Below, in pieces: positions 1 through 64,000 of a DNA stretch of 64,000 bases (positions within the stretch are counted from its first letter, which is position 1; every line of letters starts with the position of its first letter). The notes beneath the pieces are model-generated. The model was given only the letters and a program-made list of their open reading frames with translations, had not been told where the DNA came from and searched no databases. Position numbers and translations under genes: made by a program. This DNA is from Squalus acanthias (taxonomy: Eukaryota): the NCBI GenBank assembly GCA_030390025.1, contig JASTWF010000331.1:434001-498000 (forward strand), in the 5' to 3' direction.

Positions 1-1325
1 ACCCAAACGTTGTGTAATAAAGTTTTTTCCTCATGTCGCTTCTGGTTCTTTTGCCAATCACCTTAAATCTGTTCCCATTGGTTATCGACCCTTCAGCCAC
101 TGGAAACCGTTTATCTTTGTTCACTCTATCTAACCCCTTCCTGATTTTAAACACATGTATCTAATCTCCATGAAAGGTCATCAACCTGAAACGTTAACTC
201 TCTTTCTCTCTCCACGGATGCTGCCTGGCCTGCTGAGTTTTTCCAGCGTTTTCTGTTGTTATTTCGGATTTCCAGCATCTGCAGTATTTTGCTATCGTAT
301 CTAATCTCCACTTAACCTTCAGTGCTCTAAGGAGAACAATCCCAGCTTCTCCAGTCTCTCCACGTAGCTATAATCCCTCATCACTGGAACTATTCCAGTA
401 AATCTCTTCTATACCCTCCCGAAAGCCTTCATGTCCTTCCTAAATTGTGGTGCTCAGAATTAGACACAATACTCCAGCTGGGAAAGGGGTGGGTGCGAAC
501 TAAACTTTTATATAGGCTTAACATACTTCTTGTCATTTGTACTCTCTGCCTCTACTTATACAGCCCAGGATCCCATAGGCTCTATTAACTGCTTTACTCA
601 GTTGTCCTGCCACGTTCAAAAATCCCATGGTCTCTCTGTTCTTGCACCACATGTAAAATTGTGCCATTTAGCCGATATTGTCTCTCCCCAATCTTCCAAC
701 CAAAATGCAGCTCGTCACACTTGTCTGCGTTGAATTTAATCTGTCATGTCACCGCACATTCCACCAACCTAACTATACCCTCTTGAAGTTCATTTCTCTA
801 ATCCTCATTTTTACTGCGCTTCAAAGTTTCGTGTCATTTGTAAATTTCGAAATTGTGCCCTGTAACCCTAATTTTAAGTCATTGATGTTTATCATAAACA
901 GCAGTGGTCCCAGTACTGAATCCTGTGGAAGACCAATGTATTCCTCCCTCCAGTCCGAAAAAAGCAGCTATTCACCACAGCACTCCGTTTTCTATACATT
1001 TGACAATTTTGTATCAATGCTGCTAATGCCCGTTTAATCCCATTGCCTTCAATTTTGCTAACAAGCCAATTATGTGGTGCATTCATCAAACGCTTTTTGA
1101 AAGTCCACTAACACAACATCAACTGCACTGCCATCATCCACCCACTCTGTTAGCTGATCAACACACTCAACCAAGTTAGTAAAACACGAATTGCCTTTAA
1201 CAAATCCGTGCTGATTCTCCTTTATTTTTCCATGCTTGTCCAGTTGGCTGGTAATGTTTTTAGGATTTATTGTTTATAAACAGTTCCCCTCCATCGACGT
1301 TAAACTGACTGGCCTATAATTGTAA
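1..1325 (-). mobile_element. CR1-like LINE ORF2 (RT) fragment, degenerate
   Basis: Minus-strand translations such as 'NYRPVSLTSMEG' and 'APHNWLVSKIEGNGIK' match CR1 RT; similar to the other minus-strand CR1 copies in the window. Confidence 0.8.
171..296 (+). mobile_element. 126-bp Penelope-pLTR-derived short retroposon with a truncated hammerhead-like motif
   Basis: Flanked by a 14-bp duplication GTATCTAATCTCCA (157-170, 297-310) inside the CR1; begins TGA-A-AGGTC-ATC-AACCT-GAAA-CGTT. Confidence 0.65.
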
Positions 1326-1329
1326 GGTT

Positions 1330-2528
1330 TCATTTGACGAAAGTCGTAGAGATTGGTTGAAGAGAACGACCCCCGCTCTGAGTTCTGTTCAGTTATAGCC
1401 TTGCTGAATGGAAAAAGTCCCCGTGAAACTGGTTGGCAGGAGGAGCCGCGGTCGGGCCGGGCGTGAACCGAATAGATTTGGAAAACCAATTCCTTCGGCA
1501 ATTGGCACTAGAAGTTCAAATGAAGAGTTTTCTAAGTCAGCAGAATTGGTTGGTAGGACGAGAAATAAAAGAGCATCCCCAGGCCGTCCTTTTATTTATG
1601 GAATTGACACATGAGGACAAGGAAGTCGTGGGAAAGCTAAATACTGTTAAACATAATCAGGACAATATAACTGACAATATTAGAAATGCCGTGGCATGTG
1701 CTATCTCTCTGGCATATTGGGAAAACGCAGTTAGTGAAAGTTTGAGGGATCTCTGTGAACATCGCCTCCCAGAATCTGTTCCCCAGTGGGCCTCGGACGG
1801 ATGGATGGGAACACGTCACCATACTTGTCCGGCTGGACAGTTTGTTAATGCCTACCCGCTTAGGAGATCGTGCAACAATACAAGAGATACTACCCGTGTT
1901 CCTCTGTTGGTTGGTTGATAAAGAAGGAGAACCGGTTCCACTTGTTCTGAGTACAGTCCTTTGGGCAAGTCGAGGGTGGTCGCTTGTACAGATCAGAGAC
2001 CCTCTCCACTACTTGAAAAATGGGGAGAAGGAATGGGGAGCCTTAGGACTTACAGGATGTGAGTGAGACGGGAATACTTGGTTATGTGGACATCATGTCA
2101 TCAAAGACCAGGCGTGTGGTTACACATTGCCTCCCAGTTCAAGGTCTGTAAGATGTTCCTAATGTCGAACTAAGAAGGAACAAGTATAGGAGGACTGTCA
2201 CCTTTGGGCATCCGATACTCCCGCTCTACTTTGACTTAAAGTCGGTCCTGGATCGGACTGCTACGTCCCATGAACATCTGGTCCACAGGCAGCAAACTAA
2301 TACCAGAACCAAACAGGAGAATCAACAGATAGGGAACCATTCATGGTGGGAGATGGTGTATACCGCTGATCAACAGCCATGGTATCGCCGACTGTCCGAA
2401 TCTCTGATCACTGGCCAGATCGCGCTGGTGGGATTTTACTCACCTGAGTCTGGTGGATCAGACGGGCGATAAGGCGGCTAAACGAGCGAGCTAACGTACA
2501 TGAAAAGGCAACAGGACTCAAAATGTAA
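1330..2528 (+). pseudogene. Decayed env-like (class I fusion glycoprotein) gene of LTR element A
   Basis: Fusion-peptide-like 'NWLAGGAAVGPGVNRIDLE' followed by a heptad-like helix (ORF 1433-1918). Membrane-proximal 'HSWWEMVYTADQQPWYRRLSESLITGQIALVGF' at ~2338-2440. Stops and frameshifts are present. Confidence 0.55.
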
Positions 2529-2660
2529 TCTTCTTATATTGGTATAATATTATAATAATATATATGCGCGTGTAATCAGGCACCAATGCCAATGTTTGTG
2601 CGCGATTCCGTCACATTGTCACGGGATGGACAATAAAGTCACGTGCCTGAATGGTGAGAT

Positions 2661-3146
2661 TGAAAGTGCGCAACTCCAAGCGATGGAAAGTCAGTAATGC
2701 TGCTCAACCATTCTGTGAGGCTCCACAGGAAGGAGATAGAAGAAAGTTTTCCATTTTGTCATCTCGCCCTGCCTGTTTACAGCAAGTTAATGTGTCCTTG
2801 TGTTACACTAGCTGAGCTCGTGGGTTACTGTTTGGGAACTAACTGAGCTTGTTGTTGCGGGAGCCTGACACTAACTGGTAACAGCTGGTGAACATCATAC
2901 AGTTAGGGACAAGGCCAGAGTGTACTAATTAGACCCCGGCATATTGTATATCATTATAGGGCGAGTGGTCAGTGGGGCGTGGCGGGGGATTCCAGATCGC
3001 CTACCTTGGAGTCGCAGTCTGATCAGTTTGCGATCCACGGTAGTCAGGTTGTATAATTGCTTACTGTTATCAGACTAACATTGTTACCGTTACTTAACTT
3101 CAATAAACTTAATCTTTGTACGGAACCTCATCATGACAAATTTACA
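2661..3146 (+). mobile_element. Putative 3' LTR of element A
   Basis: TGAAA...TTTACA ends, AATAAA at 3102-3107, directly downstream of the env remnant; no second LTR available for comparison. Confidence 0.35.
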
Positions 3147-3737
3147 TTCCGGTGTCCCTTTGAGTTCGGGAGTTCTCGGCCCTTATTACATCGCGTGGTA
3201 CTAAACCTTGGTCGAGAAATTCGTCTCGGGCGGTGTCGAAAAATGGGCGGTATCGGATCGGCCGTCCGTTATTCGCAGCGCCTGATATTCAGTTTCATTG
3301 ACTGCCCATATCACATTGGGTTTGGTTGTGCAGAGTCTGGGCTCCCGGAAGTGCCGAATTTCGAAAGCCAGATGTGGAATTGTTGAATTTATTGTTTCCT
3401 GGCCGGGGCCAGAATCTTAACTCAGGTTTCGGAGTGTTTATTGACGATCATAGGAGTGCATGTGAGGGAGTCAATGGGAGAGGTACAGAATATTGGAACC
3501 GCCCCAAAGCAACTATGTGACATCCCAATCCGGCACTCCCGGAAAACCCGGTGATTCAGTAGGAAGTAGAGCTCCGGGTAGAGGAATAGAACTTGGTTAA
3601 AAATGACATTTTTGGGTGAAAATTCTGATGATCGAGTTCTCGCCACGGTGCTGCAGCCGCAGGAGTGAAACCGCAGGTAAACTCTGCTGGTTCTGAGAGC
3701 TCCAATGGGAGAAAGACGAGATTCTGTTCAACAAAGT

Positions 3738-4169
3738 GGAATGATCATCACTACCCTCCCACAGATATAGAGTTAGACTGTCCTGTTAACAGACAGGAGC
3801 TGGGAATGATCATCACTGCACTCCCACAGATATAGAGTTAGACTGTCCTGTTAACAGACAGGAGCTGGGAATGAGCATCATTACACTCTCGGAGATATAG
3901 AGTTAGACTATCCTGTTAACAGACAGGAGCTGGGAATGTTCATCACAGCACTCCCACAGATATAGAGTTAGACTGTCGTGTTAACAGACAGGAGCTGGGA
4001 ATTACCATCACGGCGCTCCCGCAGATATAGAAATAGCCTATCGTGTTAACAGACAGGAGCTGGGAATGTTCATCACTACACTCCCGAAGATATAGAGTTA
4101 GACTATCGTGTTACCAACAGGAGCCGGAAACGATCATCACTGCACTCCCACAGATATAGAGATAGACTG
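3738..4169. repeat. 65-bp minisatellite, ~6.5 copies
   Basis: Unit GGGAATGATCATCACTGCACTCCCACAGATATAGAGTTAGACTGTCCTGTTAACAGACAGGAGCT; TGGGAA recurs at 3801, 3866 and 3931. Confidence 0.95.
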
Positions 4170-4629
4170 GACCATCTTGAAAATATTCGTGAATTACTTT
4201 AAAATTTGACGCTGCCTTCGCACAACAATGTGTTTTTTTATTTTTTCAAGATGGTGCTCATCAGTAGATCTCACATTGCTTCCGTGATGCTCTGCACCGG
4301 ACTGTGTTAATTCAATGATCCAGTTTCAACTTTTAGTGTTCCTCTACCTTGCCTGAAATACTGCTTTTATGTTTTGGTCTCACTACATTAACTGGAGGAA
4401 TATATTTTCCAGAATAAATTACAGGGTTCGATTCTCTGGTCCGGAGAATGAAACACTCCCACCTTTTCTTATCAGATTGTGCAATTTCATATTAGATAAT
4501 TATTCTATTTCTACTAATGAAGCACGTCACAACAACGCCCGAATATCTCTATAGCGGAAACTAACACAATCGTTTAATCTAATACAGCCCTCCAATCTAA
4601 TGCAACTCCTCAATCAAATTCAGCGCCAC

Positions 4630-5470
4630 AAACTTGCAGAATGGGTACATAATTGTCAAATAAATTTCAACAGAGACAAGTGTGAGGTTTTTCATCTTTG
4701 TTAAGAAAAATGAGGAAGTCACATTTTACTTGGAATATAACAATCTAAATAGGAACACGGAGCAAAGCTTTCTGGGAGTAGAATACACAAATCACTAAAA
4801 TGGAGACACAGGTTAATAAATCATAAAAAGCAAACCATGCGCTAAGGTTTATGACTAGAGGGGTAGTATTGAAAAGTAAAGAAGTTATGCTAAACGTGTA
4901 TCGAACTTTGGTTAGACCACACGTGGAGCACTATGTATAGTTTTAATGGCAATATTAGAACAATAATATAGAGGCACTGGAAAGGATGAAAAAAAAAGAT
5001 TTACAAGGATGATCCCAGAAATACGAGCTTATACCTATCAGGATAGGATGAACAGGTTGTGTCTCTTTACTCTTGAAAAGAGAAGGTTGAGGTGTGACCT
5101 GAGTGAGGTCTTTAAAATTATGAAAAGTTTTGAGAGCGTAGATACAGAGAGAGTGTTTTCACTTGTGGGGAAGAGCAAACCTAGAGGCCATTAGTATAAG
5201 ATAGTCACGAAGAAATCAAATAGGGAATTCAGAGGAAGCTACTTTACCCAGCGAGTGGTGAAAATGTGGAACCCGCCGGCAAAGGGAGTGATTGAGGCAA
5301 ATAATTTAGATAGATTTAATGGGAGGCTAGATACACACATGAGGGAGAAGAGAATAGAGGGCTATTCTAATATAATTCTATGAGGAAGGATGGGAGGAGA
5401 CTCGAGTGGGCATATAAGCTGGATAAGACTGGTTCTGTGCTGTTTGTTCTATGTAATTTTATGTGATCAT
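4630..5470 (+). mobile_element. CR1-like LINE 3' fragment
   Basis: 'RLCLFTLEKRRLRCDLSEVFKIMK...RGH' is the CR1 ORF2 C-terminus. Confidence 0.85.
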
Positions 5471-5596
5471 GGAATCATATATTAATCCACAACAGAAGAA
5501 TTTGTAAACCTGATCTCTTTTCTTTTCTAATCCCATTTACATTCTTATTTTCTAAGTAAAATGGGATCTCCTTAATTTTCTTAACAACATGAAAGT

Positions 5597-6535
5597 GTCA
5601 GCCGTTGCTCAGTGGGTAGCACTCTCGATTCTGAGTCAGGAGGTTGTGGGTTCACACTTCAACTCCAGAGACTTGAGCACAGGATTCTAGGCCGGCAGTA
5701 CAAAGGGAGTGCTGCACTGTTCGAGATGCCATCTTTCCGATGAGACGTTAAGCTGAGACTCCGTCTGCTCTCTCAGGTGGATGTAAAAGTTCCCATAATG
5801 CTATTTTGAACAAGAGCAGGGGAATTATCCCCGGTGTTCCGGCTAATGTTTAACCCCCAATCAATGCGGGAATGGTAGCATTGTTGTTGTGTTACTGGAT
5901 TAGTAATCCAGAGGCCTGGACTGATAATCTGGAGACATGAGTCCAAATCTATCCACGGCAGCTGGGGAATTGCAAGGTAGCTCATTAAATAAATCTAGAA
6001 AAAATAAAAGCGAGTATCAGTAATGGGAATCATCTGGTAAAAACCCATCTGGTTCAGAATGTCCTTTAGGGAAGGAAATCTTCCGTCCTTACCTGGTCTG
6101 GCCTACATGTGACTACAGACGCACAGCAATGTTTTTGATTTTAACTGCCCCCTGAAGTGGCCTAGAGAGCCATTCAGTTAACCAAACTGCTACGACAAAG
6201 TCAGCACTGTGGGAGAACCTTCACCAAACCGACTGCAGCGGTTCATAAGGCAGCTCACCACCACCTTCTCAAGAGCAATTAGGGATGGGCAATAAATGCC
6301 GGTCTTGCCAGCGACGCCCACATCCGGTGTACGAATAATAAAAAAAGCTAAAAAAAACCAGTGTATCTGATCATTATCACATTGCTGCTTGTGGGAGCTT
6401 GCTGTGTGCAAATGGACTGCTGCATTTACTACATTACAACAGTGACTACACGTCAAAAGTACTTGATTGCCTGTGAATCTCTTTGGGATGTCTGAAGGTC
6501 GTGTAAGGCGCTATATAAATTAAAGTCTGTCTTTC
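5597..6535 (+). mobile_element. tRNA-derived DeuSINE (SacSINE1-like) interrupted by a second tRNA-derived SINE (~5865-6350)
   Basis: A box GCTCAGTGGGTAG and B box GGTTCACACTTC; Deu-like core '...ctctcaggtggatgtaaaag...cacattgctg..tgtgggagcttgctgtg'; L2-type tail 'aggcgctatataaat'. The inner SINE has its own tRNA-like head and A-rich tail. Confidence 0.75.
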
Positions 6536-6539
6536 GATC

Positions 6540-7965
6540 AGAACGAGGCTATTCGAACCATCGATCTACGTCTACTCTTTCGATGAGCCATACAGTTATT
6601 CCCACTCCCTCACTCTTTCCCCAAATCCCTGCAATTATTCTCCTTCAGGTATTTATCCAGTTCCCTTTTAAAGGCTGCTATTGAATCTGTACCCAACTCC
6701 CTATCAGGCAGTGAATTCCAAATCCTAACCACTCGCTGTGTGAAAATGTTTTAGCTCATGTCGCCTCTGGTTCTTCTGCCAATCACCTTCAATCTGTGCC
6801 CTCTGGTCATTGACCGTTCATACACTGGAAACAGTTTCTCTTTATTTACTCAATGGAACCCCTTCATGATGTTAAACACCTTCATCAAATCTCCTCTTAG
6901 CACTCTCTGCACCAAGGTGTACAACCCGAGCTTCTGCAATCTATCCACGCAATTGTAGTCCATCATCCCTGGAACCGTTCTGGTGAATCTCTTCTGTACC
7001 CTCTCCAAAGCCTTCACGTCCTTTTTAAAGTGTGGTGAACAGAATTGGACACAAAACTCCAGCTGAGGCCGAACTAGTGTTTTTAACAGGTTTAACATAA
7101 CTTCCTGGCTTTTGTACTCTGTGCCTCTATTTATAAAGCCCAGGATCCGTTATGCTTTATTAACTGCTTTGGTAACCTTTACTGCCACCTTAAAAAATTT
7201 GTGCACAAACACCCCCAGGTACCTTTGTTCTTGCACCCAATTTATAATTGTAATATTTAGCTTGTACTGTCTCGCCTCATTTTTCCTAACAAAATGTATC
7301 ACCTCACACCTTTCAGCGTTGAATTACATCTGCCACATGTCCGCCCATTCCATTGACTGTCTATCTCCTCTTGAAGTCTATTACCAGCCGCCTCACTGGT
7401 TACTACACTTCAAAGTTTATCTCTTCTGCAAATCTCGAAAATGTGCCCTTTACCCTCAACTCCAATCATTAATGTGTATCAAAGCAGCAGTGGTCTTAGT
7501 ACGGAACCACGGGGAAAACCACGGTATACCTACCTCCAGTCCGAAAGACAGCGACTCAGCACAACTCTCTGTTTTTATCTAAAAGCCAATTTTATATCAA
7601 TGCTGCTACTGCCCCTTTTATCCCATGGGCTTCCATTTTGCAACCAAGCCTGGTATGTGGTCCTTTATCAAACGCCTTTTCAAAGTCCATATACACAATA
7701 CCAACTGCACTGCCCTCATCCCCCCTCTCTGTTAACTCAGCAACAAACTCAATCAGGTTAGGCAAACATGATTTGCCCTGAACAAATCCGCGCTGGCTCT
7801 CCTTTAATAGTCCAGACTTTTCTAAGTTTCTGTTAATTTTCACCCGGATTATTGCTTCTAAAAGCATCACCACCACTGGCATTAAACTGATTGGTCTATA
7901 ATAGCCAGTTTTTTCCTTCTCCCATTTCTTGAACAAGGGTGTAAAATTTGCAATCCTGCAGTCCA
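6540..7965 (-). mobile_element. CR1-like LINE RT fragment
   Basis: ORFs 7592-7966 (YRPISL, QRGFVQGKSCLPNL, VYMDFEKAFDK) and 6850-7098 (LVRPQLEFCVQF). Confidence 0.9.
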
Positions 7966-7989
7966 AAGATCGATATCAATAAAAACATG

Positions 7990-9560
7990 ATATTTTGGCA
8001 CCGAGCCACAGGAGATATCAAGGTAGATTACAAAAAGCTTGATCAAAGATTTAGGCTTTAAGCTGCATATTAACAGAGGATCGAAAGGTGGAGAGGCGGA
8101 TATGTTTAGGGAGGGAATTCCAGAGTTTAGAGAGAAGGCAGCTTAAAGCACAGCCTCCAATGGTGGAGCGATTAAAATCGACGATGCACAAGAGGCCACA
8201 ATTGAATGAGCACAGATAATTTGGAGGCTTTTAGGACGTGAGGAGGTTACAGAGATAGGGAGGGGGAGGTTATTGATGTATTTGAAAATAGCGATGAGGA
8301 TTTTAAAATTGAGGCATTTTCGGCCCGGGAGACAGTGAAGGCCAGCGAGCACAGAGGCGATTTGGAGCGAGTTAAGTTGCTGGCAGCAGAATTTTAGCAG
8401 GGTAAAATGCGGAAGGCCAGCCAGGAGAACATTGCAATAGTCAAGTCTGGAGGTAACAAAACCATGGATGAGGGTTTCAGCAGCAGATGATCTGAGGCAG
8501 GTTCGGAGTCGAGCGATATAACGGAGGTGGAAGTAGGCTGTCTTGGTGATGGTGCAGATATGTGGTCAGAAACTCATCTCGGGGTCAAACACAAGGCCAA
8601 GGTGTTGAACTGTCTGGCTTAGACTAAGATACTTGCCAGGGATGGAAACGTTTGTCAGGGAGTTTGTACCAGGGACCAAAGTCTTCAGTCTTCCCAATAT
8701 TTCGTTGGAGAAAATTGCTGCTCATCCAATACTGGATGTCGGGCAAGATTTGTGACGAATCAGAGAGAGTGGACGGATCCAGAGAGGTGGTGGTGAGGTA
8801 GAGCTGAGTGTCGCCGACATAGGTATAGTACCTGATGTTGTGTTTTCAGATGATATCGTCAAGAAATAGCATGTAGATGAGAAGTAGAAGTGGGCCAAGA
8901 ATAGATGCTTGCGCGACTCCAGAGGTAACAGTGTGGGAGTGGAAGATAAGCCATTGCAGGTGATTCTCTGACTACGATTAGATAGTTAAGAATGAAGCAA
9001 TCCAGGGAAGTTCAATGCAGCTGGTAGACGGAGGAGAGTCATTCGAGGAGGACAGTGTGGCCCACTGTGTCGAAGCTTGCTGATAGGTCTAGAAGGATGA
9101 GGAGGGATAGATTATCAAGGTCACACTCAGAAAGAATGGCTTTTGTGACTTTGATAAGGGCTGTTACACTTGTAGAGCCGGAAATCTGATTGGAAGGATT
9201 CAAGCCTGAAATTGCTGGAAAGTTTAGCTGTCATTTTGAAAGTGATGAAACATTCAATGTCATTGAAGGGGCAGGGAGTTTGGAGATTGGAGCGGTAGTT
9301 TGCAAGGACAGAGGGATCAAGCAAAGGCTTTTTGAGGATACGGCTGATGACAGCAGATATGACAGTGGGGACAACAGCTAAAGAGAGGTAACCTTTAACA
9401 ATATCAGTGAACATGGGTCCCAGGAAGGGAAGTTTACCGATAAACAATTTGTTCGGAATAGGATCGAGGGAGCAGAATGTGGGTCTCAGGAACAAGATTA
9501 TGTCGGAGGGAGCATTGCTGGAGATGTGACTGAATCTTGAGAAAGACGTGAGGTTATTAA
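7990..9560 (-). mobile_element. L2-like LINE RT/3' fragment
   Basis: ORF 9127-9594 'CSLDPIP...LKKPLLDPSVLANYR...ESFQSDFR'; ORF 8143-8352 'LAGLHCLP...NFKIL'. Confidence 0.8.
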
Positions 9561-9564
9561 ACCT

Positions 9565-10363
9565 GAGACTGAAACTTAATCTTTTGTTAAACAAAGTATT
9601 TGTTGTTCTCAGTTTTTACACACCAGCTTAACTTAAATTGTAGTTCAAAGGTTTTGTTCCAACTCTTGGGGCACAATCTTATTCGCACATTCTTAAAACT
9701 TCCAAAATCCAAGACAAGACAAAAGTTTTAAACGCTTTTAACACAGAGAAGTGAGTGGAGCTAAACACACATAACAAAGACTTTTTGTTTTATAGACAGA
9801 CTTTCAGGCAAAATAAATACTGTAATTCTTAAACATTCATAATCAGGAAAACTTTCACTCTTTAACACACACTTTCACACAAACTGAAATTTCAGCATTA
9901 TTTAACGACCCTTTCACTCACCAAATCTTGTGTTTTATTTGTCTCGGCACAGACGTTAATAACTTCCATGTCGATAAAGCTTTAAACTTCTCCTTTTTTT
10001 CTCTTTTTAAATCGGCATCTCAGCAGCTTTCCCTGGCTTTCCAAATCCCTGTTTTTCCCTTCCTTTGCAGTGTTTTCAGATTGGTTAGCCTGCAAATTAG
10101 ATAATTGTCCTCTATATCTCCCCCCTCTCTCTCCTGCACTTTATGCTTCACCTCCTTCAGGCTATCTATCAACTGTTCCCGCTGATATGCCAACGCCATT
10201 GTATTTCTGGTTCTAACTTTCAACACGTTCTTTACCGCTCCCTTCTTTCAGAGAGAAAACAAAACTATTCTCAGTCTAAGCAACGATCACGTGCGTTTGA
10301 CCGCGACCCTCCGGTCCCCGGAATCTTAAAATCACTAACTCCGTGATCCCACTTCTGACATCA
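9565..10363 (-). mobile_element. 5' internal region of an LTR retroelement, with tRNA-Leu(CAA) primer-binding site at 10363-10346
   Basis: Minus strand TGATGTCAGAAGTGGGAT is a 17/18 match to the TGGTGTCAGAAGTGGGAT tRNA-Leu PBS, 1 nt after the LTR's CA end. Confidence 0.75.
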
Positions 10364-10364
10364 C

Positions 10365-11144
10365 TGTAATATTAGGATCATAGGCCAAAAACAGATTACG
10401 CAAAGGGTTTTAGGAGTTGCAAGGCTTTTATTAAAGCGCTACATTTTGAAAGCACCATAAGATTATTACATATGCTTTAAGCTGAGTATAATAGACACAC
10501 AACCCGTGACAGTAGAGGGCGATCTACGACTCCCTAATCGGAATGGCACGACTGGACGGACGGGGAGGCAGTACGGTGGTCTCGGATTGGGTGGTTTCCT
10601 GCAATCTGCTGCAGCGGTTACTTCCGTTGGGTCATCTCTCGGGCTGTTGGAGGTGTTAGACAGTCAGCCACCTCAGAGTCTAAACTTGGCCAAGGTGTTA
10701 GGCCGCAGCCACCTCGGGAAGACTTCTCTCCTAACTGCCTGATTTCCTCTCTCGGTCGTCCATATTTACAGTTATTTTGGTTGTCTGGTAATCACCTGGT
10801 GTCAATCATTTGATCTCCCAACCTATTGTCCAATTGTGAAGCGGGAAGGCATCCCTCGCCGTCCCTTTCTGAATGGCTGACGAGGCCTACCTCTTAACCT
10901 TCTGAGGAATGTTTTTGCTATGTTTCTTTAAGGATATTTTATCGTTTTTCGGCCTCCATTTGTGTCTGTTATCACACCACCGTGTGTTGTTTTGCATTTT
11001 ACAATTCCCTTATTACGTCTATTTGTTTTTTCATGCTTGTTATTCGACATTGCTGGCATTTCCGCTATCTGTTCCTGGCTGCATGTTATTAATCACTGTT
11101 CTAAGAATTAATACTGATTTTTGAATCCAACATTATTTCTTACA
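10365..11144 (-). mobile_element. 5' LTR (780 bp)
   Basis: TGTAA...TTACA inverted termini, minus-strand AATAAA at 10432-10427, adjacent PBS. Confidence 0.8.
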
Positions 11145-11685
11145 GTACAGTGTTTTGGTCTCCTTATCGAAGGCAGGATATACTTGCCCTGGAAGCCGTG
11201 CAACGAATTATCACTAGATTGATTCCTGGGATGAGAGGGCTGTCCTGTGATGAGAGATTGTGTAGAATGGAGCTATTAGCTCTGGAGTTTAGAAGAATGA
11301 GAGGTGATCTCCTTGAAACATACAAGAAACTGAAGTGGACTGAGAGGGTAGATGCTGAGAGTTTTTTTCCCCTGGCTGGAGAATCTAGAACTGGGGGACC
11401 TAGTTCAGTATAAGGTTTCGGGCATTTAAGACTGAGATGTGGAGAAATTTCATGAATCAGACGATCCTGAATCTTTGGAAAATCTGCACCAGAGAGCTGT
11501 GCATGTGAGCCTTTGAGTATATTCAAGGCTGAAAAACATATATTTTTGGACTCATGGGGAATTCGGGGATGTGGAGTTCGTGACGGAAAGTGGAATTGAT
11601 CAGCCATGATGTTATTGAATGGCGCAGCAGACTCGTGGGGCCATATGGCTTAATCCTGCTTTTATTTCTTATGTTTTTATGTTCT
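11145..11685 (+). mobile_element. CR1-like LINE 3' end
   Basis: 'FWSPYRRQDILALEAVQR...EFRRMRGDLLETYK' and a TTCTATG-like tail. Confidence 0.85.
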
Positions 11686-12256
11686 AACAATATAAAAAAA
11701 CAGAAGCTCACACGTTTCTTAGAAAGCCAACGTTCGAAAGAGCCAATTGACAATTAAAGAGTCTTAATTTCAATAAATCGTCATATTTATGATTTAATAT
11801 TCAAGGATTTCCTACAGTTTGAGAATTTTCTTATCATCAATACGTAAATAAATCTGATGATTTATTCTTTTAAAAAAATATCTCTAAACTGTATCTCATG
11901 TGCTGTAAAACGCAGCCCAGACCTGTCTGTCTCCCTATTGAGCAGATATCACTGTGGATGAGACACACAGATTGTTGCATGAAACGGTTGAAATGACGAA
12001 CACAAGAGCTCAGCTGAAAGTGAACAAAATAGCTGCCCTGCACGTGAAACACAAATGGCGCAGCAGACAATCAAAATAGAGACCTGACCTGAAACCCAAT
12101 TTCTAAACTGTCGCTGAATGAAATGTAGATATCGAGCGATTACTGCTGTAATTCAGGAGAGGGACATCTAGCGATTAATATTAGATTAGTGAACTGGAAA
12201 CCCTCTGTACCACCTCTGGCATTAGTTCATTTGTTTTTTATTAATTAATTTAATCA

Positions 12257-13134
12257 TCAGGATAAACGGATATTTAACGCGTTCTTGAACTGCTCTCTGA
12301 ACTTGGCATGAGTCTCCACGTAAATAAATGTGTTTGTGCAGGAACTTAAATTCTGCAGCATATATCCGACTTGTAGAAAAATAATTAATGAATTATTGTA
12401 ATACATGGAATTTGTTTCTGCAACGCTATAATATATGAATTCTGTAACATATGGCAACCACAAAAGGAGGAAGCTGCCGGAAATTGTGCAGAGTAAAATG
12501 ACGGACATCCTTCTGTTCTCCATCTCTGGGTCACTGCCATTCTCTGTCTTTCTCTGACCCCTCAGTCCCTCACGGACCCGACTGGCCACTAAAATGTGTC
12601 TGATTGACAAAGCGTTGAGCAGCAAAATTAAAGCGAATTGGAGCAATGTGGTTAAAATCGTATCAAACCAGTCAAATGCCATCCATTCGGGCTCAGTATA
12701 ATATCTTGCTTTTACAACACAAAACCACGGTACATTGTCGATGTTCTCCTCAGGATCATATATAAAGTACCAAGCAGTACTTTTCAAACTCAGCAGAATG
12801 CAGGTTGTTGCTATAACCACGGCCGCATTTTTCTTGGTGCAATATTTTGTTTTCAGCTTTTGGCAACAAATAGCAACAAAGCGATCAAAGGAGAAAGTGA
12901 CTGTTAACCAGACTGAACTGTCTCTGGATGCACGAGTCAGGACAGCGATAACACTGCATACAGGGGTGATCTTCAGAAAAGATCCTGGGTAAAGATAAGA
13001 ACAGATCCGAAAAAATATGAGCTCGTTGATAATGACCAGTAGATCCGTCACCACCATTCGCAGCAGGTAGCGAGTGATACATTCGGAGAGCCCGCACTTT
13101 GCTCTGGACAGGATCACAATCGCAATCAAGTTAA
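12257..13134 (-). CDS. GPR139/GPR142-like orphan class A GPCR, gene 1, exon 2 (possibly an incipient pseudogene)
   Basis: 7TM motifs 'NLIAIVIL', 'TDLLV', 'FDRFVAICC', 'LLWLPY', 'SCTNTFIY'. The acceptor (TTAGAG) aligns with that of gene 2, so the ORF-track N-terminus 13135-13273 is intronic. A 1-nt deletion at ~12277 truncates the C-tail. Confidence 0.88.
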
Positions 13135-13754
13135 CTCTAAGAGAGAGAAGGGAAATGAGACAGAAAATTACTGATAAGTCTCGACAGGGAATTCTACAAA
13201 CTGTTATTTGAGTGTAGCGACATTCCATGGTTCTCTCCCGAGTCCATAAACATGCACTGTGCGGCAGGGTCATTGCACAGAGATCAGAAGCGACAATCTG
13301 GGAGGATTTGTCCTTGCCATCCCAGAGCCGGTGAGGCTTCCTGTCCCATTCCTAAAGCCTTCTCGAGGCGATGGAGAGGTACTTATATGAAATTCAAAGC
13401 TTCAAACTTTCTGGAAGCATTCCAGGATGGAACTAGGCCTTACTACATGTGATAGCAGAGTTATGTCATTATAATATAAAAATCTACTAATGGTTGGCCA
13501 CTGGATGAACAAAAAACAATCAAATGAAACATAATAAGGGAGAGAGGAGTTCCAGCAGGAATGGCGAGTGTAGGAAAAGCAAGCAGTAAATTAGAAGTGG
13601 GGTTCACTGAATGAAGCAGCGGGGGAGGATGGAGGAAAACTCTCCGGGCTATGACGTCATGATGTCTGGCAGGTGAGATCCCATCCACAGTGAGTTTCAG
13701 AGGAGCATGAGTTTACTGGTCGTTGGACCAGAGCAGGGAGGCTGACATGTGTTG

Positions 13755-13870
13755 AAATATCAAATGTAAACAGAAAATGCTGGAATCACAAAACAGTTCA
13801 GGCATCATCTCAACGTCTGTGGAGAGAGGAATAGAATTAACTTTTTAGGTCCTTTGTCTTTCCTCAGAAT
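13755..13870 (-). mobile_element. Degenerate copy of the Penelope-pLTR-derived short element
   Basis: Reverse complement 'ctgaggaaagacaaaggacctaaaaagttaattctattcctctctccacag...ttccagcattttctgtt' resembles 171-296. Confidence 0.55.
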
Positions 13871-13889
13871 TAAACAAAGGCCTCCTCTA

Positions 13890-15690
13890 CACTGTGGAGA
13901 CCAAACATAGAAGAGGTTATCGCTCCTACCGAGCAGCAACCCCAATTGCCCCATCCTATTCTCGCCCCTGCAATTCCCACCCTCTGTACCTGCCTCTGAA
14001 TAATTTTGCCAACCACCTTCCCGCTCCTAACTTCGATCCCAACTCTGACCCTGTGGACTCTGCCATTCACTCGGCTATCATCGCCCCTCGCCCCATCTCC
14101 CTCCAAAATATACGTTCACTTGTGAATAAAGCCCTTGCCATCAACGAGCTTAATGTGGACGAGCACATTGATATCATGAACTTGACGGAGACATGGCTGA
14201 GGGGTGAGGACACCTTTCCCCTTAATGAAGCTTCACCGCCTGTCTATAACTGTCACCGCTTGCCCCGCTGAAAGCGTCGCGGTGGTGCTGTAGCCCTTAT
14301 CTCTAACGCACAATGTTGTGTGTCTCTTGAATACTCTGGCATCTTTTTCTCCTCAGAGCTACTTCTCTGCGTTCCTCCCTCAGCCTCTGCACTGGGGGTC
14401 TTGTGATCCACAGTGATTTCAACCTCCATCTCAACTCTTCTTGCTCTCTCTCCTCTGAGTCTACATCCCTCCTTTCGTCCCTAACCCTATCCCTCCGTAT
14501 AATCTCTCCTACTCGCTTGCACGGCCACACTCACCATCTTCTCATATCACATGGCCTCGCTACTCCCATAGTTATTAGCACTAATAAAGCAATCTCTGAT
14601 CATTTCCTTGGATCGCTCTTTAACAATATTCCTCTTACCCCTCCCAATCTCACTTCTTTCTGTGTCTGCCTCAGGAAAAAATATCTCCCTCAAGTCACTT
14701 ACCGCTACACTTTCAGATTCCCAACTATCCAGCCTTTGGACTGTCACTCACCAGGACATTTCTGCGGCAACTGATTTTCTAAATCACACACTCTCCATTA
14801 AAGTTAATGCACTTGTCCTCATTAGAACTATTACTTCTCTTACCGTAATCGTTCCCCCTTGTATACCCCTCACCTCCCATAAGTCCAAGAGATGCAGATT
14901 TGAACATCTTTGGGGAACAATTGGTTTAAATATCCATCACCAGATCTGGCTGGACCACTTAAAGCGTTATCGGGTCCTAATCGTTATCGCAAAAGTTGCT
15001 CACTTTCCAAAGATCATCCAGGACGGCAAAGATAATTAGCAGCTTCTCTTCTCCACCACAAACTGTCTTCATAAACCACCCTCCTTCAGCTCCTTCACCC
15101 GCAACACCAACAAAAAAGTCGGAGGAGTTCATGGACTTTTTTGTGCAATGGCAGAGACCATCCGTTCAGTTACCTTTCCCCCAACCCATCGGGACAAACT
15201 TCCCCACGTTTTCCTCGCTGTCCTAGCATTGAACTCACGTATTTCTCACGAATCAATCCCATCTCCTGCAATGCTCACTCCGATCTCATCTTCTTCCTGT
15301 GACCCACCTTCTGCTACCCCGATCCTATTCCGATCAAATTGTTGACAAGTGACCTTCCCTTCCTGGGTCCCATGTTCGCTGTTATTGTTAACGGTTCCCT
15401 CTCCTTAGGTACTGTCCCCGCCTTCATATCTGCTGTCATCAGCCCTCTCCTCAAAACAACTACGCTTGATCGGAATAGGATCGGGGGAGCAGAGGGTGGT
15501 TCTCAGGAACAAGATGAGTTCGGAGAGAGCATTGCAGGAGATGGGATTGATTCGTGAGAAATACGTGAGTTCAATGCTAGGACAGCGGAGAAAACGTGTC
15601 AATTTCTTTGTCTTATAACTCTCCCGTGAAGCGCCATGGGAAATTTTACTACGTTAAAGGCCCTATATAAATACACGTTATTGTTGTTTT
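13890..15690 (+). mobile_element. L2-like LINE (APE endonuclease region, internal rearrangement, 3' tail)
   Basis: 'LQNIRSLVNK...LTETWL', 'SDFNLH', 'PTRLHGHT', 'ISDHFL' are endonuclease motifs; L2 tail at ~15625-15690. Confidence 0.85.
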
Positions 15691-15694
15691 TATT

Positions 15695-16380
15695 CCAGTC
15701 ACTGAGACATCTTTGGATCAAACATGCCACTTTCCCTTGGATCCGTTGGGCTTTTACTTTTCTGATCAATCTGCCCTGTTGGACCTTGTCAAACGCACTA
15801 CCCCCATCAACCCTCCGTATTACCTCCTCAAAAATTTCAATCTAATTTGTAACAAAAGACCTTACCTTATTAATTCATGCTAACTGTCATTGATTAATCC
15901 GTGCCTTTCTAAATGACGATTACTACTGTCGCTCTGAATTCTTTCCCACAATGTGCACACCACCGAGGTTAGGCTGACTGATTTGTAATTACTCGGTCTA
16001 TCCCTTTCTCTCTTTTTAGCAACGGTACAACGTTAACAGTTAGCAGTCCTCCAGTCCTCCGGCACTGCACTTGTAGCCAGAGAGGATCGATAAATGATGG
16101 TCGGAGCTTCTGCTTTTTCCACCCTTGCTTCTCTTAGCAGTCTGAGAAACATTTGTTCAGTCCTGGCGATTTACCTACTTTGAAAGAGGCTAAACACCTT
16201 AATACTTCCTCTCTCACTATGTTTATATCATTTAATATTTCGCATTCCTTCTCGTTATCTTCAATGTCTGCGTCGTTCCCCTCTTTTTTGAAGACAGACG
16301 CAAAGTATTCATTAAGAACCATACCCACATCTTCCAACTCCACACACAAGCATTTGTTTGGTCTTTAATTGCCCCTGCTC
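15695..16380 (-). mobile_element. CR1-like LINE fragment
   Basis: 'VLNEYFASVF...VREEVLRCLASFKVGKSPG'. Confidence 0.8.
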
Positions 16381-16394
16381 ATTATTTAGTTATC

Positions 16395-16925
16395 CTCTTG
16401 GAAGTTGTGGGGCTGGAGGAGATGACAGAGGTAGGGAGGGGCGAGGCAATGGAGGGATTTGAAAACAAATAAAATAAATTAAAAATCGAGACGTTGCTTA
16501 ATCGGGAGCGAATGTAGCTCAGCGAGCAGAGGAGTGATGGGTGAACGGGACTTGTTGCGAGTTCGGTACAGGGCAGCCGAGTTTTGGATGACCTCAAGTT
16601 TAAGTAGGGCAGATCGTGGAAGGCCAGACAGGAGTGCGTTGGAACAGATAACTCTTGAGTTGACAATGGCATGGATGAGGGTTTCAGCAGCAGGTGAGCT
16701 GAGGCAGGGGCAGAGACGGGCGATGTTACAGACGTGGAAATAGCTGGTCTTAGTTATGCCACGGATATCTGGTCGGAAGCTCACTTCAGGGTCAAATATG
16801 ACACCAAGGTTTTGTACAGTCTGGTTCGGTCTCAGGCAGGGATGCAGTCGCTGGCTAGGGTACGGAGTTTGTGGCGGTGTCGGAAACAATGGCTTCGATC
16901 TTCCCAATATTTAATTGGAGGAAAC
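16395..16925 (-). mobile_element. L2-like LINE RT C-terminal fragment
   Basis: 'VQNLGVIFD...ETLIHAIVNSR..CSNALLSGLP..IQNSAA..ITPLLAELHSLPIKQRLDF'. Confidence 0.85.
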
Positions 16926-17479
16926 AACGAAAGCTTAATTGTTCAAATGATCTATAAATAGACGATCATTATTTGATCGCACAGAGTATCTGCATTATGT
17001 ACCATTCGTGCACCTGATTATTATCTGTCAGTATGTCAGTTTGTTAATGGCGACAGAGTGTAGATGAATATTTTGCGAGTGGTACCCCAGGTTATTACCT
17101 GTTAGTAAACCTGTCTGTTTATCGGGGCACAGAGTATGCGAATACTGGACGAGTGATAATCCCGATGATCACTTGTTGGACGCTCTGTTTCTTTTTTAGT
17201 GACACGCCCTAATAAGGAATAGCCCAATATCAAACCATTTTTATTTTCACTCTACCACATTCATTGATTGAAACATTCACGCTATAGTAGAATATGAAAT
17301 TAAATAAAGAGAGCTCCAGTAATCACAACAATAGAGAGAGATCACTGCAGCTGCGACAGATCAATAAATTGACATTTTATTCCGAAGGTTTGGTTAGAGG
17401 ACAATTCGTCATAAAATACTTCAAATTGAAGAATGAGTCTGTTTCAAAATAGTCAATTCTGTATCTGCTTTTTTTTGCC

Positions 17480-19842
17480 GCAACTCAATCTAATAAAGCA
17501 CTCCAATCTAATACAGTACTTCAATCTAATAGAACAATTCAATCTAAAACAGCACTTCAATCTAATACAGCACTTCAATCTAATACAGTACTTCAATCTA
17601 ATAGAAAACTTCAATCTAAAACAGCACTTCAATCTAATACAGCACTTCAATATAATACAGCATTTCAATCTAATAGAACACTTCAATCTAAAACAGCACT
17701 TCAATCTAATACAGCAGTTCAATATAATACAGCACTTCAATCTAATACAGCACTTCAATAGAATACAGCACTTCAATCTAATACAGCAATTCAATCTAAT
17801 ACAGCACTTCAATCTAATACAGCAATTCAAACTAAAAGAGCACTAAAAACAAATAGAGCACTTCAATCTAATACAGCACTTCAATCTAATACAGCACTTC
17901 AACCTAATACAGCATTTCAATCTAATACAGCAATTCAATCTATTACAGCACTTCAATCTTATACAGCACTTCAATCTAATACAGCACTTCAATCTAATAC
18001 AGCACTTCAATCTAATACAGCAATTCAATCTAATACAGTACTTCAATCTAATACAGCACTTCAATCTGATACAGCACTTCAATCTAATATAGCACTTCAA
18101 TCTTATACAACACTTCAATCTAATACAGCACTTCAATCTAATACAGCACTTCAATCAAATACAGTACTTCAATCTAATACAGCAATTCAATCTAATACAG
18201 CACTTCAGTCTAATACAGAACTTCAATCTAATACAACACGTCAATCTAATACAGCACTTCAATCTAATACAGTACTTCAATTTCTATACAGCACATCAAT
18301 CTAATACAGCACTACAATCTAGTACAGCACTTCAATGTAAAACAGCAATTAAATCTAATACAGCACTTCAATCTAATACAGCACTTCAATCTAATACAGT
18401 ACTTCAATCTCATACAGCACTTCAATCTCATACAGCAATTCAATCTAATACAGTATTTCAATCTAATACAGCACTTCAATCTGATACCGCACTTCAATCT
18501 AATACAGCGCTTCAATCTTATACAGCACTTCAATCTTATACAGCAATTCAATCTAATACAGCAATTCAATTTAATACAGCATTTCAATCTAATACAGCAC
18601 TTCAATCTAATACAGCACTTCAATCTAATACAGCAATTCAATCTAATACAGTACTTCAATCTAATACAGCACTTCAATCTGATACAGCACTTCAATCTAA
18701 TATAGCACTTCAATCTTATACAACACTTCAATCTAATACAGCACTTCAATCTAATACAGCACTTCAATCAAATACAGTACTTCAATCTAATACAGCAATT
18801 CAATCTAATACAGCACTTCAGTCTAATACAGCACTTCAATCTAATACAACACTTCAGTCTAATACAGTACTTCAATCTAATACAGCACTTCAATCTCATA
18901 CAGCAATTCAATCTAATACAGTACTTCAATCTAATACAGCACTTCAATCTGATACCGCACTTCAATCTAATACAGCGCTTCAATCTTATACAGCACTTCA
19001 ATCTTATACAGCAATTCAATCTAAAATAGCAATTCAATCTAATACAGCAATTCAATCTAATACAGCACTTCAATCTAGTACAGCACTTCAATATAAAACA
19101 GCAATTCAATCTAATACAGCAATTCAATTTAATACAGCATTTCAATCTAATACAGCACTTCAATCTATTACAGCAATTCAATCTAATACAACACTTCAAT
19201 CTAATACAGCACTTCAATCTAATACAGCACTTCAATCTAATACAGTACTTCAATCTAATACAGCAATTCAATCTAATACAGCACTTCAATCTAATACAGC
19301 AATTCAATCTAATACAGTACTTCAATCTAATACAGCACTTCAATCTAATACAGCACTTCATTCTAAAGCAGCAATTCAATCTAATACAGCAATTCAATCT
19401 AATACAGTACTTCAATCTTATACAGCACTTCAATCTAATACAGCAATTCAATCTAATACAGTACTTCAATCTAATACAGCACTTCAATCTGAAACCGCAC
19501 TTCAATCTAATAAGCGCTTCAATCTTATACAGCACTTCAATCTTATACAGCAATTCAATCTAAAAGAGCAATTCAATCTAATACAGCAATTCAATCTAAT
19601 ACAGCACTTCAATCTGATACCGCACTTCAATCTAATACAGCGCTTCAATCTTATACAGCACTTCAATCTTATACAGCAATTCAATCTAATACAGCAATTC
19701 AATCTAATACAGCACTTCAATCTTATACAGCACTTCAATCTTATACAGCAATTCAATCTAATACAGCAATTCAATCTAATACAGCAATTCAATCTAATAC
19801 AGCACTTCAATCTAATACAGAACTTCAATCTAATACAGCAGG
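17480..19842. repeat. 18-bp satellite subfamily A (AATCTAATACAGCACTTC)n, ~130 copies, in the gene 1 intron
   Basis: Visible 18-nt periodicity; 6-aa periodic pseudo-ORFs. Confidence 0.97.
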
Positions 19843-19915
19843 TCAAACTATTAGCCAAACTTTTTGAGTCCAAAGCAGAGAGACTGACAAAGCTCAATTG
19901 ATTAAAGTCACTCAC

Positions 19916-19982
19916 CTGGAACACCAATGACTGCAAGGATGATGTAATATATGTTTCTGATGCTGTAAAATGTTGCCAACAT
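19916..19982 (-). CDS. GPR139-like GPCR gene 1, exon 1 (MLATFYSIRNIYYIILAVIGVP)
   Basis: 67 nt from ATG (19982) to donor CCAG|GTGAGT; a phase-1 join with exon 2 gives 'IGVPVNLIAIVIL' (TM1); same length as gene 2 exon 1. Confidence 0.9.
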
Positions 19983-20067
19983 TTTCTGTGTGAAGCGATC
20001 TGCCCCTTCGTGCTGCAGGTAACCTCTCTGAATTAATCTTTGAGGCAATACTTTCCCAGAGACTTCC

Positions 20068-20074
20068 ATTTATA
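20068..20074 (-). promoter_or_regulatory. TATA box of GPCR gene 1
   Basis: TATAAAT 92 nt upstream of the ATG, the same spacing as in gene 2; the 5'UTRs align. Confidence 0.75.
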
Positions 20075-20569
20075 CACTGTAGTTTGCCCACTGGGACAGT
20101 TGGGTAAAAACATCGTTTAAATTAGTTCTTGTTGTTGGAACAAATATTTGTTAACCGATTTGAGTCCCTCTTGTAGTGAAAGCCCCAAAGACTTGACAAT
20201 TTTGATAATATTCGGGAACTACTTTAAAAATTAACGCTGCAGTATGTTGTTTATTTTATCAAGATGTGGCTCATCAGTACATCTCACATTGCTTCCGTGA
20301 TGCTCTGCACCATACTGAGTTAATTGAAAATCCAATTTCAAATGTTTTCTTCCTATCTCGTCCCTGGTATGCGGTATTTCTGTTTTGGTTTAACTAAGTT
20401 AATTGGTGCACTTTCATTTTCAGATTAAATTACAGGGTTTGATTCTCTGTTCTTGAGAATTAAACAGTCATTACTGTTCTTACAAGGTTGTGCAATTTCA
20501 CAATAAATAATTATTGTATTCCTCCTATTGGAACACTCTGCAATAATACCCGTACATCTGTATTGCTCA

Positions 20570-20772
20570 AAGAAACACAGCCCATAAATCTAAAACAGCA
20601 CTTCAAACTAATTCAGTGCCTCAAACTAATTTTTCCCTTCAAACTAATTCAGCATCTGAAACTAATGCAGCATCTCAAACAAATGCAGCACATCAATGTA
20701 ATACAGCACCTCAGTATAATTCAGCACATCAAACTAACAAAGCTCCTCAAAACTAATTCAGCACCTCAAACT
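20570..20772. repeat. 18-bp repeat (AAACTAATNCAGCACCTC-like), ~11 degenerate copies
   Basis: Same family as 31245-38810 in the opposite orientation. Confidence 0.85.
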
Positions 20773-20774
20773 TG

Positions 20775-21625
20775 CAAAATGTGTACATAATTGTCAAATA
20801 TATTTCAGCACAGATCAGTGTGAGGTATTGAATTTTGTTAAGAAAAATAAGGAGTTCACATATTACTTGGAAAATAAGAATCTGAAGAGGATATTGTAGC
20901 AACGCGATTAGGGAGTTTAAATGTACAAATCACTTAAAGTAGAGACGCAGGTTAATAAATCATACAATGCAAACCTCGTGCTCGTGTTTATTACTAGAGG
21001 GATGGTATTGAAAAGTAAAGAAGCTATGCGAAACTTGTATCGAACCTTGGTTAGACCACACGCGGAGCATTATGTATACTTCTGTTCGCCATATTCGAAA
21101 AAAATATAGAGGCACTGGAAATGATGAAAAAAAAAGATTTACAAGGATGGTACCAGAAATGCGAGCTTATACCTATCAGGGTAGGAAAAACAGGCTTTGT
21201 CTCTTTACTCTTGAAAAGAGAAGGTTGAGGTGTGACCTAATTGAGGTCTTTAAAATTATGAACGTTTTTGATAGCGTAGATTCAGAGAGAGTGTTTCCAC
21301 TTGTGGGGAAGAGCAAAACTAGAGGCCTTAAATATAAGATAATTACCAAGAAATCAAATCGGGAATTCAGAAGGAGTTACTTTACCAAGCGAGTGTTGAG
21401 AATGTGGAACTCGCTGCAAGAGGGAGTTGTTGAGGAAAATAAAATAGAAGAATTTAAGGGGAGGCTAGATAAGCACCTGAGTGAGAAGCGAGTAGAGGGT
21501 TATGCTGATCGAGTTCGATAAGAAAGAATGGGAGGAGGCTCGAGTGGTCATATAAGCTGGAATGAATTGTTAGGCCAAGTGTCCTCTTTCTGGCTGTATG
21601 TTTCATGCAATTTTATGTGATCGTA
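20775..21625 (+). mobile_element. CR1-like LINE 3' fragment
   Basis: ORF 21072-21521 'EKRRLRCDLIEVFKIM...RMWNSL'. Confidence 0.88.
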
Positions 21626-21749
21626 GAATCATAGATTAATCCTTCACAGAAGTATTTGTGCTCCCAGATGTCTGAACTATTCTGTCCAATTTAGATTCTT
21701 ATTTTCAAAGTAATATATGACCTCCTTAATTTTCTGAACACAATGGAAG

Positions 21750-22690
21750 TGTCAGCCGTGGCTCAGTGGGTAGCACTCTCGGATCTGAGTCAGGAGGTAG
21801 TGGGTTTCACAGTCCCACCCCAGAGACTTGAGCACAGAAATCTAGGCCGGCAGTACAAAGCAAGCGCTGCACTGTCCGAGGTGCCGTCTTTCCGATGAGA
21901 TGTTAAGCTGAGACCCCGTCTGCTCTCTCAGGTGGAAGTAAAAATTCCCATGTCACTATTTTGAAGAGGAGCAGGAGTGTTATCCCCAGTGTTCTGGCCA
22001 ATATGTATCCCTCAATCAACGCGGGAATGGTAGCATAGTGGTTATGTTACTGTTCTAGTAATGCAGAGGCCTGGCCTAATAATCTGGAGACTTGAGTTCA
22101 AATCTCTCTTCATTAGTTGCGGAGTTTCAATTCAGTAAATTAAATAATTCGGGAATATAAAACCGAGTATCATTAATGGTCACCATGAAAGTAGCGGATT
22201 GTCGTAAAAATTCATCTGGTACCTAATGTCCATTGGAGAATGAAATCTGCCGTCCTTATCTGGTCTGGCCTATTTGTGACTCAACACCCACAGCAATGTG
22301 GTTGTCTCTAAACTGCCCCCTGAAATGGCCTAGCAAGACAATCAGTTGTACCAAACCGCAACGACAAAGTCAGCACTGTGTGCGAACCTTCAACAAACGA
22401 CTCCAGCGGTTCATAAGGCAGCTCACCACCACCTTCTCAAGGGCAAATAGGGATGGGCAATAACTACCGGCCTTGCCAGCGACGCCCACTCCCGTGAATG
22501 AATTAAAATACAAAAAAACAGTGTATCTGGGCATTAGCACATTGCTGTCTCTGGGAGCTTGCTGTGAGCAAATCGACTGCTGTATTTCCTACATTACAAC
22601 AGTGACTACACTTCACATGTACTTGATTGGCTGTGAATCGCTTTCGGGCTTCGTGGCAGGCGTTGTAAAAATGAAAATCTTTATTTCTTA
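21750..22690 (+). mobile_element. DeuSINE with nested tRNA-SINE (duplicate of 5597-6535)
   Basis: Same A/B boxes, same nesting junction after 'caatcaa'. Confidence 0.75.
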
Positions 22691-22694
22691 CAGA

Positions 22695-25003
22695 TGGAGA
22701 CCATTCGGCCCCTCGAGGCTACGTCTACTCTTTTGATGAGCCATCCTGTTATTCCCGATCCCTCACTCTTCCCCATATCCCTGTAATTATTCCCCTTCAA
22801 GCTTTTACTCAATTCCCTTTCGAATGCTACAATTGAATCTGTACCAACCACTCTATCAGGCCGTGAATTCCAAATCCTAACCACTCGCCATGTGAAAATG
22901 TTTTAGCTCATGTCGCCTCTGGTTCTTCTGCCAATCACCTTAAATCTGTGCCCTCTGGTTAGTGACCCTTCAAATATTGGAAACTGTTTCTCTTTATTTA
23001 CTCTGTCTAAATCATTAATGATTTTAAACACATCCATCAAATCTCTTTTTATTACTCTCTGCTCAAAGGAGAGTAACCCCAGCTTCTTCAATCTATCCAC
23101 GTAATTGCAATCCCTCACCCCTCGAATCATCATGGTAAATCTCTTCTGTACCCTCTGCAAACGCTTCACGTCCTTATTAAAGAGGGGTGACCAGAATGGG
23201 ACACAATATTCCAGCTGGGGCCGAACTGGAGTTTTTTGTAGGTTTAACATAACTTCCTGAATTTTGTACTCTGTGCCTCTATTTGTAAAGCCCAGGATCC
23301 TGTCTGCTTTATTAACTGCTTTGTTAACCTTTCCTGCCATCTTCAAAATCGTGTGCACAAAATCCCCCTGGTCTCTCTGTTCTTGCATCCAATTTATATT
23401 TGTAATATTTAGCTTGTGCTGTGCTTGCTCATTCTTCCGACCAAAATGTATCACCTCACAACTTTCTGCGTTGAATTTCATCCTCCACGTTCCCGCCCAT
23501 TGCACCAGCCTATCTAATTCCTCTTGAAGTCTATTACCAGCTGTCTCAGTGGTTACTGCACTTCCAAGTTTCGTGTCATCTGCACATTTGCCCGAAAATG
23601 TACCCTTTACCCAAAAGTCCAATCATTAATGTTTATCAAAGTAGCATTAGACTTTGCACGGAACCCCAGGGAACACCACGGTACAACTCACTCCAGTCCA
23701 AAAAAAACACCACAACTCTCTGTTTGTATCTATAAGCCAATTTTATATCCATGCTGCTACTGCCCCATTTATCAAATGGGCTTCAAAGTCCATATAGACA
23801 ATCCAAACTGCTCTGCCCTCATCCACCCTCTTTGTTAATTCAAGTAAACATTCGATCTCGTTAGGCAAACATGATATTCCCTTCAAAAATCAGTGCTTGC
23901 TCTCCGATCTTAGTCCAGACTAATCCAAGTGGATGTTAATTTTCACCCGGATTACTATTTCGAAAAGCTTCCGTACCACCGACATTAAACTGACTGGTCG
24001 GTAATTGCCAGGTTTTTCCTTCTAAGCATTTTTGAACAAGGGTGTAGAATTTGCAATCCTGCCGTCCTCAGCACCACCCTGTAGTTGAGGAGACTTGTAA
24101 TATATTGACCAGAACCTCCGCAATTTCTACCCTTACTTCCCTCAGCATCCTAGATTGCATCCCATCCGGACCGGGTGATGATCCACGTTAATTACCACCA
24201 GCCTTTCTAGAACCTCGTCGATATCTATGTTTTTTTATCACATCCAGTATCCCACCAAACTCCTCGTTTACCATAGCTTTGTCAAAGTCCCCTTCCTTGG
24301 TAAACACCGACAGAATGTATTAATTTACTCCTCAGCCATGCCCTCCGTCTTCACCAATATATCGTCATTTTGGTCTGTAATCGGTCGCACCGCCCCTCTG
24401 ACAAACCTTTTACTGTTAATATGCCTATAGGAGACCTTTGGATTCCTCTTTATGTTAGCGGCTAATCTATTCTCGTACTGTATCTTTGCCCATCTTATCT
24501 CCTTTTTCAACTCCCCTCTGAACTTTCTCTTTTCAGCCTGATTCTCCCTTGTATTATCAAGATGACATATGTCATACGCCCCCTTTTTCTGCTTCATCCT
24601 ACTCTTCAACTCCTTTACCATTCACGGAGCTCTGGCTTTGTTTGCCCTCCATTTCCACCTTGTAGGAATTACCTCGATGGTAACTGAACCATCTCCTCTT
24701 TAACTAACGCCCATTGCTTCATTACATTTTGTCTGCCAATCTTTGACTCCTATTCACCCGGGCCAAATCTCTCCTCAATTCGCTGAAGTTGGCGATCTTT
24801 AAGTTATCTATTTTTACTCTAGAATGTTCCATGTACTTCACCATAACTAATCTAAACCTTACGATACTATGATCACGATTCCCGAGATGCTCCCCCAGTG
24901 TGACATTCTCCACTTGACCCATTTCATTCCCAAAGACTAGATCCAGCAATGCCTTCTTCCTCATTGTGCAGGAAGCAAACTGATCTAGAAAGTTCTCCTG
25001 AAC
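22695..25003 (-). mobile_element. CR1-like LINE ORF2 (endonuclease end through RT and 3' end), degenerate
   Basis: ORFs 24722-24964 (LLDLVF..EHLGNRDHSIVRF), 24325-24621 and 22903-23622 (CADDTKL, RPQLEYCVPFWSP). Confidence 0.9.
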
Positions 25004-25080
25004 TCATAGAAACATAGAAACATAGAAGATAGGAGCAGGAGTAGGCGATTCGGCCCCTCGAGCCTGCTCCACCATTCGAT

Positions 25081-25360
25081 ACAGTGTGTGGGTCACTGTA
25101 CGGAGTTGAACACCTGACCCCGTGCCCATGTATTATTGGGAGTGTCTGTCCCTGTAGAACAGCACTTAGTGTGGGTCATTAACCGGAGAGGAACACCTGT
25201 CCCCAGTGGCCATGTAATACTGGGAGTATCTGTCACTGTAGAACATAACTGAGTGTGGGTCACTATACGGAGTTGAACACCTGACACCCGTGGCCATTTA
25301 TTACTGGGAGTCTCTGTCACTGTTGAATTTTACTGAGTGTGGGTCTCTATACGGAGTGGA
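25081..25360. repeat. Orphan ~3.3 copies of the 84-bp minisatellite
   Basis: Same unit as 39685-42975; preceded by a (CATAGAAA)n CR1/SINE tail at 25005-25080. Confidence 0.85.
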
Positions 25361-27312
25361 AGAAGATTTGTGAATCTGTAGCCCGAAAACCCATTGCCCT
25401 CTACCCCATTCAGACTCTTATTTTCCAAGGGATATTTCAGAATCTCATTCTTCATAATAACATGCAGCACCTCGCACTTAGCTACATTGACATTTAGCTG
25501 TCATTGGACGCCATTCTGCAAATGTATTAATGCTTCAGGTATTTTGTTGCATTCTTTCTCTGTATTAAACTTACGCCCAATTTGGATTCGTCTGAATATT
25601 TTGAATTTCTGCTTCTGCTTCCCGAGTCCATATCGGTTATGTAAATGGTCAACTGCTGTGGTCCCAGCGCCAGTCCTTATCAAAGACCACTTCTCACCCT
25701 CCGCTAATCTGAGTAAATCCCTTCATCACCTACTCCATGTTCTCTGTTTTTGTAGCCAGCCTGCTATTCTTTCTGCTGCTTGTCTCCTAGCTCCTCTTAC
25801 TCTGAGATTAGACATGAGTCTGCAATGAGCTAGCTTATCGACGGGCTTTAGAAATTCAAAGAATATCATAATCAACTGCATGAACCTTATCTATATTTGC
25901 CGATACATATTCAATGAATTTATAAAGGTTGTCCAAGCATAACCTTCCATTTTGCATTGCGATCTGACTACTCTTTCTTATATTTTGTGTTTCTGGGTGT
26001 CTTATTCTATTATATTAGAGTAAGGATTGCATTATATTTCCGCCCACCACAGTTATGTTAACTGGCCTACACGGCCTTGGACTTTTTCAATCTACCGTTT
26101 TAAATACAGGAATAACTTCGGCTGTCCGCCAGTCCTCTGGCACTATTCCATTTTTAATGACTTTTTTACCAATATATAATAGTACCTCTGTTATCTCTTC
26201 CTTATCTATGTTAGTATGCGTGGATGCAATGCATCCGAACCAAATGTATTATCCCCTCTTTGATTAATTTATATACAGGAGGGGGTGTGACCCGGGTACC
26301 GGGGGGGGGGGGGGGGGAGGTCCGATCCGTGACCCCGGGTGGTGTCTGATTCCGGGGGGAGGAATTTGCTGGACAGGAGGGGTGGTCCAATTGTGGGCGT
26401 TGTGGGCTGAATCTGAACCACGACACCGGCGGGGAGATCTCTGATCCCAAAATGTATTTGATCCAGTGTGGGTTGTCCGATCGAGGAGGTTTTTCCAATC
26501 CCGGGGGTTGTCCCATCCCCAATTCGGTGGAGTCCGATCTCCGAACCTTGGGTCTTTCTATGGGGTTGGGCTCTGAAGAATTAGTAATGAATGTTGAATG
26601 AAAAATATTAGCTGCCATGAAAGGATCATTTTCTTTTTCCACTATCTCATCTTTGGCGACCATATCTTTTATTCTGACAGAAAAGGAAGACTTGCAAATA
26701 CTGAGGGCATTTCGCCAGCTTGGGACATCACAAGAGGCTGTACAGCCTTGGAGGCACAACCTGAGCGCAGGGCTCGAGCCGACCTCTGAGGCCTAATCCC
26801 GAGCCCATGTTGAAAATCGGACAATCGCGGTCCCTGTGACGTGGGGAAGGATTATGGCGTAATTCAAGGCAGGGCAAAGAGCAAAGTGTTTGTGTGACGT
26901 CATGTGGGCCATGTTTGTGTGACATTTTGTGGGTCAAGCTTGAGTGACTTCATTGGAGCCATGACTGTGTGAAACATGTGGGCCATATTTGTGTGATATC
27001 ATGAGGGCTATGTTTGTATGAAGAGCTTATAACGTTACTTTATTTGGAGGATATCAACACAAAGGTTTTTGTTTTAAATTTAGCACTTCTTGTAGTCTCA
27101 TTAATGTAAATTGTTCATTGCAATGTGTTAATGAAACTTCTCCCTTGCAAAACTCAGTGATTTCAAATAATAAATTACTCGAACAATATCAACCTCAACA
27201 TTGTCTTTTACACACCACAGACGCAAAGCTCTGAACAACTGTGCTTCAGTTGGGTCTTGAATGCCAGGCATGGGCAGTAACGTGCTGACTGAGGCGGCAT
27301 TCGCTGCTTTCC

Positions 27313-27902
27313 TCTGGCAGCGGGTGATTGGAGAGAGCGGTGCGGGACAGGCGGCCAGTATGTTGCTGCTTGTCGCCGCCTCACTCACTCCGGCAACGGG
27401 TGATTGGAGAGAGCGGGGCGGGACAGGCGGCCTGAATGTGGCTGCTTGTCGCCGATTCACTCACTCCGGCAGCGCGTGATCAGAGAGAACGGGGCGGGAC
27501 AGGCGGCCTGAATGTTACTGCTTGTCGCCACCTCACTCACTCCGGCAGCGGGTAATTGTAGAGAGCGGCGCGGGACAGCCGGCCTGAGTGTTACTGCTTG
27601 TCGCAGCCTCACTCACTCCGGCAGTGCGGGATTGGAGAGAGCGGTGCGGGACAGGCGGCCTGAGTGTTGCTGCTTGTCGCCGCCTCACTCACTCCGGCAG
27701 TGCGGGATTGGAGAGAGCGGGGCGGGACAGGCGGCCTGAGTGTTGCTGGTTGTCGCCGCCTCACTCACTCCGGCAGCGGGTGATTGAAGAGAGCGGAGCG
27801 GGACAGGAGGCCTGAATGTTGCTGCTTGTCGCCGCCTCACTCACTCCGGCAGTACGAGATTCGAGAGTGCGGGGCGGGACAGGCGGCCTGAGTGTTACTG
27901 CT
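27313..27902. repeat. 76-bp GC-rich minisatellite, ~7.7 copies
   Basis: TCACTCACTCCGGCA recurs at 27381, 27457 and 27533; several units carry GGGGCGGG. Confidence 0.95.
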
Positions 27903-27971
27903 TCCTTGTTCTTTCGTGCTTCGATCCCATTGACACTTACCTGCGGCCTTGGTCTGGTCGCTTAAACTAAC

Positions 27972-29110
27972 TGTTAGATGCAAATTTGGAGAATCCTCAG
28001 AGGGAGACGGAATTGAGGAAAAGTTCAGAATTTATTAAAACAAACAAAAGGCTTGTGCATAAGGGAGAGCCACAGCTTCCTCAGGCTAGGGGTGCACTCT
28101 CTGAGGGACAAGTAACGGTTCATTCAAGTTATACATTTCTATAAGCACCACCCACTTACTACAGAATGGGGCGTACATGTACAAACAGTGTCACTACAGT
28201 TACTCTCTATTGGTTATGTGGTTAGTCACTCAACTGTCGGGCCCTCCCCTTGAACTCGGATACCTCCTGACCATGCCAGCCACAGATGTTGGTTGTCTCA
28301 TCCTACTCCCCAAATTCTTGCTGTTATCTCTTCCCCTTTGTAGGCATAGTTTATAGTTTGAGAAATCAAAATATAGTCCAAAAATGTGCGGGTTTGGTTG
28401 ATTTGGCTATGATAAATTGACCCTTAGTGTTAGGGGGGGATTAAATATGTGGGGTTATGGGGATAGGATGGGATATGTTAGGGGGAATTAAATACGTGGG
28501 GTTACGGGGGTAGGGTGGGATATGTGTACTGTGGGGATTAAAGCAGGGACAGGGTACTGGATTTGGATGATCAGCCATGATCGTATTGAATGGTGGAGCA
28601 GGCTAGATGGGCCGAATGGCCTACTCCTGCTCCTAGATTCTATGTTTCTGTGTTTCTATCCCTAACTGTCGAACAAGCGGGATGGCTCAAGGCCGTAGTG
28701 GCTTTTGCCCTCAGTGACTGGAACAGTGTTGGTTGTTAATTGCACCCTTATCTTTTGGGAGGCCAGGCTGTGTTTTGACAATGGCTCTACTGAGGCTGTT
28801 AATACACACACATTCCGAAGTTTGATAAGAGAAGAGGCACCTTGCTGTCTGCGTATGTGTTTCAGTCAGCTAAACCTGCAAAGTCAAGTATCCCAGAATT
28901 TTTGTGTATAAGCTGGATCCTTCAGTCCCTCCTACCAATCCCCCGGAAAGGACTCTTGAAGGGTGTTGGGGAGTGTGCTCTCTACGCTAAATAGTGTGAT
29001 AACCTAGTGAGTGTATAATATTTCAGAAACGCATATAGGTTTTCCCGGATGAAATAGCACGAATGATGAAGGTTTACCTGTAACCCCCCCGCTCCCAATT
29101 TGTTCTAAAC
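27972..29110 (-). mobile_element. Putative 3' LTR of env-bearing element B (interrupted by an HE1 fragment)
   Basis: Minus strand: G-rich PPT at 29145-29111, a degenerate TGTTAG start, AATAAA at 28036-28031, CTAACA end at 27972. Confidence 0.5.
28373..28659 (+). mobile_element. 5'-truncated HE1-type SINE
   Basis: Near-identical reverse complement of 31575-31862; TTCTATG tail. Confidence 0.85.
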
Positions 29111-29303
29111 TTCCCACCCCACCCCCCCCCCCCCCCCACCCCCGCCACTAGGCCATTGGCTATTCCAGGTAGGCCGCACATTTGTTCCATATGGTCTGGT
29201 GTGAATCCTGTCGGGGTGGCCACCCGTCTCGGCACCAGGTATGCATCAGATGATTAAAGTTAATTTAGGCATTCCCTGATTCATTATACAATTGCTTCAT
29301 TAT

Positions 29304-30800
29304 TCAGACACTTGATTTTTCCAACAAGTTGTTAAAGTCATCATCTGTAATGCTTGGGGTAGGAGCAGTATAAGCATTAACAATTTTAACCACTTGCTTT
29401 GCAATTTGTTTCACACGAGTCCGTTTACATTTCCTGCATGTCATACATACCAAGGTCAGGCCAATTACTAACTGCACCACGACTAATACATGTGAAACCA
29501 GTCGGATCCATGGATGGATCTGTATCTTTAGTCCCCAGTCCCAAATGTCATCCACCCATGTGGTCAACTTTCATCATCATTAAATTAATTTCACTGTTCC
29601 GGTTTTCCAATTCTGCCCCGCCTGGGGTATCCTCTGTTTCTTCTATCTTTCCTGATGTTACCCCGCCTGGGGTCTCCTCTACGTCGCTTCCGATTTTCTC
29701 TTTCGGTGTGCTGAATTAATTTGTTAGTGCTGGTTAGTCATAGGCATGAGTACCCAATTGGCTTATTTATCTTACTACATAGGTTACATATATCAAATAC
29801 ACTATCATTACAAGTAGGAGAACTACCAGAGCGTGTGAAATAATACGAACCTTAGTGTGTGCTGATGTATTAAGCCCAAAATCCCACCAGTGTGAGTTGT
29901 CCTCTCTGCTGTCAATTTCAATATCTATTCTCGAGTTGTCTTCCTCCAGAACATAAAAATGCTTTAGGGAGGAGTTCAGTCGCATTATGACTCACTGATA
30001 CCCTTAGACAACAGGGGAATGTAGTATCCGAATTGTGCCACATAATTGTGCAGCTCATACTTAAAAACGTGTTGGTTGATAGGACAGGTCTTGTTAGACC
30101 CATAAAGCAGGTAGCTGCGGTAGTAGTGACACAGGAGGCATCACCAAAATAACCTCATGCTAGATTCGTATCTATTTTTCCCACGCTCTGTTACCTACAA
30201 AAGACAATCATTACAGTCACAGTTAAATTCAGTCTTACAATCATTTCAAGCGACTTTACAGTTTAACAGCTAACCAACAAACCTTGGACTTAAAAGACTC
30301 TCCAGATCTTTATTTTACTCGTATCCATCTTGTGGATATTTCTTGCTCAACATGATTTCCCATTCGCCCTCAATTGTCCCAATCCGGATTCCAGGTAACT
30401 CTCAACTTCAACTTCAATTTGTAATCCCTCTAACAGGTACCAGTGTGTTTAACTCTATTCTGATTGTTTCATCAATTAGATAGTTTCTCGATGGAGAACG
30501 TGTCAATACTTTAAAAGTTGTCTCGCTCTCCTGAGCCACATTAACCATTTCATGTCTTGCTGATGTCAAGTAACTGAGCATGTCTGAGACCCGTTCGTCA
30601 GTGCACATTCAACATACATTCCCGGATGGTAATTGCTTCATACGTAACAAATCACATTTGCACACTCATATCTGTATCTCCATATCATGCCACATGTGCC
30701 TTTCTCGTGCTTTCAGGTATCTTATCAAAAGATTGTCTGGATGTCTTTGTTCATCTTCCTCTGCATGGTCCCGATGTCTTGGATAGTCACCGGACTATCA
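29304..30800 (-). pseudogene. Decayed env-like gene of LTR element B plus a downstream env-TM-like small ORF (29304-29567)
   Basis: 'SHWWDFGLNTSAHTKVRIISHALVVLLLVMIVYLIY' (29767-29985) and 'DIWDWGLKIQIHPWIRLVSHVLVVVQLVIGLTLVC' (29304-29567) lie upstream of the PPT/LTR and resemble the element A motif. Confidence 0.5.
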
Positions 30801-31244
30801 AATTCAGTTTTCTTAAAAAGGTTCATTAGAGGCAGGTACACAAATATCTCCAAGAGAAAGCTGTCAATTCGCTATTCTTAGCTACTCTTTCCTGACTTTC
30901 ACTGGAAAGCTTTTAAAATTCCCATTCAGTAGTGTAATTATCCTGTTTCAATCTTGCACCTACAATCACTTCCCTTTAATTACCATTCATATCTCATTCA
31001 TGAGCCCTGGAGAAACTTTACTGTCCAGTACAATTTTTTAGATTGAAAACATAGATCAAACGTTCTCATTTGTTCCAAGTTATTAGCGTTTTTTTATTTA
31101 TCATTATTTGTAGAGCATCTTGTAGATGGTACAGATTGCAAAACATGTGCACCGGTGGTGGAGGGAAATAATTTTTAAGCTGATGGATTGAGTGTCGCTC
31201 AAGCGGGATTGATTTTTCCTGGACGGTGTCGAACTGTATTACTT

Positions 31245-34200
31245 TGAAGGCCTGTATTGGCTTGATGAGCTACATTAGTTTGAGGGACTATTCTGGTTTT
31301 GAGTGCCTGTATAAGTTTGAAGAGCAGTATTAGATTGAGGGGCTGTATTAGTTTGAGGGGCTGTGTTAGCTTGAGGGGCTGCATTAGTTTGAGGTGCTGT
31401 ATTACTTTGAGAATGTGTATTAGTTTGAGGAGCTGTGTTAGTTTGAGGTGCTGCATTAGGTTCAGGGGCTGCATTAGTTACAGATGCTTTATTTGTTGGA
31501 GATGTTGTATTAATTTGAGTTGCTGTATTAGTTGGAGGGTCTGTAATAGTTTAACGTGCTGTATTAGTTTGATTAACATAGAAACATAGAAACATAGAAT
31601 CTAGGAGCAGGAGTAGGCCATTCGGCCCGTCGAGCCTGCTCCGCCATTCAATACGATCATGGCTGATCATCCAAATCCAGTACCCTGTCCCTGCTTTAAT
31701 CCCCACAGTACACATATCCCACCCTACCCCCGTAACCCCAAGTATTTAATTCCCCCTAACATATCCCATCCTATCCCCATAACCCCACATATTTAATCCC
31801 CCCTAACTCTAAGGGTCAATTTATCATAGCCAAATCAACCTAACCCACACATTTTTGGACTGTGGGAGGAAACCGGAGCACCCGGAGGAAACCCACGCAG
31901 ACACGGGGAGAATGTGCAAACTCCACACAGACAGTCACCCGAGGTCAGATTCGAACCCGGGTCTCTGGCGCTGTGAGGCACCAGTGCTAACCACTATGCC
32001 ACCGTGTTGCTGTATTAGTTTCGAATACTTTATTAGCTTGAGGGGCTTTATTAGTTTGAGTGTCTGTATATGTTTCGACTGCTTTATTAGTTTGAGCGGA
32101 TCTATTAGATTGTGGGACTTTACAGTTTGACTGGCTGTATTATTTTGAGGGCCTGTATTAATTTGAGGGGCTGTATTAGTTTGAGAGGCTGTATTAGTTT
32201 GAGAGGCGGTATTATTTTGAGGTGCTGAATATGTTTCGACTGCTTTTTTAGTTTTGAGCAGCCCTATTATTTTGTGCGGATGTATTAGTTTGAGGGGCTG
32301 TACTAGTTTGAGGGGCTGTAATGGTTTGAGAGGCAGCATTAGTTTGAGAGTTGTATTAGTTTGAGGGAATGTATTGGTTTGAGGGTCTGTATTAGTTTGA
32401 GGGGCTCTATTAGTTTGAGGGGCTGTATTAGTGTGAGTGTCTGTATCAGTTTAAGGTGCTGTATTAGTTTGAGGGTCTGTATTAGTTTGAGGGGCTGTAT
32501 TAGTTTGAGGTGCTGTATTAGTTTGAGGGGCTCTATTAGTTTGAGGTACTGTATTAGTTTGAGGTGCTCTACTAGTTTGAGGTACTGTATTAGTTTGAGG
32601 GGCTCTATTAGATTGAGGATCTGTATTAGTTTGTGGTGCAGTACTAGTTTGAGGGACTGAATTAGTTTGAGGGTCTGTATTAGTTTGAGGTGCTGTATTA
32701 GTTTGAGGGGCTGTATTAGTTTGAGGGGCTCTATTAGATTGAGGTGCCGTATTAGTTTGAGGGGCTGTATTAGTTTGAGGGTCTGTATTAGTTTGAGGAG
32801 CTGTATTAGTTTGAGGGGTGTATTAGTTTGATGTGCTTTACTAGTTTGAGGTGCTGTGCTAGTTTGAGGGATTGTATTAGTTTGAGGAGCTGTATTCGTT
32901 TGAGGGTCTGTATTAGTTTTAGGGGCTCTATTAGTTAAAGGTACTGTATTAGTTTGAGGGTCTGTATTAGTTTGAGGTACTGTATTAGTTTGAGGGTCTG
33001 TATTAGGTTGAGGGCCTGTGTTAGTTTGAGGGGTTTATTAGTTTAAGGGTCTGTATTAGTTTGAGGTGCTGTATTAGTTTGAGGGGCTCTATTCGTTTGA
33101 GGTACTGTATTAGTTTGAGGGGCTCTATTAGTTTGAGGTAATGTATTAGTTTGAGGGGCCGTATTTGTTTGAGGTGCTGTATTAGTTTGAGGGGCTCTAT
33201 TAGTTTGAGGGACTGTATTAGTTTGAGGGGCTCTATTAGATTGAGGATCTGTATTAGTTTGTGGTGCTATACTAGTTTGAGGGACTGTATTAGTTTTAGG
33301 GTCTGTATTAGTTTGAGGGGCTGTATTAGTTTGAGGTGCTGTACTAGTTTGAGGTGCTATACTAGTTTGAGGGATTGTATTAGATTGAGGGGCTGTTTGA
33401 GTTTGAGGGTCTGTATTAGTTTGAGGGTCTGTATTAGTTTGAGGTACTGTATTAGTTTGAGGGGCTGTATTAGTTTGAGGGGCTCTATTAGTTTGAGTTA
33501 CAGTATTAGTTAGAGGGCTCTATTAGTTTGAGGAACAGCATTAGCTGGAGGGACTGCATTAGGTTGAGGGGCTGTATTAGTTTGAGGGGCTCTATTAGTT
33601 GAGGTACTGTATCAGTTTGAGTGTCTGTATTAGTTTGAGGTACTGTATTAGTTTGAGGGGCTCTATTAGTTTGACGTACTGTATTAGTTTGAGGGCTCTA
33701 TTAGTTTGAGGTACTGTATTAGTTTGAGGAGCTCTATTAGATTGAGGTACTGTATTAGTTTGAGAAGCTCTATTAGTTTGAGGTACTGTATTAGTTTGAG
33801 GGGCTCTATTAGTTTGAGGTACTGTATTAGTTTGAGGGGGTCTATTAGATTGAGGATCTGTATTAGTTTGTGGTGCTGTACTAGTTTGAGGGACTGAATT
33901 AGTTTGAGGGTCTGTATTAGTTTGAAGTGCTGTATTTGTTTGAGGGTCTGTATTAGTTTGAGGGGCTCGATTAGATTGAGGTGCTGTAATAGTTCGAGGG
34001 CCTGTATAAGTTTGAAAGGTCTATATTAGTTTGAGGAGCTGTATTAGATTGAGCGGTGTATTAGTTTGAGGTGCTGTACTAGTTTGAGGTGCTGTGCTAG
34101 TTTGAGTTACTGTATTAGTTAGAGGGCTCTATTAGTTTGAGGAACTGCATTAGCTGGAGGGACTTTATTTGGTTGAGGTGCTGTATTAGTTCGAGGGGCT

Positions 34201-37200
34201 GTATTAGTTGAGGTACTGTATCAGTTTGAGTGTCTGTATTAATTTGAGGTTCTGTATTAGTTTGAGGTGCTGTATTAGTTTGAGGGGCCCTATTAGTTTG
34301 AGGTAATGTATTAGTTTGAGGGGCTGTATTAGTTTGAGGTACTGTATTAGTTTGAGGGGCTCTATTAGTTTGAGGTAATGTATCAGTTTGAGGGGATGTG
34401 TTAGATTGAGGTACTGTATTAGTTTGAGGGGCTCTATTAGTTTGAGGTAATGTATTAGTTTGAGGGGCTGTATTAGTTTGAGGTGCTGTATTAGTTTGAG
34501 GGACTCTATTAGTGTGAGGTAATGTATTAGTTTGAGGGGCTGTATTAGTTTGAGGTAATGTATTAGTTTGACGGTCTCTATTAGTTTGAGGTGCTGTATT
34601 AGTTTGAGGGGCTCTATTAGTTTGAGGTAATGTATTAGTTTGAGGGGATGTGTTAGATTGAGGTACTGTATTAGTTTGAGGGGCTCTATTAGTTTGAGGT
34701 AATGTATTAGTTTGAGGGGATGTGTTAGATTGAGGTACTGTATTAGTTTGAGGGGCTCTATTAGTTTGAGGTATTGCATTAGTTTGAGGGGCTGTATTAG
34801 TTTGAGGTACTGTATTAGTTTGAGCGTCTGTATTAGGTTGAGGGGCTGTATTAGTTTGTGGGGTGTATTAGTTTGAGGGTCTGTATTTGTTTGAGGTGCT
34901 GTATTAGTTTGAGGATTTGTTTTAGTTTGAGGGTCTGTATTAGTTTGAGGTGCTCTATTAGTTTGAGGTAATGTATTAGTTTGAGGGGCTCTATTAGATT
35001 GAGGATCTGTATTAGTTTGTGGTGCTATACTAGTTTGAGGGACTGTATTAGTTTTAGGGTCTGTATTAGTTTGAGGGGCTGTATTAGTTTGAGGGTCTGT
35101 ATTAGTTTGAGGTACTGTATTAGTTTGAGGGGCTGTATTAGTTTGAGGGGCTCTATTAGTTTGAGTTACTTTATTAGTCAGAGGGCTCTATTAGTTTGAG
35201 GATCTGCATTAGCTGGAGGGACTGTATTAGGTTGAGGGGCTGTATTAGTTTGAGGGGCTCTATTAGTTTGACGTACTGTATAAGTTTGAGGGCTCTATTA
35301 GTTTGAGGTACTGTATTAGTTTGAGGAGCTCTATTAGATTGAGGTACTGTATTAGTTTGTGAAGCTCTATTAGTTTGAGGTTCTGTATTTGTTTGAGTGG
35401 CTCTATTAGTTTGAGGTTCTGTATTAGTTTGAGTTGCTCTATTAGTTTGAGGTACTGTATTAGTTTGAGGGGGTCTATTAGATTGAGGATCTGTATTAGT
35501 TTGTGGTGCTGTACTAGTTTGAGGGACTGAATTAGTTTGAGGGTCTGTATTAGTTTGAAGTGCTGTATTAGTTTGAGGGGCTGTATTAGTTTGAGGGGCT
35601 CGATTAGATTGAGGTGCTGTATTAGTTCGAGGGCCTGTATTAGTTTGAGGGATTGTATTAGTTTGAGGAGCTGTATTCGTTTGAGGGTCTGTATTAGTTT
35701 TAGGGTCTCTACTATTTAGAGGTACTGTATTAGTTTGAGGGTCTGTATTAGTTTGAGGTACTGTATTAGTTTGAGGGTCTGTATTAGGTTGAGGGCCTGT
35801 GTTAGTTTGAGGGGTGTATTAGTTTGAGGGTCTGTATTAGTTTGAGGTGCTGTATTAGTTTGAGGGGCTCTATTAGTTTGAGGTACTGTATTAGTTTGAG
35901 GGGCTCTATTAGTTTGAGGTAATGTATTAGTTTGAGGGGCTGTATTAGTTTGAGGTACTGTATTAGTTTGAGGGGCTCTATTAGTTTGAGGTAATGTATT
36001 AGTTTGAGGGGATGTGATAGATTGAGGTACTGTATTAGTTTGAGGGGCTCTATTAGTTTGAGGTACTGTATTAGTTTGAGCGTCTGTATTAGGTTGAGGG
36101 TCTGTATTATTTTGAGGGGTGTATTAGTTTGAGGGTCTGTATTTGTTTGAGGTGCTCTATTAGTATGAAGTAATGTATTAGCTTGAGGGGCTCTATTAGA
36201 TTGAGGATCTGTATTCGTTTGTGGTGCTATACTAGTTTGAGGGACTGTATTTTTTGAGAGTCTGTATTAGTTTGAGGGTCTGTACTAGTTTGAGGGTCTG
36301 TATTAGTTTGAGGTACTGAATTAGTTTGAGGGGCTGTATTAGTTTGAGGGGCTCTATTAGTTTGAGGAACTGCATTAGCTGGAGGGACTTTATTAGGTTG
36401 AGGTGCTGTATTAGTTCGAGGGGCTGTATTAGGTTGAGGGCCTGTGTTAGTTTGAGGGGTGTATTAGTTTGAGGGTCTGTATTAGTTTGAGGTGCTGTAT
36501 TAGTTTGAGGGGCTCTATTAGTTTGAGGTACTGTATTAGTTTGAGGGGCTCTATTAGTTTGAGGTAATGTATTAGTTTGAGGGGCTGTATTAGTTTGAGG
36601 TACTGTATTAGTTTGAGGGGCTCTATTAGTTTGAGGTAATGTATTAGTTTGAGGGGATGTGATAGATTGAGGTACTGTATTAGTTTGAGGGGCTCTATTA
36701 GTTTGAGGTACTGTATTAGTTTGAGCGTCTGTATTAGGTTGAGGGTCTGTATTATTTTGAGGGGTGTATTAGTTTGAGGGTCTGTATTTGTTTGAGGTGC
36801 TCTATTAGTATGAAGTAATGTATTAGCTTGAGGGGCTCTATTAGATTGAGGATCTGTATTCGTTTGTGGTGCTATACTAGTTTGAGGGACTGTATTTTTT
36901 TGAGAGTCTGTATTAGTTTGAGGGTCTGTACTAGTTTGAGGGTCTGTATTAGTTTGAGGTACTGAATTAGTTTGAGGGGCTGTATTAGTTTGAGGGGCTC
37001 TATTAGTTTGAGGAACTGCATTAGCTGGAGGGACTTTATTAGGTTGAGGTGCTGTATTAGTTCGAGGGGCTGTATTCGTTGACGTACTGTATCAGTTTGA
37101 GTGTCTGTATTAATTTGAGGGGCTGTATTAGTTTGAGAGGCGGTATTATTTTGAGGTGCTGAATATGTTTCGACTGCTTTTTAAATTTTGAGCAGCCCTA

Positions 37201-38810
37201 TTATTTTGTTCGGAAGTATTAGTTTGAGGGGCTGTACTAGTTTGAGGGGCTGTAATGGTTTGAGAGGCAGCATTAGTTTGAGAGTTGTATTAGTTTGAGG
37301 GAATGTATTGGTTTGAGGGTCTGTATTAGTTTGAGGGGCTCTATTAGTTTGAGGGACTGTATTAGTGTGAGTGTCTGTATCAGTTTAAGGTGCTGTATTA
37401 GTTTGAGGGTCTGTATTAGTTTGAGGAGCTGTATTAGTTTGAGGGGCTGGATTAGTTTGAGGTGCTGTACTAGTTTAAAGTGCTGTACTAGTTTGAGGGA
37501 CTGTATTAGATTGAGGAGCTGTATTAGTTTGAGGGTCTGTATTAGTTTGAGGATCTGTATTAGTTTGAGGTACTGTATTAGTTTGAGGGGCTGTATTAGT
37601 TTGAGGGGCTCTATTAGTTTGAGGGGCTCTATTAGTTTGAGGTACTGTATTTGTTTGAGGGGCTCTATTAGTTTGAGGTACTGTATTAGTTTGAGGAGCT
37701 CTATTAGTTTGAGGTACTGTATTAGTTTGGGGGGCTCTATTAGTTTGAGGTACTGTATTAGTTTGAGGGGCTCTATTAGTTTGAGGTACTGTATTAGTTT
37801 GAGGGGCTCTATTAGATTGAGGATCTGTATTAGTTTGAGGGTGTGTATTAGTTTGAGGGGCTCTATTAGTTTGAGCTGTTGTATTAGTTTGAGGGGCTCT
37901 ATTAGTTTGAGGTACTGTATTAGTTTGAGGGGCTCTATTAGTTTGAGGTACTGTATTAGTTTGAGGGGCTCTATTAGTTTGAGCTACTGTATTAGTTTGA
38001 GGGGCTCTATTAGTTTGAGGTGTTGTATTAGTTTGAGGGGCTCTATTAGTTTGAGGTACTGTATTAGTTGGAGGGGCTCTATTAGATTGAGGTTCTGTAT
38101 TAGGTTGTGGTGCTGTACTAGTTTGAGGGAATCTATTAGTTTGCGGGTCTGTATTAGTTTGAGGTGCTGTATTAGTTTGAGGGTCTGTATTAATTTGAGG
38201 GTCAGTATTAGTTTGAGGTGCTGTATTAGTTTGTGGGGCTGTATTAGTTTGAGGTACTGTATTAGTTTGAGGGACTGTATTAGTTTGAGGTCTGTATTAG
38301 TTTGAGGGTCTGTATTATTTTGAGGTACTGTATTAGTTTGAGGGTCTGTATTAGTTTGAGGAGGTGTATAGTTTGAGGGGCTATATTAGTTTGAGTTGCT
38401 ATACTAGATTGAGGGACTGTATTAGTTTGAGGTGCTGCTTTAGTTTGAAAGTTTGTATTCGTTTGAGGAGCTGTGTTAGTTTGAGGATATGTATGAATTT
38501 ATGCTGCTGTATTAGTATCAAGCGCTGTATTAGTTTCGGGGCTGTATTGGTTTGAGGGGCTCTTTAGTTTGAGGGGATGTGTTAGTTTGAGGGGCTATGT
38601 TAGATGGAGGGGCTGTTTTATTTTGAAGAGCTTTATTAATTTGAGAGGCTGTAATAGTTTGAGGTGTTGCATTAGTTTCAGGGCCGGTATTACTTTGAGA
38701 TGCTGTATTAGTTTGCTGTGCTGCTTTAGTTTGGTTATTATTATTAGATGTAATATTTTCATGAGTTTGAGGGGATGCATTGATTTGAAGGGATGTATTA
38801 GTTTGAGAAC
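31245..38810. repeat. 18-bp satellite subfamily B (TGTATTAGTTTGAGGNNC)n, ~400 copies, with higher-order duplications
   Basis: Visible periodicity; degenerate at both edges; duplicated blocks inside. Confidence 0.97.
31575..32010 (-). mobile_element. Full-length HE1-type V-SINE
   Basis: tRNA head (TGGCATAGTGG A box, GGTTCGAATC B box), V-domain 'tgtgtggagtttgcacattctccccgtgtctgcgtgggtttcctccgggtgctccggtttcctccca', CR1-type tail (TTCTATG)n. Confidence 0.9.
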
Positions 38811-39231
38811 CCATCGAAAGAAGTTCTCCACTTTAAGTATTAAGCGAATGGCTGCAGTTAAACAGAGCACCCTCATCCCAGAGTGCAGAAGGAGCAGCCC
38901 TGGAAGGGCAATCAAACATTTTGATTTTATTTACTGAAAGGCCACAGCAGAGTGAAGGGCATTACTGGATCAAGATGTGATCTAGAGATGGGCCGGATGT
39001 TGTTTGACACAACAACACCATTGCTGGGAGAATACAGCTAGCAATCCCCATTAGGTATTAATTTGATCGGAATTCTCCAGTCTTTGGGGCTTTCAATTAC
39101 AAACTCAGCACTAAATATATTCCATCGCAAAAGGGACTTAACTCGGCTGTCGTCATTTGTTTGTTCAAATTTTTAAAAGAACTATTTTGAACGATGTTGC
39201 AACCTCAATGCCCCGTGGAGTTCCCGCAGGG

Positions 39232-39238
39232 TATAAAA
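39232..39238 (+). promoter_or_regulatory. TATA box of GPCR gene 2
   Basis: TATAAAA 92 nt upstream of ATG 39324. Confidence 0.78.
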
Positions 39239-39323
39239 GAAAGGCTCTGGGAATGTATCACCTTAGTGTTTAATTCAGAGGGATTGCTTGCAGCTCGACG
39301 GGGGACATCGCTTCACAGAGAAA

Positions 39324-39390
39324 ATGCATCTGCCAATACAACGTGTCACGCAATTATACTACTTGATACTTGCTGTCATTGGAGTTCCTG
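39324..39390 (+). CDS. GPR139-like GPCR gene 2, exon 1 (MHLPIQRVTQLYYLILAVIGVP)
   Basis: AAAATG start, 67 nt, donor CCTG|GTAAGT; joins exon 2 in frame. Confidence 0.92.
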
Positions 39391-39684
39391 GTAAGTGGCT
39401 AAAACGAATGAAGTTTTGTAAATCCGTGTGTGAGTTGCTCTCGGGTTTTGCTCTGTGACTGAGAATGTAACCTGCTTTTCTAGTGTCCCCGTTATACAGG
39501 CACCAGATCAGTGTTATCATTTCCTTAATGTCCTGAATGACTCTGCAGTTTGAATCCATTGCCACAACATAAACTAAATCTCTGTTTGTAACTCACAGCT
39601 CGAAGTATTAGCAATTATTGCCTTCAATGGAACATCTTGTAATGTTGAGTCAGACCTCAGTGCGGGCAGACCTTTGAGAGAAGC

Positions 39685-42600
39685 GATTACTGGGAGTGTC
39701 CATCACTGTGGAACTGAACTGAGTGTGGGTCCCGAGCCGGAATGGGACACATAACTCCAGTGACCAAGTATTACTGGGACTATCTTTCACTGTAGAACTC
39801 TACTGAGTGTTGGACACTAAACGGAGTGGGACAATTGACACCAGTGGCTATGTATTAGTGGGAATATCTGTCGCTATAGAACTGTACTGAAAGTGGGTCA
39901 CTAACCGGAGTAAAACACTTGACGCCAGTAGCTATATATTACTGGGAATGTCTGTCACTGAAGAACTGTACTGAGTGTGGGGCACTAACCAGAGTGGAAC
40001 ACCTGACCCCAGTGACCATGTATTACTGGGAGTATCTTTCACTGTAGAACTGTTCTGGGTGTAGGTCACTAACTGGAGTGGAACACCTGACCCCAGTGGT
40101 CATGTATTACTGGGAGTGTCTGTCACTGTTGAAATGTACAATGTGTGGGTCACTAACCGGAGTGGAACATCTGACCCCATTTGACATGTATTACTGGCAG
40201 ATCTGCACTGTAGAATTATATTGAGTGTGGGGCACTAACCGGAGTGGGACACATGACACAAGTGGCCATGTTTAACTGGGAGAATCTGTTACTGTAGAAC
40301 TTTACTGAGTGTGGGTCATTAACCGGAGTGGAACACCTCACCCCAGTGGCCATGTATTACTGTGTGTAACTATCCCTGAAGAACTGTTCTGAGTGTGGGT
40401 CACTAACTGGCGTGGAACAAATGACCTCAGTGATTATATATTACTGGGAGTGTCTTTCACTGTAGAACTGTACTGAGTGTGGGTCAATAACTAGAGTGGA
40501 ACATCTGACCCCAGTGTACAGTTATTAATGGGAGTGTCTTTCAATGTAGAATTGTATTGAGTGTTGGTCACTAACAGGAGTGAAACAACTGACAGCTGTT
40601 GCCATGTATTATTGGGAGTATCTGTCACTGCAGAACTGTACTGAGTGGGTGTCACTAAGTGGAGTGGAACACCTGACCCCAGTGATCATGTATAACGTGG
40701 AGTATCTGTCACTGTAGAACTGTACTGAATGTGGGTCACTAAACAGAGTGGAACACCTGACGCAAGTGGTTACGTATTACTGGGAGTAGCTGGCACTGTA
40801 GAATTGTACTAAGAGTGGGGCACCAACAGGAATGAAACTCCTGACTCCAGTGGCCATATATTACTGCATTTATCTGTCACTCTAGAATTGTTCTGACTGT
40901 TGGTCTCTAACCGGAGTGGAACACTTCACCCCAGTGGCCATGTATTACTGGGAGTATCTGTCACTGTAGAACTGTACGGAGCGTGGGTCACTAACGGGAG
41001 TGGAATACCTCATCCCAGTGGCCATGTATTACTGGGAATTTCTGTCGCTCTAGAATTATATTGAGTGTGGTTCACTAACCTCAGTGGCCATGTATTACTG
41101 GGAGTATCTGTCACTGTAGAACTGAACTCAGTGTGGGTCCCTAACAAGAGTGGAATAACTGACCACAGTTTCCATGTATTGCGGGGAGCATCTGTCAATG
41201 TAGAATCGTACCAAGTGTGGGTCACTAAACAGCTTGGAACAACTACCCACAGTGTCCTTGTATTCCTGGGGGTATCTGTCACCTCAGAATTGTACTGAGA
41301 GTGGGTCACCTTCAGGAGTGGAAGACCTGACCACAGCCGCCATGTATTACTGGGTTTATCTGTCACTCCAGAATTGTACTGAGTGCTGGTCACATACTGG
41401 ATTGAAACACGTCACCACAGTGGCCCTGTATTACTTGGTGTATCTCTCAGTGTAGAACTGTACTGAGTGTGGGTCACTTAGCGGAGTGAAATTAACTGAC
41501 CCCAGTGACCATATATTAGTAGGAGTGTCTGCAACTGTAGAACTGAAATGAGTGTTGGCCACTAACCTGAGTGGAACACCTGACCCCGGTGGCCATGTAT
41601 TGCTGGGAGTGTCTGTCGCTGTAGAACTGTACTGAGTGTGGGTCACTAAATGGAGTGGCACACCTGACCCCAGTGACCATTTAATAGCAGGAGTGTCTTT
41701 CACTGTAGAATTGTACTGAGTGTGAGTCACTAACCGGAGTGGAACACCTGACCCCAGTGGCCATGTATTACTGAGAGTATCTATCACTGTAGAATTGTAC
41801 TGAGTGTGGTGAAACGGACCCCAGTGACCAAGTTACTGGGAGTATCTGTAAATAAATAACTTTACTGATTGTGGGTCCCTAACAAGAGTGGTGTAACTGA
41901 CCCCCGTAGCCATGTATAACTGGGAGTGTCTTTCACAGTAGAACTTTACTGAGTGTGGGTCACTAACTGAAGTACAACACCTGACCCTCGTGACCATGTT
42001 TTACTGGGAGTGTCTTTCACAGTAGAACTGTACTGAGTGTGGGTCACTAACTGAAGTACAACACCTGACACTCGTGACCATGTTTTACTGGGAGTATCTG
42101 TCACTGTAGAACAGTACTGAGTGTGGGTCACTACCCGGAGTGGAACACCTGACCCCAGTGACCATTTATTACTGGGAGTATCTGTCACTGTAGAACTGTA
42201 CTGTGTGTGGGTCACTACCCGGAGTGGAACAACTGACCCCAGTGACCATGTATTACTGGGAGTATCTGTCACTGTAGAACTGTACTGAGTGTGGGTCACT
42301 AACCGGAGTGGAACACCTGACCCCAGTGGCCATTTATTACTGGGAGTATCTGCCACTGTAGAACTGTACTGTGTGTGGGTCACTACCCGGAGTGGAACAC
42401 CTGACACCAGTGACCATGTATTACTGGGAGTATCAGTCACTGTAGAATTGTACTGAGTGTGGGTCACTAACCGGAGTAGAACACCTGACCCCAGTGGCCA
42501 TGTAATACTGGGAGTGTCTGTCACTGTAGAATTATATTGAGTGTTGGTCACTAATCCGAGTGGAACACTTGACCACAGTGACCATGTATTACCTGGATTA

Positions 42601-42975
42601 TCTGTCACTGTAGAATTGTACTGAGTGTGGGTCACTAACCGGAGTGGAACACCTGACCCCAGTGGCCATGTATTACTGGGATTATCAGTCACTGTAGAAT
42701 TGTACTGAGTGTGGGTCACTAACCGGAGTGGAACACCTGACCCCAGTGGCCATGTATTACTGGGATTATCAGTCACTGTAGAATTGTACTGAGTGTGGGT
42801 CACTAACCGGAGTAGAACATCTGACCCCATTGGCCATGTATTACTGAGAGTATCTGTCACTGTAGAATTATATTGAGTGAGGGTCACTAACCGGAGTAGA
42901 ACATCTGACCCCATTGACCATGTATTACTGGGAGTATCTGGCACTGTAGAATTATATTGAGTGTGGGTCACTAAC
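39685..42975. repeat. 84-bp minisatellite, ~39 copies, filling the gene 2 intron
   Basis: Unit GTATTACTGGGAGTATCTGTCACTGTAGAACTGTACTGAGTGTGGGTCACTAACCGGAGTGGAACACCTGACCCCAGTGGCCAT; 28-aa periodic pseudo-ORF. Confidence 0.97.
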
Positions 42976-43136
42976 TCTAATTGAACTAACAAGTTCTAAT
43001 TTGAAATCTTTGTGTCAGGTGACAAATCTCTTCCCTCCATGAATCGAGGAGAAATCCAGCCCTTACTATCTGGGCTCAGACACGAGGAATGTTTGATCAG
43101 TAATATCCTGTCTCCTTTGCCTTCTCTAATTTACAG

Positions 43137-44041
43137 TTAATTTAGTGGCGATTGTGATCCTATCCCGGGGAAAGTGCGGGCTCTCCACCTGCACCACTCG
43201 CTACCTGGTGGCCATGGCAGCGGCGGATCTACTCGTCATCATCACCGAGGTCATACTGAGGCGGATCAATTTGTATTATTTGCCAGAGTCTTTCTTGGAC
43301 ATCACTCCTGTGTGTAGTGTTATCGGGGTCATGGTTCGCGCAGCCACAGACTGTTCTGTCTGGTTCACCGTCACTTTCACCTTTGATCGATTTGTGGCCA
43401 TTTGTTGTCAGAAGCTGAAAACAAATTATTGCACCGGGAAAACTGCTGCTGTGGTTCTAGCAACAACCGGCACTCTGCTCTGTTTAAAAAGCATTCCCTT
43501 CTACTTTATATTTGAACCTGGTAAGATAATCGACAATGTACCCCGGTTTTGTTACACAATCCCAAGCTATTATACTAAGCCCGGATGGGTAGGATTTAGC
43601 TGGTTGGATAAGGGTTTAAACCCATTGCTCCCATTCGTTTTAATTTTGTTGCTCAACGCTCTGACAGTGAGACACATTTTAGTGGCCAGTCGAGTCCGTA
43701 AGGGACTGAGGGGTGAGAGCAAGGGAGAGAATCGCAGTGACCCAGAGATGGAGAGTAGAAGGAAGTCTGTGATTTTACTCTTCTCCATATCCGGCAGCTT
43801 CATACTTCTGTGGTTGGTATTTGTTATAGAATTCTTATATTATAGCATTGCAGCAATAGATAATTACAACGTGCCTTTGTATAATCTTCAACAAGTCGGA
43901 GCAATGTTGCAGAATATAAGTTGCTGCACAAACACATTTATTTATGGGGTGACCCAGTCCAAGTTCAGAGAGCAGTTGAAGAGCGCGGTGAAATATCCGG
44001 TTACCTCAATTATTCAATTAATGAAGAATCAGAACAACTGA
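43137..44041 (+). CDS. GPR139/GPR142-like orphan class A GPCR, gene 2, exon 2 (spliced product 323 aa, intact)
   Basis: Pyrimidine tract plus TTACAG acceptor at 43136; 'MAAADLL', 'FDRFVAICC', 'PLLPF', 'LLWL', 'CCTNTFIY', 'KFRE'; 67+905=972 nt. Confidence 0.93.
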
Positions 44042-44379
44042 GCGCAGCCCAGAGGCGGCTCCCAGTGTTTCCAGCCCAGGAATGTAATATTCAGCACCAG
44101 ACTCCCATCAACTGAATTACACCAGCAATCGCTGGTGATCTGAAGATACAGCCAGCGGCGGGGCGAGCACTGTGTTTAGGACACTGCACTATTTCTGACT
44201 GACAGTTCCCACATTGTCTTTCGGGACAGGACCACTAGTTTGCTGCTTTCACTCTGAGCTCTTCTGTAAAGATTCACTTAAGCTATTGAGTGCAGCAATT
44301 CATTTGCAGCTTCCAGTGTAAGAGCCCCGTCAATAGGTAGGCAGACAGAGCCGAGCTGCAGTTCAGAGGATTACATTAC

Positions 44380-44850
44380 ATAGAATATACAGCAAAAAAA
44401 AACATAAGGCCCAACTAGTCTGTGCTGGTGTTTATGCTTCACACGAGTCTCTTCCCATTGCATTTACCTCATCTCAACCTCTCAGCATTTCTTTCTATTC
44501 CCTTTTCTCTCATGCACTCGTCTAATTTCCCTTTGATAGCCTTTAAGCTATTTGCCTCAAACACTTCCTGTGGTCGTGACTTCTACGTTGTATACACTCT
44601 CTGAGTAAAGACATTGCTCCTTATTTCCCTATTGGATTTATTAATAACTATCTTGTATTTATGGCACCTATTTTTGGATCCTACCACAAGTGCAAACATT
44701 CTCTCCACATCGACTCTGTTCAAAACATTTATAATTTTCAAAACCTCTATCAAGCCTCCTTAAATTCAATTCTCTTCTAAAGCAAAAAGGCCCAACCTGT
44801 TCAACCTTTCCCGATAGCTGTAAACTCTCAGTTCTGGTGCCGTCCAGCTA
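44380..44850 (-). mobile_element. CR1-like LINE 3' fragment
   Basis: Reverse complement resembles the CR1 3' ends at 5000-5400 and 21150-21550. Confidence 0.6.
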
Positions 44851-44859
44851 AATATTTGC

Positions 44860-45675
44860 AAGACCAGAACCATTGGTATCCACAGATCCTCCGTTGCCTA
44901 GCCTCCGACTGCATCGTTCTCCTTGAAATCTGTCAAAGGATGAACCAGACCGTTCGCAACCTTGGTACGGTATTTGACCGCGGGATGATTTTCCGATCAC
45001 ATATCCACTCCATCACCAGGATTGCCTCGATCCACCTCAGTGAAATCGCATGAATCCGCCCCTGCCTCAGATCATCTGCTGCTCAAACATTCATCAATGA
45101 CTTTGCAAACTCTAGAATTGCCAACTCCAATGCTCTTCTGGCCAACTTTCCATCTCACTCCCTCCATGAACTTCAGCTCATCCAAAACTCTATTGCCCGT
45201 ATGCTAAATCGCAGCAAATCCCAATACCTCATCACGCCAGTGCTCGCTCTCCTGCATTGAAACCCGTTCTGGCAACGCCTCAATTTTAAAATTATCATCC
45301 TTGTTTTCCAATGTGTACATGGCCTCCCTGCCTCTGTAACCTCCACCAGCGCTACACACCCCGAGATCTCAGACCTCCTCCAAATCCGGCATCTTGTACA
45401 TCCCCGATTTTAACTGCTCCACCATTGGCGAATGTGCTTGCAGCCCTAGATCCCTAGGGATCACCTCCGTAAACCTATCTGCCTCTCTAAATCTCTCTCC
45501 TCCTTTTACGATGCTCCTTAAAACACTCCTATTTGACCAAGCTTTTGGTCATCTTTCCGGATATCTCCTTATGTGGCTCGGTGTCAAATTGTGTTTGGTA
45601 ACGACCCTGTGAAGCGACTTGGGCGGTTTCTCTAAATTAAACAGGATATATAAATTCAGTTTTTTATTGCTGTTG
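44860..45675 (+). mobile_element. L2-like LINE 3' fragment
   Basis: 'VRNLGTVFD'; tail 'ctgtgaagcgacttggg...atataaat'. Confidence 0.8.
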
Positions 45676-45774
45676 CAAATATTGATGTACTTTTTCTAAT
45701 TACAAGCCCATTCTTCAACTTCATTAACATCTTATTGTACTCTGTCGCAGTCCTCCTCTGTATTAACTGTCATA

Positions 45775-46800
45775 AAATCATAGAGTTATACAGCACAGAA
45801 AGAGTCCCATCGTGTCCGCGCCGGCCATCAAGCCCTGTCTATTCTAATCCCATTTCCCAGCACTTGGTCCGTAGCCTTGTAGGCTATGGCGTTTCAAATG
45901 CTCATCTAAATGTTTCTTGAATGTTGTGAGGGTTCCTGCCTCTACCACCCTTTCAGGCAGTGAGTTCCAGATTCCAACCACCCTCTGGGTGAAAATGATT
46001 TCCCTCAAAACCCCTCTAAACCTCCTGCCCCTAGCTTGAAACTATGCCCCCTGGTTATTGACCCCTCTACTAAGGGGAAAAGTTCCTTTCTATCTACCCT
46101 GTCTATGCACCTCATAATTTTGTACACCTCAATCAGGTCCCACCTCAGCCTTCTCTGCTCTAAGGAAAACAACCCCAGCCTGTCCAGTCTCTCTTCATAG
46201 CTGAAGCGCTGCAGCCCAGGTAACATCTAGGTGAATCTCCTCTGTACCCTCTCCAATGCAATCACATCCTTCCGGTGTGGTGAACAGAACTGCACACAGT
46301 ATTCCAGCTGTGGCCGAACTAGCGTTTTGTACAGCTCCATCATATCCGCCCTGCTCTTATATTCTATGACTCGGCTGTTGAATGCAAGTATCCCATATGC
46401 AGATTTAACCACCTTATCTACCTGTCCTGCTGCCTTCAGGGATCTATGTACATGCATACAAAGGCCCCTCTGATCCTCTGTCCTTCCTAGGTCCTACCAT
46501 TCATTGTGTATTCCCTTGCCTTGTTAGTCCTCCCAAAATGCATCACCTCACACTTTTCAGGTTTAAATTCCATTTGCAACTGTGCTGCCCATCTGACCAA
46601 CCCGTCTATATCGTCTTGTAGCCTGAGGCTTCCCTCCTCTCTATTTACCACTCCTCCACTTTTCGTGTCATCTACATCCCACTTTTTTGGAGGCATCCAC
46701 AAACATTTTAATTGCACTCCCGATTCTCCAGTCCAAATTATTATGTAAGTGGTGAACATGAGTGGCCCCAGTACCGATCCTTGTGGAACACCACAACCCA
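45775..46800 (-). mobile_element. CR1-like LINE RT/3' fragment
   Basis: 'GVPQGSVLGPLMF', 'DDTK', 'YKTLVRPQLEYCVQF', 'LFSLEQRRLRWDLIEVYK'. Confidence 0.9.
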
Positions 46801-46984
46801 TCAGTTACCAACTTCACGACTTCTGAAATCTACTGCCTTTGAAATAAACCCCAGTTCATTGCTAGCATTTTAATTGCGTTGCTGACCGGTGATACATATT
46901 TTACTTATTTGTTCGCCTGTATCCCTAGATCCCTTTGCTCTTCTGGCCATTCAGTTTCTTATTGTCTAAGTTGCAGGTCATTAT

Positions 46985-48570
46985 AGAATCATTGAATGAT
47001 ACAGCGCAGAAGGAGTGCATTCGGCCCATCGTGCCTGTGCCGGCTCTTTGGTAGCGCCATCCAATTAATCCCACTCCTCTGCTCTTTCCCTGGTATGTTA
47101 CGCTTTACATCAAATATTCTTTCCAAATCCATTTTGAATGTTGCAATTCTATCTGGTTCCATCAACCTTTCAGGCAGTGCATTCAAGATCACAACAACTC
47201 GCTCTGTAAAAAAAGCCTCCTCATGTCGTCTCTGGTTCTTTTACCTTTCACATTGATTCTGTGTCCTCTGGTTACCGACCTATCTGCCACTGGAAACAGT
47301 TGCTCCTTATTTACTCTGTCAAATCAATTTCAGAGTTTGAAGTCCTCTATCAAATCTCCTCTTAAACGTATCTGTTCGATGAACAACAACCCCACCTTCT
47401 CAATCTCTCCACATAACTGAAGCCCCTGATCCCTGGTACCATTCTGGTAAATCTCTTCTGCTCATGCTCCAAGTCTTTGATATCTTACCTAAAGTGTGGT
47501 GCCCAGAATTCAACGCAATCCACCAGCTGAAGCCTAACCACTGTTTTATAAAGTTTTATCATGAATTCCTGCTTTAGTACTCTATTGATATGTTAATAAA
47601 GCCAACAATCAGATATGCTTTTTTTAACAACCTTCTCAACTTGTCATGCCACCTTCAAAGATTTGTGTACATACACTCCTAGGTCTCTCTGATCAACACC
47701 CCCTTTAAAATTGTACCTTTTAGTTCATCTGGCCCCTTCCACATTCATCCTCCGAAAATGCAGCACTTCACAATTCTCTGTGTTAAATTTAATCTACCAT
47801 GTGTCTGCCCATTTGAAACATAGTTCGGGTTATGTTGTAAACGAAGGTATTGGATTTGAAAAGAAACTCGATCGGGGAAGCGCAGCATCAGCTCAGGGAC
47901 ATGGCTGAAGCTCTCAGCCCATCCAGTCTGAGGAACATTTTATGTGCATCAATACCCAGCCAGATGTGCTGCTGGAGATTTAGTATCTGTTTAAGGCTCC
48001 ACTGATATTGTATTCTGTAAATGCAAAATATAGCATTAAACTGAGTAAGATGATAACTGTACATAGAGGAAAGAGGGTCAGTAAGAAGGAGCTCCATGAT
48101 TGTGTTTTTAACTGAGGATCTGCCATGAGCTTATTGAATGGTGGAGCAGGCTCGAAGGTCCAAATGGTCTATTCCTGCTCCTATTTCTAATGTTCTAATT
48201 TTTCCCAGTAAGTCTATGTCCGACTGAAGTGTGTTACTGCCCACCTCATTGAGTATTACATTTCCGAGTTTCGTTTCATTTGCAAACTATAAAATGATGA
48301 TGTGTATACCCAACTCTAGTTCATTAATATATATCAAAAAGTTCATTACTCCTAATAGCAACCTCTGGTGTACAACACTGTATACCTCCATCCTGTCTGA
48401 AAAACAAGCGGTCACCGCCACTTTCTACTTTCTGTCACTTAGCAAATTGTGTACCCATTCTGTCCTGTCCCTTTAACCCCATGGACCACACTTTTACGAA
48501 CATTCTGTTCGAAGTCTCTTTTTGAAACACCTTTTTAAAGTCCATATACAAAACATCAACCACACTACCC
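46985..48570 (-). mobile_element. Degenerate CR1-like LINE with an internal insertion (~47820-48200)
   Basis: Similar to the CR1 copies at 1-1325 and 6540-7965; a plus-strand CR1 tail lies at ~48100-48200. Confidence 0.65.
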
Positions 48571-48994
48571 TCATGATGTTTCTATTTTCCTATCAAAGTG
48601 CATCGCCCTGCTTTCATCTACATTGAAGTTCATTTGCCACTGAACAGCGCATACTGCATGTTTTCTAATGTCTATTATGAGATGTGCTTTCGAGAAAGGT
48701 TCCTTTTAGATTTGAAGCGAAGCATCAGCCTTATTGAATACAAGCAATACTAATTAATAAATGCAGCCGTTTATAGCTGTGGGAGTTTTGGTAATGTTAT
48801 CAGACAATCTGAAGATTTATTGCTCATTAATCTCCTTGCTTGTCACTTTTTACTGCGGCTTTTCGAAGAAGTGAGTAAAGTTATTATTTTTATAAACTAA
48901 CAGAACCGATGTCCTGTTTGCTCAACCCTCTCTATGTAACTTTCTGTATCTATTTATGCATCTAAAATCCTCAGCTCCTCTCCACAAAACCAAA

Positions 48995-50000
48995 TATAGG
49001 AATATAAGAAATAGGAGCAGGAGTAGGCCGTTTGACCATTCGAGCCTGCTCCGTCATTCATTAAGATCATGGCTGATCTTCTACCTCATTCCTGAACTAT
49101 CCCCATATCCCTTGATTCGCTTAATATTCAAAAATCCATCGATCTCTGTCTTGAATATACTCAACGACTGAGCCTCCACAACCCTCTTGTGTAGATTATT
49201 CCAAAAAATCATCACCCTGTGAGTGAAGAAATGTCTCTTCATCTCAGACCCAAATAGCCGACCCCTTATTCTGAGACTGAACACCTGGTTCTAGACTCCC
49301 TAGCCAGGGGCATCATCCTCCCTGCATCTACCCTGTCAAGCCCTGTAAAAATCTTGTATGTTTCCATGAGATCACCTCTCATTCCTCTAAACTCTAGATA
49401 ATATAGGTCTAGTCTACTCAATCTATTCTCATAGGACAATTCCCCATCCCAGGAATCAGTCTGGTGAACCTTCGTTACACTCCCTCTATGACAAGTCTAT
49501 CCTTCCTTAGGTAAGGAGACCAAAACTGTACACAATACTCCAGATGTGATCTCACCAGGGCCTTATTTAATTGCAGTAAGACGTCTTTACTCTTATATCA
49601 AAAACTCTTGCAATAAAGGCCAACATATTATTTGCTTTCCTAATTGCACGCAATACCTGCATGTTAAATTTCAGTGCTTCATATACAAGAAAACCCAGAA
49701 CCATCTGAATACCAACATTTCCTAATCTCTCAACATTTAAAAAAATATTCTGCTTTTCTATTTTTCCTATATAAGTGGATAACTTCACATTTCACCACAT
49801 GATATTCCATTGCCATTTTATTGCCCACTCACTTAGCCTGTTTATAGCCCCTTGAAGACTCCTTGCAACCTGCTCAAAACTTACATTCCCAACCAGCTTC
49901 GTATCATCAGCAAACTTGGATATATTACATTTGGTCCCCTCATCCAAATCATTGATGTTGATTGTGAATAGCCGAGGCCCAAGCACAGATCCTTGCTCAT
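48995..50000 (-). mobile_element. CR1-like LINE RT/3' end
   Basis: 'QGSVLGPRLFTININDLDEG...SKFADDTKL'; 3' tail at ~49000. Confidence 0.9.
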
Positions 50001-51594
50001 TCCCACCTAACATGAAAAGCTCCTCCCATACCCGCACCTAATATCCTCATCATTGCCCCAAACATTCTAATTTACTCAGGTCGTCACCAACTCCACCAAG
50101 TATCCAAAGCGCTTCCACAACCCACATAACATCCTCAGCTCTTTACCACTCCACCGAAAATCCTCATTTCCCCCACTGCCAACGACCCTCACCTCTCCAC
50201 CCCACCGTACATTCTCAGCTATTCCACAAACCCCCAGTCTCAGCTACTCCCCACCAGAACCGAACATCCTCAGCTCCTGCACAATCCATTTATTATCTCA
50301 GCTATACCACACCTCCAGCTAACATCCTCAACATCTCTCCATTTATCTCGGCATAAGCTCTGCAGCTGTCAATCACATATTCGCTGCCCGGAAAATGTCA
50401 GGGAACTGCCTGCACGCATTTCTGCCGATTGTCTGCAGCTGTCAATCCAGTGGGTGCGATGTGCTATCACAGATTATCAACCAGATAGAACAACAACAAC
50501 TTCCTGCCAATTCTTTGCAATTCCGAACAGAGTTTATGAATTGTGTTTGCAGAGAGATACGTGCAAAAGTTCTCTAAGCGTTCCCCGGAGGAGAGTGTAC
50601 TATAAAGTATTACCAAGTATTTCCAGCACTGAAATAATCCATTCAGCCCATCAGGTGTATGCCCGTGTTTATGCTCCACTCGAAGCTCCTCCCACCTTTG
50701 TTCGTGAACAGCTTCAACATATCCTTCTATTCATTTATCGACCATGTAGTTATCTAAATTCCCCTTGAATGTGTCCATGCTATTTGCTTCAATTACAACT
50801 TGTGACAGCGCCATCCACAACAGGGCAAAGGACAACAGAGGGCGGCCCTGTTTGTGGCAGCGACAGACGGCCATGTTTGTGTCACCGACAGACGCCTATA
50901 TATGTATAACGTGCGGTTGGCCTTATTTGTTTGTCTTGAGGCCAAAACATTATTCTTTATTTTAGGATATCATCAGTTTCTTTTAATATAGCTTTCTATG
51001 TAATTTATTTAATGTAAATGGTTTATTGAAGCGCTTTAATAAAAATATTAATAAAAATACTGTTTTCAGGCTCTGTTTTGTAAATTTCCCTGCAGGCATT
51101 CCATTTTTAATTTGAGAACAAAAATAAGAAATTTCCCGCCCCAAAGAAAGGCATTGCTCTGTACGGCGATCGAGCCCTCGACATTGGGGTTGTTACAAAC
51201 TGAGCTGACTGCTCCCTGGAATGTCAGAGAAACAGCTGCACTTTTCCCTCTACCAGTTTGCAGCTGTGAATCACAAACTATCCACCCGGGAACTGTTTGA
51301 GAACTTCCTGCACTTGTTTATCTGCACACACTCCGCATCTGTGAATCACACACTCTCCTCCCGGAAAATGTCAGAGATCTTCCTGCACTTCTCTCTCTGC
51401 AAACAATCTGCAGCTGTCAATCACACACTATCCTCCCGGGAACTGAGAATGAACGTCCTGCACCGAACACCGATCATTCTGCACACTGTCTGCAGGGGGT
51501 CGGAAATGTAATGGAATCCTTACTCAAAGATACAATAGAAAAACATCCAGAAACTGGATATACAATAAAGAGCAGTCAATGTGGATAGTCAAGT

Positions 51595-53958
51595 AGTCCA
51601 ATCCTAATATTATTTTCTAAGTGCCCTGTTGCCACGTGCTTAATAATAGATTCTAGCATTTTCCCTAATACTGATGTCAGGCTAATTCGTCTGTAGTTGC
51701 CCATTTTCTCCCTCCCTGATTTCTTAAATAGTGGGGTTACATTTGCTACCTTACAATCCACCGGGAACCGTTCTAGAATTCGTGGATTTTTGGAAAATGA
51801 CAACCAATGCATCAACTATTCCGAAAGCCACCTCTTTCAAAACCCTAGGATGCAGGCCATCAGTTCGAGGGAATGTATTGGCTTTCAGTCCCATTAATTC
51901 GTCCAGCACTATTTTTTCACGAATATTATTTTCTTTCAGTTCCTCATTCTCGCTAGAGACTTGGTTCTCCACTATTTCCGAATAGTTATTGGTAACTTCT
52001 TCCGTGAAGACAGGCACAAAGTATTTGTTTCATTTCTCTTCCCGTTTCCTGATTCCCCATTATAATTTCTCCTGTCTCAGCCTGCAAGGGACCCACGTTT
52101 ACTTTCGCTAATCTTTGCCTTTTTACATACTAATAGAAGCTTTTTTGTCTGATTTTATGTCTCTCGAAAGTCAAGTCTCATATTCCTTTTTCCCTCTCGT
52201 TATTTTAGAGGGTGGTAGTGGGGCAGCCTTCACCTCTGACTCAGTGAGTGGTTCGAATCGCTCCCACGCCCCTGTTTCCTAGACTTTGGACTTATTTAGG
52301 GGTAGTGAACAAAGATGCAGAAGAAAACACGTTCTCATGAAAGAATTTTGACTTTACTAGAAGAAAAAGGTAACAAACTTAAAACACACTTAATACTTAA
52401 ACACAGGTTGGAGAACACACGGTAGAAGCGAGGGAGAAAGACAATATGCAAAAAAAACCTTATCCCTCCCAAAAATCCCACTATCTAGCTAGGTTTTGTT
52501 TTCAGGAGATCAGGGTTAATGCTCACCAAACGAATCCTTGACAGTTGAGTGTTATGGTTTAAAGTATTTTCAGTAAAAGTTTGCGTAAGGCCCTTGTAGC
52601 TGCGAGGTGTCCGATGGTCACTGAGGCAGTCGCTCTGGTTTCTTCTTGTGTGTTGGTCTGTTTGTGAAGTTGTTGGCTTTCTTCCCTCCTCCTCCTCGTG
52701 GCTTGTGGTGTCTTTCCTGGATCAGAGCTGAGAGAGAGAGAGAGCTGTGCGAGCTTTGTCAAGGAGTCCAGAGAGAGAGTTTCTTGGGATATTAGGCCCC
52801 CAATTATACTTGTTCAGCCCCTTTGTCCTTTTTGCGCCCAAAACCCCTGACTAAAACGGTTTCCTTTAGATTTCAAATGACGCCGGTTTATTCCATTGTC
52901 TTAGTTTTCGCGGGCTTGCAGTTTCGATGGCTTTAACTTGGTGTTAAACAAGCTCTGATAGCTTCCGATTTAGGCAAGGCCTTTATCTACGCGCCAAATC
53001 TTTTCCCTATTGCCCTAGGGTTTTTGGCGGGCTTTTAAGTCTGTCCTGTGGATACATGGTTGATTGTTTTTTGATGTTCTAAATCGGGGTACTAAATGTT
53101 TTATTAAATTCAGGCTTCTGGTATCCTGTTTGGGCCTGGGAATTTCAAAAGAGGTCTTGGTTTATTCATATTTCGATGTGTGTGAGGCTTTGCGTTTGTC
53201 TTTTGCTGCTTGGTAGGAAGGCAGTGCAAACACATTCCCAGAGATTTGATTGGGCCCCAATACCCAAAGCTGTCCACTGCCTGGCCACGCCCCTCCGCAG
53301 CCTGTCGGTGTCTGTGAAAGGCGTCTTTCCCAACAGTAAGAATCAAAAAGTCATTTTCCTCAGGTTTTTTTCTTCCCTGATCTTTCAAAATGTCCAAAAC
53401 TGAGGTTTTAACTTCAAACCACTTCACCTAGGGTTCTATGCGAGTTTCTGGGGGATTTTGCGAAGCCTACATTATCAATTTCTTGGTCCACCTTTGCTAA
53501 CTTCTAAAGTCTTCAAAATCCTCAGCTGTACTGCCCTTTTTGGCAAACTTATCAGCCTCTCCCTTTCATCTATTAATATCTTGAACTTCTCCTGTTAGCC
53601 ACGGTTGGAGCTCCTTTCATGTGAGGTTTTTGTTCCTTAAAGGAATGCATATCAGTTGTAAATTTTCAATTAATTCTTAATGCTAACCATTGCCTCTCTC
53701 TGGTCAGATCTTTTTAATGTAGGGTGCCAAACTATCGAAACCAACTCGCCCCTCATACCTACATAGTTTTCTTTGTTTATATTTAAGACCCAAGTTTTTT
53801 ATTTAACTAAGTCACTTTCAGCGTCAATATAAAATTCTATCATATTATGGTCACTCTTCCCTAAATGCCCCTTTACTACAAGATTATTAATTCAGCCTTT
53901 CAAGCTGCAGAATACGAGATCTAAAATACCATGTTCCCTAGCTGATTCCTCAACATAC
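51595..53958 (-). mobile_element. CR1-like LINE ORF2 fragment interrupted by a solo LTR
   Basis: 'DGLHPRVLKEVA', 'ANVTPLFKK..GNYRRISLTSVLGKMLE'; the sequence resumes at 53472. Confidence 0.85.
52204..53471. mobile_element. Solo LTR (1268 bp) with 4-bp TSD TTAT
   Basis: TTAT at 52200-52203 and 53472-53475; ends T(t)TAG...CTACA; cleanly interrupts the CR1. Confidence 0.7.
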
Positions 53959-55737
53959 TGAGAGAAGTTAGGTTCCGGAGTAGGCCATTCGGCCCCTCGA
54001 GTATGTTCTGCCATTTAATGAGATCATGGCTGATCATCCAAATTCAGTACCATGTCCCTGCTTTCTCCCCATATTCCTTGATCCCTTTAGACTTAAGAAA
54101 TATATCTAACTCCTTCTTGAATATATTTAATGAATTGTCCTCAACTGCCTTCTGTGGTAGAGAATTCCAAAGGTTCACCACTCTCTGGGAGAAGAAATTC
54201 CTCCTCATGTCACTCCTAAATGTCTTACCCCTTATCCTTAGACTGTGACCCTTGGTTCTGGACTCCCCCGGCATCGGAAACATCCTTCCTGCATCTAGTC
54301 TGTCTAGTCCTGTTAGAATTTTGTAAGTTTCAATGAGATCCCCTCTCATTCTTCTAAACTCTATCAAATATAAGCCTAATCGACCCAATCTCTCCTCATA
54401 CATCATTCCTGCCATCCCAGCTATCACTCTGTTGAATCTTCGCTGCACTCCCTCCATGGCAAGAACATCCTTCCTCAGATAAGGAGACTAAAATTGCACA
54501 CAATACTCAAGGTGTGGTCTCACCAAGGCCCTTGCAACTGCAACAAGTCATCCTTGCTCCTGTACTCGAATCCTCTCGCTATGAAGCCCAACATACCATT
54601 TGCCGTCTTAACCGCCTGCTGCACTTGCATCCTTACCTTCAGCGACTGGTGCACAAGTACACCCAGGTCTCGTTGCACTTCCACTTTTCCCAATCTATTG
54701 CCGTTCAGATAATAATTTGTCTTTTGTTTTTGCCACCGAAGTGGATACCCTCGCATTTATCAGCATTATACTCCATTTTCCATAGATCTGCTCAATAATC
54801 CAAACTGTCCAAATCATTCTGGAGTTTCTCTGCATCCTCCTCACAGCACACACGCCCACCCAGCTTTGTGTCGTCTGCAGACTTGGAGATATTACATATA
54901 GTTTTCTTGTCTAGATCATTTATATATATTGTGAATAGCTGGGGTCCTAGCACCGATCACTGCGGTATCCCACCAGTCACTGCCTTCCACTCGGAAAAAG
55001 ACCTGTTTATTCCAACTCTTTGTTTCCTGTCTTCCAAAAAGTTATCTATCCAAGTCAGTACCTTACCCCCATTCCCGTGTGCTTTAACCTTGCACGCTAA
55101 TCTCTTATGTGGAACATTATCAAATGCCTTCTGAAAGTCCAAATACACAAAATCCACTTGTTCTCCCTTATCTATTCTGAGAGTTATATCCTCAAAAAAA
55201 TTCCAGTAGATTAGTCAAGCTCGATTTACCTTTTGTAAATCCATGTTGACATTGTCCGATCCTGTCACTGTTTTCCATGTGCTCTGCTATTACATATTTT
55301 ACAATGGACTCCAGCATTTTCCCCACTGTCGATGTCAGAATTACCGGTCTACAATTCCCCGTTTTCTCTCTACTACCTTTTTTAAATAGTGAGGCTACAT
55401 TAGCTATCCTCCAATCCATGGGAACTGTTCCAGAGTCTATAGAATTTTGAAAGATGATCAGCAATGCATCTACTATTTCTAGGGCCACTTCCTTAAGTAC
55501 ACTAAAATGTAGATTATTAGGCCCTGTGGATTTATCGTCCTTCAATCCCATCAATTTCCCTAACACCATTTCCCTACAAATACTGATTTAATTCAGTTCC
55601 TCCCTCTCATTGGACCTTATGTTCACCGACATTTCTGGGAGGTTATTTGTGTCCTCCTTCGTGAAGACAAAACCAATGTCTGTATTTAATTGAGAGGTCG
55701 CACATCACCAGGTTATAGTCCAACAGTTTTATTTGAA

Positions 55738-55781
55738 ATCACAAGCTTTCGGAGCTATCGATTGCTCCTTCCTCAGGTGAA
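55738..55781 (-). ncRNA. Minimal type I hammerhead ribozyme motif (inverted pLTR copy)
   Basis: Reverse complement of 58181-58224. Confidence 0.7.
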
Positions 55782-55973
55782 GTAAATTAGATACAGAATC
55801 GCCAAACCATATATAGATAGAAAACAAAGCATGTGTACTTTACAATTGCAGATCACTAAATTAAATCATCCTGACTATCTGCCGAGGTGTGATAAAGTTA
55901 ATTAAGTCAGCCAGGAAGGTACCACATCAAAGACATAGCAAGATACAACTGAGACAATGAGGTGTAGTCGCAG

Positions 55974-57851
55974 AATGTAGTCCAGAATGTCACCCGAGCA
56001 CAACGCAACGCCATCCACGCTCTCAAGACCAACCGCTACATTGTCATCAAACCAGCGGACAAAGGAGGAGCCATCGTAATACAGAACAGAACGGACTATT
56101 GTAAAGAAGCATACCGACAACTGGACAACCAGGAACACTACAGACAGCTACCCGCAGATCCGACCAAAGAACACACCCGCCAACTCAATAGACTGATCAA
56201 GACCTTCGATCCAGACCTTCAAAACATCCTACGCGCTCTCATCCCACGTACTCCCCGCGTGGGAGACTTCTACTGCCTCCCAAAGATACACAAAGCCAAC
56301 ACACCCGGACGTCCTATCGTATCAGGCAATGGAACCCTGTGTGAGAACCTCTCTGGATACGTCGAGGGCATTCTGAAACCCATCGTACAGGGAACCCCCA
56401 GCTTCTGTCGCGACACTACAGACTTCTTACAGAAACTCAGCAACCACGGACCAGTTGAACCAGGAACACTCCTTGCCACGATGGACGTATCGGCACTCTA
56501 CACCAGTATCCCCCACGATGACGGCATCGCTGCAACAGCCTCAGTACTCAACATCAACAACAGCCAATCTCCAGACGCCATCCTACAACTCATCCGCTTC
56601 ATCCTTGACCACAATGTCTTCACCTTCGATAATCATTTTTTTACCCGAACACACGGAACAGCCATGGGGACCAAATTCGCACCCTAATACGCCAACATCT
56701 TCATGCACAAGTTCGAGCAAAACTTCTTCGCTGCACAGGAACTCCAGCCAACGCTGTACACCAGATACATCGATGACGTTTTCTTCCTTTGGACCCATGG
56801 CGAAGGATCACTGAAAAGACTACACGATAACATAAACAAGTTCCATCCCACCAGCAAACTCACCATGGACTACTCCTCAGAATCGGTCTCATTCCTGGAC
56901 ACACGAATCTCCATCAAAGACGGACACCTCAGCACTTCACTCTACCGCAAGCCCACGGACAACCTCACGATGCTCCACTTCTCCAGCTTCCACCCTAACC
57001 ATTTTAAAGAAGCCATCCCTTATGGACAAGCCCTGCGAATACACAGGATCTGCTCAGACGAGGAGGAACGCGATGGACACCTACGGACGCTGAAAAACGC
57101 CCTCGTAAGAATGGGATATGACGCTCGACTCATCGATCGACAGTTCCGACGGGCCACAGCGAAAAATCGCATAGACCTCCTCAGAAGGCAAACACGGGAC
57201 ACAACCAACAGGGTACCCTACGTCGTCCAGTACTTCCCCGGAGCGGAGAAACTACGCCATGTTCTTCGCAGCCTTCAACATGTCATCGATGACGACAAAC
57301 ACCTCGCTAAGGCCATCCCCACGCCTCCACTACTTGCCTTCAAACAGCCGCCTAACCTCAGAAGTACCATCGTTCGCAGCAAATTACCCAGCTTTCAGGA
57401 TAACAGCGACCACGACACCACACAACCCTGCCATGGCAAACTCTGCAAGACATATCAGATTATCAACACAGATACCACCATCACACGTGAGGACACTACC
57501 CACCAGGTACATGGTACATACTCATGTGACTCGGCCAACGTTGTCTACCTCATACGTTGCAGGAAAGAATGCACCGCGGCATGGTACATCGGCGAGACCA
57601 TGCAGACACTGAGACAACGTATGAACGAGCACCGCGCAACAATCGCCAGGCAGGATTGTTACCTCCCAGTCGGGGAACACTTCAGCAGTCAAGGACATTC
57701 AGCCTCGGATCTGCGGGTAAGCGTTCTCCAAGGCAACCTTAGAAACACACGACAACGCAAAATCATCGAGCAGAAACTGATAGCCAAGTTCCGCACTCAT
57801 GAAGACGGTCTCAATCGGGATCTTGGGTTTATGTCACGATACATGACGTGA
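55974..57851 (+). pseudogene. Penelope RT + GIY-YIG endonuclease ORF, 5'-truncated, with one premature stop (56685-56687)
   Basis: IKPADKG, FYCLPKIHK, GRPIVS, MDVSALYTSI, GTAMG, RYIDD, VVYLIRC...YIGET, GLN. The TAA corresponds to CAA in copy 2. Confidence 0.92.
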
Positions 57852-58180
57852 TCCGGACTCGAGTCGTCGTTAGCTTGTTCACAGATGTGATTCCCAGTAA
57901 AAAAGTAAAAATTTTCCCAGTAAAAAAGTAAAAATTTTAAAGCTTTTCGTTTTACATACAGACGGCAGCTTTTGACACGTTAGAACCCCTGCGACTACAC
58001 GTCATTGTCTCAGTTGTATCTTGCTATGTCTTTGATGTGGTACCTTCCTGGCTGACTTAATTAACTTTATCACACCTCGGCAGATAGTCAGGATGATTTA
58101 ATTTAGTGATCTGCAATTGTAAAGTACACATGCTTTGTTTTCTATCTATATATGGTTTGGCGATTCTGTATCTAATTTAC

Positions 58181-58224
58181 TTCACCTGAGGAAGGAGCAA
58201 TCGATAGCTCCGAAAGCTTGTGAT
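58181..58224 (+). ncRNA. Minimal type I hammerhead ribozyme motif
   Basis: TCAC-CTGAGGA-A-GGAGC(AATCGATA)GCTCC-GAAA-GCTT-GTGA: catalytic core, stem II, palindromic AGCT stem III, stem I TCAC/GTGA. Confidence 0.75.
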
Positions 58225-59544
58225 TTCAAATAAAAATGTTGGACTATAACCTGGTGTTGTGCGACCTCTCAATTTTGTCCACCCCAGTCCAACACCGGCA
58301 TCTCCGCATCATGTATTTAATTGGTCAGCCCTTTCTTTGTTCCCCATTATAAATTCCCCTGATTCTGACTGCAAGGGACCTACGATTGACTTCACCAATC
58401 TTTTTCTCTTCACATATCTATAGAAGCTCTTACAGTCAGTTTTTATGTTCCCTGCAAGTTTACTCTCATAGTCTATTTCCCCCCTCTTATCTAATCCCTT
58501 TGTCCTCCTTTGCTGAATGCTAAACTGCTCGCAATCCTCAGGTTTGCTGCTTTGTCTGGCCAATTTATATGACCTGTCCTTGGATCTTATGCTATCCCTA
58601 TTTTCCCTTGTTAGCCACGGCTGAGTCAATTTTTTGTTTTATTGTTGTGCAAAGCAGGGTTGAACAAATTCTGTAGTTCATCCATATGATCTTTAAATGT
58701 TTGCCATTGCCTATCCACCGTCAACCCTTTTAAGTAACATTCCCCAATCCATCCTAACCAACTCGCGCCTCATACCATCGTAGTTTCCTTTATTTAAATT
58801 CAGTACCCTAGTCTCTGAGTCAACTATTACTTCACTCTCCATCTTAATGAAGAATTCTATCATATTATGATCGCTCTCATCCCCAAGGGGCCTCGCGCAA
58901 CAAGTTTGCTAATTAATCCTTTCTCATTACATAATACCCAGTATAAGATGGCCTGATCTCCAGTTGGTTCCTCGACATTTTGGTCCAGGAAACCATTCCG
59001 TATAGACTCTAGGAATTCCTCTTCCACAGTAATATTACTAATTTGGTTAGACCAACTATATGTAGATTAAATTCACCCATGATAACTGCTGTGCCCTTAT
59101 TGCACGCATCTCTAATTTCCCGTTTAAACTCGCCACAGAAAGAAAAGTATTGTCCATTCCATTCTAAGTACCCATTTAACGGCGTGATATGTGTTAACTT
59201 CTGTCAAACAACTGGCAAATACCCACTGTAACACAGAAAATTAACAATTGCTAGTTTGGCGTCTAAGCCTTTTCTTACTCTAAGTGTAGGTAATGTAAGA
59301 CACTTTAGTTGTTTTGGTGTTGATTAATCCCCGTCACCCCTCACGGCACTGAGAATCTCTGGGACATGAATGCTTAATTTTCTTACACATGATTGTGAGT
59401 TACTCAGAGTTGTTGAACAAGACACAAATAGGCAGCAGCCTGTATGTTTGGGCAATACATCAGATTTGTTAATGTTACAGGGTAACATTAGACAATAGTA
59501 ACGGATAGCTCGCAGACCTTAGTTTCTGGTACACTTCGGACACA

Positions 59545-60490
59545 GGCTGTTTTGTGTCTGACTCCGCTGTTCCTGTGTCTGACCCCGCTGGTCCTGTGTC
59601 TGACCCCGCTGGTCCTATGTCTGACCCCGGTGGTCCTGTGTCTGACCCCGCTGTTTTGTGTCTGACCCCGCTTGTCCGGTATATTACCCCACTGCTCCTG
59701 TGTCTGACTCCGCTGGCCCTGTGTCTGACGCCACTGCTCCTGTGTCTGACCCCGCTGTTCCTGTGTCTGATCCCACTGTTCCTGTGTCTGACCCCGCTGT
59801 TTTGTCTCTGACCCCGCTGGTGCTGTGTCTGACCCCGCTGTTTTGTGTCTGACTCCGCTGGTCATGTGTCTGACCCGGCTGGTCCTGTGTCTGTCCCCGC
59901 TGGTCCTGTGTCTGACCCCGCTGGTCCTGTGTCTGACCCCGCTGGTCCTGTGTCTGTCCCGCTTTTCCTGTGTCTGACCCCGCTGGTAATGTGTCTGACT
60001 CTGCTGGTCATGTGTCTGACCCCGCTGTTTTGTGCCTGTGCCTGACCCCGCTGGTCCTGTGTCTGACCCCGCTGTTTTGTATCTGCCCCCGCCTGTCCTG
60101 CGTCTGACCCCGCTGTTTTGTGTCTGAGTCCGCTGCTGCTCTGTATGTCCCCGCAGGTCATGTGTCTGACCCCGCTCATCCTGTGTCTGACCCCGCTGGT
60201 GCTGTGTCTGACCCCGCCTATCCTGTGTCTGACCCCGCTCGTCCTGTGTCTGACCCCGCTCGTGCTGTGTCTGACCCGCTGGTGCTGTGTCAGACCCCGC
60301 TTTTCCTGTGTCTGACCGGCTGGTGCTGTGTCTGACCCGCTGGTGCTGTGTTTTAAGCCTGCTGGAACATATTCTGACCTTACTGGTGCTATTTCTCACC
60401 GTCCTGGTGCTGAGTCAGACCCTGATGGCGGTCAGTCTGACCTCCTGATGCTATGTCGGACACAGTTGCCAGTTAGTCTGACCCCGCTGT
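59545..60490. repeat. 21-bp (with 19-bp variants) GC-rich minisatellite (CTGTGTCTGACCCCGCTGGTC)n
   Basis: Visible periodicity; 7-aa periodic pseudo-ORFs; degenerate after ~60350. Confidence 0.95.
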
Positions 60491-60576
60491 TGGGGTGACT
60501 TACCGTCCTGAGGTTGAGTCTCCTCCGCACTCTGTTACACAGACAGTTATAATAGACTCTGCTGTCAATGATGAAC

Positions 60577-62315
60577 TACACCAGTATCCCCCACGATGAA
60601 GGCGTCGCTGCGATAGCCTCAGTACTCAACAGCAACAACAGCCAATCTCCAGACGCCATCCTACAACTCATCCGCTTCACCCTTGACCACAATGTCTTCA
60701 CCTTCGACAGCCATTTTATTACCCAAACACACGGAACAGCCATGGGCACCAAATTCGCACCCCAATACGCCAACATCTTCATGCACAATTTCGAGCTAGA
60801 CTTCTTCGCTGCACAGGACCTCCAGCCAACGCTGTACACCAGATACATCGACGACATTTTCTTCCTTTGGACACACGGCGAAAGATCACTGAAAAGACTA
60901 CACGATAACATCAACAAGTTCCATCCCACCATCAAACTCACCATGGACTACTCATCAGAATCCGTTTCATTCCTGGACACACGAATCTCCAACAAAGACG
61001 GACACCTCAGCACTTCACTCTACCGCAAGCCCACGGACAACCTCACGATGCTCCTCTTCTCCAGCTTCCACCTTAACCACGTTAAAGAAGCCATCCCCTA
61101 TGGACAAGCACTGCGAATACACAGGATCTGCGCAGACGAGGAGGAACGCGATGGACACCTAAGGACGCTGAGAGACGCCCTCGTAAGAACGGGATATGAC
61201 GCTCGACTCATCGATCGACAGTTCCGACGGTCCACAGCGAAAAATCGCATAGACTTCCTCAGAAGGCGAACACGGGACACAACCAACAGAGTACCCTACG
61301 TCGTCCAGTACTTCCCCGGAGCGGAGAAAATACGCCATGTTCTTCGCAGCCTTCAACATGTCATCGATGACGATAAACACCTGGCTAAGGCCATCCCCAC
61401 GCCTCCACTACTCGCCTTCAAACAGCTGCCTAACCTCAAAAGCACCATCATTCGCAGCAAATTACCCAGCTTTCAGGATAACAGCGACCACGACACCACA
61501 AAACCCTGCCACGGCAACCTCTGCAAGACATGCCAGATCATCAACACAGATACCATCATCACACGTGAGGACACTACCCACCAGGTACATGGTACATACT
61601 CATGTGACTCGGCCAACGTTTTCTACCTCATACGTTGCAGGAAAAGCTGCGAGGAAACATCGGCGAGTCCATGCTGACACTGAGACAACGTATGAACGGA
61701 CACCGCACAACAATCGCCAGGCAGGATTGTTACCTCCGGAGAACACTTCAGCAGTCAAGGACATTCAGCCTCGGATCTGCGGATAAGCGTTCTCCAAGGC
61801 GGCCTTCGAGACACACGAAAACGCAAAATCATCGAGCAGAAACTGGTAGCCAAGTTACGCACTCATGATGACGGCCTCAACCGGGATCTTGGGTTCAATG
61901 TCACGCTACATGACGTAGAGTCATCCAGACTCGAGTCGTCGTTGGCTTGTTCACAGATGTGATTTCCATTAAAAAAAAGTAAACATTTTAAAGTTTATGG
62001 TTTTCCATACAGACTGCATTTGACACATTAGACCCCCTGTGACCCCACCTCATTGTCTCAGTTGTATTTTGCTATGTCTTTGATATAATGTCTTCCTGAG
62101 CTGATTGTCTCTCTGCTGAGGTGTGACGAAAGGCAGTCAGAAGGATTAAATGTAGTCGTCTGACATTGTACGCTACACATGCATTGTTCTCTGTCTATAT
62201 ATGCTTTGCGAATTCGTATTCCTTCACTTCACCTGACGAAGGGGCAGCAGCTCCGAAAGCTTGTGAATTCAAATAAAACAGTTGGACTATAACCTGGTGT
62301 TGTGCGACTTCTCAA
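60577..62315 (+). mobile_element. Penelope-like element 2, 5'-truncated, frameshifted in the GIY-YIG domain
   Basis: ORF 60568-61677 (GTAMG, RYIDD, VFYLIRC) is highly similar to copy 1; deletion near 61650; pLTR extends to ~62315. Confidence 0.92.
62228..62267 (+). ncRNA. Minimal type I hammerhead ribozyme motif
   Basis: TTCAC-CTGACGA-A-GGGGC(AGCA)GCTCC-GAAA-GCTT-GTGAA. Confidence 0.78.
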
Positions 62316-62399
62316 TGATGAACTCTTCACTTCCATAGAATACTGTCTTTAACTTTCCACCCAGTATCAGATCTTTTGAGCGTTCTGAATATTTACTCA

Positions 62400-63040
62400 G
62401 CACAATTTCTGCCACGTATACTATGCTGTCTCCCGCGGGTCTATGTTGGGACTACTGCTCTTCTTGATATATATTAATGACCTTGACCGTTATGGAGGGC
62501 ATAATTTCAGAGTTTGCGGATAAGTTAAATCTTGTAAATGTAGTAAACAGTGAGGAGGACAGTGCCAGTCTTCAGAAGGACACAGAGAGATTAGTGAAAT
62601 GGGCAGACATTAAGCAGATGACATGAAGACTGACCACTACCTCAGCCCTGTCCTCTCTCTCCTAAAGACGATCCCTTTTTTGCCCCTAATCGGCCCCACC
62701 TTTCATTTGACTATCTTTTTACTCTTTAAATGTTTAAAAAATAATGTTGTGTTCCCTTTTACCCTACATTTTATTTGCCCCCTCTTATTTCTATTGTCAG
62801 TTCCGCTCTGCACTCTTTAAATGCATCTTGGTTCTCTAATGTAACGTGAACCTGACAGTTATCATGAGCCTGATTTTTCCGCTTTATTTTATCCTCAGTT
62901 TCTTCGGTCATCAAGGGAACTCCAGCTTTGGAAGACCGTCCTTTGCCCCTCTAGGAATGTGTCTAATTTTTGACCGTACTATCTCCTCTTTGAAGACTTC
63001 TCGTAAGTCATTTACGGTTTTGCCAGCCAACTTCTGATTA
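62400..63040. mobile_element. Degenerate CR1 fragments (plus ~62420-62620; minus ~62620-63040)
   Basis: 'ttcttgatatatattaatgacct...gagtttgcggat' is the RT motif region; the second part resembles 24320-24750. Confidence 0.55.
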
Positions 63041-64000
63041 ATTATTAGTAGGATAGAAAATACTGTCTACTGTTTATTGAACAGTAAGGTTTATTATGTC
63101 AACCGAGTAAAGTCATCCAATTTATATCGGACATCAGGGATAAATCAACTTAGGTTTTTATTAATATTAACAGAAAGCGCAGGCAGGACATACTTCTATA
63201 CATATTTCTAACCAATCTAGGCGATTATATCGATATGGAATACGAAAGAATGACTGAAAGTGAACGTATTTCTACACATAGAAGAACAATGCCAGATGGC
63301 TTGTTCGAAACATATCAATGCTGTAATTATTAACATGTGATCATTAATTGTAACATGCGGCGACAGAAGCAGTTGGTAATGTCGTGACAAATACACTCAA
63401 CTCTCAATGGAATGTTTGATTTATTTATGTAGAAGGTAACACAATTGTGCATGGTTCTACTCACCGCACGGTACCAGTATAATTGCCACTGAAACATTAA
63501 CCTGTTGCCTTCAAACTAACTATAATTATGACAAAAACCCTTTTTTAGGCTTCTTAAATTGCATTAACCTGACTTTTGAATTGTTCATCTGTGTTTTCTT
63601 TTTATTATATACTATTCTACAGAGAGCTGCAACTATACAATGAGTTAGCGTCTTACAGACTGGAGAGTGGTGAAACGGAGGACTGAATACCGGAATCACA
63701 TAATGCAGAGGGCTGTAACTGTGGGCTGAGTTATGGACTCGCACTCAAGAAAGGCACGTAACTGTGGACTGAATTATGGACTTCGTCTAGGGAAGGGAGT
63801 ACCGGTAGAATGGCTTAGGGTCTCACAGGCTAGAGAGGGCTGTAACTGTGGGCTGGATAGATCCGTTATGTTGGTGTTAATTAAATGTTGTCCAATCGAT
63901 CTTCTATCAATATATTTTATGGAATTATTGTATAAATTAACAGGTTTAAACTTTGTTTCATTTCATGTTAATTTACTGAACTAAAAATAAAATATACATG

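Follow-up and report, generated by a model that had tools for sequence, protein, structure and literature searches.

Thousands of GPR139-related class A receptor copies in Squalus acanthias: a candidate chemosensory-type repertoire of cartilaginous fishes

The genome of Squalus acanthias holds a chondrichthyan family of class A G-protein-coupled receptors (GPCRs) with thousands of copies, clustered on many contigs, a mixture of intact and broken genes, under purifying selection in the inner half of the protein and with an origin distinct from that of GPR139 and GPR142. That the family exists, how large it is and how selection acts on it are all well supported. Judged from sequence, it evolved by birth and death and is, in our view, somewhat more probably than otherwise a chemosensory-type repertoire of independent origin. 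A constant signalling side is combined with a rapidly varying binding pocket, and the family is therefore likely to be a large, hitherto undescribed array of chemical sensors in animals credited with very few of them. Whatever their function, thousands of copies, about half of them intact and with a diversifying pocket, contradict the whale-shark paper (PMC8455134), which speaks of a 'relative paucity' of such receptors in cartilaginous fishes.

The receptor gene pair

The window (the whole stretch of 64,000 nucleotides that was analysed; contig JASTWF010000331.1, positions 434,001 to 498,000) contains the head-to-head pair of two-exon class A GPCR genes described in an earlier note, pointing away from each other. 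Both copies have the same architecture, with a 67-nt exon 1, a phase-1 intron and a TATA box at -92, and the DRF and NTFIY motifs that had been named are present. The untranslated regions can be aligned as claimed (5' regions 71%, 3' regions 71%). Conservation of intracellular versus divergence of extracellular loops was likewise found: identity between the two copies was 6/9 in ICL1, 11/13 in ICL2 and 20/25 in ICL3, compared with 6/11 in ECL1, 13/26 in ECL2 and 4/10 in ECL3, the exon-2 proteins being 65% identical.

The plus-strand gene is intact. Its coding exon 1 (39324..39390, +, 67 nt, ATG at 39324) encodes the start of TM1 and is separated by a GT-AG phase-1 intron of 3,746 nt from the coding part of exon 2 (43137..44041, +; Pfam 7tm_1, E 2e-20), which extends from the rest of TM1 to the stop; 323 aa are open over the two exons. 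An 84-nt tandem array (39686..42975, no strand assigned) fills the intron; its motif was seen at 13 of 60 loci with exon 2 and at 11 of 70 with exon 1. Upstream, an 18-nt minisatellite array (32031..38733, +) stops approximately 590 nt before the ATG. The proximal promoter (39158..39237, +) contains a forkhead-like site (39158-39165), an Ebf-like site (39210-39220) and, at -92 from the ATG, the TATA box (39232); factor names, for this gene and for the family, were assigned by consensus motif.

The minus-strand copy is decaying, as had been proposed. Coding exon 1 (19916..19982, -, 67 nt, ATG at 19982, TATA at 20074, i.e. -92) is followed by an intron of 6,781 nt and by exon 2 (12257..13134, -), which starts at 13134, has an altered splice acceptor (GAG), has lost P5.50 and carries a deletion of 1 nt close to the C-terminus. 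Use of a competing AG, 2 nt upstream of the acceptor, would yield a 25-aa product. Among the 29 nearest relatives of this copy, 28 have a CAG acceptor and the remaining one is 5'-truncated. After the deletion the frame closes at 314 aa; the ancestral-frame stop lies at 12224-12222. At codons where the four closest relatives agree, 11 private replacement changes (including the loss of P5.50) and 0 silent ones were counted; the same measure gave 8 replacement and 0 silent changes for the closest relative (L034). Further 18-nt arrays are located within the intron (17485..19840, -) and, as a short array, upstream of the promoter (20596..20772, -).

A 'third cassette' (4164..7964, -), regarded in the earlier note as a truncated gene, turned out to be a non-coding duplicate of 20189-24067, upstream of the minus gene, with 74-81% identity. 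It covers only DNA more than approximately 200 nt upstream of the minus ATG, without TATA box or other promoter core, exon 1 or exon 2, and was rejected as a receptor gene fragment because it has no coding part. By tblastn, exon 2 was absent from the 60 kb to the left of this cassette and the window, and the right flank (about 38 kb) contained one frameshifted exon 2 (L230), approximately 2-3 kb past the window end.

The encoded proteins have the features of class A receptors (Pfam 7tm_1, seven TM helices and helix 8). An AlphaFold model of a full-length homologue with 81% identity (P0003) had a pLDDT of 85.9, 7 helices, TM1 from residue 2 and a predicted hairpin in ECL2. Across 81 copies, conserved class A residues were N1.50 in 79, D2.50 in 81, D and R3.50 of the DRF motif in 81 and 79, and Y7.53 in 81; the TM3-ECL2 cysteines were present in 76 and 78, and position 7.50 was T in 67 and P in 11. 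Foldseek ranked peptide receptors and GPR139 at the top with near-equal scores. Together with the ECL2 hairpin and with Srw-type families among the atlas neighbours, this fold would suit recognition of endogenous or reproductive signals (signals of peptide or pheromone type, or the identity of gametes or tissues), which we consider improbable, as an endogenous ligand set would be hard to match to thousands of hypervariable pockets.

Copy number and relatives

Exact matches in the genome numbered 1,771 for the DRF motif (control 0), 542 for an ICL3 18-mer (control 0), 646 for a TM7 motif (control 2) and 484 for an exon-1/donor motif (control 2), and 62 of 72 inspected loci were accepted as exon 1. 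In protein searches of the same genome, 131 of 4,699 and 134 of 4,610 candidates were scored; all of the 131 were near full length with at least 77% identity. Among matches listed, by-eye comparison found the DRF pattern at 10 of 21 (ICL3 18-mer) and 13 of 18 (TM7 motif). Of 26 loci selected with the 18-mer, a sample that omits four loci chosen for lacking the DRF pattern, 14 carried it, as did 5 of 10 loci selected for their similarity to GPR139; among 50 loci selected with the DRF motif, the other two motifs were found in 5 and 10. From the motif counts and these co-occurrence ratios, a family of about 2,450-5,400 copies is suggested, four of the six estimates lying at 3,200-3,700. The multigene family that had been postulated, as opposed to 1-3 copies genome-wide, thus comprises thousands of copies and is far larger than first guessed. 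Exon 2 was intact (acceptor present, 285 or more codons, a single alignment block; exon 1 not linked to exon 2) at 28 of the 50 loci selected with the DRF motif and at 11 of the 26 selected with the 18-mer, non-random samples from the first 100 matches listed. These fractions imply about 1,000 intact copies among the motif-positive ones alone.

Clusters are found on the large contigs C1, C3, C5, C6, C7, C12, C17, C18, C21, C26, C29 and C30 and on many small contigs, with family copies at the contig ends of C11, C16 and C23, near position 6.5 kb. Large, clustered and interspersed with pseudogenes, the family has the make-up of a chemoreceptor repertoire. The block of the window has a counterpart on contig C30 with 95-98% identity; unplaced contigs may thus include allelic duplicates, which may inflate the copy count.

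Of 2,681 protein clusters matching at E<=1e-5, all 120 of those listed belong to sharks or rays. Nearly all of the 120 are labelled 'probable/putative GPR139' (RefSeq: 'probable GPR139'), an automated annotation name that is misleading for this family. One of 30 representatives looked up (150 listed) is from the chimaera Callorhinchus milii and has 56% identity; because this falls inside the spread of the family (median 58%), the family presumably predates the split of chimaeras and sharks. Subfamilies common to sharks and rays were recovered in trees.

L-Trp and L-Phe activate GPR139 and GPR142, two class A orphan receptors. A 9-residue GPR139 motif had a single genome match, the GPR139 gene (L061), which shares 96% identity with GPR139 of a ray, 95% with that of a shark and 87-90% with those of tetrapods; a second gene (L143), at 57%, groups with GPR142. 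Both orthologues are single-copy genes distinct from the family, on C18 and C24. Relationships were analysed with quick trees (SH-aLRT support only). In a 45-row tree the family was monophyletic (96), its sister group was an amphibian clade (99) and GPR139/142 stood apart (100), and a second low-copy clade (fishes, amphibians, reptiles, sharks) stood beside the family and the amphibian clade. In a first tree, which had two amphibian rows on a long branch, those rows formed an unresolved fork with the family.

GPR139 (PDB 7VUG) is the best PDB sequence match of the family (E 8e-10) and ranks second by fold. W6.48 is shared with GPR139 and GPR142, P7.50 is usually missing in the family, and identity to both is only 26-33%. 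Agonist residues of GPR139 are given as F3.33, H5.43, W6.48, R6.51 and N7.38 in the accessible parts of two papers (PMC5430874; PMC8807744). In the 81 copies F was retained in 9, H in 23, W in 74, R6.51 in at most 3 and N7.38 in at most 4 (both outside the six commonest residues at their positions), so that only W6.48 is generally retained; R6.51, E3.32 and N7.38 of GPR139/142 are not kept, and those positions are hypervariable in the family. One-to-one orthology to GPR139/142 was not found, and assignment of the family to these orthologues was rejected, as it falls outside both clades, true orthologues exist separately and the pocket residues are missing. The description 'GPR139-like' stands insofar as GPR139 is the nearest named human relative and the genome's own GPR139 and GPR142 have a phase-1 intron at the same TM1 position; the kinship itself is to a sister lineage of GPR139/142, apparently single-copy in amphibians.

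This amphibian sister clade (P0235 from Pleurodeles, P0458 from Xenopus) has, like the family, a DPE motif in ICL3 followed by basic residues. Unlike the family, it has apparently one gene per species and an invariant pocket, and thus offers a handle in Xenopus or axolotl on the ancestral ligand and cell type. The low-copy relatives of GPR139/142 in fishes and amphibians are probably among the GPR210A/GPR210B sets, matched by description and not by accession. In the portion available, Rinne et al. 2019 (PMC6504862) name GPR210A/GPR210B among three such receptor sets of coelacanth and fishes; the word 'shark' has 0 occurrences in that paper, which has no shark data.

Selection, promoters and expression hints

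For selection analysis, 81 exon 2s were aligned from 103 intact ones, 22 having been removed at 97% or higher identity to a retained copy; many of the 81 are near relatives of the window genes, and the median pairwise identity is 58%. Under a custom grid codon model, beta/alpha was 0.85 in the outer half versus 0.36 in the inner half, and 0.91-1.08 in extracellular versus 0.31-0.47 in intracellular loops. Purifying selection was detected at 164 of 300 sites. Beta exceeded alpha (posterior >0.9) at 10 sites, 10/112 outer versus 0/173 inner (Fisher p 7e-5), namely 2.65, 3.29, 45.51, 45.52, 6.51, 6.54, 7.39 and three other loop sites. Seven of the ten fall among 30 pocket positions; region boundaries and pocket list were taken from residue numbering and fixed after the entropy table was viewed. 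Null simulations (n = 12) produced 0-2 such sites and a 2dlnL of at most 9.1, versus 32.8 observed. Selection was thus not uniformly purifying: the outer half diversifies and the inner half is constrained. Diversifying selection at pocket-facing positions is supported with caveats, the model being one without recombination. The synonymous rate is also higher in the outer half (approximately 1.8 versus 1.0 inner), and gene conversion or model misfit, which lie outside the null simulation, may therefore contribute.

A mostly passive copy number would arise if repeat-driven segmental duplication and gene conversion multiplied a few functional genes, inner conservation being homogenisation. Oriented minisatellites flanking the cassette, whole blocks duplicated at 95-98% identity, copies at contig ends and the lower synonymous rate in inner loops all fit such a process. 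We rate it as quite unlikely, given the number of sites under purifying selection, a median identity of only 58% among the 81 intact copies, the subfamilies common to sharks and rays, and promoter elements that are kept while the flanking DNA diverges.

For promoter comparison, the 62 exon-1 loci were sorted into 10 sequence groups, and 9 groups with 50 loci were anchored at the TATA box. Forkhead-like, TAAT and Ebf-like sites occurred at fixed TATA spacing in at least half of the members of 5, 4 and 6 of the 9 groups, respectively, against a background per window of 7%, 6.5% and 1.8%, in windows chosen post hoc from the alignment and among copies that share ancestry. Without position anchoring TAAT was not enriched (27/62 versus 21.6 shuffled). 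A promoter layout kept across divergent subfamilies is supported by these comparisons, with the caveats given. In the subfamily of the window, 23 of 30 promoters carry the oriented 18-nt minisatellite found upstream of the plus gene, whose end mostly lies 500-700 nt before the ATG; within 833 nt it was not seen in the other nine promoter groups. A loose NF-kB count was elevated in the 62 proximal promoters (35 versus 17), an excess that probably overlaps the Ebf-like site.

Contigs from 4 of 18 runs, only guessed to be RNA, covered exon 2 (41 in X1, 27 in X2, 16 in X3 and 138 in X8). Contig depth climbs sharply at the exon-2 acceptor, and one contig, likewise guessed to be RNA, starts at 43138 with 68 unmatched letters before it. 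Both are a weak hint of a spliced transcript, because introns of paralogues also diverge.

Ebf and forkhead factors also work in B cells, so that the Ebf-like and forkhead-like sites would fit B-lineage expression. The family may then be an immune repertoire of leukocyte or barrier-epithelium GPCRs for microbial or parasite products, like a hugely expanded formyl-peptide or MRGPR-type family. Fast turnover, with about half of the copies broken, and pocket diversification would fit host-pathogen pressure equally well, and the exon-2 contigs of the four runs are compatible with it. The 62 proximal promoters showed no enrichment of ETS, RUNX, IRF or octamer motifs, and the family is not mentioned in the 4,750 characters covered of one nurse-shark spleen single-nucleus supplement, which argues weakly against an immune role. 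We regard this role as rather unlikely.

Proposed function and known receptor systems

The chemosensory reading may be set out as follows. An ancestral single-copy receptor, still so in amphibians, would have given up the fixed pocket that its GPR139-like relatives have. Tandem and segmental duplication would have multiplied it before the chimaera and shark lineages separated. The copies may differ in the waterborne or mucosal compounds that they detect, either small molecules or short peptides, peptide ligands being suggested by the resemblance of the predicted ECL2 hairpin to peptide receptors. Many ligand pockets would feed a common G protein, one shared signalling route, one cell type and one promoter programme; common G-protein coupling is suggested by the conserved loops only. 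Expression would be most likely in sensory neurons or in chemosensory cells, each cell perhaps choosing few receptors.

Several observations speak against a chemosensory role: the catshark result given below, the work of Ebf and forkhead factors in B cells, the unanchored TAAT counts, the post hoc windows, the synonymous rise and the possible allelic duplicates. In the catshark, no GPCR was among the top 50 brain-plus-olfactory genes in the part of the report available (PMC11979771). A published description of the expansion was not found in the full-text literature, subscription papers being outside the scope. The main texts of PMC11979771, PMC8455134, 10.1101/2025.02.19.638963 and PMC12294341 contained no relevant mention of GPR139, nor was there a relevant mention in the supplements of PMC8455134, PMC10115646, PMC10529500, PMC12361510 and PMC13188829. 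What PMC10116579 describes for olfactory tissue concerns the four known receptor families, a further point against a chemosensory role, and the paper lists 6-13 OR, 3-5 TAAR, 2-4 V1R and 8-43 V2R genes for cartilaginous fishes.

If the family is sensory, a single cross-reacting in situ probe would allow a direct test of the long-standing question of the small shark olfactory repertoire; an immune family would amount to a large unrecognised innate receptor system. In a bolder form of the sensory reading, which we put forward tentatively, cartilaginous fishes would have, evolved independently, a fifth family of vertebrate chemoreceptors with at least 1,000 working genes, derived from a GPR139-related orphan and driven by an OR-like homeodomain/Ebf promoter. 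Such a number is comparable to the largest mammalian odorant-receptor repertoires. The upstream TAAT-containing minisatellites would then possibly tune gene choice, and a fifth family would explain the good sense of smell of sharks, whose known olfactory receptor genes number only a few dozen.

The OR, TAAR, V1R and V2R families resemble this one in being large and clustered, in birth-and-death evolution, in a variable pocket and in a very short N-terminus. A further likeness is the compact TATA promoter with homeodomain-like and Ebf-like sites, Lhx2 and Ebf being the predicted factors on most mouse odorant-receptor promoters according to the available text of PMC5608512. Membership in any of the four was rejected, as Pfam assigned only 7tm_1 to both window copies and the nearest relatives are those of the GPR139 group. 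The four known families represent a different GPCR lineage, and the family described here has a coding intron in TM1.

Copies of the pair and spread of the family

Within the S. acanthias genome, a second copy of the head-to-head gene pair was found on contig C30 (8.16-8.22 Mb) with 95-98% DNA identity, the non-coding third cassette included, and a further copy was located on contig C2317 (257-331 kb) with 92-95% DNA identity. This repetition of the pair reflects either segmental duplication or haplotypes that have diverged. About 2-3 kb to the right of the window end, a third, frameshifted exon 2 lies on the minus strand (locus L230, positions 2133-3046, contig C2573); it and the plus gene are arranged tail to tail. 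Family motifs were matched at the very start of several large contigs of this genome (C11:6566, C16:6615, C23:6434, C25:47968 and C18:30911), which suggests subtelomeric spread of the family.

Tandem repeats

Oriented arrays of an 18-nt minisatellite, the unit of which contains TAAT, occupy window positions 32031-38733, 20596-20772 and 17485-19840. Such an oriented minisatellite was present upstream of 23 of the 30 promoters of the window's subfamily (among loci L154-L223), and the minus-gene intron is likewise filled by it. This minisatellite may be a recombination substrate that hitch-hikes along, or it may act as a homeodomain multimer. Separately, the 84-nt repeat filling the plus-gene intron recurs as a short isolated array at 25086-25361, possibly a relic of another cassette.

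Mobile elements and inverted repeats

Two copies of a retroelement-type reverse-transcriptase ORF (55968-57848 and 60556-61783; 88% identical to each other) matched RVT_1 weakly, with a C-terminus that appears GIY-YIG/Penelope-like. A 286-nt inverted repeat (55688-55973 and 57989-58274; 99%) brackets the first of the two ORF copies. Two other inverted repeats, at 15205-15598 (133 nt, 93%) and 28375-28556/31681-31861 (182 nt, 97%), probably represent either the ends of non-autonomous transposons or inversions that took place recently.

Further GPR139-like clades

Besides the family, at least two unnamed, low-copy clades of GPR139-like paralogues were recovered (proteins P0237, P0424, P0484, P0491 and P0255). 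One such clade comprises sharks, fishes, amphibians and reptiles, and keeps R6.51 while lacking W6.48.
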